A stretch of DNA of 51,801 bases from a virus (Duplodnaviria; Caudoviricetes): positions 1-51,801 of IMG/VR virus record IMGVR_UViG_3300037458_001593, one strand, 5' to 3'. The notes below the pieces were generated by a model. The model worked only from the letters and a program-made list of their open reading frames with translations, was not told the origin of the DNA and ran no database searches. Numbering within the stretch: the stretch's first letter is position 1; each line of letters starts with the position of its first letter. This document shows, piece by piece, positions 1-51,801 of this stretch. A program made the position numbers and the translations under genes.

Positions 1-422
1 CTGCCAATCATAATACCAATAGGTCCAAAATACGAACCAGCAATACCGCCTATCGTAGAGCCGATAGCACCCTTAGTATTGCCCTGAAGCATACTGACTG
101 CACCGCCAGCAAGAGGACCTGCAGCAGAAGCACCAAGAGAGCCAGCGGCACTACCCGCAGCATTACCTGCAGCATTACCTGCAGCACTCGTAGCGGCCTT
201 CTTCACTGCTTCTTCAGCCAGCTTCTTTTTAAGTTGGTCTTCTAGAACAATGCTACCTACTTGAGTAGCTGCTTCTGCTAGCGGTGCTCTTCGAGCCTGG
301 CCTGGCGGGGGTGCCTGCTCCTGACTCGTAGGCATTTGTTGAAGCACTGCTGGCAGTCTTGAGCCTGCACTTGCCCATTGCCAAGGACGATCGAATTCAG
401 CAAAGACATCTTGCGGTTCCAT
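1..422 (-). CDS. Partial internal virion/ejection protein (runs off left edge)
   Basis: ATG at 422 overlaps upstream stop (TAATG); open to window edge; MEPQDVFAEFDRPWQWA... followed by Gly/Ala-rich segment (GAIGSTIGGIAGSYFGPIG) typical of membrane-penetrating ejection proteins. Confidence 0.6.
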   Translation of the reverse strand, partial: MEPQDVFAEFDRPWQWASAGSRLPAVLQQMPTSQEQAPPPGQARRAPLAEAATQVGSIVLEDQLKKKLAEEAVKKAATSAAGNAAGNAAGSAAGSLGASAAGPLAGGAVSMLQGNTKGAIGSTIGGIAGSYFGPIGIMIG

Positions 423-1168
423 TATTTACCTCCACTTGTTTGTTGCTGCCTAGCAGGATTACCGTAAATTGTAGATGCATAACGACTGAGAGCTTGCCAA
501 TCTCTACCTAGATCTGCATCTTCAATTTCACGCTCTTGAGCACCCAATGCAGAAAGAGATTTGGTAGCGGTAGTGGTAAGTCCCATACCAGTAGTCGTAA
601 GACCTGCTTGCTGTCCAGCAGCGGTACCAATAGCACCTTCAGCAGCCAGCCTGTTCCTGAAGTTTGTATCTGCAGCCCGCAGATCAATCTCGCCAAGTGC
701 CCCTGCCAGAGAAGCGTCACGAGCGCCGGCACGGACAGCCTGCCTGGCGCTGCCTAGGGTACCTGCCTGACCAAAGGCAAGATTATCACTTGCGCTAGCA
801 GCTTTAGCTTCATCGATTGCCTTCTGACGAAGACCTGCTGGATCGAATCCTCCAGAGCTCGCAAGAGAACCGAGTCGAGCCTGGCTACTGTCTAGGATGT
901 TTGCTTGATTTGCTAAACTTTGTGTGCCATACAATGCTGAATCTGCAATAGCTCGAGCACCGCCACCGAAAGCTGCTTGCAGATTAGGATTAACACCGGC
1001 AACGGTACCTAGATCCCCTGCCTTATAATGCGCTTCAGTTTCATTTCCTACATTCTTAATATATGGGACTGCCCATTCTGGGATACTATCTACTGTATCC
1101 CCGCCGCCTCCTTTGTAAAGACGATGCAAGACAAGGGGCTTAGTCTTTTTTGACTTCCTTGATTTCAT
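422..1168 (-). CDS. Putative ejection (DNA transfer) protein
   Basis: 248 aa, Ala/Gly/Gln-rich, no Cys; basic leader followed by KGGGG, resembling P22 gp7-type ejection proteins; follows tail genes. Confidence 0.55.
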   Translation of the reverse strand: MKSRKSKKTKPLVLHRLYKGGGGDTVDSIPEWAVPYIKNVGNETEAHYKAGDLGTVAGVNPNLQAAFGGGARAIADSALYGTQSLANQANILDSSQARLGSLASSGGFDPAGLRQKAIDEAKAASASDNLAFGQAGTLGSARQAVRAGARDASLAGALGEIDLRAADTNFRNRLAAEGAIGTAAGQQAGLTTTGMGLTTTATKSLSALGAQEREIEDADLGRDWQALSRYASTIYGNPARQQQTSGGK

Positions 1169-1602
1169 AATTTCTTTCTCATTACATGATATACTGTTTC
1201 AAAACCAGGTATCTCTTTTGAAAGTGTACGAGACCATCCCGGCCTTCCCCATTGTTCCAACGCAATAGCACCGTTGTCCTTTGCAAATTTCTCTACGATA
1301 TGCAACAAGGATTTCCACTGCTTCCACCCTTCACCTGCATAAGCTACAATATGCAATGTCTTATGCTGTGAGTATTGAAGGAATTGAGTCACACCAACAC
1401 CTAGAAGGGTAGTACCGTCTACTACCGCCCATATCTGTGCTTTTTGATTCAGTGCCTTCTTAAGATAATCCAAAGAAGTGGACTCTGCTTGGCCAGTTCT
1501 CAATGCCTTTGTGATTGGCGGTTCTAGAACATTCCAACTAAGTGCTACTACTTCCGGCGATAACAATCTAAGTTCAATACAAGGTTGGTGTTCTTCCATC
1601 AT
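1165..1602 (-). CDS. GNAT-fold/T7 gp13-like virion assembly protein
   Basis: LHIVAYAG...IVEKFAKDNGAIALEQWGRPGWSR matches the small GNAT-like protein usually preceding podovirus ejection genes; start moved to ATG 1602 (1599 also possible). Confidence 0.55.
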   Translation of the reverse strand: MMEEHQPCIELRLLSPEVVALSWNVLEPPITKALRTGQAESTSLDYLKKALNQKAQIWAVVDGTTLLGVGVTQFLQYSQHKTLHIVAYAGEGWKQWKSLLHIVEKFAKDNGAIALEQWGRPGWSRTLSKEIPGFETVYHVMRKKL

Positions 1603-2566
1603 CAGCAACTGCTCTATAATTAGTGATGTAGTCATGCGCGACTAGCATGTACTTATCCTTAGCAGAGAGATCGTCAAATCTGTAGTAACCAGATTCATTT
1701 AATTTTCCGGATGCAATTACCTGAAAGTCAGTCTCACGGATAAGTAAAAGTACACCATTATAAGGTAATTTCGCGGTTCCAATTTTTCTCTTTAAGGTAC
1801 CTTCTAAATATCCTGAACGATGATCAGGAATACCGAAGTTATTCAAAAAGTCTAAACGCGCATCCCGACTATGCAGCTTTGAGAGATCACCTGTAATTCT
1901 GTCTTGTGTGGTTGTCAGCCCAGAAAGCGCAGCTACGGAACCTGTAACTTTACCTTGCAGTAGCCTAGTGTCATATATTAGGCTTTCAACATCTGTGGGT
2001 GTATCTGTTGCGTATACCTTATGGAGACGAACACCAGCACCGTATCCTAGGAATGATGGAATCACATTTGCTGTTACGCCAGATTGTCCAATCCATCCAA
2101 GAAAACCGTCACGATAAATTGCAATTCTGCGTATAGAGCCTACAACATAAGTGTCTACTCTTGTGATGCCTCTTCCAACTGTATTGCATACTGTTCCATA
2201 CGAGCCAGACCAGCTGGAGCCCCAGTTTGCTGTATAGTAAGCATACCAATAATTAGCAACAAAATCGCCGGGAATCATACCTACAGAGAAGACTCCCGGG
2301 GAAGCTGCGCTAGCAACTAGGCCTACTCCAAATAAACAATTAGAAGGAATTGTTAATTGCTGAAAGTCTAACTCAACACGTAATGCTGTTTTTGCAGTCA
2401 GAGAAGTAAACAACCAATGGTAGTAGAAAGTAGTATCACTAGGTGTTAAATCAACAGCCTGCTCACCAGCATTATATGAAGGAGTCATACTTCCAGATCC
2501 GGAATATGCAGTTGCAAAACCGCCAGGTATTCCGCTACTGAAAGTTTCATTAATCAGTACTGTCAT
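1574..2566 (-). CDS. Tail fibre-associated/receptor-binding protein
   Basis: Beta-rich N-part, C-terminal Ig/prealbumin-like segment (SGYYRFDDL...YMLVAHD); ATG 2566 overlaps upstream TAA. Confidence 0.5.
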   Translation of the reverse strand: MTVLINETFSSGIPGGFATAYSGSGSMTPSYNAGEQAVDLTPSDTTFYYHWLFTSLTAKTALRVELDFQQLTIPSNCLFGVGLVASAASPGVFSVGMIPGDFVANYWYAYYTANWGSSWSGSYGTVCNTVGRGITRVDTYVVGSIRRIAIYRDGFLGWIGQSGVTANVIPSFLGYGAGVRLHKVYATDTPTDVESLIYDTRLLQGKVTGSVAALSGLTTTQDRITGDLSKLHSRDARLDFLNNFGIPDHRSGYLEGTLKRKIGTAKLPYNGVLLLIRETDFQVIASGKLNESGYYRFDDLSAKDKYMLVAHDYITNYRAVADDGRTPTLY

Positions 2567-3825
2567 TAATACTCCCAAGGACCTGTTATGTCAAATGCAA
2601 GTCTTGAGTAGCTAAGATTTGTAGCGGCCATATCTGCGCATGACAATACAATAAACAATCTATCAGGGTAGCCTGTTACATTAGACATAATTGCACCGTC
2701 ATTATCTGGATTGTTCATATTATTTCCGATAAAGAAGATGCCAGGAAACACTCCTCTGTTATGTGCTCTATTTTCCCAGACATACGAGGGTGATAGCTGT
2801 ATACTTTGGTTTGGTCCATTCGGAAAGCTAAGACCAACATGATAACCAGAGCGAAGACCAGAGGCGGTATCGTAGGATGGAGAAAGAGAAAACTTAGGAG
2901 CAGTTACATGCGAACCAATACCAGTATACGCTTTGTAAATTATTTCTCCACTCCATGGGGTATTCCTGTGATTATATGCACCGGAGCCTGGACCACAATT
3001 TCCACCGGCACAGACATCTGAGGCTATATTTCCTTCGTTCCAATTGTCGGTAGCCCACAAGAATACATTATTTACATCTGCTGGTTTGAAGGACTTAAAA
3101 TCTCCAAAGCCGTACACACGACGTGCCCAAAAACTTCCAGCACAACTAACTAGGAAATAGAAAGCGCGATCATCACCTACAATTACATAAGTAGCGCCTG
3201 AAACATTATTCGCGCTAGTTTGCCCATTTCCTGAATTATGCGATTGATGCCACTTGAACCAGCCCCAGTCTGGAATAGCTGACAAAGTATATGGAGCAAA
3301 TTGAGCAGTGAAAGTATCAACATCTGACATCGAAGGTCCGAAGGATACTTTGCCCTGTATCTGCCGCCCAGACACCCAACCCGGATGCGTGCCGTTATCT
3401 ACGCGTAGATAATGTCGATTTCCAAGTACATTTGGAGAACGATAGACACCCTTATGTGTTCCGCTAAATTCCTTTACAAATCCCAATTGGGATGTCTTTG
3501 CTGTTATCGTACCTGTCGCTGCGCCGGGAGTAGTTGAGATTTTGTACTCAAACCAATCTGTTGCAATATTTGTAACTCGAAACTCCCCATTGTAGTCTGA
3601 GGGAGAGGCACCTGCTATTGTTACAACCTGATTCAACCAGTAGCTATGCCCAGTACATGCTGCACGTACTACATCACCAGTTCGCGTTAAACTAGTTACT
3701 GTCTTTGTATTAAAACCATTTACAAGAACATCATCGAGTACTGTAATCATCGAGCCGAACGAATTGTTCGCCATGCTCGGTGCGCCAGCCATCGAGGAGA
3801 AAATCCATTTTACAGGGGCTGTCAT
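2566..3825 (-). CDS. Tail fibre-like protein
   Basis: 419 aa; N-terminus MAGAPS...ITVLDDVLVNGF and VTIAGASPSDYNGEFRVT resemble proteobacterial phage tail proteins. Confidence 0.6.
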   Translation of the reverse strand: MTAPVKWIFSSMAGAPSMANNSFGSMITVLDDVLVNGFNTKTVTSLTRTGDVVRAACTGHSYWLNQVVTIAGASPSDYNGEFRVTNIATDWFEYKISTTPGAATGTITAKTSQLGFVKEFSGTHKGVYRSPNVLGNRHYLRVDNGTHPGWVSGRQIQGKVSFGPSMSDVDTFTAQFAPYTLSAIPDWGWFKWHQSHNSGNGQTSANNVSGATYVIVGDDRAFYFLVSCAGSFWARRVYGFGDFKSFKPADVNNVFLWATDNWNEGNIASDVCAGGNCGPGSGAYNHRNTPWSGEIIYKAYTGIGSHVTAPKFSLSPSYDTASGLRSGYHVGLSFPNGPNQSIQLSPSYVWENRAHNRGVFPGIFFIGNNMNNPDNDGAIMSNVTGYPDRLFIVLSCADMAATNLSYSRLAFDITGPWEY

Positions 3826-3830
3826 GATGT

Positions 3831-4031
3831 TTAGTTCACTCCTATACCAATTCCACGAGTAAGATACTGGCTGTTCGTACTGCTTGAGAGATTCAAGTAA
3901 TTTTGCGGCGTTCTTTCACAGAAAAATACAAGTTCTGAAGTAGGACTCCGATCTTCCTTAAATACCAGATCAAAATCACATTCCTCATCTCCGATTACAC
4001 TGACAACATAGCGATAAGGATTTAGAAACAT
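3831..4031 (-). CDS. Small virion protein with C-terminal NSQYL motif
   Basis: 66 aa from ATG 4031 (MFLNPYRY); ends LNLSSSTNSQYLTRGIGIGVN, similar to the end of 13493-13801. Confidence 0.55.
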   Translation of the reverse strand: MFLNPYRYVVSVIGDEECDFDLVFKEDRSPTSELVFFCERTPQNYLNLSSSTNSQYLTRGIGIGVN

Positions 4032-4039
4032 GTGAGATA

Positions 4040-5104
4040 CTAGGCCTGTACACCGATCAAGGATACTTTCAACCCAGAACAACCAGTCCCAGTGGCAATT
4101 ATTTGAACTTCAATAACTGAGTCATTGGGAAGCGACACTACTGGAGTTGATAGCACTGCAGGAACTGTTGCAAGTTCACTAGACGTTGTAGTATTACTTA
4201 TTGTAAGTCGAGTGTTAAATATGCTGACACCATCCCGCAAGATGTCTAACTCAAATGTAGCTCCTGATGTTTGTGCTGTATTTAGAGATGCCTTTACTTT
4301 TGAAAGCAGGAAGCCATATGGCATCCTAAATACAAAACATGTACCGGGGACTAATTGCGTAGTTTCATCACTACAGGCTAATGGTATGCAGTGTGTTACA
4401 GTTACTTTTACTGTATTCACAAAGTCAAGCAACAAACGTTGAGTGGCGACATCAGCGGCACTGAGCATTGCAAGACCAGCAGGAGATGCCGTCAACTCTG
4501 TTACAATGCCTGCTGGACCTGCAACTCTTCCTAGAACAACTCCGCCACTGATATTCTGAAACTTTCCAAAAGTTACCGAACTGTCTGAATACTTAGCAGT
4601 TGTCAACGAACCATCTGGAACCGTATCGGAGGGCAGTCCTAGTAATGGAAGGATATAGTCGAGGTCAATTGGTGTGCCTGTTTCTGGTACCGGAGACCAA
4701 AGACCTGAAGGTAATACTGTATCTACTTTAAAATCAATTGCTCTTCCGCCAAGGCATCTGAAATAGAACTTATCAGCCGCTTCGAAACCTGCAGGATTAG
4801 CTGTGGCTGTCCATGTGTAATTCGTGTAATCGAGCGATTCTGTTGCAGATTCTGAATTAAATGTGCCGTAGTACTTTCTACCTAGATATGTATCACCAAA
4901 GTTGGTTCCAACCTTATCATCAGCAAATTTAATATGCAGATAACGATAAAGATAACCTAGAATTTGATTGTTGATACCACTACGAATCTCTCCTGTTTGT
5001 GAATTCCACTGTGAAAGCGGCGGGAGACTACGCAAATACTGGACAATACTAGCAAGCAGATTGTCAAGCTCTTCATTTCCAGTAACAACGGAGGAGAGCA
5101 GCAT
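4040..5104 (-). CDS. Tail fibre/fibre-attachment protein
   Basis: 354 aa; YLYRYLHIKFADD N-domain, VPDGSLTTAKYSDSSVTFGK fibre-like repeat, C-terminal FRMPY...GLKVSLIG beta domain. Confidence 0.55.
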   Translation of the reverse strand: MLLSSVVTGNEELDNLLASIVQYLRSLPPLSQWNSQTGEIRSGINNQILGYLYRYLHIKFADDKVGTNFGDTYLGRKYYGTFNSESATESLDYTNYTWTATANPAGFEAADKFYFRCLGGRAIDFKVDTVLPSGLWSPVPETGTPIDLDYILPLLGLPSDTVPDGSLTTAKYSDSSVTFGKFQNISGGVVLGRVAGPAGIVTELTASPAGLAMLSAADVATQRLLLDFVNTVKVTVTHCIPLACSDETTQLVPGTCFVFRMPYGFLLSKVKASLNTAQTSGATFELDILRDGVSIFNTRLTISNTTTSSELATVPAVLSTPVVSLPNDSVIEVQIIATGTGCSGLKVSLIGVQA

Positions 5105-5107
5105 AAA

Positions 5108-6673
5108 TCACCTCGCATCACCTGGAGAGACATTGAGACCGATAAATACCAGCTTCCATGGAATTAAACCTTCAACTCTGAGGTCTACAAAACGATTTAT
5201 GGAACGCGGATCTATCTTGTGATTAAAAGGAAGCTGTCTTGGCTGTACAGTAAAGGCTTCTCGACCGTCAGTGTTTGTCCAGTTTACTGCTCTATCGTAT
5301 ACATCGCCGCCTGATACACGAATAGTTACAGTGTCATTATCATTTTGAACAAGTAGCAAGACTGCAATTGTACCAATGTAGGACATCTCTAGAGGATTCC
5401 CAAGGAACAATTTCTCTCTGGAAACATAGCTAAGGAACGGAACAAAATCAGTACCGTTGTACATCAGATTCCCAGAATCAAAAAGGAAAGTCTTGGCAGT
5501 CTTCTGGCAACCAATCAATGTCTCAAGCTTGTTAGAAAAGGTAGAACTAACGATACTTCTGGAGATAAACAGGCTTGACACAGCAGGTAGCGAGCGCGCA
5601 GTCCAAGTGTTATTCTTATAGTTATATACAACAGCTTTTACGCACAGGCCACTCGAGCCTGACATCGGGTACGCGACCAGAATTTCTGAGAACCTGGTGT
5701 TGCAAATGCAAAATACTTTATCTAGATATGCGGTATCTACCTCTTGGAAGAATCTATCTCCAATTCTGCCTTCAGATACTGATTGCGGAACGCCTGTACC
5801 GTTGTGAACGTAGATTGTATTTCGGTCTACCGCAAAATGTTTCCCATCAAACTCTACAACACAGTTTGCATTCAGAGCACCGTAACCAGGCATATAACTG
5901 CTTCTAGTAGTAACGCCATTTAATCTACTCAGCATGCTAATTGAATCGGAGGAGTAGATAAAGAGATTGCCACGCAGCTCTCTCATTTCTACGATACCAC
6001 TCTTCGAATTGATCTCGAATTCATCTGCGGTATCTGTTGAGATACCAGGCTCCCAAACAGCAGGAAAGCCACCGATAGGTGCTTGAACAGAAACACGAAC
6101 TGTTACTGGGGCATAGGTAGTGTTACCGCCTTTGGTAACTGTTAAATTTGCGGCAGCAAGGGCATATCCAAATGGACGAATGATCTTCGCAGTTACAGTA
6201 TTGCCGCCGTAGTTCCATCCGGGAAAATCTATGAATGCATTATCTGCGAGAGTATCATTGTATAATGCATATTTAGGCGTACTATTGCCATCATTCGCAA
6301 TTACAGCATAACCGCCCCCGAACAGGTCAAACATCCATGTTGCATTTGCATGTCCTGAGCCTGGATTGTACAACAAACTCTCAGTACCGTCTGCCAATCT
6401 TTTGCAGATCTTAGCATCTTTTGCAAAGATATCGCATGGTGAAACAGGTCTCGGCCAATGAATACCGTATTCAGGTGTCAGTGACGCAACCGTTGCATAC
6501 AAAGATTCCCCGAGAGTACTATAAATGGCCTTGTTTCGAAATCTAACATTAAGAGCATCTGTGAATACATTCGGGGGTAGCTGCGCAGCAGGCACATCCC
6601 AATTGATTCCGCCTTCTGCGAGTGATTCGATAGGAATCAGTGAATCTTGCTTGTTCATTTGTTTACTCGGCAT
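5108..6673 (-). CDS. Tail nozzle/DNA stabilization protein (P22 gp10/T7 gp12-like)
   Basis: About 520 aa beta-propeller-like; GGINWDVPAAQLPPNVFTDALNVRF start and VYNYKNNTW motif; start trimmed to ATG 6673 (6658 possible). Confidence 0.65.
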   Translation of the reverse strand: MPSKQMNKQDSLIPIESLAEGGINWDVPAAQLPPNVFTDALNVRFRNKAIYSTLGESLYATVASLTPEYGIHWPRPVSPCDIFAKDAKICKRLADGTESLLYNPGSGHANATWMFDLFGGGYAVIANDGNSTPKYALYNDTLADNAFIDFPGWNYGGNTVTAKIIRPFGYALAAANLTVTKGGNTTYAPVTVRVSVQAPIGGFPAVWEPGISTDTADEFEINSKSGIVEMRELRGNLFIYSSDSISMLSRLNGVTTRSSYMPGYGALNANCVVEFDGKHFAVDRNTIYVHNGTGVPQSVSEGRIGDRFFQEVDTAYLDKVFCICNTRFSEILVAYPMSGSSGLCVKAVVYNYKNNTWTARSLPAVSSLFISRSIVSSTFSNKLETLIGCQKTAKTFLFDSGNLMYNGTDFVPFLSYVSREKLFLGNPLEMSYIGTIAVLLLVQNDNDTVTIRVSGGDVYDRAVNWTNTDGREAFTVQPRQLPFNHKIDPRSINRFVDLRVEGLIPWKLVFIGLNVSPGDAR

Positions 6674-7223
6674 ACGAACGTTGTCTGTATTTATTCCAAA
6701 GATCGAATCGATTCCAGTACTCTGCTTCAGCAAGCCTTCTTAGAGTGAGCCCACGCAATATTTTGCCTTTGGACTTATTCCAGCGGGACAATTGAAAAGG
6801 AACCTCTTCCCATCTAGTAACATCATTTATACATTTGCGTAGGGTAGACCCTGCCAGATTAGCGATACCTATATTGTACACTAAGCTTAGAATTGCAGAG
6901 ATCTTGTAGCAATCCCCTGTGCGAATACTGTACGGCAACAGATCAGGGCATAGCCTAGTGAGCCTGGGAAGAAAGTCTTTCAATGTAACATTGAGCATTA
7001 ACTGATACCCTTCCTCTAATGAAATAGGAGGATCAGATAATGTAACTCTTTGCCCATTTGTATAGTAAGTATTGCCAAAGCCTATTGTTGGAACGCCAGC
7101 GGGGCACAGATACGGCCTCTCCCTAAATCCTTCAAATTGTGCTTTTAAATAGAAGGCAGGTTCAACCAGAGTTTTGATTGTTTCTAGTTGTTGCGAGTTC
7201 AAGTAATCCACGGAGACGATCAT
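6663..7223 (-). CDS. Endolysin, GH24 phage lysozyme
   Basis: FEGFRERPYLCPAGVPTIGFG (E-x8-C-x5-T triad), SLVYNIG, LRGLTLRRLAE. Confidence 0.9.
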   Translation of the reverse strand: MIVSVDYLNSQQLETIKTLVEPAFYLKAQFEGFRERPYLCPAGVPTIGFGNTYYTNGQRVTLSDPPISLEEGYQLMLNVTLKDFLPRLTRLCPDLLPYSIRTGDCYKISAILSLVYNIGIANLAGSTLRKCINDVTRWEEVPFQLSRWNKSKGKILRGLTLRRLAEAEYWNRFDLWNKYRQRSYAE

Positions 7224-7521
7224 CTAAATTTATTGAACTTTGATGGAAACGACTACAGTCATCCCGGTCTACCTTAGCATCTAACTTTCTTTCTATTCTC
7301 TCGAGTACTTCATGAATGTCTGAACGAATACCTTTCAGATCTTCCTTACGAACATAAGCCAAGCCAAGCTCACGCTCGAGTTCTGCAAGTTTCATTCGCA
7401 ATTCACGAATAAGTCCCCACATTTCCTTTGCAAGCCAACCACCAATGCCAATACCTAACGTAATTAGCATATTAAAGAAGGCACTATTCAACACTGCTTC
7501 AAGCACATCAGATACATTCAT
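7162..7521 (-). CDS. Holin-like/lysis-associated membrane protein
   Basis: One N-terminal TM helix plus coiled coil (YVRKEDL...IERKLD), directly upstream of lysozyme. Confidence 0.5.
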   Translation of the reverse strand: MNVSDVLEAVLNSAFFNMLITLGIGIGGWLAKEMWGLIRELRMKLAELERELGLAYVRKEDLKGIRSDIHEVLERIERKLDAKVDRDDCSRFHQSSINLDDRLRGLLELATTRNNQNSG

Positions 7522-7527
7522 GACTTG

Positions 7528-8016
7528 TCATAGCCCACGAGATTTCAAAGTTCTATCGAGAAACCAGTAATTGGTAGTTGCTCCAACCAGTGCGACAAAG
7601 TCAGAGGTCATTACCAGACTGTATATCTCTTTTACATCATTAGTTGCGGAGAATGCCAGCCACAGATGCATGAAGGACCAGATAAAAAGAACCCAGTAAG
7701 TGACGGTAGGTCGAACGAGAGATGTAAATGAGGCTACAAAACCTGGACCTGCTGCTTTCACAAGCTCCGTTTGCTGAGCAATGGCCGAATTGAAGGAATC
7801 TAGAACTGCATTGTCTACGGTACCTCTGATCTCTTCAACAGTACGCGATAACTTTGCAGCCTCGCGTTCCATTTCGATACGATTTGTGAGTTCTGTAAGC
7901 TGCAATTCATGAACTCTCTCTGATTTCTTATCGAGAAACTTAATGAACTCTGGTATCAAGCGAAATACACCACCTACGACAGTGCCAAGAATACCGCCAG
8001 ACAAAATATCCAACAT
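7528..8016 (-). CDS. Holin-like membrane protein
   Basis: Hydrophobic N-terminus, VRPTVTY then TM, YWFLDRTL end; adjacent to lysis genes. Confidence 0.55.
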   Translation of the reverse strand: MLDILSGGILGTVVGGVFRLIPEFIKFLDKKSERVHELQLTELTNRIEMEREAAKLSRTVEEIRGTVDNAVLDSFNSAIAQQTELVKAAGPGFVASFTSLVRPTVTYWVLFIWSFMHLWLAFSATNDVKEIYSLVMTSDFVALVGATTNYWFLDRTLKSRGL

Positions 8017-8031
8017 TTCGAATTCCTCTAT

Positions 8032-8673
8032 CTATACAACTGTAGCATTTTCGACTTCAACCTGCATTCGTAAACCCAGATTCATTCCTGCTCTACGAAT
8101 ACGCATAGGCTCTGTATTTGTAAACTGAACCAATTGACGCTCTACCAAAAAACGATCCCTTTGCTGTCTATAACATAGCCAATTGTTTTTCAAGTAGAAC
8201 AGCAAAATATCATTCTCATTCAACAAAGTAGCAGGCCTCCGCTTGTCATCGAAAGAAAGAAATGGGCTATACTCTGCATTATTGAGAACTATAAGAACTC
8301 TAGTAGATATGCCAACATCAAACCAGCTGAAATGAAGTATTCCAGCAGCCATGTAGGCCAATGCCCAATTCATATTCTGATCGAAAGATAACGAAAATTC
8401 TGTGATACCTGGTGATGTTACCGCTACAATGAAGTCATTGGCATTGGTACTTGGATAGATTCTTATATCATTCCCGACGAGACTGGCAGTCCATTCTTTG
8501 ACTAGCAAGCCTTGTGTTGGATCTTGTAGAGCAATTCCACCAAGCTCATGATCCTTTATAAGCAATAGATTAGAAGGTGTACTGCTGACATCCACTTCAC
8601 GCAAGATGTCGTCTGGTGCTTTCCAAGTGCTTATCGGAGCTTGTGCATAAAGCTCATTTTTGGGTAAAGCCAT
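8032..8673 (-). CDS. Putative tail protein
   Basis: 213 aa; LGGIALQDPTQGL, SLSFDQN, YRQQRDRF motifs seen in phage tail modules. Confidence 0.5.
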   Translation of the reverse strand: MALPKNELYAQAPISTWKAPDDILREVDVSSTPSNLLLIKDHELGGIALQDPTQGLLVKEWTASLVGNDIRIYPSTNANDFIVAVTSPGITEFSLSFDQNMNWALAYMAAGILHFSWFDVGISTRVLIVLNNAEYSPFLSFDDKRRPATLLNENDILLFYLKNNWLCYRQQRDRFLVERQLVQFTNTEPMRIRRAGMNLGLRMQVEVENATVV

Positions 8674-8682
8674 ACGTTATCG

Positions 8683-9651
8683 TCATGGTCGACGACTCCA
8701 TGTAAAGGAGAAGGTTAGACTGCCTGTCTTAGTAGCATCCTTGTTGTAAGCGGGTGTAAACCCTATCTTATAAGGGTTGCAACCACCATCAAAGTAGTCA
8801 CCGTATATCATTGGCAATGCAACAGTGACACCTCCAGAAAGATTTCCTTCGGCCTCAGGCAATGGATACGTGTTCTCTTTCTTGTAGGAGCCACTAACGT
8901 ATGAGCCAATAGTATAATATCCACCTGTGTCTGCAGAGGCACCAGCAGGTGCAAGACCGACAGCTTGAAGAGCCCCGTTATATACCCTGAGACCTGCCCG
9001 ACCGGGTGCTGAGCCGCCGCGCATCCAATTCCCAACAACCATTTGCGCCGCAAGATCGGAAGACTGACCTCCATCAAATCTTGCAATGTAATCGTGTGAG
9101 GTACCTGAAATTACCTTGGTACCTGTTACATCGGTCTCACTGTAATACACACGCAGTTCGTACTGCAGCGTCAAATAATCAATACTCGTGACAACTAGTG
9201 AGGTTGGATCACCATTGGAATCACGGATAAGTTCACGACTCCATAGTGTAGTTAGATTGCGACCTACACCAACTTCTGTCCAAGTTCCTGCAGCTGCACC
9301 TTTTGGTGTTTGAACAGACCAACGGCTCCAGGAATACCTTGGTGAAGAAGTTACATTGCCGTGTACTACATCGTAAGACAAATTTTGCGGAAGAGCAATA
9401 GAATACAGTGTACCACTTAGCGCAGTATCCGCAATACTCGGTACCGCCGTGCCCGTACCTACGCCAATGTAAGCAGTCCAAGAGGTACCATTGATGCCAA
9501 TCCCATTCAAACCCAAATCCGTAATTAGATTCTTGAATTCACACTTCTGCTTTACATTTCCAGCTTCATCTGAGACAATCAGGCTGAAATGGCCTTCAAG
9601 ACCCAGATTCACCGGGACTAGTATATTAGAACCTTTAAATGCTTGTTTCAT
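8683..9651 (-). CDS. Putative tail protein
   Basis: 322 aa; FKNLITDLGLN...IGVGTGT...DTAL and GTWTEVGV tail-fibre N-domain-like motifs. Confidence 0.55.
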   Translation of the reverse strand: MKQAFKGSNILVPVNLGLEGHFSLIVSDEAGNVKQKCEFKNLITDLGLNGIGINGTSWTAYIGVGTGTAVPSIADTALSGTLYSIALPQNLSYDVVHGNVTSSPRYSWSRWSVQTPKGAAAGTWTEVGVGRNLTTLWSRELIRDSNGDPTSLVVTSIDYLTLQYELRVYYSETDVTGTKVISGTSHDYIARFDGGQSSDLAAQMVVGNWMRGGSAPGRAGLRVYNGALQAVGLAPAGASADTGGYYTIGSYVSGSYKKENTYPLPEAEGNLSGGVTVALPMIYGDYFDGGCNPYKIGFTPAYNKDATKTGSLTFSFTWSRRP

Positions 9652-10481
9652 GTTAGGGTACCACCAACAAAATCACAGGAAATGCCCAGACCCGGGTCAT
9701 CGTCATGCAGATAAGTACGATACGCAGCCGTAACTTCAAGAGTACCGGCTTCAAAATCACTTGCAATATTCAAACCGGGATCCACTAGCTTGTACAACAC
9801 GTATGCAGTCGTCACTTCCAAAGTTCCACTGACAAAGTCTGATGCTATCGCTATCCACGGGGCATCATCATCGTGTCTGTAGAATACATAGCCAGAAGTT
9901 ACTTCTAAAGTTCCACTTTCCAAACGCGCAGTTAAATCAAGTAATCCTGCAGGAAGCAACGAGTATAGTAGGCCGCTTACTAAATCTACAGCGATTGCTA
10001 TCTCATCTTCAGGACCGAATGGGTACGGACTTGAAACTAATGTTGCAGCCGGACGCAGATCCAGCGAGCTATCTTCTAGCTGCGGCATAAGAATTAATGT
10101 ATCAAAGAAACCCCATTTAAAGTCTTGCGCTAAGACTGGTCTTTCATACACATTCCCGTATGGCACATACAACGTCGCAACGCCAGGCTCTTCCGGAAGA
10201 TACATCCCCTCCTTGCTATTGGGGGTAAATCCGTATTCTTGCAAATTCGTAAATGGTATTCCAAGAATCTTCTTCGTATCGAAATTACCAATATCTGAAG
10301 CTGAAGAATCTACTTGATATTGCTCAAAAGAATTATCGGCGATAGTAATACCATCTTTGCCCAATTCCTCTAACGATTCTTGAACTTCCCCTTCTACAAG
10401 TTCTTGCTCTAATGGCGTAGTTCCTTGCGCTGGTTTTATTGGTTCAACGAGATCACCTTTCTTCTTCCGTTTTGTAGCCAT
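9648..10481 (-). CDS. Putative tail protein with C-terminal ~28-aa repeats
   Basis: 277 aa, acidic; three GTLEVT..Y..Y repeats plus a partial fourth. Confidence 0.5.
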   Translation of the reverse strand: MATKRKKKGDLVEPIKPAQGTTPLEQELVEGEVQESLEELGKDGITIADNSFEQYQVDSSASDIGNFDTKKILGIPFTNLQEYGFTPNSKEGMYLPEEPGVATLYVPYGNVYERPVLAQDFKWGFFDTLILMPQLEDSSLDLRPAATLVSSPYPFGPEDEIAIAVDLVSGLLYSLLPAGLLDLTARLESGTLEVTSGYVFYRHDDDAPWIAIASDFVSGTLEVTTAYVLYKLVDPGLNIASDFEAGTLEVTAAYRTYLHDDDPGLGISCDFVGGTLT

Positions 10482-10494
10482 TTATATGGTACTG

Positions 10495-11397
10495 CTAGAT
10501 CAAACCATAGGTATTGACATTGATTTGATAATTACCGCCCTTGGCACGACGCATACGTTCTTCTGCATTCAATGTGGCAATGTTCATTTCCATACGTCCG
10601 CCATATGTACTTTCCATTCCAGCATCCTTCAAGTATACACCAACATGCTTCAGCGCAGCATTCAAAACAATTTGCTCATGTGCATCACGTAGCCAATTCC
10701 AAGCCTCTCGCCCTTCAAATCGTACAGTTGTTTCAACACCACCGCCTGCTGCAGTAACATAAGCAGTTGACTCACCTGCAGTATCAAAAATTGCATCAGG
10801 GTACGCTGGATTGCCAGTTCCAGTCACTTTGTACAAATCGGTGCCAGGCAGCGGGGGTACAATAAGTGCCAACAAAGGTTGATCCGCATCTGAGTAGCTG
10901 AAATCATAGTTGACTGCAGAAACGCTATAGTAGGCATCCAGCTTGGCAAGACGCCGATAATGATACAATTCTACAACGTGTCCTACCGGTACCTTTGGCA
11001 TGATCAGGATCTTGAGATCTTTCCATACATAGCCATGCGTACAATACTTTTCCGCATAAGGGTTTAGAAATGTACGGATATCTGGGATCGAATCATACAT
11101 GACACCCTGATCCTGCGGATGTGCTGGATTGAAGGATCTCACGTATAGGAATTCAATGAGATCTTCAGGAACATCTAGCTGGGTGATATCGTAATAATGC
11201 GAATTATCTTCAGCATCAATCGTATACTGAACTGTGTATTCCAGCTGTGGAATTCGTAGTTTACGAAAGATATCATCGCAGCCATACTTAAGACAGTCTT
11301 CTATCACTGCAGTCGGGAGCGTTGCTACTTCTCTTTTTGCACTCCAATCCCTAACTTTGGCTACAATGGCATTGAATTTAGTAAGTGGCTGCGGCAT
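10495..11397 (-). CDS. Head-tail adaptor/tail tubular protein A-like
   Basis: 300 aa; KVRDWS...DDIFRKLRIPQLE and ELYHYRRLAKL; position between capsid and tail genes. Confidence 0.55.
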   Translation of the reverse strand: MPQPLTKFNAIVAKVRDWSAKREVATLPTAVIEDCLKYGCDDIFRKLRIPQLEYTVQYTIDAEDNSHYYDITQLDVPEDLIEFLYVRSFNPAHPQDQGVMYDSIPDIRTFLNPYAEKYCTHGYVWKDLKILIMPKVPVGHVVELYHYRRLAKLDAYYSVSAVNYDFSYSDADQPLLALIVPPLPGTDLYKVTGTGNPAYPDAIFDTAGESTAYVTAAGGGVETTVRFEGREAWNWLRDAHEQIVLNAALKHVGVYLKDAGMESTYGGRMEMNIATLNAEERMRRAKGGNYQINVNTYGLI

Positions 11398-11401
11398 GAC
11401 A

Positions 11402-11740
11402 TTACGTTTTGTTTATATTCGAAAGGAGAAGATGCGGATATTCTGTAAGAACAATCTGCTCGAGCTTACGCATCCCAGCGGGATCTTTCATGAAATCAGG
11501 TGCATGAACATCGATACCATACTTTGTAAGGATATCGATTGCAACGATATCGGGTAAAATAAAGTAGGGGCGGTAGTTCCTTGTTCGTCTCGGATTATTT
11601 GCGTCTAGACCTCGCATTAGAGAAGCATAAGCTAGATACGGGCGGATATCTTGAGTCAAACGGAAGTTATCATCGCGAAGTCGAACCTCGAAGCTATCTG
11701 CGCGATGCTCTTGCGAACGAAATACTGCATCGTCTAGCAT
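11402..11740 (-). CDS. Conserved head-module hypothetical protein
   Basis: 112 aa; ILPDIVAIDILTKYGID motif; downstream of the capsid gene. Confidence 0.6.
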   Translation of the reverse strand: MLDDAVFRSQEHRADSFEVRLRDDNFRLTQDIRPYLAYASLMRGLDANNPRRTRNYRPYFILPDIVAIDILTKYGIDVHAPDFMKDPAGMRKLEQIVLTEYPHLLLSNINKT

Positions 11741-11743
11741 AAT

Positions 11744-11962
11744 TTATATCGCATAGTTAGCAAGTAGAGCGTTGATGACACCACGGCTACCGAGATGTCC
11801 GACTTCGTACTTTGTGTTTGAACCGTTAAAAGCAACAATACTAGAAACAGTAGTGCTTCCGTATGTTACACTAGTAATACGTCCTGCGGAATTTACAGTG
11901 ACACTTATAATATTATCCGAATAGATGGCAGAGCCATCTGTATTTGTGATTTTCAGTTGCAT
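11744..11962 (-). CDS. Small virion (decoration-like) protein, paralog of 13493-13801 N-domain
   Basis: KYEVGHLGSRGVINALLAN aligns by eye with RVEYGKIGKRGCIAELFSN. Confidence 0.55.
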   Translation of the reverse strand: MQLKITNTDGSAIYSDNIISVTVNSAGRITSVTYGSTTVSSIVAFNGSNTKYEVGHLGSRGVINALLANYAI

Positions 11963-12011
11963 ATTTACTCGTATATGTATTGATTACGATTGTTTCTACC
12001 CATCAGAACAC

Positions 12012-12071
12012 CTAGCTCACGGGCCAAGGCTTATGGTCGCAGGGGCAGTCTGGTTTGCCCTCTTCGGTCAT
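12012..12071 (-). pseudogene. Possible truncated gene start at edge of GC-rich cassette
   Basis: AGGA SD then MTEEGKPDCPCDHKPWPVS-stop, ending about where composition reverts to AT-rich. Confidence 0.3.
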
Positions 12072-12087
12072 GTCACGATCCTGCGCA

Positions 12088-12450
12088 TCACAGCGTCGCG
12101 CCGAGCGCCCACACTGCATCCGCCTCGGCCGGCGTCTTGCCAAGCGCCGAGATCATCCCCACGACAAGCGGGTGGTACCGATCCATGATTGGCTCGTACT
12201 CCCACCAGTCGCGCAGGTCCTGACTGCCAGAGGCGACAGCAGCCTCGACCGTGGCGCGCAGGCCGGAGGCAGTGAGAGCCATGCGTAGCTGGCGCGAAGT
12301 GATCGGGGGAATGCTGGGCGGAGGTTCTGGTGGTGCCGGCGGCAGCGGGTCTCCCTGGTAGTACAGCGTTACCGTGCCGTCGGCATTGCCACGACTCGCT
12401 ATAAATGGCCGATGAGAGTTGTTGATTTCACTTGGTTGTAGCGTGATCAT
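12088..12450 (-). CDS. Fibre assembly chaperone-like protein
   Basis: Poly-Pro linker then ITSRQLRMAL...WWEY..I.R.HPLV...LG..ADAVW; GAGG SD before ATG 12450. Confidence 0.6.
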   Translation of the reverse strand: MITLQPSEINNSHRPFIASRGNADGTVTLYYQGDPLPPAPPEPPPSIPPITSRQLRMALTASGLRATVEAAVASGSQDLRDWWEYEPIMDRYHPLVVGMISALGKTPAEADAVWALGATL

Positions 12451-12458
12451 GTTGCGCC

Positions 12459-13106
12459 TCAACGGATACTGACTGCGTAAGAGAGCAATTCTGCTTGACT
12501 GTCTGTAAAGCTCGCAAGAATACCAAATACTACAAGCCTGTCCGCTGTATGTATATTGGCATCGGCGTTATCATAGACAGCAGCAGTGGACGATCCTGCA
12601 GCTATAGATCCGGTATGAGGTCTGGCTTGGTGGCCGCGAAAGCCACCACTATAGATTACTGCTTCCGACTGTCCGGACACGAATGTACCTGATGCCGCAT
12701 TACTGGCTTGTGTAGCAATTTGCTGCGCGCCAGCTCCGGCTGCGCTCGTCGCCATAGCCACCCGAAATAACCCCGTATGTGATCCGTATTTGCGGAACAA
12801 CACTTGCACATCAAGCCGCCGCCCGACGGTTAGCATTCCGGCGGGTATCAGGCAATTTTGTGGCAGCACGAAGTACTGATTCGTGTCGTTTCCGGTCAGA
12901 GTAATCTGTGGGCTAGCAAGACTCTGGTTTGAGTTTAGGTACAGCAGTTGTCCGTCCCCTGCTGGAACCAAATTCGTGCCGTCGCTTACCCATTCCGTGT
13001 TGCGATAGTCCGTCACGATCACCCGCGCGCCAGCACCGGCTGCCGCTGCGGTCGGGCGGTCGGCCCAGGTGCAACGGATAATGCGATTACCTGGATAGAG
13101 CGGCAT
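12459..13106 (-). CDS. Fibre/receptor-binding-like protein
   Basis: 215 aa; TWADRPTAAAAG...VIVTD...WVSDGTN fibre-base motif followed by beta-rich domain. Confidence 0.55.
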   Translation of the reverse strand: MPLYPGNRIIRCTWADRPTAAAAGAGARVIVTDYRNTEWVSDGTNLVPAGDGQLLYLNSNQSLASPQITLTGNDTNQYFVLPQNCLIPAGMLTVGRRLDVQVLFRKYGSHTGLFRVAMATSAAGAGAQQIATQASNAASGTFVSGQSEAVIYSGGFRGHQARPHTGSIAAGSSTAAVYDNADANIHTADRLVVFGILASFTDSQAELLSYAVSIR

Positions 13107-13107
13107 A

Positions 13108-13491
13108 TCAAGCCTCCCTTCCTGTCCAGGTCTGCCCTGTGGTCGGGCCGATCACGGAGATTGCGCCGGTGCCGACAGCCCACGGAGGCGCCTCGTACAG
13201 CTCGCCAGGCCCGATCCTGATGCTTGGCTGCGACTGCACAGCCGTCGCCAGCGTCGAGACCCACAGGTCCGCGCTGGGGTGAAGGTTCTGGATCCACCAT
13301 CCAATGCGCGCTGCATTTGCCGCTGCCGCATTTTGTGCAACACCACCCGTCGTAAGCGATCCGCTGATATTTGTTGGTGTACTGATCGCCGGAATCACGC
13401 TCAAACTATCTGCTGGAGATTGCGCTCCTGATAGAAACTTGCCAACAGCTACTGTTGCACCTGCTGCGTCTTTAACATTAATTGTTGCCAT
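13108..13491 (-). CDS. Small virion beta-sandwich protein
   Basis: 127 aa; AANAARIGWWIQN...SIRIGPGELYE pattern of phage structural proteins. Confidence 0.55.
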   Translation of the reverse strand: MATINVKDAAGATVAVGKFLSGAQSPADSLSVIPAISTPTNISGSLTTGGVAQNAAAANAARIGWWIQNLHPSADLWVSTLATAVQSQPSIRIGPGELYEAPPWAVGTGAISVIGPTTGQTWTGREA

Positions 13492-13492
13492 A

Positions 13493-13801
13493 TTAATTTA
13501 CCCCAACGCCAATACCACTCAAGTATTGACTATTTTCATTGTCAGAGAAGTCTAAAGAGGTTGACACCGGCGGAGCTGGAGCAGCTTGTCCTCTATTAGA
13601 GAATAACTCAGCAATGCACCCTCGTTTACCGATCTTGCCATACTCAACTCTAGGGTTTATACCATCATGAACATCAACCACATTATCTGTACCATTGTTA
13701 TAGGCATATGAACTAATAATACCTTCTAAAGTTACATTGACCCTGTCAAGACTGAAAATGTAAATTCCATTTCCACCTGCTACTTTATTCAACAGCTCCA
13801 T
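13493..13801 (-). CDS. Putative capsid decoration/fibre anchor protein
   Basis: GGAGG SD; first gene after capsid; ends APAPPVSTSLDFSDNENSQYLSGIGVGVN. Confidence 0.55.
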   Translation of the reverse strand: MELLNKVAGGNGIYIFSLDRVNVTLEGIISSYAYNNGTDNVVDVHDGINPRVEYGKIGKRGCIAELFSNRGQAAPAPPVSTSLDFSDNENSQYLSGIGVGVN

Positions 13802-13810
13802 AGCGCCTCC

Positions 13811-13853
13811 AAAATGAAAGGGGGCCGCTAACTTACGCAGCTAGCAGACCCCC
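13811..13853 (-). terminator. Intrinsic terminator after major capsid gene
   Basis: Minus strand GGGGGTCTGCTAGCT-GCGTA-AGTTAGCGGCCCCC followed by TTTCATTTT. Confidence 0.7.
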
Positions 13854-13891
13854 GTTCAAGGTGCCGTATCAATGTCTCAGAGATTGTTGGC

Positions 13892-14983
13892 TTACGCGCC
13901 AGACAGGCCGATGATCAAACCGCTACTCGCGGGATTACGGCATTCAAGTGTCGCCTCTTCGACGATTTGACCGATAACGGAGTCACCGAGCCTGCCCACT
14001 TCGATTTCTTGCAGCGGGCGAAGACGCACCCAACGCCAGAAGGATGGATCGTACACGAATCCGAAGAAGTTCGCGCCACCGCCAGCAATACCACTGATGG
14101 TGGATGCGAGGCCCATGATGTAGTTGGGGACGATCATCAGGTCACCGAAGTCGGAACGATAAAACTCGACGGCCTGGACAAGACGCCCCTTCTCATCGAT
14201 GTTCCGACGCACGTTGCCATCTCCGGCATTCGAAGTCGAACTACCTGCGGCTTGCGCACGAGCGGAGAATGCCCGGCGATTCGACGGTGACAACATCACC
14301 CTCGTGGCGCGACCGCCCTGCTCGTAGATAGCCTGCATTGCCGTGTCAACGTGCGTGAGGGACAGCGCCACTTCATCAGCATCAATGACAGCAGCGTAGG
14401 TACCCGCCACACCGCCACCGTTATTCGTAGGCGCCGTGTAGTCCGCAGGGGCGACGAGCGCATTGACAACGTTGACGTTCGCCCAGGCTTGGTAACCACC
14501 GAAAGTACGGGTACCACCAGCAGCGCTACTTTGATTGGTAGCGACGAGACCGAACTCCTGGTCACGGCGCATCTCGATGCCACGCTTCTTCAGCTGGAAG
14601 GCATACTCGTTGGCAACGCCAGCCTGATCAACTGCCTGTTTGGTGCCCGTGACCTGGACGACCTTCGAGTTGATCTGCATGTAATTGCCGAGACGCGTAC
14701 GATTCGGCTCGGCAGCTTGCGCGGCAGCTTGCGTAGCAAAGGAAATGCCTTCCGCGACCTGACCCGCAACAGGCGCCGCGAGAGTATCCGTCTGCCACTC
14801 GTGAAGGATGGCAGTGCCGCTGCCCGTCTTGATCGAGGAAAGGAATGGAGTCTCATCCCTGGAGATCCTCGAGATGAAGTCAGCAAGTGCTTCTTTCTCG
14901 CTGACATTGACAGCATTGCCTGTGGCGGCAGCAGAACGATGGGCAGCCTTGGGGCCACCCGCAGAGAAAACAGTAGTAGCCAT
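13892..14983 (-). CDS. Major capsid protein (SU10/DUF5309 type)
   Basis: DETPFLSSI, HEWQTDTL, RLGNYMQI, QLKKRGIEMRRDQE, FYRSDFG, LRPLQ motifs; after scaffold, before terminator. Confidence 0.9.
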   Translation of the reverse strand: MATTVFSAGGPKAAHRSAAATGNAVNVSEKEALADFISRISRDETPFLSSIKTGSGTAILHEWQTDTLAAPVAGQVAEGISFATQAAAQAAEPNRTRLGNYMQINSKVVQVTGTKQAVDQAGVANEYAFQLKKRGIEMRRDQEFGLVATNQSSAAGGTRTFGGYQAWANVNVVNALVAPADYTAPTNNGGGVAGTYAAVIDADEVALSLTHVDTAMQAIYEQGGRATRVMLSPSNRRAFSARAQAAGSSTSNAGDGNVRRNIDEKGRLVQAVEFYRSDFGDLMIVPNYIMGLASTISGIAGGGANFFGFVYDPSFWRWVRLRPLQEIEVGRLGDSVIGQIVEEATLECRNPASSGLIIGLSGA

Positions 14984-15046
14984 TTTTGAATTCCTTGAGA
15001 GGTGTTACTAGGTTTCTGGCCAACGAAACTCCCTCGAGCTTTGTTA

Positions 15047-16201
15047 TTAGCTCTGGAGCCTCGAGTTGATCTTCGACAGACTCGCAATGTACGCGAGCTC
15101 TTCGCCTTCACCGGCATCACCAGATAGCACCCTGGCCGCTAGATCGGCATTTACTTTCTGCTGCGCTACACGTGCAGCAGGCTTGGCCTTGACAGGAGCG
15201 CCCTTCACTGTCGGAGCTTGCTTACGCTTCGCTGCGCCAAGGTTCTGACGCATCTTTAGCATACGGTAGTCATTGATGAACTTAATGACTTTCGCGTCAT
15301 AAACTTGTTCCAAGAGTTCTTCAGGGATACCCTCCTGGATGGCAAAACTACGAATCTGCGCTGCAAGCTTCTCATTAAAGCCTGGCAACGTAGTCGGAAT
15401 GTCTGCCTGGAACTTTGCCAAGAGGGCTTCTTGCCGGCTATCGGCTGCCTTCTTGAGCTCAGTCGCAATGGCCCGCGCAGAGGCCTCTCTTTTCGACTTC
15501 AACACAGCATGCTTTTCCTGAATGGACTCCTTCTGGTCCTTCAATTCAGTTAACGCAAACGTGTCCTTACTCTCCCTGGCCTTTGCAATATTCGCAACTA
15601 CTTTCCGGTACTCGTCTGCAAGCAAGTTCTCTTCGGTAAGTAGTTCTTTGAACAGCAAAGTACCTAGGTGTTCTACATTCTTCAGTTTTTCCGCATAAGC
15701 TGCCTCAGCAGACGCCTTGAGTGCGGTAAGCTCAGCTTCTCGGGCCTTCAGTACTTCCTTAGCCGCAAAAGCAGCACGAACTTCACCAAGCGTGCGCTTC
15801 TCGGTCTTCCCATCGATTTCTACTGGGATCTTATACTCCCAATCGATGTCATCCTCTTCTTCAGCCCCGGACTCCCCCTCCTCCGTTTCAGCAGCGGCTT
15901 CCACCGACTCTTCGTCGATTTCTTCATTATCGACATCTTCATCGCCAGCGGGTGTTTCGGCTACTACTTCTTCTTCAGGCTCCTTTACTGGGGGCGCCTT
16001 CTTTGCAGCAGGCTTCTTCTGCTCTTCCGGCTCTTCTCCCACAGGATTGTCATGCAATCCAAGCATCTTTGCAATGGGAGAACGTGCAAGAATATCTTCA
16101 AAGCTTGGAAGCTGAGGGTCTGAACTGTCAAAATCAGCAGAGCTTACTTGACTCGCAGGCGTTTCAGTAATGGCGCCTTCAGTATTGGGGGTAGGGGGCA
16201 T
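15047..16201 (-). CDS. Capsid scaffolding protein
   Basis: Acidic disordered N-terminus, YKIPVEIDGK..TLGEV, long coiled coil, basic C-tail; upstream of capsid. Confidence 0.8.
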   Translation of the reverse strand: MPPTPNTEGAITETPASQVSSADFDSSDPQLPSFEDILARSPIAKMLGLHDNPVGEEPEEQKKPAAKKAPPVKEPEEEVVAETPAGDEDVDNEEIDEESVEAAAETEEGESGAEEEDDIDWEYKIPVEIDGKTEKRTLGEVRAAFAAKEVLKAREAELTALKASAEAAYAEKLKNVEHLGTLLFKELLTEENLLADEYRKVVANIAKARESKDTFALTELKDQKESIQEKHAVLKSKREASARAIATELKKAADSRQEALLAKFQADIPTTLPGFNEKLAAQIRSFAIQEGIPEELLEQVYDAKVIKFINDYRMLKMRQNLGAAKRKQAPTVKGAPVKAKPAARVAQQKVNADLAARVLSGDAGEGEELAYIASLSKINSRLQS

Positions 16202-16209
16202 GGTGTTGG

Positions 16210-16782
16210 TTACTCAGAGGTCAATGGGTATGCACGGCGACTTGCTTTGCGTTCTTCCTGGAGGGCCTGCTTCTCTTCTGCAATCTTGGCTTGACGGGCC
16301 GCGCGTGCCTTAGCAAGACGCTGAACGACATCATCGCCATTCTTGTCAATCGGAGGCGCTCCGCGTTTGGGCGGCGCAGCAGGCTCTTGTTCTGCCACAC
16401 TGGCTAGCGGGGAACGCGACTCGTTTTGCAATGCGTTTCGTGCCGACAACTGCATATGCTCTAGGGCGAAGCCTTCAGGATCGGTCAGCACCGAAACTGC
16501 TTCCGTTGTGTACTGCTCGGGGTTGGCGTAGCGGAGTTCTGAAGAACCTTCTTGTTGTACAGAAAGAGCAGCTTCCTGCGGCAGATCGAACTCGAGCGCA
16601 CGTAGCTCTTGTACGATCAACAGGGCAGAATTTGCAGTAACGAGGGAACTTGCGTAGCTTCCTGCTCGCCCCGTCCCGCCACCTGAACTGCAAAGGGCAA
16701 TTTCTTGCACAATCTGCTTCATAAGGCTGTAGAGAACGCCCTCTGCCAAGTTGTACTTTTCAATCGGCAGATTCATAGACAT
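16210..16782 (-). CDS. Hypothetical protein (head module)
   Basis: 190-aa ORF with AAGGGA SD filling the operon gap. Confidence 0.6.
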   Translation of the reverse strand: MSMNLPIEKYNLAEGVLYSLMKQIVQEIALCSSGGGTGRAGSYASSLVTANSALLIVQELRALEFDLPQEAALSVQQEGSSELRYANPEQYTTEAVSVLTDPEGFALEHMQLSARNALQNESRSPLASVAEQEPAAPPKRGAPPIDKNGDDVVQRLAKARAARQAKIAEEKQALQEERKASRRAYPLTSE

Positions 16783-16801
16783 TTCGTGTCCCTTCTAGAC
16801 A

Positions 16802-17230
16802 TCACATGCCTCCTTCATTCTCTGCAGGAGGTTCTTTCTGAACTCCTCGAACTGCGGCAGCATTCGAAAGAAGCATCTCGAAAGCAATCAGCTGGGCCTT
16901 CACTTCGCCAAGCGCCAGGATTGACTGGTAAAGGAACTCTCGCTCCTTCCAGGCGTGAGGCTCTGACTTAAGCCATCTTTCGAAGGTTCTCGCCATGATT
17001 TCTACGAAAGCAGCGTCAAAGAAGTTTGCGCGCTCCCGAGAAACAAACTGTGCAGTCAGCAAGGCCTTTTGCGCAGTGTAGAATGGCGAGGGGATCGTTT
17101 CGCCTGTGATTGGATCCTTCTGCGGCTTCAGTCGCTCTGCGAAGCCCTCAGAATATTTGTTTGTGCTCATACCTTTTTGAGTCCTTATTTTTCCTTTAGG
17201 GACCGGCTTGGTTGTCCGGTCCGCATTCAT
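16802..17230 (-). CDS. Conserved small post-portal protein
   Basis: WLKSEPHAWKEREFLYQSILAL motif; start may be the downstream MSTNKY. Confidence 0.6.
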   Translation of the reverse strand: MNADRTTKPVPKGKIRTQKGMSTNKYSEGFAERLKPQKDPITGETIPSPFYTAQKALLTAQFVSRERANFFDAAFVEIMARTFERWLKSEPHAWKEREFLYQSILALGEVKAQLIAFEMLLSNAAAVRGVQKEPPAENEGGM

Positions 17231-17254
17231 AAAGCATCTTACGCTAACCGTATG

Positions 17255-19492
17255 TTATGCAGGCGGGTCTCCAGCAGGTGTCTCTTGCTCTGTAGCAGAA
17301 ACTTTAGTAGGCATTGCAAGATCTGTACGGATGAGCTCGAAGGCACGCATCATCAGCTCCTCCGCCTTTGGTGGCTTCGTTGTTAGCTCGACACCTTCCT
17401 TCGCAGCCTTGATCTCAATCTCAGCCCAATCTTGTAGATACTTTGAGAAGGCAACCATCATCTGCCTTGCATTATCCTGGATAGCATTCTTGCCTTGAAT
17501 ATCTGTCAGGGCAATTGTAGCTTCCCGTTGCTTAATATCAAGCTGCTTGATTTTGTCTTCCAGTTGTCGGCGCCTGTTCTCTGCCTCCTCTTCTGCCTTG
17601 CGAGCTGCCTCTGCTTTCTCAGCAAAGTCAGGGGCAGTGTAATCCACGATGTAGTCGAGAGGATCAAGATCAAGCGCCTCTAGCGTACGTGCTGCGATAT
17701 TTGCAGCTGCTGCAGGCGCAATGATACCCCCCGCACCCGCCTCGCGAAGGGCCGGCAGAATGCTCTTCCCGACAATCTCCATCTTCTTGACGACGTTGGT
17801 ATTACCATTCTCACCAACATCAGCATCGATCTCAAGAGAAAGACATTCAGGGAGAGTTGCAGGATCTACAGAGCGGAAGTACCCTTTGGAGCTGAGGTAC
17901 TCCTGCGTCTGCCCGCCCATCTTGCTCTTGAGCGCCTTGTAGACTCCCTCAGCAAGCTTCTTGAAACCAGTCTCCACGAATCGGCGTGCCATGTACTGGA
18001 TACGTACCTGGGCAGCAGAAATGGCCTTCGAGAGTTTCTCTTCTGAATTGCCTGAAACAAAGAGAAGATCGTTTAGCCCCTGTGCAGCCTTGCTCAGCCC
18101 TGTCGCCTGCTCCTTGTGAGTTTGCAGAAGCTCGAGCAATGGGACAGTGCCGACACTGATGGCGTCAGGCGTCAAAGAAGCAACAACATTATTCGGGTTT
18201 CCTGTGACTGGAATCAGTTGCTTAGGCTTCAGATTCTGCAACGAGGAGAAATCCACCGTGTTCGGATCTGCAAGCTTAGGCGCGTAATTTGTCAGGTAGA
18301 CATTCTCAATGAAACCACGCAGGATAGCTGTCGTTCCAAGCGTCGATGGGCGTGCCATATCCGCTGCGGACAAGCCTTCCAGCTCGAATGGGATCTCGAA
18401 TGGGCTCAACAGCGCAACATCCACTGTTTCGGAGTCCTGTTCGAGCATCAGCTCATCGTTTACCGTGATGATGCGACGACGTTCTGCAATACCATCCCCA
18501 TCACGGTCAGCGTAAACCCAGCACTCTAGAACATCGAATTCTTTTCGATCATTGAGGAGACGAGAATCCGTAACGCGCCCTCTGTCGATAATTGAGGTAG
18601 CTGCAGAGGACCCCGCCAGTAGCTTCCGTGCATCCTCGTCCAGGGCGGATGTCATTGCCTCCGAGAGGATCGTGCTGCCAGAAAGTTCGTCAAGATCCAG
18701 CTTACCTGCTTCGTCAGGATACCAACGAAGGAGCTCGCTCTTGCTCATCCTCGTAGGAATTCCGACAAAGGGCGACTCGTCTAGATTGGAGACGCCGGTA
18801 GTCACAAGGAATGTGCCACGCTCCACATTTCGGATGACGATTGAACGCTTCGTCACCTTCTTTCGGATACGTACTTCCTTGTAGATGTTTGTCAGCTCGA
18901 CTTCACCCTCAACTTCAGGGTTATCTACAGGTTCTACCGTGTAGTTCAGGCTACCGACAACCTCCGTTTCCGTATCAGCAAGGAGTAGATCGAGCTGTCC
19001 CTGCGGAATCTCGTCGAACTCTTCGTATTGATAGCTGGTGTCTTCCCGGACTTCCCATCTTACAATTCCCAGCTTCCAAAGCAATGCTGCCTTGATCCAG
19101 GTGTTTATAATGGACCAGCCTGGATTGAGCTTGAAAATGATGTAATTCGTCAGCTCAGCAGCAGTCCTCGCGGCAGCTACTGCAGTCGGTGTCGGCTCGA
19201 ACGGGCTGAACCTGACGAGCTTATTGTTGTTAAGCAGCAGTTCAGACAGAATGGCAAGGTACCCTTCGACAACCTCTACGGTATCAGAAGAGACGATGCG
19301 AGAGACACCCTGCGGGGACAGATGCCCGACCGGCAACATCCCGTATTCATATGTCGCCTTTGCCCTTTCTGTTGCTAGTGTTGCATCGCTGCCCGAGTAC
19401 CCTGTACTGCTTTGGCGGAGGCCTTCCGCAATGATCCCGATAAGCTCCTCGTCTGTAACTGACTCAGAGCTTTCTTGCTTTTCTTGATCCAT
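17255..19492 (-). CDS. Portal protein
   Basis: 745 aa; GVSRIVSSDTVEVVE, ADRDGDGIAERR, KEQATGLSKAAQGL; between terL and scaffold. Confidence 0.9.
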   Translation of the reverse strand: MDQEKQESSESVTDEELIGIIAEGLRQSSTGYSGSDATLATERAKATYEYGMLPVGHLSPQGVSRIVSSDTVEVVEGYLAILSELLLNNNKLVRFSPFEPTPTAVAAARTAAELTNYIIFKLNPGWSIINTWIKAALLWKLGIVRWEVREDTSYQYEEFDEIPQGQLDLLLADTETEVVGSLNYTVEPVDNPEVEGEVELTNIYKEVRIRKKVTKRSIVIRNVERGTFLVTTGVSNLDESPFVGIPTRMSKSELLRWYPDEAGKLDLDELSGSTILSEAMTSALDEDARKLLAGSSAATSIIDRGRVTDSRLLNDRKEFDVLECWVYADRDGDGIAERRRIITVNDELMLEQDSETVDVALLSPFEIPFELEGLSAADMARPSTLGTTAILRGFIENVYLTNYAPKLADPNTVDFSSLQNLKPKQLIPVTGNPNNVVASLTPDAISVGTVPLLELLQTHKEQATGLSKAAQGLNDLLFVSGNSEEKLSKAISAAQVRIQYMARRFVETGFKKLAEGVYKALKSKMGGQTQEYLSSKGYFRSVDPATLPECLSLEIDADVGENGNTNVVKKMEIVGKSILPALREAGAGGIIAPAAAANIAARTLEALDLDPLDYIVDYTAPDFAEKAEAARKAEEEAENRRRQLEDKIKQLDIKQREATIALTDIQGKNAIQDNARQMMVAFSKYLQDWAEIEIKAAKEGVELTTKPPKAEELMMRAFELIRTDLAMPTKVSATEQETPAGDPPA

Positions 19493-19516
19493 TTCTCTCT
19501 CTCTGACTTATATAAC

Positions 19517-19584
19517 TGACAAAGACTCGACAGAGTCTCGCTAAGACTCGAAAGGTTCGGTAGAACCTCTCACAGAGTCTCGTT
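19517..19584 (+). repeat. Cluster of AGACTC-loop-GAGTCT hairpins upstream of portal
   Basis: AGACTC-GACA-GAGTCT at 19523-19538, then AGACTC...GAGTCT enclosing AGGTTC-GGTA-GAACCT. Confidence 0.85.
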
Positions 19585-19594
19585 CTGTTGAGCC

Positions 19595-19834
19595 CTAGGT
19601 GAACAATTGGAGCAGTAACTGTGCGACTGCTAACGGCAAAAAGAATCCGCAAATCAGCATCATGAAGACAGAGCACACAAAACATTGATCTTCATGTTTA
19701 CTTAATTCATTCTCTGTGGCATGGATAAAAAGTCCGTCAGAGCTTCGTTTCACCTTACCTAATCCAAAAAGCATGAACGACCTGGAAGCTCTAAAAGCCA
19801 CTGTTAATCCTTTGGAAATTTCGTACTTTTTCAT
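19595..19834 (-). CDS. Small membrane protein
   Basis: 79 aa from ATG 19834 (MKKYEIS), hydrophobic C-terminus. Confidence 0.4.
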   Translation of the reverse strand: MKKYEISKGLTVAFRASRSFMLFGLGKVKRSSDGLFIHATENELSKHEDQCFVCSVFMMLICGFFLPLAVAQLLLQLFT

Positions 19835-19842
19835 TGGTGGTA

Positions 19843-19892
19843 ACTCTTCGGCCTTCCTGAAGGCCTTACTCTTCGGCCTTCCTGAAGGCCTT
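19843..19892. repeat. Exact 25-bp tandem duplication containing a hairpin
   Basis: ACTCTTCGGCCTTCCTGAAGGCCTT x2; GGCCTT-CCTG-AAGGCC. Confidence 0.9.
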
Positions 19893-19914
19893 ATTTCCCC
19901 TGCGGAGGATCTAT

Positions 19915-21945
19915 CTAGAGCCAAGTTGTTTCGGACCCGTAGGTCGCGACCGTGCGTTGGCTCATCGGAACCCTGTTGTTCGTTAGCTTGAATCCGTGTG
20001 TTCTTATAAGTTCGAGAGCGATTGCGGTAGACATGATTGTGTCATCGCAATTGTTGCCGGAGGCTCCGGTCTGGCCGTTCTCCAGGACGACGTAGCAGGT
20101 AGCCTCGTCAACGATGATGCGGGAGGCGAGGTCAATGTCGCCATTCTCTATTGCATTCTTAAGGAAGCTGATGAGGGGCGGCTTGGTTGCCGTAGTTGTC
20201 CGCCACCCGAGACGCAATGATTCTTCGTTGTCAATGTTCGCAATACGGGTCTGGTAGTATAGGTTGATATACTCCATCTCCTTCAGACGATTCAAAGTGG
20301 CGATTCCCATGCTATTCGACTCGACGCCAAGCAAGGCGTTGTTGAAGAACCTACCAAGATAGAATAGAAGATCGCCAAACTTCGAGGGGTCTATTGAATT
20401 GTCACGGTAGAGGGCACGGACACGTCTACTCGTGTCCATCACTGTCGCCGTCGAATAGTCGCGCCCGACTCCGAGAGAAACATCCGCGCCGATGACAAAA
20501 CATTCGTCGTGCCTTGGCGGGGTGAAGATCTCGAGGCAGCCTTCTTTGGACGGCTCGAACTGGCAAAGCTCGAAGTTGAAGTTTAGCTGGCTTACCGGGC
20601 TTTTCGTGATGTACTGGACAAGTTTTTCAAGTGAGAATACGTTAGTGCCAGACGAGATGAAAGCTTCGGTAGGCGTGCTGGGGTATTCTTGACGGAACTT
20701 GTCTTCTCCGCTCTCTGCGATCTTCAAACGACGCCAGTAGAGCCTGTCGTTCGACATCTTTTCTTTGCCGAACTTGAGTTGGAGCTCCTTCTCTTCTTGT
20801 GTCAAAGAAAAAGAGGGAGGGGCTTTCCTTTGGTACTCTTGCATTAGGAACCAAGGAACAAAGATTGGCAGGTAATCATTCCTTCCGGCTACTGCATCCA
20901 ACCATAGCTGATGGAATGGGTTTCCGATACCATTTGCAGTAGACTCAATAATGATTTCCGTACCAGGTGCCTCTGGAATACCTTGAAACAAGCCTGCGAG
21001 GATCTTACTTGCGTGGATCCAGAAGGCAACTTCTGACAAGTGGGCGATAGTCGGTGTCGTACCGCGCCCGGCTTCAGGAGAGCCTGCAGTATAGAGTCGG
21101 TAGCCTGAATCGTTATGCTCGAATATGATTTCTTTTGCATTGGAGCGTCGATATTCTGGGCGAAATTCGTCCGACATGTTCGCAATCACCGACTTCGACA
21201 TGTTGAAGAGGGCATCACTGGTCGGGATGTCATGCGCCATGACGACGGACTTGTGAAAGGCATTGAAGTAAGCCTTCCAGAAGACTCGAGCGGTAGTGTA
21301 CGAGGAGACGCCCATTTGACGGGCCTTCAGTATAATGACCCTGACAGAGCCTCGCTTCTTCCGCTGTGTTTCGATGGCCTTGTGGATGATCAGCTGGGCA
21401 CTGTTGAAACGGAAGTTGATGAATCCGCGAGAGACATCCTTCGGTAGGATCTTGATCTGCTCATCTGCGAACTTTGCGAAGTCCTCTTTGTAGATTGCGA
21501 GTTTTCGCCTTCTGTTGATTTCCCGTATTAGGTTTAATCTTTCAGAATTCGTCAACTTTTTGCCCGGAGTTCCCCCTACAGGCATCTCCGGGGCAGCTGA
21601 TGTGCGGATGTCAAGATTCTTTAGGGCGGCTATTAGGTTTACTGAAGATTCGTATCCTTTCGGCGGGACAGCTCGCTTGTTCAGACTTGTTGCAACTTCG
21701 ACGTCAATAGCGGAGCCATCCCGAGAGTGGATCAGGTTTGGGAGAGACTTTGTTGAGTCTTTGTTAGTTTCATCAAAAGAAAGAGGGGAGAGGACAGTCG
21801 GTGTAGAGACACCTTGGGTGGCCTTCTTGGACTTCCCTCCTTTTTGGCTGGACTTTCCTCCTTTTGGGCGACCAAGATCTACGAAGCCTTTGGGTTCCTT
21901 CTCTGGGCGGCCAACTGGCCAGGAACCTAGTCTTTTGGTGGGCAT
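19915..21945 (-). CDS. terL: Terminase large subunit
   Basis: Walker A ILKARQMGVSS, Walker B AHLSEVAFW, ESTANG, nuclease IGADVSLGVGRDYS and DDTIMS; first ~120 aa low complexity so start uncertain. Confidence 0.95.
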   Translation of the reverse strand: MPTKRLGSWPVGRPEKEPKGFVDLGRPKGGKSSQKGGKSKKATQGVSTPTVLSPLSFDETNKDSTKSLPNLIHSRDGSAIDVEVATSLNKRAVPPKGYESSVNLIAALKNLDIRTSAAPEMPVGGTPGKKLTNSERLNLIREINRRRKLAIYKEDFAKFADEQIKILPKDVSRGFINFRFNSAQLIIHKAIETQRKKRGSVRVIILKARQMGVSSYTTARVFWKAYFNAFHKSVVMAHDIPTSDALFNMSKSVIANMSDEFRPEYRRSNAKEIIFEHNDSGYRLYTAGSPEAGRGTTPTIAHLSEVAFWIHASKILAGLFQGIPEAPGTEIIIESTANGIGNPFHQLWLDAVAGRNDYLPIFVPWFLMQEYQRKAPPSFSLTQEEKELQLKFGKEKMSNDRLYWRRLKIAESGEDKFRQEYPSTPTEAFISSGTNVFSLEKLVQYITKSPVSQLNFNFELCQFEPSKEGCLEIFTPPRHDECFVIGADVSLGVGRDYSTATVMDTSRRVRALYRDNSIDPSKFGDLLFYLGRFFNNALLGVESNSMGIATLNRLKEMEYINLYYQTRIANIDNEESLRLGWRTTTATKPPLISFLKNAIENGDIDLASRIIVDEATCYVVLENGQTGASGNNCDDTIMSTAIALELIRTHGFKLTNNRVPMSQRTVATYGSETTWL

Positions 21946-21978
21946 ATCAGAACAACTCTAAGCTAGGATTTAACGAGA

Positions 21979-22007
21979 CTTAGCGAGACTCTGTCGAGTC
22001 TTTGTCA
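21979..22007 (-). repeat. 29-bp inverted copy of 19517-19545
   Basis: Reverse complement reads TGACAAAGACTCGACAGAGTCTCGCTAAG, identical to 19517-19545. Confidence 0.9.
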
Positions 22008-22055
22008 AGTCTTTAAGTTTTGGGGGCAGGGCATATTTTGAAGATACTTTGCGGG

Positions 22056-22079
22056 GCCTATCCTCGAGCCTATCCTCGA
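22056..22079. repeat. 12-bp tandem duplication at strand-divergence point
   Basis: GCCTATCCTCGA x2. Confidence 0.85.
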
Positions 22080-22255
22080 ACCTGCGGGGTGGTTCTCTTT
22101 AGGTTCCTGCTAACCTTCATGTGAAAATTTGGAGGAAGCCCGGGGTTTGGGCCTTTCCTGTGTTTCGTTCCCCCCTGTCTCCCCCCTTCCCTTGTCGGCC
22201 TGCTGGCTGGCGCGTTGCCTGGGCGCTTCCTGGGTGTTCCTGCTTGGAGTCTGCC

Positions 22256-22546
22256 GTGTTTGCTTCCCTCTCTTCGTTCGTTCGTGCTTCTTTCCACCGC
22301 CTCGTTCTCGCGGCCATCGTTGCTGTTGTGTTCGGTCTTGGTGGTCGCAGTGGCTGGCGCTGTCTTGCTCTCTGCCTCTGGCATCGTGATTGGGCGGCTT
22401 TGGACTACTACACTGATGTCGTCTACATGGAGTGGGTATGCCTCTCGTCTTCTTGGGTTCACCTGCAGGGGGCCAAGCTTGTCGGCTGGTTGAGCGGCTT
22501 GCTGCCCCCGGCGCCGTCGGATTCGCTTGACCCGTCGCCGTTCTGA
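22256..22546 (+). CDS. First early gene, adenine-poor membrane protein
   Basis: GGAG SD then GTG start; 96 aa with hydrophobic LVLAAIVAVVFGLG; stop abuts first structured element. Confidence 0.6.
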   Translation: MFASLSSFVRASFHRLVLAAIVAVVFGLGGRSGWRCLALCLWHRDWAALDYYTDVVYMEWVCLSSSWVHLQGAKLVGWLSGLLPPAPSDSLDPSPF

Positions 22547-22619
22547 CGACTTCTCTTTGGGCCTCCTGTCGGGGGCCTTGTAAAGTGGTCTGAAGGGCCT
22601 GCCAGTCCTGCTACTCTGT
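22545..22619 (+). promoter_or_regulatory. Early structured intergenic element, copy 1
   Basis: GGCCTCC-TGTC-GGGGGCC, TTGTAAAGTGGTCTGA, second hairpin, GCTACTCTGT; immediately before SD. Confidence 0.7.
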
Positions 22620-22629
22620 TGGAGCTTAT

Positions 22630-22851
22630 ATGGTTACTGCAGTTGCTCAGCGCATGGTGATAATGCATGGTACCGTCTTTCGTGTCAAGCATGTCTCGAA
22701 GACTGGCACTTGGCTATTCTTTCAAGCGGACGGCATCGAGAAGCTCGACAAGAAGCTCTACAATTGTTTTACAGCTGAGAACAAGCGACCGATTCGGCCG
22801 TACTTGTGGCAAGAGAACGATCTCTATTTCGTCAATGAGCACTTGAAGTAG
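22630..22851 (+). CDS. Early hypothetical protein
   Basis: 73 aa, GGAG SD. Confidence 0.7.
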   Translation: MVTAVAQRMVIMHGTVFRVKHVSKTGTWLFFQADGIEKLDKKLYNCFTAENKRPIRPYLWQENDLYFVNEHLK

Positions 22852-22962
22852 TGCCCTTGAAACTGCACACATCCCCGTGCGCAGTGGCGAGTGTACGTGT
22901 GTGCATCTCGGTGTGCCGGCCACCTGCCGGTTCCTCACGGCTAATATGCCTAGGAGTTCATC

Positions 22963-23298
22963 ATGGCGAAGCAAACCAAGAACCAGAAGTACGGCCGCAA
23001 CACGCGCTCGACGAGCGGCAAGCTGCAGGCGAAGCGGAGTGAGAAGAACAAGATGAAGGCCATCGAAGCCGCGAAGCAGAATGGCGACAAGATGGCCGGC
23101 GTGCAGAAATGGCCCGTGCGTGGGGAGTACGCGAGCAAGGCACGCAACTTCGCTTCTGCGGAGGCACGCACTTCTTTCGAGAAGGCCCGCACCGGCAACC
23201 TGGCAAAGGAAATGAAGGAGATCTACGATCGCGCCGGTAAGACAGTGGAGAGCCTGAAGCGCGCGTACCCGAAGACCCTTGGCATGGTGCTGAAGTGA
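22963..23298 (+). CDS. Early basic hypothetical protein
   Basis: 111 aa Lys/Arg-rich, AGGAG SD, strong codon bias. Confidence 0.8.
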   Translation: MAKQTKNQKYGRNTRSTSGKLQAKRSEKNKMKAIEAAKQNGDKMAGVQKWPVRGEYASKARNFASAEARTSFEKARTGNLAKEMKEIYDRAGKTVESLKRAYPKTLGMVLK

Positions 23299-23383
23299 AC
23301 CCTCCAGTCTGCCCTCTGTGCGGAGGTAAGCACACCTTGAGCCAATGTCCACGTTGGCGGCTACCTCCCCCGCCACCGAAGTA

Positions 23384-23464
23384 GACCTTTCTTTGGGCAC
23401 CTTAGCCACCCGGCTAGGGTGCCTTGTAGAGTGGTCTGAGGGGTCGCCGACCCTGCCATTCTGT
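23384..23464 (+). promoter_or_regulatory. Early structured intergenic element, copy 2 (covariant)
   Basis: GGCACCTTAGCC-ACCC-GGCTAGGGTGCC, TTGTAGAGTGGTCTGA, GGGGTC-GCC-GACCCT, GCCATTCTGT. Confidence 0.7.
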
Positions 23465-23481
23465 TCGAAAGCGAGAAAGAA

Positions 23482-23826
23482 ATGAGCAGCAACATCACAG
23501 TGATCCGCCCCGCGCAACTCGTGAAGAAGAGCGCTGGCGGCTTCAATACCGTTGGGGCAGAGGTCATCCGCGCGAGTGAACCTGTTACCATTCTGGTCTT
23601 GAAGTACATCAAGGCCTCTAGCACGATCCAGGCCCAGTGCGCTGACGGGCATCTGCGCGAGTGTCGTACACTGAAGCTCGATGCTGACCCTACCGTCGCG
23701 AAGGACAAGGCAAGGCAGCTGTGGAAGGCCCTGCGCGAGGCGACGCTGGCTGAGCAGCCGGTGACTTTCTACTCTTCCGGCGTGAACTTCTGGCCGAATC
23801 GCTGGTTCTCGAAGGTCACGGTCTAA
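23482..23826 (+). CDS. Early hypothetical protein
   Basis: 114 aa, strong codon bias. Confidence 0.75.
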   Translation: MSSNITVIRPAQLVKKSAGGFNTVGAEVIRASEPVTILVLKYIKASSTIQAQCADGHLRECRTLKLDADPTVAKDKARQLWKALREATLAEQPVTFYSSGVNFWPNRWFSKVTV

Positions 23827-23830
23827 CTCC

Positions 23831-23905
23831 GACGACTCCTTTTCGGGCCTCCTGTCGGGGGCCTTGTAGAGTGGTCTGAAGGGCCTGTCGGTCCTGCTAC
23901 TCTGT
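23831..23905 (+). promoter_or_regulatory. Early structured intergenic element, copy 3
   Basis: Near-identical to 22545-22619. Confidence 0.7.
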
Positions 23906-23922
23906 CCTGAAAGGGGACTCTC

Positions 23923-24324
23923 ATGAAGACGTACAAGAATCTCTCGCAACTGAGGACGGAAACGGAAGCGCCGTTCGTGCACATTGCAGAAGCTTTGATC
24001 GCGTACTACAAGCTTCTCTGCTTTGACCAGGAGGAGTTGGATCTCATCGAGAACGGCCCTGAAGGCCTCATGTACCATCTCGGCGGGGACTGCTTCATCG
24101 CGGAGAACGAAGCCGACTTCGAGCAGATGCTCAAGGATAACAAGTTCGGTGATCTTCCTGCTCTGCCTGAAGATTGTGGGGACTTCGAGGATCCTCTCGG
24201 ACCGTACGCACCCGACAAGGCACTTCTCGAATGGAACTGGTGCGTCTTCATTAACAACAACGGCGGAGGCCCGTTGTATGTCTTCCCGGCAGAGTTTGCC
24301 AGCCGACTTCCTGAATGCAACTGA
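23923..24324 (+). CDS. Early acidic hypothetical protein
   Basis: 133 aa, AAGGGG SD, INNNGGGPLYVFP motif. Confidence 0.8.
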   Translation: MKTYKNLSQLRTETEAPFVHIAEALIAYYKLLCFDQEELDLIENGPEGLMYHLGGDCFIAENEADFEQMLKDNKFGDLPALPEDCGDFEDPLGPYAPDKALLEWNWCVFINNNGGGPLYVFPAEFASRLPECN

Positions 24325-24335
24325 AGGAGAGAACC

Positions 24336-24608
24336 ATGTTTCCAATTGACCCGCTGAAGGTACTCGACGATAACGGGATGCCGCCTTCCATTAGGAATAA
24401 CAGCGAAAACACGCTGTACGTCTTGCCAACCGAGGAAATCACCTTCCAGGACTCCTATGGCAGATCGCCAAAGGAAATCTTCGAAGAAGGCCTGGACGAA
24501 TGGCTCGAGTTCGAACACGAAGGTAACCTCACGGGAGCCCGGCTGCTGTTCTGTATTCTGAGCATTCCAGTCCTCTTCCTCCTTCTCGTACTTGCAATGG
24601 TGCTCTGA
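24336..24608 (+). CDS. Hypothetical protein with C-terminal TM
   Basis: AAGGAG SD before ATG 24336; hydrophobic tail. Confidence 0.65.
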   Translation: MFPIDPLKVLDDNGMPPSIRNNSENTLYVLPTEEITFQDSYGRSPKEIFEEGLDEWLEFEHEGNLTGARLLFCILSIPVLFLLLVLAMVL

Positions 24609-24823
24609 TGAAACACACAAGACCACCCCGTAGGCCCAAAGACAGGCCAACCCACATGACCTTCGAGGAGCGCAAGCTCTACCCATTCTGCATGGCCTTA
24701 TTCGGAGGCCCCAAGGAGTTGGCACAGCTGGGCAGAGTGTACGCGCCAGTGGCACCCTGCGGGCTGCTTGGGCATGGCCTAAGAAATGACAGCGTACACA
24801 CGACGCTGCTGTTCGCACTTTAA
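24608..24823 (+). CDS. Hypothetical protein
   Basis: 71 aa, TGATG coupling to upstream gene. Confidence 0.5.
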   Translation: MKHTRPPRRPKDRPTHMTFEERKLYPFCMALFGGPKELAQLGRVYAPVAPCGLLGHGLRNDSVHTTLLFAL

Positions 24824-24857
24824 CTCGGAGGAAGGCTCGAAAGAGTCTCGCTAAACG

Positions 24858-25178
24858 ATGCTTGTATTCAACAATATCTCAGAAGTCCTGAACTACAGGG
24901 GGCATGAAGAAGTCGCCCTTGAACTCCTAGCATACAACATGTCTGCGGCGGAGGACGAAGACCTGATTATCATCTACGCGAAGAACAAACAAGAGCTGAA
25001 GGCAGTAGAAGGGATGGTAGGAATTCCATATGCCTGGGACCAAATCGCAGATCGTCCACAGCCTGGAATCATTCCTCCGAACTACACCGGCTGGGAATGG
25101 CGATTGAGATGGTACGATAAGACCACCAAGAATACGAAGAGCACACTCGTGCTGTATCACGTTGGTAGTTTACTTTGA
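24858..25178 (+). CDS. Hypothetical protein
   Basis: 106 aa; preceded directly by a GGCTC-GAAA-GAGTCT hairpin. Confidence 0.7.
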   Translation: MLVFNNISEVLNYRGHEEVALELLAYNMSAAEDEDLIIIYAKNKQELKAVEGMVGIPYAWDQIADRPQPGIIPPNYTGWEWRLRWYDKTTKNTKSTLVLYHVGSLL

Positions 25179-25244
25179 AAGGAGAAATAACCAAAAACAC
25201 CCTGTAGGACCCTTTTCAACTGTTACTTATTTTGAAAGTACATA

Positions 25245-25655
25245 ATGTTCATCTTGCTTCACCCCATGACGATGGCTGCAGCCGAAAAGTACTACGCGAA
25301 GGCTGCCATGAACCCACCTGTGGAGTTCCTTCAGTCTGACCTGAACTTTGGAACATCGACATATTTCGCTTGTTCGGAGACGAAAAGCACTTTGGAATGG
25401 TTCTGCACAAGGACCGGCCTGAATGGGGTCGTGTTCGAAGGGCAGCCTTACGACCAGGCCGAGACGGATGTCGAGGAAACACCTGAAGAGGCACCTGAAG
25501 AGGCGCCGCCTGTGGCTACTCGGCCGGTGGCCAACCCGATGTCGCAGCGGGTTCCTCCGACCAAGGCATCACCGCAGGCTACTCAGCCTGTGGCTACTCG
25601 GCAGGCACCAACACCTGGGAAGAAGGCCATGCCGAGGGGCTTTAACAAGGGGTAA
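25245..25655 (+). CDS. Hypothetical protein with Pro/Ala-rich tail
   Basis: 136 aa; PEEA and PVATR repeats. Confidence 0.7.
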   Translation: MFILLHPMTMAAAEKYYAKAAMNPPVEFLQSDLNFGTSTYFACSETKSTLEWFCTRTGLNGVVFEGQPYDQAETDVEETPEEAPEEAPPVATRPVANPMSQRVPPTKASPQATQPVATRQAPTPGKKAMPRGFNKG

Positions 25656-25708
25656 TCTTGTAGGCAGATTTGCAGGTTTTCGGAACAGAGCCTGGTAAGA
25701 GGCCTGCA

Positions 25709-25837
25709 GGGTGGTGGTTCTTGGTGGGCATGTTAGGGGATACTTGTTAAGAACGCCCCTTCTTACAAATTCGTATGAAGGTGGGATGTCGAACACCCCA
25801 TAGTCACCCTACATGTCCACCCCAAGAGCCATTACCC
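25709..25837 (+). ncRNA. Candidate structured RNA
   Basis: Arms 25709-25738 and 25807-25837 pair over ~30 nt with G-U wobbles; internal hairpin TTGTTAAGAA...TTCTTACAA. Confidence 0.4.
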
Positions 25838-26017
25838 AATGTACTTCGAATTGTCCATCAACCCCCATAAATAAAGGGCCTACCAATCTTTATTTTCCTC
25901 TATTTTCTTGTCAGGCAATCCCTACAGCATCTATCTATAGCAGTGTAGGTGAAAAAACTTGTTTATCAAAAAGAAGGAGAATAGAATCCTTGAGGACACC
26001 CATGCATCTTACGGGAA

Positions 26018-26057
26018 AGACTCACCAGCGTCTCGCTAAGACTCGAAGAGTCTCGTT
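26018..26057 (+). repeat. Tandem pair of AGACTC-loop-GAGTCT hairpins
   Basis: AGACTC-ACCA-GCGTCT CGCTA AGACTC-GAA-GAGTCT CGTT. Confidence 0.85.
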
Positions 26058-26093
26058 TTAGCCGGTACCTAACGGGTAGACCCCGGGCACATT

Positions 26094-26155
26094 AAAGTGT
26101 ACCTTTAAGGTGTACCTTTAGGGTGTACCTTTAGAGTGTACCTTTAGGGTGACCT
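26094..26155. repeat. 13-bp tandem repeat x4 plus partial
   Basis: ARRGTGTACCTTT units at 26094, 26107, 26120, 26133, partial at 26146. Confidence 0.95.
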
Positions 26156-26191
26156 GAAAGGTCTAAAAGAAAAATAAAATAAAGGTGAGAG

Positions 26192-26350
26192 CACCCTATG
26201 ACACACCCTATGACACACCCTATGACACACCCTATGACACACCCTATGACACACCCTATGACACACCCTATGACACCCTATGGTACACCAAGATGTAACA
26301 TCCTGTGACACACCCTATGGTACACCAAGATGTAACATCCTGTGACACAC
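26192..26350. repeat. 12-bp tandem repeat x7 followed by 37-bp repeat x2 (candidate replication origin)
   Basis: CACCCTATGACA x7 (26192-26275); CACCCTATGGTACACCAAGATGTAACATCCTGTGACA at 26274-26310 and 26311-26347; origin role is inference. Confidence 0.9.
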
Positions 26351-26377
26351 TGAAAGGCATTTTACTAAGGAACTTCC

Positions 26378-26707
26378 ATGCGTATCACTTATAACATTGC
26401 AATGATAGATGACAGCCAAAAGCTGATCGATATCAGTCATATTGTAAAGACTTGGAGGACCCGCCGAGAGGGTGCAGGAAAGAGCGGTCAAGATCTCAAG
26501 TGAAAGGTTGCCCCAGAAGATTACTCGTGGATCAAGAAAGGAACGTATATCTACTTGATAGGACGTTGCTATATTGATCCTAAATCCACAAAGATCATGG
26601 GATCATATCACCGAGATCGTAGGGCTACTATGTTGCAGCTTGAATATGCCGAAGGACTAGCGAGCTTGCACTTTACTGTGAAAAAGAGCAAGCAATTCAA
26701 AGCTTGA
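26378..26707 (+). pseudogene. 109-codon ORF interrupted by a single in-frame TGA
   Basis: TAAGGA SD, ATG 26378, TGA at 26501-26503, frame stays open to TGA 26705-26707. Confidence 0.65.
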
Positions 26708-26740
26708 CACAAGATAAGACTCGCCAGAGTCTCGTAAACG

Positions 26741-27028
26741 ATGAAGAGTAAGATAGCAGAAGGAAAGTACATCGTCTCCTTCAACACCTGGTTCGGTATG
26801 GATGAGGTTGGTGATTCAAACTTGAACACAATTGACTATGCAGGGGACGATATTGAGGCCCTCGCACAGGAAGTTTGTGCAGACGACCCTGAACACCCGC
26901 TAGTCTTCGTGCGAGGCAAAGAGGAGGAGGAAATAGTAATAGGGCGTTTCTTTACACCTGAATACCAAGAAAAAGATTCACCAAACAAATCACCAGTAGC
27001 TCTCATGATCGAAAGGACAGATTTTTAA
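26741..27028 (+). CDS. Hypothetical protein
   Basis: 95 aa acidic; preceded by AGACTC-GCCA-GAGTCT hairpin. Confidence 0.7.
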   Translation: MKSKIAEGKYIVSFNTWFGMDEVGDSNLNTIDYAGDDIEALAQEVCADDPEHPLVFVRGKEEEEIVIGRFFTPEYQEKDSPNKSPVALMIERTDF

Positions 27029-27186
27029 TGCTATATAAGATCGTCACAATCGAAGGGCAAGTAAAGACAGTCTTCTACTTCACAACTCACCAGAGCTACC
27101 TCGAAGCCCTTACTTCACCAACAAAAATTGATAGAGTTAACCTTGCAACGGTAGTCCTTGAAAAATGGCAATCTAACCAAATCTAA
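27028..27186 (+). CDS. Small hypothetical protein (below ORF-track cutoff)
   Basis: 52 aa MLYKIVTIEGQVKTVFYF..., TAATG coupling, AAGGA SD. Confidence 0.55.
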   Translation: MLYKIVTIEGQVKTVFYFTTHQSYLEALTSPTKIDRVNLATVVLEKWQSNQI

Positions 27187-27234
27187 GATCAAGTTGGAAT
27201 TCATCTTGGATGACTATTACTCGGAAAGATAACA

Positions 27235-27609
27235 GTGAAGACATACCGCGTTAAGATGAGCATCGAGTTTGGTCAGGAGACCAGCATGCATGCGGGTTTC
27301 GATACACAACAGCACCCGAGAGTCACCATGCGCGAACCATTAGTACATCACGTATACGAAGTTGTCAGAAAGAAAACACCTAATGTAGTCTATGTAGGGA
27401 GGCCCACCAAATTCGGCAACCCCTTTGTTATTGGTAGAGATGGCAATCGTGCTGCAGTTATCGCGAAATTCGAAGAATACCTAAAAGAAAGCCCCGAGCT
27501 CCTCAAGGCAGTGCGAGAAGAACTTCGGGGCCGCGATCTTTCATGCTGGTGTGCACCGAAAGCGTGCCACGCAGATGTACTGCTACGGTACGCTAACGGG
27601 AAGACTTGA
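27235..27609 (+). CDS. DUF4326 family protein
   Basis: VYVGRPTKFGNPF...LRGRDLSCWCAPKACHADVL; true start may be downstream. Confidence 0.85.
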   Translation: MKTYRVKMSIEFGQETSMHAGFDTQQHPRVTMREPLVHHVYEVVRKKTPNVVYVGRPTKFGNPFVIGRDGNRAAVIAKFEEYLKESPELLKAVREELRGRDLSCWCAPKACHADVLLRYANGKT

Positions 27610-27639
27610 AGGGTTCGGTAGAACCTGTCTCGTTTCTTC

Positions 27640-28173
27640 CTAATCCTCCTTGGGCATCTTCCTAGTAAAGCCTGGCGGTGCCTTCAAAGGGGCAGTAGAC
27701 AATATCTTCGGAGGTCCCTTCTTTTTGTTGCGGGCACGAGTCGGGATCTTCGAGGTTGGCGCTGCTCCAAGTACTTTTGAAAGGTTCAGACCAGATGGAA
27801 GCAATCCTTCTGAACGCAAAGCAGCAATCAGCTCTTCATCGCTCATGTCGCGAGACTGATCCTTGTTCAAGTTTTCGATACGCTGAAGCTTTGGCCGTTC
27901 GTACTCGGCGAGCTCTTTGCCAAGTCGTGCTGCCTCCGCATAATCCTCATCTGCCAAGGCCATGTGAATACAAAGCTTCATCACATCAAGACCAAGCATC
28001 TCAGGAAGCTCATGCATCACCTTCTGAAAGGCAAGCGCATTCTTTCTGAACTTCTCTCGTAGCTCAATATTTTCCAAACGAACTTCAAGCCCCTTTCGCT
28101 GCCCCATTCTAGCACCTTCAGGGGTAAACTTACGGAGGTTGATTATAGCATTGCTTTTGACTTTCTCTGTCAT
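27640..28173 (-). CDS. Putative terminase small subunit
   Basis: NLRKFTPEGARMGQRKG N-motif, LAEYERPKLQRIE and MSDEEL C-motif resemble TerS-type proteins; AGGAG SD. Confidence 0.55.
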   Translation of the reverse strand: MTEKVKSNAIINLRKFTPEGARMGQRKGLEVRLENIELREKFRKNALAFQKVMHELPEMLGLDVMKLCIHMALADEDYAEAARLGKELAEYERPKLQRIENLNKDQSRDMSDEELIAALRSEGLLPSGLNLSKVLGAAPTSKIPTRARNKKKGPPKILSTAPLKAPPGFTRKMPKED

Positions 28174-28242
28174 TCCTAACTCCTACGGTAAGATTCTTTT
28201 TGGGAATACCCATTAGGTACCATCTAGAAAGACCATGAAAAT

Positions 28243-28833
28243 ATGCCTGATATCGAGCTCAAGCCTAGTCTGATGACCTCCTTGTCAGAAATATACTCTT
28301 ACTTGCCATGCACACGTGGTTGGGAAAAGGTACTGCAAGTATGCGGTAAGAAAGAGCCAGATAGTGTCCAATTCCCGATATCCAGCCTAGTTGATAGGCA
28401 TCCAACAAAAGACATATTCTGGCTACTTCATCGCCGACACAGCGCTATGGGTATAACCAGCTGCGGTCCTGAACGAGAAGTAGAACGACAGTTTGCGGAA
28501 TATTACGTACAAGCTGTTGAGCATCTGGTCGGGAAAACAGAAGAATGGGAGTATGTTACTCGTATTACAAAAGAACCTGCTAGATGGCATGCGATTGAGG
28601 CAACTCGGCATGGTAGGCGTATCTACTACAGCACCGCTGCAAGTGCAGAAGATGTCTTTCGCTACGCAAGAGCTGCGTTATGCTACGAGGCAATAATGGA
28701 GCTGCCATACCCGGTCCCCTCTCTTCACGACGGAGGCGAATTCAACGATATCCAAGGGAAGACATGGTGTAAAAAGTACAGACACCTAACTAGACAATCA
28801 AAAAGAATCCTAAAGAAACTGCTCGATGTTTAA
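28243..28833 (+). CDS. Hypothetical protein
   Basis: 196 aa; PCTRGWEKVL...DIFWLL motif. Confidence 0.7.
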   Translation: MPDIELKPSLMTSLSEIYSYLPCTRGWEKVLQVCGKKEPDSVQFPISSLVDRHPTKDIFWLLHRRHSAMGITSCGPEREVERQFAEYYVQAVEHLVGKTEEWEYVTRITKEPARWHAIEATRHGRRIYYSTAASAEDVFRYARAALCYEAIMELPYPVPSLHDGGEFNDIQGKTWCKKYRHLTRQSKRILKKLLDV

Positions 28834-29062
28834 GAACTTTTGGAATTGGCTTTTCAAGACCGATAGATACATTCTGGATAATTTGAACAAAATTCAATTC
28901 AAGTATGTACCACGATCAACATTACCCGATGTGATTCTTGTGGGCCTTAATGGAAAAACAATCAAATCATACGATTGGATCGATGGGGAAGATGCGCCTA
29001 CCTGGTCTAACTTGCACAAAATCCATCAAGAGTTCTACAAAAGGACTGCACTGTTCAAATGA
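28826..29062 (+). CDS. Hypothetical protein
   Basis: 78 aa, overlaps upstream stop. Confidence 0.6.
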   Translation: MFKNFWNWLFKTDRYILDNLNKIQFKYVPRSTLPDVILVGLNGKTIKSYDWIDGEDAPTWSNLHKIHQEFYKRTALFK

Positions 29063-29136
29063 TGACTCTTTACGATTGGTTTCTTTTGATCGTATCTTTG
29101 TTCATGTTAATCCCACTTCTTAGGAAAGGAAAGTAA
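29059..29136 (+). CDS. Small single-TM peptide
   Basis: 25 aa MMTLYDWFLLIVSLFMLIPLLRKGK, ATGA coupling. Confidence 0.4.
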   Translation: MMTLYDWFLLIVSLFMLIPLLRKGK

Positions 29137-29257
29137 AGATCTAAAGTCAACCAAGCCGGAACCTAAAGCCAGAAACCCTATGGCATTCAAGAAACCTGAA
29201 AGATCGACAGGATCTCAATTCCGCAAAGTACTCTCCCAACTCATAGACGAAACTACC

Positions 29258-29956
29258 ATGCCCACTGTCACTAAGCCCACTTTCAAGACTGTGCCAACAA
29301 AGACTGCACCAGTGTTGCAAAAGGCACCTGTTCGAAACACGGCGCCGACTCGGCAAGCGCCTCCTGCACCCCCTGCCCGTGTCGCCCCAAAGGTGATGCG
29401 CGTTGCACCACAACCCGCGGAGGACACGCAGAACGAGCAGGAAACGTACATCCTGCGTGATGTTGAAATCCACTGGCCGAAGCTTGATCCGCAACGCCCG
29501 TCAGAGGCCTTCGGAGATTTCACGTGGGATGTCCAAGTTCAATTCGGCGAAGATCGACTGGAAGAAATCCAACAACTTGGCAAGGTTCGTGAACTCAGTG
29601 AAGGGGTGTACGCGACCAATTTCAAGAAGAAAGCCTTCAAGAAAGATGGGACCTCGGCACGGCCAATCAGTGTCGTTGACACGCACCGGAATCCGATCGA
29701 TCCGAATCGAATCGGGAATGGCTCAATTGCGAACATCAAGCTACTTCTCCGCCCATACGAAATCAAGGACCCGAAGGGGCGTGTCACAAAGCATGGAGTT
29801 GCCAAGACTCTGCAAAAGATCCAGATCACCAATTACATCCCGTACGAACCGGTAGACGACGACTTCGACTACGAAGACGCGGAGGAGCAGGTTGATGAGG
29901 GCTATACTGACGGCGAATACGCTGAGGGCGATGTTCAAGGCCCGCAGTATCGCTAA
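29258..29956 (+). CDS. ssb: Single-stranded DNA-binding protein (T7 gp2.5-like)
   Basis: VEIHWPKL, PISVVD...IGNGSIANIKL, LQKIQIT and acidic C-tail; start ATG 29258 (29180 possible). Confidence 0.75.
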   Translation: MPTVTKPTFKTVPTKTAPVLQKAPVRNTAPTRQAPPAPPARVAPKVMRVAPQPAEDTQNEQETYILRDVEIHWPKLDPQRPSEAFGDFTWDVQVQFGEDRLEEIQQLGKVRELSEGVYATNFKKKAFKKDGTSARPISVVDTHRNPIDPNRIGNGSIANIKLLLRPYEIKDPKGRVTKHGVAKTLQKIQITNYIPYEPVDDDFDYEDAEEQVDEGYTDGEYAEGDVQGPQYR

Positions 29957-30023
29957 AAAGGTTCAAAGGACTCAACAGAGTCTTGCTTAGGACCTCATTA
30001 GAGAGCCGGAACCTAGAGAGAAG

Positions 30024-30055
30024 GAAGCCGTCCTGCGGGGCGGCTTCTAATCTTT
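30024..30055 (+). terminator. Possible intrinsic terminator after ssb
   Basis: GAAGCCGTCC-TGCG-GGGCGGCTTC then TAATCTTT. Confidence 0.5.
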
Positions 30056-30166
30056 GCTATGTCTCATCTCTGCAACACAGGGGTTCGGCAGAGCCTCACA
30101 ACACAAATGAAAGGGTCAATCCAAACAATTCAACCAAGCCTAAGCTAGGCTTCCATGAATTTTCAA

Positions 30167-30250
30167 AGACTCGAAGAGTCTCGTTCTCAATGGCATGACT
30201 CAAACAACCATAAGGACTCGAAAGGTTCGGCAGAACCTCACTCAGAGCCT
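30167..30250 (+). repeat. AGACTC-GAA-GAGTCT hairpin plus nested double hairpin
   Basis: 30167-30181, and 30214-30250 (GGACTC gaa AGGTTC-GGCA-GAACCT cactca GAGCCT), same architecture as 19544-19580. Confidence 0.8.
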
Positions 30251-30296
30251 TATAGTCCTGCCGAAATCTACTTCTCAACACAAGTCCATTTATCAA

Positions 30297-31157
30297 ATGC
30301 CTACTATTGTTCGCCCTGCTGTCAAGACCGCCCCTGCCGCTGCCAAGCCCGTCGTTCGTGCCCCGGCTGCCACCCCTGCCAAGCCCGTTGCTAAGCCTGC
30401 TGTTGCAGCTGCCCCTGCCAAGCCTGCTGCTCGCCCGGCCCCTGCTGTTCCAGTCAAGACAGTTGCAAGGCCTGCTGTTGCTGCTGCTCCGGCCAAGACC
30501 CCTGCGCGTCCGCCCATGAAGCCCGCTCCGGCTGGCCCACGCAAGGCCGCTCCTGTTCAAGAGCCTCTGCTCGAAGAGCTGCAAGAAGAGTTGATCGAGG
30601 AAGGTACTGAAGAGCACGTCGAGGAAGGTACTGAAGAGCACGTCGAGGAAGGCACAGAAGAAGTCATCGAAGAAGAGTACGTCGAGGAGGGCACGGAAGA
30701 AGTCGTCGAAGACGAATTCGAGGAAGAAGTTCCTCCGGCTCCCGCCCCGCGTCGTGGTCCTCCGGTCCAAGCTGCTCGTGCTGCCGCGCCGGCGCCCCGG
30801 GTTGCCAGTCGCCCTGTCCCTGCCGCTCCGCCAGCTCCTGCTGCGAAGAAGAAGGGTCCGATCCCTGCGCAACTCGCTCCGCACCTTCAGAAGGGTGCCG
30901 CTGCGCTGGCCGAATGGCGTGCCGCTCGTCAGGCTGCCATTGATGGCGGAGAAGAGACCTGGGCCGCATGGCAAGCAGAGCAGGCTGAAAAGAAGGCCAA
31001 GAAGACGCTGACGCCTATCCGCGCGATTAGGAACTTCTGTTTGCATTGCACCGGAGGGGTGCGTGTGGACATCACCCATTGCTCTGCCACCGAGTGCCCG
31101 CTCCATGTGTTCCGGCCGTTCCAACCGGGCACTGCCGAAGAGCACGAAGCCGCCTAA
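30297..31157 (+). CDS. Low-complexity protein with C-terminal Cys4 zinc-binding domain
   Basis: AKPA-rich block, EEGTEEHV repeats, then AIRNFCLHC...C...CPLHVFRP. Confidence 0.8.
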   Translation: MPTIVRPAVKTAPAAAKPVVRAPAATPAKPVAKPAVAAAPAKPAARPAPAVPVKTVARPAVAAAPAKTPARPPMKPAPAGPRKAAPVQEPLLEELQEELIEEGTEEHVEEGTEEHVEEGTEEVIEEEYVEEGTEEVVEDEFEEEVPPAPAPRRGPPVQAARAAAPAPRVASRPVPAAPPAPAAKKKGPIPAQLAPHLQKGAAALAEWRAARQAAIDGGEETWAAWQAEQAEKKAKKTLTPIRAIRNFCLHCTGGVRVDITHCSATECPLHVFRPFQPGTAEEHEAA

Positions 31158-31263
31158 GCGGAGAAAGCCTCACCTGAAAGACTCGCCAGAGTCTCGTTAT
31201 GATAGCTGGCCTTTAGGACTCTCCATGAATCCTTTTGGTCAGCTATAAAATGGGAAGAAAGAA

Positions 31264-31530
31264 ATGGAATCACTCGACGTGTTCAACACATTCGTTTTGT
31301 ACAGCCAACGGCATGACGTATACATGCCTGCAAGGCTGCCGAAGAAAACGCCTAACAAATGGTCTGCCTGGGATCCCGCAGACGAAGACCCTGACAAGGA
31401 ACCGATCCCACGGACATTTCCTTCACTGAAGGCTGCAGATGACGCCCGCTATCACTGGATGCGGGCCGATTCCAGCCGTCAGCTGAACGACCTGGTCGTG
31501 CTCAAGGCAGAGCTGAACATTTTCCGTTGA
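31264..31530 (+). CDS. Hypothetical protein
   Basis: 88 aa, purine-rich SD. Confidence 0.65.
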   Translation: MESLDVFNTFVLYSQRHDVYMPARLPKKTPNKWSAWDPADEDPDKEPIPRTFPSLKAADDARYHWMRADSSRQLNDLVVLKAELNIFR

Positions 31531-31539
31531 TGAAGGAGC

Positions 31540-31558
31540 GCCCCCGAAAGGGGGCTTC
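31540..31558 (+). terminator. GNRA hairpin, possible weak terminator
   Basis: GCCCCC-GAAA-GGGGGC with only a short T tail. Confidence 0.35.
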
Positions 31559-31566
31559 AAATTGCA

Positions 31567-32595
31567 ATGGCAGATTTCATGCCTAATGATGACTATTATG
31601 ACCGCATGCTTCCTTTCTATCTACAAGAGAACAAGCAACGCGATCTGAAAGCACTCGAAGCACAACTGAAACGAACGAAGAAGAACGCAAAGGAGAAAGC
31701 TAAAAGACTTGTCGGAGTCTCGTTACAGTATACTATGAAGCCAGATGATGGAGAGCTCTATTTAGCATACCTACGTAGCAAAAATGCAGAGGAACCCTCC
31801 TGGAAAATCTATCTACGACGTGCAAACGCAGCTGAAAATAGGATGATTGACGAGATGGACAAAGAAGAACTGGAACGCAGCCGAAAAAATTCGCCCCCGG
31901 AGGCCTTCTGGCCGTTTGAACAGGGCACGAATGAAGATGAAATGGCAGGAGATGAGCTTGAGGAAGGCTACGCCATGCCACTGTCAGAGGAAATGCGGGA
32001 AGCGCTCGAACGCGCGAAGCAAGAGATGATAAGCATGGAGCAGAGGCTGCCGCAAGAGGCACCAGTAAACGACATATCTGAAAAAGAAAACTTCATTCAA
32101 AGGACTGTTGAGAAGCCTCCGTATTACCAGGATGTACTACCAAACCTTGTACCAAACCTGCAGTACTACGAGCTCGTCCTCGGGCTTACACGCGCAAAGC
32201 ATGAAAGGATTTTAATCCTTAAAGCAAAAACAATCAAGTACCTCCTCCGTGCTGGCAAAAAGGAATCGAATACCATTGAGGTCGAACTCCGAAAAGCACG
32301 TTGGTACATGCAGAAGATCGAAGAACTTATGCAGAAGTCCTACAGCTTCTTCGATAACGAACTCTGCAATAACGACCCAGCTGAAGTTACACTGCATCTG
32401 AAAGGAAACGCAGTTCCTGCCGCAAAGGTTGCGGAGCACTTGGTCGCACGTTTTCCTTACAGGCAGGGCGTACTGCTGTTCAGGGTATATCTCGGCGTTT
32501 TCAATACTTTTGAAGCAGATAGGAGCGATACCCACATCAAAGAAGCACTCCTAGCGATTGACGAGCTGATCGAAATGGTGGAAAACGACAGCTAA
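31567..32595 (+). CDS. DUF3310 (T7 gp1.7-like) domain protein
   Basis: VEKPPYY...IKYLLRAGKK...ELRKARWY; long unrelated N-part. Confidence 0.65.
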   Translation: MADFMPNDDYYDRMLPFYLQENKQRDLKALEAQLKRTKKNAKEKAKRLVGVSLQYTMKPDDGELYLAYLRSKNAEEPSWKIYLRRANAAENRMIDEMDKEELERSRKNSPPEAFWPFEQGTNEDEMAGDELEEGYAMPLSEEMREALERAKQEMISMEQRLPQEAPVNDISEKENFIQRTVEKPPYYQDVLPNLVPNLQYYELVLGLTRAKHERILILKAKTIKYLLRAGKKESNTIEVELRKARWYMQKIEELMQKSYSFFDNELCNNDPAEVTLHLKGNAVPAAKVAEHLVARFPYRQGVLLFRVYLGVFNTFEADRSDTHIKEALLAIDELIEMVENDS

Positions 32596-32601
32596 GTGAA
32601 T

Positions 32602-32648
32602 AACGCCCTCGCAAGAGGGTTAAGCAAGCAACGCCCTCGAAAGAGGGC
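32602..32648 (+). repeat. Duplicated hairpin upstream of ligase
   Basis: AACGCCCTC-GCAA-GAGGGT and AACGCCCTC-GAAA-GAGGGC. Confidence 0.8.
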
Positions 32649-32666
32649 TAGATAAGCTGAAGGAAT

Positions 32667-33611
32667 ATGAGCCAAACAATTGTTCGCCCGATGCGATTCT
32701 GTCGCGAAAACCCGGATATCCAAAAGCTGGAGTACCCACTTTACGTGATGCCGAAGCTAAACGGTATCCGTTGCGTGGTCTCTAGGCCACCGGGGGAGCC
32801 TCAAGACATGCCAGCACCACTTACAAACACGTTGGCAATCATTCCGAACCTCAAAGTTCAGAATGAATTCACTGGCGTAGAGTACGAAGGACTTGACGGA
32901 GAACTGATTGCTGGACCTTCCAATGCACCGAATGTATTCGAGAGGACCTCTCGTTTCGTTCGAGCTCGTGAGGCATCCGACAAGTTCATGTTCTTTGTCT
33001 TCGACTACTGGGACCGTCCTGGCAAGACGCCGTACAAAGAACGACTGAAAGAACTGGAGTTTATGGTACACCAAAGCAAAATGCATCCGCAAATTGCATT
33101 GGTACCGTATGTTCTGGCGAAGGGTCCTGTTGATATCATCGATGCCTATGAAAACCTGGTGAAGAAGTGGAAGTATGAAGGTCTGATCCTCCGGAACCCG
33201 AATGGGTTGTACAAGTTCGGTCGGACTACCATGTTGGAAAACAACTCATACAAGCTCAAGCCAACAAGGTCTGGAGAAGCCATCGTTATCGGTATCGTGG
33301 AGGCGATGAAAAATGAAAACGAGCTTACAGTAGATCCCAGAGGCTACGCAAAGAGAAGCAAGAAAAAAGACAAGCTGACTCCGAAGGGAACGATGGGATC
33401 TCTGTATGTGCAAGACTTGAGGACAAAGGCCAAGTTTCACATCGGGACGGGATTCTCGGACAAGGACCGTGAGTGGTGGTACCTACAGCAGGCAGATAGT
33501 GTGCCTGCTTTCATTGTGCGTTACAAGTTCTTCGAGATCGGGTCGCAAGGAGCTCCGCTACAACCTGTCTACGACGGACTTCGCGACAAGTTTGACATTG
33601 CGAAAGAGTAG
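32667..33611 (+). CDS. ATP-dependent DNA ligase
   Basis: Motif I PKLNGIRC, LDGELI, FFVFD, YEGLILR, KLK, HIGTGFS. Confidence 0.92.
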   Translation: MSQTIVRPMRFCRENPDIQKLEYPLYVMPKLNGIRCVVSRPPGEPQDMPAPLTNTLAIIPNLKVQNEFTGVEYEGLDGELIAGPSNAPNVFERTSRFVRAREASDKFMFFVFDYWDRPGKTPYKERLKELEFMVHQSKMHPQIALVPYVLAKGPVDIIDAYENLVKKWKYEGLILRNPNGLYKFGRTTMLENNSYKLKPTRSGEAIVIGIVEAMKNENELTVDPRGYAKRSKKKDKLTPKGTMGSLYVQDLRTKAKFHIGTGFSDKDREWWYLQQADSVPAFIVRYKFFEIGSQGAPLQPVYDGLRDKFDIAKE

Positions 33612-33624
33612 TACAAGCTAAGAA

Positions 33625-34044
33625 ATGCCAGGAGAGAAAACAATGCTAAGTGAATACATCAAGCTTCTACTGCTGTTCGGCTACCGGGCAACAAAAGAAG
33701 AGCAAGCACAGGATGGCGTACAACTATTCGAAGGGCAATGGTACAACCCACTCTATGGCGTACACACTCTCGAAACTGTCTTGAGTAAGCATGGGAAACA
33801 TGAGCTAATTACCTGGGAGTACCTGCTGGAGAAGCCTAGAGAACCACAAGTCTTTCAAGACGGTCTGAACACGCGGCATGACATGCGATGCCCTGTTCTG
33901 CCAGGCAAGTACGCAGTACTCAACATGAAGAACGGAGTGTTCTGCCCGAGCTACACCGCGCAGGCGCAAGGATGGTTCCTAGTGAAGGCAACAACAGCAT
34001 TCCAACGGCTACTGCTGAGATTCTTCTTCAAAGAAAGCTTATGA
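33625..34044 (+). CDS. Hypothetical protein
   Basis: 139 aa; start may be second Met after AGGAG. Confidence 0.65.
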   Translation: MPGEKTMLSEYIKLLLLFGYRATKEEQAQDGVQLFEGQWYNPLYGVHTLETVLSKHGKHELITWEYLLEKPREPQVFQDGLNTRHDMRCPVLPGKYAVLNMKNGVFCPSYTAQAQGWFLVKATTAFQRLLLRFFFKESL

Positions 34045-34412
34045 CATTGAAGGTTAGAAAAGCGATTCGCAAGAAGGTTGTATTCAGACGAAGAGTCGGA
34101 GAGCCTGCCCCATTACAAACTCCAAAGTTCAAGTCAACATTCGCAGTGCCCGATGATGGCTGGGTGAATCTGAAAACGATATCTGCCAAGATGTTGGACG
34201 CGAGCGCAACACTGTATGAGGTCTCCTGCGCGCATGACCATGACACTCTACGAGAGGGAGACCTAGTATGGGTAGTGGCGGATCAACAGGAAGTTACTGT
34301 ATTGATGCGAACAGATTGGACGATCCATAAAACGAGCGGGAGACCAACAACAGACAACAAGGCTGGCTGGCACGTATACCTCAGAACAGTACCAACAAAG
34401 GTAATGCGATAA
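34041..34412 (+). CDS. Hypothetical protein
   Basis: 123 aa from ATG 34041 (ATGA coupling). Confidence 0.6.
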   Translation: MTLKVRKAIRKKVVFRRRVGEPAPLQTPKFKSTFAVPDDGWVNLKTISAKMLDASATLYEVSCAHDHDTLREGDLVWVVADQQEVTVLMRTDWTIHKTSGRPTTDNKAGWHVYLRTVPTKVMR

Positions 34413-34425
34413 CAACCTTTAAGGA

Positions 34426-34773
34426 ATGCAATTGAAGACCATTATCGCAGGCAGTAGAAGCTGTAAAAACAGACTCATATTGCTAACTGCACTGCATCGT
34501 TGTGGTTGGACTCCTACTGCAGTCGTCAGTGGGGCCGCGCCTGGTGCAGACAGACTAGGAGAGCGATGGGCAGCTGCAATGAACATCCCATGCTTCAGGT
34601 TTCCTGCAGACTGGGATCGCTACGGAAAAGCTGCGGGCTACATACGAAATGAAACAATGGCAGCAAATGCAGAGGCACTCATAGCACTGTGGGATGGTAG
34701 GAGCCCTGGCACGAAGCACATGATTGACATTGCAAGGAAGAAAGGACTTAAGGTTTATGTCCACAGATTCTAG
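34426..34773 (+). CDS. SLOG/YspA-like (DUF2493-type) protein
   Basis: IIAGSR, VVSGAAPGADRLGE.WA, FPADW.RYGKAAGYIRN..MA, WDGRSPGTKHMI. Confidence 0.85.
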   Translation: MQLKTIIAGSRSCKNRLILLTALHRCGWTPTAVVSGAAPGADRLGERWAAAMNIPCFRFPADWDRYGKAAGYIRNETMAANAEALIALWDGRSPGTKHMIDIARKKGLKVYVHRF

Positions 34774-34798
34774 GAAATCAATTGGTGAGAACTAACAC

Positions 34799-35332
34799 AT
34801 GACTCCACTACCAGTGATTGGAATGCCAATGTACATGGTCCTTGTTTTGCTTGTTTCCATCCTCTTTGTTGGGGTGCTGCTTGCGATGGTGTACAACGCC
34901 CACAAGCCGACGCCTCTGCTAAGGGAACTGAACTATCGCCCATCACTCTCAAATCACAACATGCTTCCCAACTATCATCCAGAAACAGGCATCAGGTATG
35001 GGGTAATCAACCCACGTTCTCTTGATCCAGACATTCTAGACGCGTTGACTTGCAATGAATACCTTTGCGACGTAGAAGAACGCGAAGATGGCGATGACCG
35101 AGAAGGTGAATATGCAGGAGAGTACCAAGGTGTGAAATTCCACCTGATGTATGGTGCAATGCCACTGCTATTCATTGTGGGTGGCGCTACAGGCTACGCC
35201 TCTTCGCTATGTTCCCCGTGTGTTCCGAATGCTGCGAATCTAGATGAACCATTTGCAGGGATGTACGACCCGGTAAATTTCAAGCATCTGTGCTATGTTC
35301 TTCCACATCATTGGATTCTAGAACATGAGTAA
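34799..35332 (+). CDS. Hypothetical protein
   Basis: N-terminal TM then ETGIRYGVI...CSPCVPNAANLD...CYVLP domain; internal start possible. Confidence 0.65.
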   Translation: MTPLPVIGMPMYMVLVLLVSILFVGVLLAMVYNAHKPTPLLRELNYRPSLSNHNMLPNYHPETGIRYGVINPRSLDPDILDALTCNEYLCDVEEREDGDDREGEYAGEYQGVKFHLMYGAMPLLFIVGGATGYASSLCSPCVPNAANLDEPFAGMYDPVNFKHLCYVLPHHWILEHE

Positions 35333-35669
35333 TTCGATCTTTGTATTTGGCAGTAATCTAGCTGGGCGGCATGGAAAAGGCGCTGCCATGCACGCAAGAT
35401 CGCATCATGGTGCAGTGTACGGAGTTGGAAAAGGAAGGACAGGAAACTCCTACGCAATCCCGACAAAAGACGAGAAGTTAGTGCCGTTACCGCTGCATGC
35501 AATTGAGGCACATGTTGAGGACTTTCTGAAGTATGCGAGGAGGCATCCAGAGCTACAATTCAGAGTTACCAAAGTTGGCTGCGGATTAGCAGGCTACAAG
35601 CAAGAGCAAATGGCCCCGCTGTTTGCAGATGCCCCTGCAAACTGTAGCTTTGCAGACTGGGAGAAGTAA
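35325..35669 (+). CDS. A1S_2505-family macro-like phage protein
   Basis: IFVFGSNLAGRHGKGAA, GNSYAIPTK, FRVTKVGCGLAGY. Confidence 0.8.
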   Translation: MSNSIFVFGSNLAGRHGKGAAMHARSHHGAVYGVGKGRTGNSYAIPTKDEKLVPLPLHAIEAHVEDFLKYARRHPELQFRVTKVGCGLAGYKQEQMAPLFADAPANCSFADWEK

Positions 35670-36001
35670 TGTACACGCTAGAGGAAGTCTATTGGCATAC
35701 CGCTGAGGAGCTCGCAGAAACAATCCAAGCTATCGCCAAGATGCAGAGGTTTGGAATAACAACTGTGAATCCTTTCACAAACAAACCGAATATCCAAGTA
35801 TTCCTTGCAGAGAGCTTCCAAGCTGTAGTACTGCTAGACATCTTGCATAGAAGGCTTGGATTCAAGATGCCGAGAGTAACTGAAGACGATCGTATAAAAG
35901 CAACAAGGAAGTTCAAAGCATGGCAGGAATTCGCGGCGGATCGAGCTACCGGGCGCATGATCCAGCCACCTCCAAAGGATGAAGAACTTTACGCTGGTTG
36001 A
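35669..36001 (+). CDS. MazG-like nucleotide pyrophosphohydrolase-like protein
   Basis: AEELAETIQAIAKMQRFG; second acidic motif appears degenerate. Confidence 0.45.
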   Translation: MYTLEEVYWHTAEELAETIQAIAKMQRFGITTVNPFTNKPNIQVFLAESFQAVVLLDILHRRLGFKMPRVTEDDRIKATRKFKAWQEFAADRATGRMIQPPPKDEELYAG

Positions 36002-36004
36002 ATC

Positions 36005-36175
36005 ATGACGATATGGAACTTAGCAGGGGCACTACTCCTAGTACTACTCGGCCTCTTTGTAACAAGAAAGCTCTCCAGGCTAGAGCGGATGCAGTATGAA
36101 TCTGAACAGAAATCAAAGCTCATCGAAGAGCTCACAAAGAGAACAGGCGCAGTTGTGCTTGGAGATGGCCCGTAA
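36005..36175 (+). CDS. Small membrane-anchored protein (below ORF-track cutoff)
   Basis: 56 aa MTIWNLAGALLLVLLGLFVTRK... Confidence 0.55.
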   Translation: MTIWNLAGALLLVLLGLFVTRKLSRLERMQYESEQKSKLIEELTKRTGAVVLGDGP

Positions 36176-36635
36176 ACACGTCAGGCCGTTGACGGTAGTA
36201 ACAGCCTCTCCTCGAATGAAAAGGAACATGCGAATACTGGTCCACTCAGTTCTAGCAGACTACTTCAGACGCTTTGATAGGAAGCCCACGAAGGTGTTCA
36301 GTCTAGACATAGCGCTAGTGGATGCCCTTGGTGCAAAAAACAAAGAAACAGGGAAGGTTGGAATGACTATAGTGACGGAGAGGCACATCCTAGTGCAAGT
36401 CACTGACCCGTTCCTGGCAGAAGACTGTCACTCATCCCACAGCTATGGTCACACGCAATACCTTAACACAATATGCCACGAGCTAGTACATGTCGCGCAG
36501 GCGCTCACAGAGCAGCCGTTAACATTGCAACGAGCCACTAGTATGGAAGCATATTACAGAAGTATTCCAGAAAAGGAAGCCAATGCGCTTGCACCGATGT
36601 ACGTAGACATGTTTGCTGTACCACTGTTCCCTTAA
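36165..36635 (+). CDS. Zincin-like HExxH metallopeptidase
   Basis: NTICHELVHVAQ and PEKEA; start uncertain. Confidence 0.65.
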   Translation: MARKHVRPLTVVTASPRMKRNMRILVHSVLADYFRRFDRKPTKVFSLDIALVDALGAKNKETGKVGMTIVTERHILVQVTDPFLAEDCHSSHSYGHTQYLNTICHELVHVAQALTEQPLTLQRATSMEAYYRSIPEKEANALAPMYVDMFAVPLFP

Positions 36636-36646
36636 GATAGACAACC

Positions 36647-38512
36647 ATGACAAAATTGTTCGATATTGAATCAAATGGACTTCTGAATGAAGCGACAACA
36701 ATTTGGATTCTAACATTCTACGATTTTGAGAAGAAGACACTTCAATCATTCTCTGACTACGACGAAGAGCTGCCTCCACTAGATGAAGGATTAGCACAAC
36801 TGTTGGCAGACCAAAACGAAATCCTTGCCGGGCATAACATACTCGGATACGACTTCCCGCTGCTAAGGAAGCTAAAAGGAATCAAGATAAATCCAAGGCA
36901 GCCAGCAGCAGATACGCTGATCATGTCAATGGTTTTTCGTTATGTAAGAAGCCATAGACATAGCCTAGAAGGATGGGGCAAATTCTTCAGGCAACCAAAA
37001 ATGGAGATTGAGGTTTGGTCAGAGTACACCAAGGATATACGAGAACGCTGCGAATCAGACGTCATGCTCAATGTACGAGTCTTCGAGCATCTCAATAGAG
37101 AGTACGCAAAACTGTTCAAGCTGAACCCGCTAATTGAACTAGGGTTGTGGGTGGAGCATAGGTTCTCAAAGATTGCTGCACGTATTGAGCGGTATGGCTG
37201 GAGATTCAACAAAAAGAGCGCAGTACAGCTGATTGCGGAAACAAGCGAGCGCATGGCAGAAATTGAAGACCAGCTCGAGCCGATGATAGGCATGGTCCTA
37301 ATCAAGTTGGATAAACGAGGGACATACAAAAATCCAAAGTGGAATAAGAATGGGAAGTACTCGATGCAAACTGCGAGATACTTCGAAATACCACAAGAAG
37401 ATGGCCTCGAAGAACTGCCTACAGTCCTAGGCCCATTCTGTCGCGTAACCTTCAGACAAGGCAAACTAAGTTCCGATCTGGTGCTGAAGCAATGGCTGAC
37501 AAGCATTGGTTGGAAACCAGACGAGTGGAACTACGAGAAGATCAACGGGAAGATTGTTCAGAAATCACCGAAACTAACGTCAACATCGCTTGAAGTACTC
37601 GGAGAAGTTGGTGCATTGGTTGATGAGTACAATACCGTAAAGAATAGACACGGTATCCTAGAAGGCTGGGTAGAGAACGCCAGTAACTCTGCAGACAAAC
37701 GACTGCATGGCTCGATGTTCACCATCGGCACGCCGACGATGCGCTGTAGACACAAGGTAGTCGCGAATCTACCAACGGTTGAGTCAAAGTACGGGCCTGA
37801 AATGCGTGCCCTGCTGGAGGCACCGCCAGGGTACCTTCTGGTTGGGGCGGATTCATCAGGTAACCAAATGCGAGGTCTGTGCCACTACATCGGGAATGAT
37901 GAATTCACAAGCGAAGTCATCTCTGGTGATGTGCATATGCGGAATGCAAATGTACTCAAGGAATTCACCAACAACGAGCCGAATCGTCGGAAAGCCAAGC
38001 CATTCTTGTATGCTTTCTTATTTGGCGGATCTCCACCAAAGCTAGCAAGCATTGTGACGGGACACAGGGACAAGACGACTGGCGATCAAATCGTAAAGAA
38101 ATTTCAAGATTCAATCCCCGGGCTCGAGAAGGTCAGACGGGGCCTAGAGAACAAGTATGCGGAAACAGGAGCACGCTTCGGTCAGAAATTTGCGCATATC
38201 AGAGGCATAGATGGGCGGCCACTCTTCTCTGACTCTAAGCACAAACTACTTGTTGCGTTGCTGCAGGCACTTGAGAGTCTGACGTGCAAGGCAGCGGCGG
38301 TTTATCTGGAAGATGCCTTGATGGATGAAAGAATTCCACATGAGTTTGCGCTACATTACCACGATGAGTTGGTAATCGTTGTGCGAGAAGCGGACGCAGA
38401 GCGCGCAGCTGTACTCGCAGCAGAAGCCTTCCGTGAGGCGCCTAAGATGTTTGGTGTAACATGCATGGACGGGCAGGCCAAGATCGGGAAAAACTACGCG
38501 GAGATCCACTAA
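36647..38512 (+). CDS. polA: DNA polymerase family A (T7-like) with 3'-5' exonuclease
   Basis: FDIESNGL, GHNILGYD, motif A GADSSGNQMR, motif B RRKAKPFLYAFLFG, motif C YHDE. Confidence 0.95.
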   Translation: MTKLFDIESNGLLNEATTIWILTFYDFEKKTLQSFSDYDEELPPLDEGLAQLLADQNEILAGHNILGYDFPLLRKLKGIKINPRQPAADTLIMSMVFRYVRSHRHSLEGWGKFFRQPKMEIEVWSEYTKDIRERCESDVMLNVRVFEHLNREYAKLFKLNPLIELGLWVEHRFSKIAARIERYGWRFNKKSAVQLIAETSERMAEIEDQLEPMIGMVLIKLDKRGTYKNPKWNKNGKYSMQTARYFEIPQEDGLEELPTVLGPFCRVTFRQGKLSSDLVLKQWLTSIGWKPDEWNYEKINGKIVQKSPKLTSTSLEVLGEVGALVDEYNTVKNRHGILEGWVENASNSADKRLHGSMFTIGTPTMRCRHKVVANLPTVESKYGPEMRALLEAPPGYLLVGADSSGNQMRGLCHYIGNDEFTSEVISGDVHMRNANVLKEFTNNEPNRRKAKPFLYAFLFGGSPPKLASIVTGHRDKTTGDQIVKKFQDSIPGLEKVRRGLENKYAETGARFGQKFAHIRGIDGRPLFSDSKHKLLVALLQALESLTCKAAAVYLEDALMDERIPHEFALHYHDELVIVVREADAERAAVLAAEAFREAPKMFGVTCMDGQAKIGKNYAEIH

Positions 38513-38516
38513 AGTC

Positions 38517-39605
38517 ATGTCTAAAGAACGAAACAAGAAACCGCTACCTGCGAGTATCCCTCCATTTGATATTGCCATCATGGATCTGGATACGCTCCCA
38601 TACATATTCGGATGGACACACGAAGATGTTGAGATGGGAATGCGTGCCATTGATGGGTGGCTAATCAGTGTGATGGACTACCTGAAGGTCTCAGAGAGTG
38701 TTGGGTTCATCAAGGGAGTTGATAACTTCAGGCTAATCAACGATCCAAACTACAAGTCAAAGAGAAAGGACAGTATTGCCCCAGATATCCGGGCACGCAT
38801 TGATCGTCTGTATGAGTACCTGATGGAGATTGCCACAGAAAGTGTAGATGCGGAAGCAGACGATTATTGCTCCATTCAAATGTACCAGGAGCTGTCTGAC
38901 GGCAAGAATCCAGTAGTGGTACACGTTGATAAGGATTTGAACCAAATACCTGGATGGCACTACAATCCAAAGAAAAATGATGCTTACTTTGTATTGCCTG
39001 AAGAAGGCTACACTGTGATGATCAAGCAGCTGCTCAGTGGCGACTACACGGATGGTGTGGTTGGCATCCCGGGACGTGGTCCTGCGTGGGCAGAAAAGGT
39101 CTTCATGGAGTACCAACGCGAGCTCTCTGGTATCCTGGAGTTCGTGTACAGCGTCTACCGGAGGGAGCTAAAAGGGAATGCGCAGGCAGCCTTTGTAAAC
39201 ACTGCAAATCACATCTTCATTAGAACAAATCTAGAAGATCTTCGTTGGTTGACATTCGACGAGCTTATGGATAGGCTTAAGTGGGATGGCGATGACAAGG
39301 TATGCTACTGGCCGAAACAACAGAGTGGGATCAGACAGCTCTTGATTGAGTCGGTAGAGATACCGCACAAGAGTGCAACAGTAGAGCACAAATGGAACCA
39401 AGAAAAAGATATAGAACGCCTTGGAAATGTCGGAGTAAGGCTGCTTTCGCCAACTACCAAGATTCCTTTGGCTTCATCTACCAGATCACATGTATCCCAA
39501 CGGGTGAAAGATACATCGGGAAAAAGTCGTTTCACGTCTATCGTGGAAAGAAGCGCCTACGCGAGAGTAGCTGGCGCCATTACAAGGGGAGCAGTGAGGA
39601 AGTAA
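38517..39605 (+). CDS. 5'-3' exonuclease (T7 gp6-like)
   Basis: YKSKR, EADD, DKDLNQIPGWHY, QLLSGDYTDGVVGIPG. Confidence 0.9.
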   Translation: MSKERNKKPLPASIPPFDIAIMDLDTLPYIFGWTHEDVEMGMRAIDGWLISVMDYLKVSESVGFIKGVDNFRLINDPNYKSKRKDSIAPDIRARIDRLYEYLMEIATESVDAEADDYCSIQMYQELSDGKNPVVVHVDKDLNQIPGWHYNPKKNDAYFVLPEEGYTVMIKQLLSGDYTDGVVGIPGRGPAWAEKVFMEYQRELSGILEFVYSVYRRELKGNAQAAFVNTANHIFIRTNLEDLRWLTFDELMDRLKWDGDDKVCYWPKQQSGIRQLLIESVEIPHKSATVEHKWNQEKDIERLGNVGVRLLSPTTKIPLASSTRSHVSQRVKDTSGKSRFTSIVERSAYARVAGAITRGAVRK

Positions 39606-39871
39606 AAGCACTGATGCTGGACCATCCGCTAAGTTCCTTTGAGTTCAGGATATTGTTTATAGCAAAGACCAAGGCAATCTGGTCTCATGCTGAAAGCAAT
39701 ATCCTGCACAAACTGGATTGCTTAACATTGACTACGTCGGATGGCTACCCAGCATACTTGAACAAAAGAGTGAATGAAGTCAAGTGGATTGCGAAGGACT
39801 ACCCGCATGATGAGATAGAAGACGTTGTTAATTACCTCATTCGAGAGAGAAATAGAGAAAGAAACAAATGA
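39392..39871 (+). CDS. GIY-YIG-like endonuclease
   Basis: FGFIYQIT...GERYIGKK...WRHYKGSS...E...YLN. Confidence 0.75.
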   Translation: MEPRKRYRTPWKCRSKAAFANYQDSFGFIYQITCIPTGERYIGKKSFHVYRGKKRLRESSWRHYKGSSEEVKALMLDHPLSSFEFRILFIAKTKAIWSHAESNILHKLDCLTLTTSDGYPAYLNKRVNEVKWIAKDYPHDEIEDVVNYLIRERNRERNK

Positions 39872-41517
39872 CATGGTATCATGAGAAGTGTCCAAACCCA
39901 GATTGTAACAGCTCCGATGCATTCTCTCACCAAGATGGCGATGTTTTCGGGTACTGCTTCAGTTGCGGACACTCAGCCCCGCTTGATGGCAGTGGTGCAG
40001 CGCGCGTAGGAAAGAGGATGCCTCCTTCTGTAGTTTCAAATGGAAAAAGACAACTTACAATCGAGGAAATCTCCACATTCCCAGAGGGAGATGTGCTCGA
40101 GCGTAAGATTACAGAGTTGGTAGTCTCCCACTTTGGCCTGCGAGTACAGTACGGCAGAGAAGGACAAATCGAAAAGCACTTCTACCCGTACACAAAGAAA
40201 GGGAAAGTAGTAGCTTACAAGTGTCGGACACTACCAAAGACATTCACTACTATTGGGAACTTCAAGAATGTCGAGCTGTTCAACCAAGCTAATTGTGCAG
40301 GTAACAAAAAGTTAATCATCACTGAAGGTGAGCTTGATGCGATGGCAGTGGCACAAGCCCAGTACAGTCGGTACAAGCGCTTCTACCCTGTAGTCTCATT
40401 GCCAAGTGCAGCTGCAACAGAGGCACTGATTCGGGAACTCGAATTCATTCGTAGCTACGAGCAAGTCATCCTAGCATTCGATATGGATGAGCCTGGTCGT
40501 GCGGCAGTGGACAAGGCTGCTAGAATCATCGGCTTCGAGAGAGTACGAATCGCCAATCTACCGTCGAAAGACCCGTGTGAGGTACTGCTGGAGCATGGCC
40601 CAGAAGCACTCATGCAGGTGCTCTTTGATGCGAAGGCATACAATCCTGCAGGTATTGTGTCTGGCGAGACCATTTGGGAGACATTCAAAAACCATAAAGC
40701 AAAGGTCTCCATACCATACCCGTCCTGCCTCTCTGGGCTGAACATGCGCATTAAGGGAATGCGCCTCGGTGAGATTGTTCTCTTCACGAGTGGCACTGGG
40801 TGTGGAAAGAGTACTGTGGTGAAGGAAATAGCATACCACCTACTCCAAACTACCGAAGTGCATGTTGGGTTGGCGGCGCTAGAGGAATCAGTCGGGGACA
40901 CTGCCGAGAAGTTCATTGGTATCGCATTGAATCACAGCCTCTCGAACGAAGATGACCAGCCTACAGAAGAAGAGCTTCGCGAGGCATTCGATTCAGTCTT
41001 TGGCTCAGAACGCTTAATTCTTCTTGATCACCAAGGCTCAGTAGCTGATGAGTCGTTATCGGAAAAGATCGAACAACTCGCCCTAATGGGCTGCTCTCAT
41101 ATTTTCCTGGACCACATCACAATTGCAGTGTCTGAGGGAACGGAAGGAAACCAAGGTGGGAATGAGGCGATTGACGCAGTGATGAGCGACCTGCTAAAAA
41201 TCGTGAAGAGGAATAACATTTGGCTGGGTATCGTCAGTCACCTTCGTAAGACACCTGTTACTATCAAGAAGTCCTTTGAAGAGGGCCGGATGCCATCTTT
41301 GGATGATATCAAAGGCTCTGGTTCAATCAAACAGATTGCCTTTGATGTTGTAGCCTTTGCAAGAAATACAACTGCTGAGAGCGAAGAAGAAAGAAGCAGA
41401 ACACAGCTATGCGTACTAAAAAGCAGGTACACTGGAAACACTGGACTAGCAGGGGAATACACATACTCTGCTGAAACAGGGAGAATCTCACTAGTAGACA
41501 TTGATGACTTTGCGTAA
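39868..41517 (+). CDS. Primase-helicase (T7 gp4-like)
   Basis: N-terminal Cys4 Zn ribbon, TOPRIM TEGELDAM/FDMD, Walker A SGTGCGKST, FLDHITI, VSHLRK, GSGSIKQ, LKSRYTG. Confidence 0.95.
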   Translation: MTWYHEKCPNPDCNSSDAFSHQDGDVFGYCFSCGHSAPLDGSGAARVGKRMPPSVVSNGKRQLTIEEISTFPEGDVLERKITELVVSHFGLRVQYGREGQIEKHFYPYTKKGKVVAYKCRTLPKTFTTIGNFKNVELFNQANCAGNKKLIITEGELDAMAVAQAQYSRYKRFYPVVSLPSAAATEALIRELEFIRSYEQVILAFDMDEPGRAAVDKAARIIGFERVRIANLPSKDPCEVLLEHGPEALMQVLFDAKAYNPAGIVSGETIWETFKNHKAKVSIPYPSCLSGLNMRIKGMRLGEIVLFTSGTGCGKSTVVKEIAYHLLQTTEVHVGLAALEESVGDTAEKFIGIALNHSLSNEDDQPTEEELREAFDSVFGSERLILLDHQGSVADESLSEKIEQLALMGCSHIFLDHITIAVSEGTEGNQGGNEAIDAVMSDLLKIVKRNNIWLGIVSHLRKTPVTIKKSFEEGRMPSLDDIKGSGSIKQIAFDVVAFARNTTAESEEERSRTQLCVLKSRYTGNTGLAGEYTYSAETGRISLVDIDDFA

Positions 41518-41556
41518 TCTAGTTCTCTGAATGAGTCTCGTACAAGTTGAAGGCAT

Positions 41557-43767
41557 ATGAACGCGCTAGAATACTTGATGAAACGTGTGGAAACTGTCGT
41601 AGTCGATTCTGAAAAGATCTACAACGAAGGCGCAAGACTACTAGCGAATTACCCGCACTGGGCCATAGAGCTGCCACACTTCATTGATCTTTGCTGGGAC
41701 AACCTAGTGAAGTGCTGCGTAAGAAACAAGCATGCGAGCCATAGTTCTGAAGTAAAACTGACCTTCATAAGCCATTCCCTTGGGCAGCGACTTGCTGTAC
41801 TGATTGGTGAAGATGAAGATGATATCAAGACAGCGCTGTCCCTCGGTGATATCATGCTTGAAACCTTCTTGCAGGAGGGCAAGATTGAGATCTTTCGCCA
41901 GTACGAGGGGCATGCGGCACCATACATCGTGAGGCTCACTGGCGCAGAGGCAGACCGAGAGCCTGCCCCAACACTGATAGGGACGACCTTCATGGAACCG
42001 GCGCCTATCACAAATCTGTTCAGCCCGATAACCGGCGAGCCATACATCAAGGGCTGGAAATCAAACAAGCTGTTCAAGGAGTATCTTGGGCAGCCATTCG
42101 TACGGGCGCTAGAGAAGATGCGCGCAGTGCGTTGGGAATTGAACATACCGGTGCTGGAAGTACTCAAGGCGAATCCACCACCAAACTTCATCGAGTTGGT
42201 AAGCCAGTCTGACGGAGAGATTCACACACTGATGGTAGGGCAATCGCCTGCCACATTGCGAAAGAAAGATCTGTGCTACCTGGATGGCTCTGTATTCCAG
42301 GGCAAAAAGGACATCCGATTCCAACGTGTGATTAGCAAGTGGTTAGAGTACAAGCAGATTGTAGCTAAGGCTGATCTGGTAATTCGGCAAGGAGGTACCT
42401 TTTATCAAGAAGTCTCTTGCGATTACCGTGGCCGAGTGTACTACTCTGAGTCCTTCCTGGAGTATCAGGGGGCGGATTCGGCACGTAGCCTATTCCTATT
42501 CGCAGAGAAGCAGCCGGTAACTAACAGAGGCAAGTTCTGGCTGATGGTGCAGGCAGCAGTCGCCTACAACCAGAGCTACACGATAGCTGAGCTGCGGAAG
42601 CTTCGGTGGCCCACCACGAACTACATGCTATATCTGCAGCAAGAAAAACTGGATTCCATTAGCGTTGACAAAATGACCCTGCAGGACAGATACCTGTGGG
42701 CAAAGAATAATCTGTACAAGTTCTGTCAACCTCTGCCGTATCTCTGCCCTGAAGCCGAGAAACCATACGCATTCCTAGCAATCTGCTACGAGCTATACAA
42801 CCTAGAAAGAAATCCAGATTACCAGTCGGGGTATCCACTGCCTATCGACGGTGCAAATAATGGTTGGCAACACCTAGCAGCGATCTCGAAGGACAGGGAA
42901 GCAGGTGATCTAGTCTCACTAACAAAAGCACCGATACAGCGGGACTTCTACATTACTGTAGCGAAGAAGCTAAGAGAGTATGCGGCAGAGTGGTTTGCTG
43001 CTAGAGATATGCCAATGAAGCATGTCCGGAAAGGAATCGCCAAACGAGGGGCGATGACTCGAGCTTATACTGCAGGCAAAGAGCGTATTGCAAAGAATAT
43101 GCATGACGACTGCCACGCAGAAGGCTTCTGTGTAGTGTACGATATCGCAGAGGAAGACTGCAGCTACCTTGCAGGACAACTTATTGAAGCGATCAACGAA
43201 GTCTGCAAGGGGCCTCTCCGTACAACAAAATATCTGCAGAAAGTTGTGGCACATCAGCTTGATGCTGGTAGGAACGTCATCAGCTGGGTCACTCCAAGCG
43301 GCTTCCCTGTAGTGTACAAGGCATACCTTCAACAAAAGAGAAAACAGAGAGGCACGATACGTGGCCTACCAAACAGCAAAGATGGTAGGATTATGCACAT
43401 CATGCGTGTAGACATCATCGCAAAAGAAACGAAGACAAAAGTGCCATGCCGCAGGTCATTTGCGAGCGGCATCAGTCCAAACTTTGTGCACAGCATGGAT
43501 GCTGCCCATTTGTGCAATACCGTGGTAGCCTACGACGGGAACTTCGCGGGGGTGCATGATACTTTCGCAGTGCATGCGTCAGGCGTAGACTTTTTAATTG
43601 AAGTAACGAAGGCAACATTTATTGCACAGTACGATGTCCCAAATTTCTTTGATGTAATTGATGAGCTGCTAATAACACATGACAGAGACTCTTTCAGGAT
43701 TCCCGCTCCAGAACTTGGAACACTTAACATTGAGGAGGTCAACAAAAGTGACTACTTCTTCTGCTGA
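41557..43767 (+). CDS. Single-subunit (T7-family) RNA polymerase, 736 aa
   Basis: DYRGRVY, motif A PIDGANNGWQHL, motif B RKGIAKRGAMTRAY, WVTPSGFPV, SPNFVHSMDAAHL, motif C VHDTF. Confidence 0.95.
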   Translation: MNALEYLMKRVETVVVDSEKIYNEGARLLANYPHWAIELPHFIDLCWDNLVKCCVRNKHASHSSEVKLTFISHSLGQRLAVLIGEDEDDIKTALSLGDIMLETFLQEGKIEIFRQYEGHAAPYIVRLTGAEADREPAPTLIGTTFMEPAPITNLFSPITGEPYIKGWKSNKLFKEYLGQPFVRALEKMRAVRWELNIPVLEVLKANPPPNFIELVSQSDGEIHTLMVGQSPATLRKKDLCYLDGSVFQGKKDIRFQRVISKWLEYKQIVAKADLVIRQGGTFYQEVSCDYRGRVYYSESFLEYQGADSARSLFLFAEKQPVTNRGKFWLMVQAAVAYNQSYTIAELRKLRWPTTNYMLYLQQEKLDSISVDKMTLQDRYLWAKNNLYKFCQPLPYLCPEAEKPYAFLAICYELYNLERNPDYQSGYPLPIDGANNGWQHLAAISKDREAGDLVSLTKAPIQRDFYITVAKKLREYAAEWFAARDMPMKHVRKGIAKRGAMTRAYTAGKERIAKNMHDDCHAEGFCVVYDIAEEDCSYLAGQLIEAINEVCKGPLRTTKYLQKVVAHQLDAGRNVISWVTPSGFPVVYKAYLQQKRKQRGTIRGLPNSKDGRIMHIMRVDIIAKETKTKVPCRRSFASGISPNFVHSMDAAHLCNTVVAYDGNFAGVHDTFAVHASGVDFLIEVTKATFIAQYDVPNFFDVIDELLITHDRDSFRIPAPELGTLNIEEVNKSDYFFC

Positions 43768-44071
43768 AGGTCGTACATCACGGCAACTTCAGGATGCCCC
43801 TCAGGGCGCGTTGTTTGTATGGTGTAACGAAAGAATCAGTTATCCAAAAGGACTAGCACGTTTCCTGAAGAGAGAGGATATTGAAGTGCTGCCACTATCA
43901 GCGTTAAGCTTTGTAGGGATGTGTAACAGATGCCCCAGTGTCGTTATTGTGGATCACGCAGCTAACCTTTCTGCAGAAGCCCTATACGTATTAAGTACCA
44001 TGCGAATAAGAAGTCTGTCTAGTAATACGACTAAGTCGCATCCGATGGCAGATGAGCTACCAGAGATGTGA
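43748..44071 (+). CDS. Hypothetical protein
   Basis: GAGGAGG SD then GTG 43748; GRTSRQLQDAPQGALFVWCN...VIVDHA. Confidence 0.55.
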   Translation: MTTSSAEGRTSRQLQDAPQGALFVWCNERISYPKGLARFLKREDIEVLPLSALSFVGMCNRCPSVVIVDHAANLSAEALYVLSTMRIRSLSSNTTKSHPMADELPEM

Positions 44072-44178
44072 CTGCAGTCGGTACCTAATGACCTCGTCTC
44101 CAGCAATATAGACTCAGCAAAGACGCCTCCGCGTCCCACAAAGACTCATCAGAGTCTCGTTAGTGAAAGAGAAGTAAA

Positions 44179-46071
44179 ATGATGACACCATACCAAGAGT
44201 ACATCGCGAAGTCTAGGTACAGCAAGCACATCCCAGAACAACAACGACGAGAGCATTGGCCTGAGACTGTTGATAGATGGATTCATTTCTTTCAAAACAA
44301 CATTACAATCGATCATGAAATTAGCCGAAGCCCGCACATTTGGGGGAAGCTGAGGCAAGCTTTTATCGATCTACAAGTGCTGCCCTCAATGCGTGCAGTC
44401 ATGATGGCAGGCCCTGCGCTAGCGAAGACGCATATCGCAGGCTACAACTGCAGTTACACACCAGTAGACGATCTGAGAGTGTTTGACGAAGTTCTGTACA
44501 TCCTCATGTGCGGGACTGGAGTTGGCTTTTCTGTGGAAAGAAAGTATGTAGACCAGCTACCTACTATCCCTGAGAAATTCACATCGCTGTATATCATGGA
44601 ACCGATTACAGTGGAAGATACGAAAGAGAGCTGGGCACTGTCGTACAGGGAGCTTGTAGGCTCTCTGGCGAAGGGCATCCTACGTACATGGGATACCAGC
44701 CGAGTCCGCCCAAAAGGAGCAATTCTACGAACATCGGGAGGGCGAGCGAGCGGGCCGGAGCCACTTGTAGAACTGTTTGAGTTCACGACGAAACTCTTCA
44801 CCGGAGCAGCCGGACGTAAACTTACCTCGATGGAAGTACACGACATTATGTGTAAGATTGGTGATGTCGTGATCGTTGGTGGCGTACGACGCTCTGCACT
44901 GATATCCCTTGGGGATGTGGATGACGTGGCCCACTGCTACGCAAAGAATGGGAACTGGTATGAGACAGATCCAATTCGCAGTATCGCCAACAACAGTGCT
45001 GTATATCATGGAAGACCAAGCTACGATGTCTTCCAGAAGAATTGGCAGGCCCTGATCGACAGCCGCTCAGGAGAGCGCGGCATTTTCAACCGGCGTGCTA
45101 GCCAGCTCCAGGCAGCGAAACATAACAAGAGGCCTGAGTATGTGGAGTATGGTACGAATCCCTGCTCTGAGATCATTCTCAGCCCATCCCAATTCTGCAA
45201 TCTGAGTACAGTCATCGCTAGACCCACAGATACCGAGAGTAGTCTTGTTCAAAAAGTAATTTTGGCCACAATCGCAGGCACGCTGCAAGCGGCGCTCACG
45301 AAGAACATGCCGATCCTGCGAGAGAAGTGGAAAATTGCTACTGAAGCAGAAAGATTGCTAGGGGTCTCTATCTCTGGCATCTACGAATGCCCTCTGCTGA
45401 ATACCGTGGGAGCAGACACGGCTAATCGGCTCCTGCGGCTGCGCGATATCGCACACCAGACAAATAGGCGCTGGGCAGAGGCTATTGGTATCACACCCGC
45501 AACTGCGATTACCTGCGTGAAACCGGAAGGGACAGTGAGCCAGCTGACAGGCTCTACATCTGGTATCCATCCAGGGCATTCGAAGTACTACGTGCGTCGC
45601 GTTCGACAGAACATGATGGAACCGCTGTGCCGGTTCATGATCGAAAGCGGAGTGCCCTGGGAACCTTGCAAGATCAACCCTGATGAGATGGCAGTGTTCA
45701 GTTTCCCGATGTCTACCGCCGCTATTACTCGGGATCAGGTATCCGCCATCGAGCATCTAAAGCTGTGGCTGCAGTACCAACGCTACTGGTGTGACCATAA
45801 GCCTTCTGTAACGATATCAGTGAAGGACAACGAGTGGGATGCCGTTGGTGACTGGGTGTGGGAGCACTTCGATGAATGCACAGGCATCAGCTTTTTGCCC
45901 TACGACATGGGCTCGTATGAGCAAACACCATACGAAGAAGTTTCTGAAGAGGAGTACATCAAGCTCACGTTACAAGAAGTCAGGATCGATTGGTCAAGTT
46001 TCGTGGAAACAGAAGACAATATTGTTAGTATGAAAGAGCTTGCATGTACTGCAAATGGTTGCACAATCTGA
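44179..46071 (+). CDS. nrdJ: Class II (B12-dependent) ribonucleotide reductase
   Basis: PSMRA, YNCSY, GGVRRSALISL, TNPCSEI, QFCNL, TCVKPEGT, HKPSVT, C-terminal ACTANGC; no nrdB in window. Confidence 0.93.
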   Translation: MMTPYQEYIAKSRYSKHIPEQQRREHWPETVDRWIHFFQNNITIDHEISRSPHIWGKLRQAFIDLQVLPSMRAVMMAGPALAKTHIAGYNCSYTPVDDLRVFDEVLYILMCGTGVGFSVERKYVDQLPTIPEKFTSLYIMEPITVEDTKESWALSYRELVGSLAKGILRTWDTSRVRPKGAILRTSGGRASGPEPLVELFEFTTKLFTGAAGRKLTSMEVHDIMCKIGDVVIVGGVRRSALISLGDVDDVAHCYAKNGNWYETDPIRSIANNSAVYHGRPSYDVFQKNWQALIDSRSGERGIFNRRASQLQAAKHNKRPEYVEYGTNPCSEIILSPSQFCNLSTVIARPTDTESSLVQKVILATIAGTLQAALTKNMPILREKWKIATEAERLLGVSISGIYECPLLNTVGADTANRLLRLRDIAHQTNRRWAEAIGITPATAITCVKPEGTVSQLTGSTSGIHPGHSKYYVRRVRQNMMEPLCRFMIESGVPWEPCKINPDEMAVFSFPMSTAAITRDQVSAIEHLKLWLQYQRYWCDHKPSVTISVKDNEWDAVGDWVWEHFDECTGISFLPYDMGSYEQTPYEEVSEEEYIKLTLQEVRIDWSSFVETEDNIVSMKELACTANGCTI

Positions 46072-46097
46072 AACTGGTGAGTCTTTAAGAGGCTACT

Positions 46098-46388
46098 ATG
46101 ATGAACAAGAAAGTAACTGAGCTACCAAAGCGAAATTACAACATCTTCGCTGCACAAGGAGATACTGAAACAACTGACATGGATGTCGTAGAGACGCTCG
46201 GGTTGGACCCACAGGTTGCCTACACGCCGAATATCAACCTTGCTGCTGCAAAGAAAATGGAGGAAGAGAACATCAAGGGGTACATGGCACAAGGACTGCC
46301 AGAGGCGCAGGCCCGGTCGCTGGCGAAAGAGCATTACAACGCAATGATGGCCACACTACAGGAGCTTGGCCTGGAAGTAAAACTATGA
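46098..46388 (+). CDS. Hypothetical protein
   Basis: 96 aa, GAGG SD. Confidence 0.7.
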   Translation: MMNKKVTELPKRNYNIFAAQGDTETTDMDVVETLGLDPQVAYTPNINLAAAKKMEEENIKGYMAQGLPEAQARSLAKEHYNAMMATLQELGLEVKL

Positions 46389-46810
46389 GCATTACGAACA
46401 AGCGTATCCTCGAAATTGCCTTCAAAGTTGAAGAAGCCCGCCGCGCACAGCTACCGCTGGATAGCGAGCAGTTCAATCCAGAATACTTTCTTGCTCATCT
46501 GAACGCAGATGAAGAGGCAATCGAAAGAATCATTTCTGAAAAGGAAGTAGAGGAGGCTGACCGGCATCGTCAGTGGAGGATTGAGAAAGAGGCGGATGGC
46601 TGGGTCTGGGGGCCTCAATTCAATGCTGGCATGAAGACACATCCGCATCTTGTTGAATACCAGTACCTCCCAGAAGCCTGGAGGCAACAAGCTGTGGCCT
46701 TCCGCGTTCTCGTGCAAGAGCTAGCGGCCCTCCGTGCTGAACTACAAGCAGGCATGAAGGAAGAAGCATCAGAGGAACAACCCGCAAAACATACAAAGAA
46801 GCACAAGTAA
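46385..46810 (+). CDS. RyR-domain protein
   Basis: HRQWRIEKEADGWVWGP....KTHPHLVEYQYLP. Confidence 0.75.
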   Translation: MSITNKRILEIAFKVEEARRAQLPLDSEQFNPEYFLAHLNADEEAIERIISEKEVEEADRHRQWRIEKEADGWVWGPQFNAGMKTHPHLVEYQYLPEAWRQQAVAFRVLVQELAALRAELQAGMKEEASEEQPAKHTKKHK

Positions 46811-46843
46811 AGCCCTCGTGACGTAACCCAAATAAGGTACAGT

Positions 46844-46960
46844 ATGATTGCCTTCCTATTCAAGGTATTCGCGCTCATTGTGCTCGCCCCTGCGGTGGCC
46901 CTCGGCGGTATCGTGATCTTCATTCTCCTGGTGATTCTTGGCAATACTCTACTCCACTAG
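46844..46960 (+). CDS. Small hydrophobic peptide
   Basis: 38 aa MIAFLFKVFALIVLAP..., TAAGG SD. Confidence 0.5.
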   Translation: MIAFLFKVFALIVLAPAVALGGIVIFILLVILGNTLLH

Positions 46961-47027
46961 TTCAAAGGACCAACAGAAGAATCACAATGGGTCATTATGC
47001 CGCAGAGATGCAGCTCGAAAGAAATAC

Positions 47028-47298
47028 ATGGAAACGATGATTCAACCGAAAGTCACATGCTATCGGCAACTGACCGAGGCTGCTGAGGTGGCGCTGATGA
47101 ATGAGGGTAAGAGGCTTGCAGAGCAATGCGGGGGCATACATTGCTAAGCTGCGAGAACATGCAGACATCAGCCGCAAACATACTGAGCCTATGCTGGAAC
47201 CGGCACTGGATCAACGATGGATTAGCATCGGTGCGACTCATTTACAACAGGGGTTCATGTGTGTAACACGGGGTATTGCGCAGCCAACTACCTTCTAG
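47028..47298 (+). pseudogene. acb2: Acb2/Tad1-family anti-CBASS sponge-like gene, frameshifted at a G5 run
   Basis: N-half KVTCYRQLTEAAEVALMNEGK and C-half RWISIGATHLQQGFMCVTRGIAQPTTF join into 89 aa if one G of 47130-47134 is removed. Confidence 0.75.
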
Positions 47299-47308
47299 AG
47301 GACAGTAT

Positions 47309-47515
47309 ATGACGACATATCGCATGTACCGATGCAACCTGTGCAGCGACTACATCAAGCCTACAGACTCCACGAGCAAGGAAGGCTTCGGCGTGCATTT
47401 CTTGGCCAGTGGCTCCGCTGTATTCAAGCGTCCGCACGAGACCGAGCATCATATCTGCCACCAGTGTGCCGTGAGCGTGCACAATGAGATGCGCAAGGTG
47501 ATGCCGGCAGGCTAA
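47309..47515 (+). CDS. Small zinc-finger-like protein
   Basis: GAGGA SD; CNLC...HICHQC. Confidence 0.7.
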   Translation: MTTYRMYRCNLCSDYIKPTDSTSKEGFGVHFLASGSAVFKRPHETEHHICHQCAVSVHNEMRKVMPAG

Positions 47516-47532
47516 TCTCCTTGTCGGAATTT

Positions 47533-47584
47533 GAAGCCCGCTAGTGGCGACCCGGATGGGTTACCGCTAACGGGCTTCTTTTTT
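47533..47584 (+). terminator. Intrinsic terminator ending the plus-strand arm
   Basis: GAAGCCCGCTAGTGGCGACCC-GGAT-GGGTTACCGCTAACGGGCTTC followed by T6, at the convergence point. Confidence 0.85.
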
Positions 47585-47619
47585 GCTTACCTAACGAAAC
47601 TTTGAGTCTTTCGACCTGG

Positions 47620-50600
47620 TTAGAACTTCACTTCTTCATCGTCAGCAGGCTTCCTTCCCACCGCAGGCGACTTCACTACAAGGTCCTCCCCACCGAAAGG
47701 TGTCTTTTCAGGGGCATTCACCTCACGGGCGCGAGGCGGTTTCAGTTTTGTGGCCTCTCCTTTCTTTTGCTTCGGCTTGACAAGTGCTGCCCCGCTAGGT
47801 GACATCTGCCAAATGCCTGCAGTGCCTGCCCGGCTGTTCAGCAGATCTCCAGCTCGACGCGTAGACGCTTCAAAATTCCTTGCCCAAGGCTCCAGAATAT
47901 CGGATGGACCGTCAAGCTGAAGATAACGCTCTGCCAAATTCACCAGCTCGTATACCTTGAATGGCGATACTGCAATGTACTTCGCTTGCGTCGGAGTAAG
48001 CTTGTGTGAAGGAATCCAACCGTGCTGCTCAGCTTGCTTGAGAATCTCTTTCGTTCTCTTGATTCTATCGAGCTTAGCAGCTTCCTTCCTTTCGCTCATC
48101 TTCCTCGCCAGAGGCTGTGTAGTTGCTGCCGCTTCATTAAGAACGAATCTCTCGTAGGCCTCATCGAATAACGCGCCGAGTGCTGCAAACTCCCCCTGCG
48201 TCCCGATGCCAACCACAGAGTCTGGCCTGCGCGTACGCATGTCGTCGAACAGATCGGCTTTCGCCCAGCGAACTACCTTTGCAATACGTTTACCGAACTT
48301 CGCAATCTGCGGAATTGCCCTTGGGATCGCGATATTGTTGTAAACGTTCCTGTAAAGCAGAGAACCACTAGGAGTACTGATCGAAGAGTCATGCACCCAC
48401 ATGACAGGCTCAGGGACAGTCTTCCCACGATTAGCAAAGATCGTAGCCCACTTAACAAGGTCGCCGTCAATCGACTGGATAGGCAAAACTGCGAAAGCTC
48501 GAGCCATCCAAGTGCCGATCGCATTGTTGAACGGATCATACCGCTGGGCCACCCGGTTGAAGATCCACTGCGTCCCGCGCGTTGCTTGCGGCATGTAGCC
48601 GAGCTCCGCAGAGGGCACCGTCGCCTGTGCCCCGGTAGGGGGGTCCACAAAAGCGTCTGCCGAGGCGCGTGGCCTGGAGAGCTTTATACGCCGGCTATCC
48701 TCCTCGATAGCACTGTCCACAACAACGTTCGAATCTCCGCTACGGTTGATAAGTACCGTACCTACAGGAGTGAACACGGAGGTATCTCCTGAAGGGCCGG
48801 GCATCATGATCGACTTGCCCATCACTGCCATGAAGCGCGCAATGCTTTTCATGATGAATGTGCCATTCGTATCGAGCACTTCCCGTAGTCCAAGTTCGAC
48901 GGCGGAGGACAGATCGAGTGCGACATCACCAGGATTACTGTAAAGCCGGGTCTCGATCAAATACTTCTGGACCAGTTCACTGTACAGCGGCGTATCGAAC
49001 AGAGTCTCATGCAAGAGGTCCGTGAACATGCTAGCATCCTTGCCATAGGCTGCCTGCATAAGCGGAGACTTGAAGAAATCCTTTGCAAAACGGTCTGCTC
49101 CAACTTCTTCGATTGCCGCTGCCACGAAGGAACGCCACCCAGCTGCAGTATCTGGCCTGTCTTCCATCAGCATCTTATCGAGATTCTCGAAAGATACATT
49201 CATGAAGTAAGTACGCATGTCTGCCAGTTTGGGATTCGCGGTACCAAGTCTAACTGTCACACCGCCAGAGGCCGCGTACGACGGAGAGTTGAGATCCGCT
49301 CCAAAGAAGAGAGATTGAAGAAAGATACCATTCTGATTTCCATCATCGAAGGCATGGTGGGTCATCGGTACGCTAGCCCTGGCCGATGGCTCCTTATTAT
49401 CCAATGCAAAGTTTCCAAATCCCTGCTTGAGCTGGAAGAAATCATCAACAAGATTCTTAGCTCCGAGGGATTCGCCACGTTCCATACCGAACAGAAAGTC
49501 CTTGATGTCCTGCGGGGCTCCTTCCGGATCTTCAAGAAATTTGTTGTAGCCTGCACCAAGCTCTGCCAATCTATTGCCGATCTCTGGGGTGTACAGCTTG
49601 ATCGCCTCCAAGATTGGCATCTTTGTGATGTTGTGCAGACCAGGTTCTACTGCTGTGTAGAAGAACACTACGGCATTGTACATCGTCCCGAGTGCCCCGC
49701 GCTCTGTAGGTGCTAGATTGGTAAGCCGATTGTGCTGCTCTTCACCCAGTGTGCTGAACACAGTCTTTGCGAGATACTTGACACGGTAGACCCCCTCCTG
49801 GGAGAACATGTCAATAGGCCTTACGATGTCTTGCTTTGCCAGAGAAAGCGTATCGCGGATAACATTTTTGTTCCCCATGAAATCTAGGTCAAAAGAATTC
49901 GGGAAGAACCGCTGATTCGCGATTGAGTGTGACCATTGTCCATAACGAAGACCAGGGCTGCCCGAGATGGCTTTCAATGCCATGAGAACCTTGTCGCGTT
50001 CCATGCCCATCACTGCGATAGCTGCCTCTGCTGATTCCCTCTCATACTGGAATTTCATCGCGGCATCTTTACCATCATAATCACGCGGAGGTTTATGATT
50101 ATTCTTTGCAGCTAGATAGTTGCCCTCTGAAAGACCATACCTATGCGCTGCAGGGTGATTAGACCACATGAACCTACGGCCGTTCGTATCCCGCTGTATC
50201 ATGTCTGGAGCGAGAACTTGCTCGATCATGATGTTAGTGAACTTCAGATCTTTCACACGGAACTGCATAGCAATCGAACCGAGAATGTCCTTGGTAAGCT
50301 CTGCAGCAGAAGTCACAAGTTCACTAAGATATGGCGCAATATTGCTTTCGTCAACTTTGACAGAACGCTTTGTCATTCTCGGGCCACCAGCAGTGAAGCT
50401 CGAGCCACCACGCGCAGGAACCGTAAGTGAGCGAGTCATGGTGCTATCGCCTGCCAGCGTATCTGCAGCCAGCTGGAGTGTCCTCGCGCGAGCCTTGATG
50501 CCAGGCATGCCGACAATCATCGGGCGAGGGTCACCTTTTGTATGCACAGGCATCACCATCCCGCGATTGATCGCATCCAACGCGAGTGCCTTTGCCAGTG

Positions 50601-51555
50601 CCTCTTGCGCCTCCCGGGGGACCTTGTTATCAAGCTGGACGTTACGAAGCCCGTTGTTCAAGAAATGACGAATAGAGCTGATGAAGTCGCTCAAGTACTG
50701 AACGTCGTCAAGAGCGTAACCATCCTTGTCTTGCGGGACCTCATTCTTCTGGTGGAACTTCTTGTTGTATTGCGGTGTCTGAGAGATCGCCCTGTTAAAA
50801 GCAACCGCGCCTAGTGTTGCAAACAGCTTTGGTGCATCCTCATTCTCTAGCATGCCGAGCTGGTTGAGCACATGTGTACCTGCGGGTAGTGTACCGCCAT
50901 ACCCATCTTGCACTTGCGCACGGCTGTCATTCTGGAAGAGCGCATTGTAGGAATCTGCAATGGCAACATCTAGCGGAGGCGCACTCTTATCTGCGTAGTT
51001 GCGGATGAAAGTGTCATCCCAGTCTGTTACCATAGATTCTTGTCTAGGATGCCCTCCAATAGCAGCATACCGGGTAGACTCCATAGCACGCTCAAGGGCC
51101 GGCGACGTTGCATTGGGATCTTCTGCAATGTCGTACAAGGCACCAGCAATATCTGCCTGCGCCTCTCTCTCCACCTCGAGCTGGTTGTTATAGGCATCTA
51201 CCCCGTACGGCCTCGTTACAATCTCGCCAGACTCATCACGGAGCGGGTTCTGCTGAGCATCAAGAAGAATCTCGGAGCGTGGCTGCGCCCCAAATGCGGT
51301 ACCAAATGCCTGCGGAACATCTTCCATTGACTCCAATTGGTTGAAGTCATTGACAAGTGCTTTACCGCGTTCAACATCGAGAATAGGGACCTGCGGGACA
51401 CTCTCCACCATTGCCTGCACGGTCTTTCTCGGATCTTCTGCAGGGAGCGGTTGGTACCCTCCTTGGATTTGGATCTGAGCTTGCCTGGCAGCAAGATCTT
51501 CACCAGACAGGGGCTTTGGACGGCCAAGTGGCGCAACACGAGGACGGAGGCTCAT
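47620..51555 (-). CDS. Putative virion-encapsidated single-subunit RNA polymerase (1311 aa)
   Basis: Motif A FDDGNQNG, motif B KDFFKSPLMQAAYG, PIQSIDG, motif C WVHDS in correct order; no Cys; on the late strand. Confidence 0.75.
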   Translation of the reverse strand: MSLRPRVAPLGRPKPLSGEDLAARQAQIQIQGGYQPLPAEDPRKTVQAMVESVPQVPILDVERGKALVNDFNQLESMEDVPQAFGTAFGAQPRSEILLDAQQNPLRDESGEIVTRPYGVDAYNNQLEVEREAQADIAGALYDIAEDPNATSPALERAMESTRYAAIGGHPRQESMVTDWDDTFIRNYADKSAPPLDVAIADSYNALFQNDSRAQVQDGYGGTLPAGTHVLNQLGMLENEDAPKLFATLGAVAFNRAISQTPQYNKKFHQKNEVPQDKDGYALDDVQYLSDFISSIRHFLNNGLRNVQLDNKVPREAQEALAKALALDAINRGMVMPVHTKGDPRPMIVGMPGIKARARTLQLAADTLAGDSTMTRSLTVPARGGSSFTAGGPRMTKRSVKVDESNIAPYLSELVTSAAELTKDILGSIAMQFRVKDLKFTNIMIEQVLAPDMIQRDTNGRRFMWSNHPAAHRYGLSEGNYLAAKNNHKPPRDYDGKDAAMKFQYERESAEAAIAVMGMERDKVLMALKAISGSPGLRYGQWSHSIANQRFFPNSFDLDFMGNKNVIRDTLSLAKQDIVRPIDMFSQEGVYRVKYLAKTVFSTLGEEQHNRLTNLAPTERGALGTMYNAVVFFYTAVEPGLHNITKMPILEAIKLYTPEIGNRLAELGAGYNKFLEDPEGAPQDIKDFLFGMERGESLGAKNLVDDFFQLKQGFGNFALDNKEPSARASVPMTHHAFDDGNQNGIFLQSLFFGADLNSPSYAASGGVTVRLGTANPKLADMRTYFMNVSFENLDKMLMEDRPDTAAGWRSFVAAAIEEVGADRFAKDFFKSPLMQAAYGKDASMFTDLLHETLFDTPLYSELVQKYLIETRLYSNPGDVALDLSSAVELGLREVLDTNGTFIMKSIARFMAVMGKSIMMPGPSGDTSVFTPVGTVLINRSGDSNVVVDSAIEEDSRRIKLSRPRASADAFVDPPTGAQATVPSAELGYMPQATRGTQWIFNRVAQRYDPFNNAIGTWMARAFAVLPIQSIDGDLVKWATIFANRGKTVPEPVMWVHDSSISTPSGSLLYRNVYNNIAIPRAIPQIAKFGKRIAKVVRWAKADLFDDMRTRRPDSVVGIGTQGEFAALGALFDEAYERFVLNEAAATTQPLARKMSERKEAAKLDRIKRTKEILKQAEQHGWIPSHKLTPTQAKYIAVSPFKVYELVNLAERYLQLDGPSDILEPWARNFEASTRRAGDLLNSRAGTAGIWQMSPSGAALVKPKQKKGEATKLKPPRAREVNAPEKTPFGGEDLVVKSPAVGRKPADDEEVKF

Positions 51556-51801
51556 TTGTTTTCATCCTTGAACTGTTTAGAGATGTGCTTAGCGGCGACA
51601 GGGAAGGAGCCGATAAACGGGGATGCACGAACACCTAACTCAACGCCCTTCGGGACGTTATCATCTGCTATGTTGTAGCCTGCTCTAACGACCTTGTCTG
51701 CCCAGCCAATGGGAGGGGCAATGGAAGTTGCCTTATCCCAAGTCCATTTCACAGGGTCGTTCAACGGGGAAATATCACGTCTCGGGTACAGCGGTGTGAC
51801 T
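51552..51801 (-). CDS. 3' end of a late-strand gene (likely internal virion protein), runs off right edge
   Basis: Frame open from window edge to TGA at 51552; ATGA coupling with the 1311-aa gene. Confidence 0.6.
   Translation of the reverse strand, partial: VTPLYPRRDISPLNDPVKWTWDKATSIAPPIGWADKVVRAGYNIADDNVPKGVELGVRASPFIGSFPVAAKHISKQFKDENK

Follow-up and report, generated by a model that had tools for sequence, protein, structure and literature searches.

Dispersed 21-nt hairpin repeats in a phage encoding two RNA polymerases are probably copies of a tiny mobile element rather than promoters

The 51,801-nucleotide stretch of DNA analysed here (hereafter the window) is a complete virus record, designated G000, in which a short hairpin recurs at many places, raising the question of what these copies do and how they came to be dispersed. 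An earlier note, made from the sequence alone, proposed that they are promoters or landing sites for one of two RNA polymerases of the phage, and left an RNA-processing or REP-like role equally open. The described sequence is indeed present at all 16 coordinates listed in that note, with 41533 being a half site and 46071 and 47593 decayed copies. The comparison with shuffled sequence that it called for places the repeat far above chance: eight exact GACTC-N3/4-GAGTC cores are found in the whole window against 0.14 expected, with a maximum of one in the shuffles (n=100). Similarly, a 17-base consensus with up to two mismatches gave 11 matches in the window and none across 10 simulated genomes. 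Most copies are intergenic, as had been stated, except that those at 31705 and 21745 lie within the 5' part of called ORFs.

The repeat unit, called motif A, is 21 nt long and consists of an A, a 6-bp arm, a loop of the GNNA type, the second arm and 4 nt. Its register is constant (A, 6-bp arm, 4-nt loop, arm, 3 nt, W). We characterized it on a hand-picked set of 27 non-independent copies, which excludes decayed copies, a bulged array in the relative G010, outer shells and two matches outside the family; the non-family rows L411 and L413, present in earlier 29-row tables, were removed for the 27-row count. In this set, 25 copies are 21 nt and two are 20 nt long, the loop has 4 nt in 25 of the 27, and 23 of the 27 are on the coding strand, i.e. 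sense, with gene directions taken from our own ORF calls. Copies persist mainly intergenically or in frame, 21 nt corresponding to seven codons. A covarying subfamily, A2 (RGGTTC-GGYA-GARCCT), was found at 19553, 27611, 30081 and 30223. This subfamily, the nested composites described below and a second, unrelated repeat class (motif B) had been missed in the earlier note.

Table 1. Hairpin units, motif B sites and RNA polymerase genes in the window
Feature	Position	Strand	Basis
Decayed 21-nt unit, upstream of major capsid gene	15022..15042	-	consensus scan
Motif B, likely phage RNAP promoter, outside repeat family	17197..17208	-	
Perfect 21-nt unit, antisense to portal gene	19522..19542	+	consensus scan
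Nested composite: A2-type unit (19552-19572) in GA^CA loop of consensus unit	19543..19584	+	
Decayed unit in 5' extension of terminase ORF	21741..21761	-	
Nested composite: perfect unit (21982-22002) at loop edge of older unit	21972..22013	-	excision test
Motif B upstream of terminase	22100..22111	-	
Unit with one G.T pair	24832..24852	+	
Two tandem units (21 + 20 nt) immediately 5' of motif B	26017..26057	+	
Motif B	26060..26071	+	
Unit 4 nt ahead of ATG	26716..26736	+	
Composite with A2 inner hairpin; outer right arm partially missing	27601..27634	+	by eye
Motif B	28214..28225	-	
Motif B upstream of ssDNA-binding protein gene	29154..29165	+	
42-nt composite: consensus-type unit (29967-29987) within A2-type unit	29958..29999	+	excision test
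Motif B	30004..30015	+	
Stand-alone A2-type unit	30080..30100	+	
20-nt unit, GAA loop	30166..30185	+	
Composite: A2 unit (30222-30242) in GA^CA loop of bulged outer hairpin	30211..30252	+	by eye
Perfect unit	31178..31198	+	
In-frame unit, 5' part of ORF 31567-32595	31704..31724	+	
Right-half remnant ahead of RNAP gene	41533..41542	+	
736-aa T7-like RNA polymerase	41557..43767	+	PF00940
Motif B downstream of RNAP gene	44076..44087	+	
Unit ahead of ribonucleotide reductase	44141..44161	+	
Decayed unit	46065..46085	-	by eye
Decayed unit, after large RNAP gene	47593..47610	-	
1311-aa cysteine-free protein, likely virion RNAP; ends structural arm	47620..51555	-	T7/mitochondrial RNAP fold

Tetraloops of the cGNNAg type form a class of DNA hairpin. 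The stems and loops of the 27 copies bear out the single-strand hairpin proposed at the outset: 151 of the 162 stem pairs are Watson-Crick, nine are G.T, one is A.C and one is of another type, with p = 0.02 for nine G.T versus one A.C on the same strand. The arms covary (GACTC/GAGTC, GGCTC/GAGCC, GGTTC/GAACC, GCCTC/GAGGC), and the loop ends are purine..purine in all 27 copies (G..A in 21, A..A in 4, G..G in 2). The loops are mainly GNYA rather than GNRA, with C as the third base in 22 of 26 in a table containing one mis-registered and one non-family row. By analogy with d(GNA) loops, in which a sheared purine pair closes the DNA hairpin (PMC3201870, excerpt), such purine..purine loops would suit DNA hairpins with a closing pair of this kind. 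The stem and loop data may also be compatible with folding at the RNA level; a search with the Rfam covariance models yielded no family match and one chance-level match elsewhere.

The phage has a portal and capsid of the SU10 type, a terminase and T7-like replication genes, and a tRNA search of the window found none. That it encodes two RNA polymerases was correctly supposed in the earlier note: both are single-subunit enzymes, one with the PF00940 signature and the other, of 1311 aa, with a T7-type fold. A Foldseek search with the AlphaFold model of residues 270-1250 of the latter (pLDDT 83.5) returned mitochondrial and T7 RNA polymerases on top (E 3e-12, TM about 0.42), and ESM features of the protein indicate PF00940 clusters; a profile comparison with the 736-aa family was not significant, and sequence searches of the PDB gave nothing. 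Its candidate catalytic residues in polymerase motifs A, B and C (D738, K829, H1055 and D1056) are identical in all 32 homologues. All 34 large-polymerase proteins counted contain 0-1 Cys residues, versus 7-15 in 33 small polymerases, and N4-like virion polymerases are described as cysteine-free (PMC3715699, excerpt). Together, the predicted fold, the invariant residues and the scarcity of cysteines show that the second polymerase is real, and it is probably packed in the virion. It is encoded by 16 of the 16 relatives tested and has about a third of the size of the N4 virion polymerase. The closest cultured relative, Roseobacter phage CRP-7 (MK613349; PMC6918029, excerpt), has the same layout and homologues of both the 736-aa and the 1311-aa proteins (29% identity each), whereas neither motif A nor motif B matches in its genome. 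One RNA polymerase is named and gp33 is annotated as hypothetical in the available part of the CRP-7 description (PMC6918029). The phage family possesses a previously unannotated second polymerase, which is likely virion-packed.

We analysed the distribution of motif A in 15 relatives, then five more, plus CRP-7. With up to two mismatches, 13 matches were found in G000, 9 in G010, 4 in G006 and 3 in G016. Only these 4 of the 22 family records have at least three matches, G006 being the same phage as G010. The remaining 18 have 0-1; ten of them are at least 90% complete, and the others are partial and might miss copies. In the gap orthologous to the 15022 unit, the unit is absent from all 14 relatives displayed, with G009 harbouring a different hairpin there. 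A metagenome scan yielded 77 stretches with motif A, of which 13 carry family proteins and the other 64 were set aside. Among the 13 are four short contigs that contain the exact unit, each with family protein matches, and probably represent one further lineage. No host reservoir was seen, because the unit is multi-copy in none of the species genomes scanned; the three single matches there are about or below the chance estimate of 9, and a host REP reading was rejected. Four of 11 stretches with a match lie in viruses outside the family, each as a single copy, near chance. The occurrence of the same hairpin at the ends of TnpB-like elements of large phages is likely a coincidence, with TnpB recognized by eye and RAGATH-18 below threshold.

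Is the repeat a promoter? Motif B, AGYCGGWDCCTAA, is the better candidate. Seven copies, chosen from a looser list, are present in the window, and a de novo search recovered AGYCGGWDCCTAATAG or a close variant in most relatives. It is asymmetric and of fixed length, occupies orthologous positions before the terminase and after the RNA polymerase genes, and faces a same-strand gene at 68 of 81 sites according to a crude nearest-gene rule. From its T7-like, family-wide sequence, motif B is likely the phage promoter for one of the two polymerases. The A2 arm resembles motif B. Two other promoter readings of the repeat were discarded: a sigma-70 arrangement (TTGACA or TTGCGT, 17 nt, GAGTCT) fits two sites only, 26717 and 41533, and a T7 geometry with GACTC as -11..-7 of the T7 consensus was abandoned after motif B was found.

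The hairpins might still serve the 1311-aa virion polymerase as N4-type promoters, or as landing sites for pulling in the genome. A cysteine-free protein with an RNA polymerase fold does exist, the arrangement of an A-run on the 5' side of a purine loop closed by C-G is similar to that in N4 (PMC4496689, excerpt), and the G010 copies are clustered near the presumed genome end. However, the N4 virion polymerase promoter has a 3-nt loop, -8G, four As and +1C (PMC4496689, excerpt), whereas here the -8 position is T, the loops are mainly of 4 nt and most copies are wrongly oriented, with N4 geometry facing a gene in just 4 of the 27. The copies of the window span 15-47 kb and are not confined to one genome end. 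Moreover, motif A is missing from most relatives although the polymerase is present in all those tested, and strains or close relatives lack single copies. With few copies in N4 geometry, a patchy distribution and motif B filling the role, we consider it very unlikely that the repeats are promoters or landing sites for either polymerase, contrary to what was initially proposed.

Sites that are filled in one genome and empty in another point to mobility. Upstream of the terminase gene, G016 and G010 are near-identical save for 21 additional letters that correspond to the motif A unit, the only perfectly clean filled/empty pair for the 21-nt family. This pair is also compatible with a 2-bp AA duplication; the nested cases require none, and unit flanks vary. 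By tree-free parsimony, the filled state is probably derived, i.e. it resulted from insertion rather than precise deletion.

Several units are nested within others. When 21 or 22 nt are cut out, a hairpin remains at 5 of the 27 copies, compared with 140 of 6000 random excisions (2.3%). Four of the five are family units in the same register (19543, 21972-22013, 29958-29999 and G010 32825), and the fifth is an unrelated AT-rich hairpin. Excision from the 19543..19584 composite gives back a perfect unit, and the outer, older unit of 21972..22013 has a compensated closing pair. Two more composites were identified by eye, 27601-27634 and 30211-30252, the latter unscored by the automatic test.

Contigs of related strains from four runs, mapped over 14900-32700, skip at least 6 of 14 loci. 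They are of low depth and were aligned at 80% likeness, one joint has a short side (26 letters), and most joints drop more than the unit (68, 91 or 133 nt). Contigs from two runs skip 29956-29999 yet retain motif B; this joint (29955-30000) coincides exactly with the right edge of the 42-nt composite, its left edge lies within an A-run, and it is the only one among the strain joints listed to fit unit edges, the others being larger replacements. A gap at 21948-22080 spans the 21972..22013 composite in a region replaced in the strain contig, 27598-27642, with the 27601 composite, is replaced by 14 different letters, and the 68-nt stretch 31695-31762 containing the 31704 unit is skipped. At the 24832 unit, 11 nt are omitted at 24831, and the joint 26649-26741 at the 26716 unit (26650-26740 skipped) is weak.

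These observations bear on the possibility that the repeats are selected regulatory sites, either operators for a phage protein or RNA hairpins that tune processing, stability or translation, spread by short-homology recombination. The mostly intergenic positions near gene starts, the sense bias, the G.U-compatible stem changes and the folding z of -5.9 for 29958-30280 are consistent with such roles, and the dispersed palindromes of cluster O mycobacteriophages were interpreted as protein sites (PMC4351075, excerpt). Exact loop conservation across lineages also fits selection on a bound site or RNA hairpin, as does the sense bias. Nevertheless, nesting destroys the outer site, whole units are gained or lost between close relatives, GNYA loops predominate with no Rfam family, the closeness of motif A to motif B is non-significant (8/20, p = 0.075), and no DNA-binding gene is evidently exclusive to carriers. 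We therefore deem regulation an improbable origin of the repeats, although units may have a secondary influence on expression. Even less probable is the local generation of palindromes from neighbouring DNA, by polymerase template switching and slippage and without dispersal. Some family indels mirror adjoining sequence (G005 11022, G014 15822), the A2 arm is like motif B and a 22-nt bulged array in G010 resembles slippage, but an identical 21-letter sequence is found at many unrelated places in several lineages, and the G010 site that lacks the unit offers no template for it. Such events may be a source of new hairpin families and arrays.

Other lineages harbour hairpin inserts of their own. 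Pairwise alignments revealed TTAGC-GNTA-GCTAA indel units in G002, G003 and G008, and a 23-nt hairpin unit is located downstream of the ssDNA-binding protein gene in G004 and upstream of it in G005, the reciprocal site being empty in each. Read on one strand, these inserts (20-30 nt) have the same arm-GNNA-arm-tail design; the list of pairwise indels also contains many non-hairpin ones. To judge from these alignments, own-type hairpin inserts seem to be a habit of the phage family.

Because the units are present or absent at the same sites and are sometimes nested, they are likely mobile and not promoters. We propose, with a probability of about 0.78, that they are copies of a very small mobile element, non-autonomous and of the small dispersed repeat (SDR) kind. 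The observations behind this proposal are the unit length and register, the sites filled in one genome and empty in another, the nested copies, the stems that covary, the patchy distribution and the strand bias. The unit would form a stable hairpin of the C-GNNA-G kind while its DNA is transiently single-stranded. This would involve the non-template strand, which would template lagging-strand synthesis if forks move in the same direction as transcription. A hairpin-recognizing single-strand nuclease/ligase would excise or copy it, and it would be joined at a new single-stranded site, often the loop of another hairpin, with no fixed target duplication.

As for the mover, a host-supplied HUH enzyme acting in trans (Y1, IS200/IS605- or RAYT-like) is our tentative first choice. 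IS200/IS605 transposases use single-stranded hairpins as substrates and prefer the lagging-strand template (PMC3333891, excerpt), a preference that would agree with the coding-strand bias provided that forks and transcription proceed in the same direction. The 65 ORFs scanned, a set that excluded several small ORFs (22630-24324), contained no HUH/Y1 or reverse transcriptase family, and no HxH motif was reported for the called genes. It is also possible, if rather uncertain, that the unit is moved by a nuclease, a ligase and an annealing protein of the phage itself: the genome encodes a GIY-YIG nuclease, a 5'-3' exonuclease, an annealing protein and a ligase, the latter present in only 7 of 16 relatives. 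An RNA route is unlikely. A conserved 179-aa ORF was rejected as a mover, being SprT/IrrE-like instead. More broadly, we regard as doubtful, yet worth stating, that members of this phage family both generate and mobilize ~21-23-nt GNNA-loop hairpins of their own through phage enzymes, by a structure-specific, sequence-tolerant route shared by lineages whose inserts differ; a hairpin-binding virion polymerase could participate in such movement. If true, this would be the first small tractable system for SDR-type mobility. To our knowledge, the movement of ~20-nt repeats has been unexplained since 2008. With only ~60-85 genes in these phages of 52-60 kb, a relative in culture (CRP-7) and lineages whose inserts differ but share one design, it is feasible to enumerate the candidate movers and to test them. 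A caution also follows: where a phage has its own polymerase, hairpins scattered through the genome are not necessarily promoters.

Among known systems, the REP-like role raised in the earlier note pointed in the right direction. Similar to REP, BIME and REPIN sequences, the units are short intergenic hairpins with tandem and nested clusters and strand-specific structure (PMC3333891, PMC3116915, excerpts). However, the phage units have neither the stem mismatch nor, at the foot of the hairpin, the 5' GTAG that REP/REPIN require (PMC3333891, excerpt), no RAYT (TnpA-REP) gene was found in the phage, and there is no abundance in bacterial chromosomes. In addition, the units are 21 nt rather than 30-40 nt long, and single ones show filled/empty sites, whereas REP singlets are judged immobile (same excerpts). 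The 17-bp inverted repeat of cluster O mycobacteriophages is likewise a short palindrome of unassigned function dispersed in a phage, with invariant arms, a fixed 3-bp spacer and little orientation (PMC4351075, excerpt). The units described here, in contrast, have covarying arms, a one-sided tail and polymorphic presence.

The SDRs of Nostocaceae, reported by Elhai et al. in 2008 (Genome Res 18:1484), are said to be 21-27 nt long, with precise filled/empty sites and insertion into other repeats and in frame. The phage repeats share the unit length of ~20-27 nt with many dispersed copies, precise filled/empty sites (G016/G010 and G004/G005, the strain joints being less precise) and self-insertion. 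They differ by their setting in a phage genome, with ~20 units in 52 kb, and are likened to SDRs by description, not by sequence. We found no reports of such elements in phages in the literature searched, most subscription papers being outside its reach. SDRs have been described as dispersed, possibly mobile units of ~20 bp (PMC2884548, excerpt), and the cyanobacterial SDR is likely the closest known kind, the phage setting being the new aspect.

The gene that closes the structural arm (see table) codes for a member of a previously unannotated family of cysteine-free, 1230-1400-residue proteins with a T7-type RNA polymerase (RNAP) fold. We found members in 16 of the 16 relatives tested, including gp33 of the Roseobacter phage CRP-7, the closest cultured relative. 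This family likely represents a compact virion RNA polymerase.

Features of the window
Feature	Position	Strand	Remark
Short tandem arrays	26097-26150, 26192-26340		12-nt GTGTACCTTTAG-type and 12-nt ACACACCCTATG-type; long non-coding gap
Motif B, AGYCGGWDCCTAA(TAG)	17197, 22100, 26060, 28214, 29154, 30004, 44076
Cysteine-free protein, T7-type RNAP fold	47620-51555	-	end of structural arm
SprT/IrrE-like HEXXH metalloprotease candidate	36096-36635	+	conserved; immediately 5' of DNA polymerase
GC-rich hairpins, GAAA/GCAA loops	31533-31570, 32605-32650		no U-tract
Hairpin-dense gap	29958-30280		folding z = -5.9
Acb2/Tad1-like ORF	47101-47298

Motif B is a candidate T7-like promoter across the phage family. 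A CCCCTAATAG variant is used in three relatives (G004, G005 and G012), and no match to motif B was found in CRP-7. In several relatives (L225-L230, the region upstream of the gene), a sigma-70-like TTGCGT-17-TATAAT precedes the gene for the small T7-like RNAP; in the window, a half site of the dispersed hairpin motif occupies the -10 position. The small RNAP gene harbours one in-frame TAG in G008 (C1:18876-21077) and is split in two pieces in G006 (C1:37539-39983). The capsid and DNA polymerase genes of that phage (G006/G010) likewise look interrupted.

The long gap holding the 12-nt arrays, whose lengths differ among contigs of co-occurring strains, is probably a genome end or origin. In G010 the hairpin unit forms a 22-nt array in a comparable gap. 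Stacked inserts, together with a terminator-like hairpin, largely account for the folding of the hairpin-dense gap, and the true start of the following gene may be at 30277.

The first of the GC-rich hairpins may resemble a solitary type I-C CRISPR repeat. In large phages (L007, L050, L079, L094 and L343), multi-copy ends of TnpB-like elements carry a hairpin, GAGACTC-GRYA-GAGTCTC, similar to the dispersed repeat; these ends sit among tRNA genes, and some lack the upstream gene.
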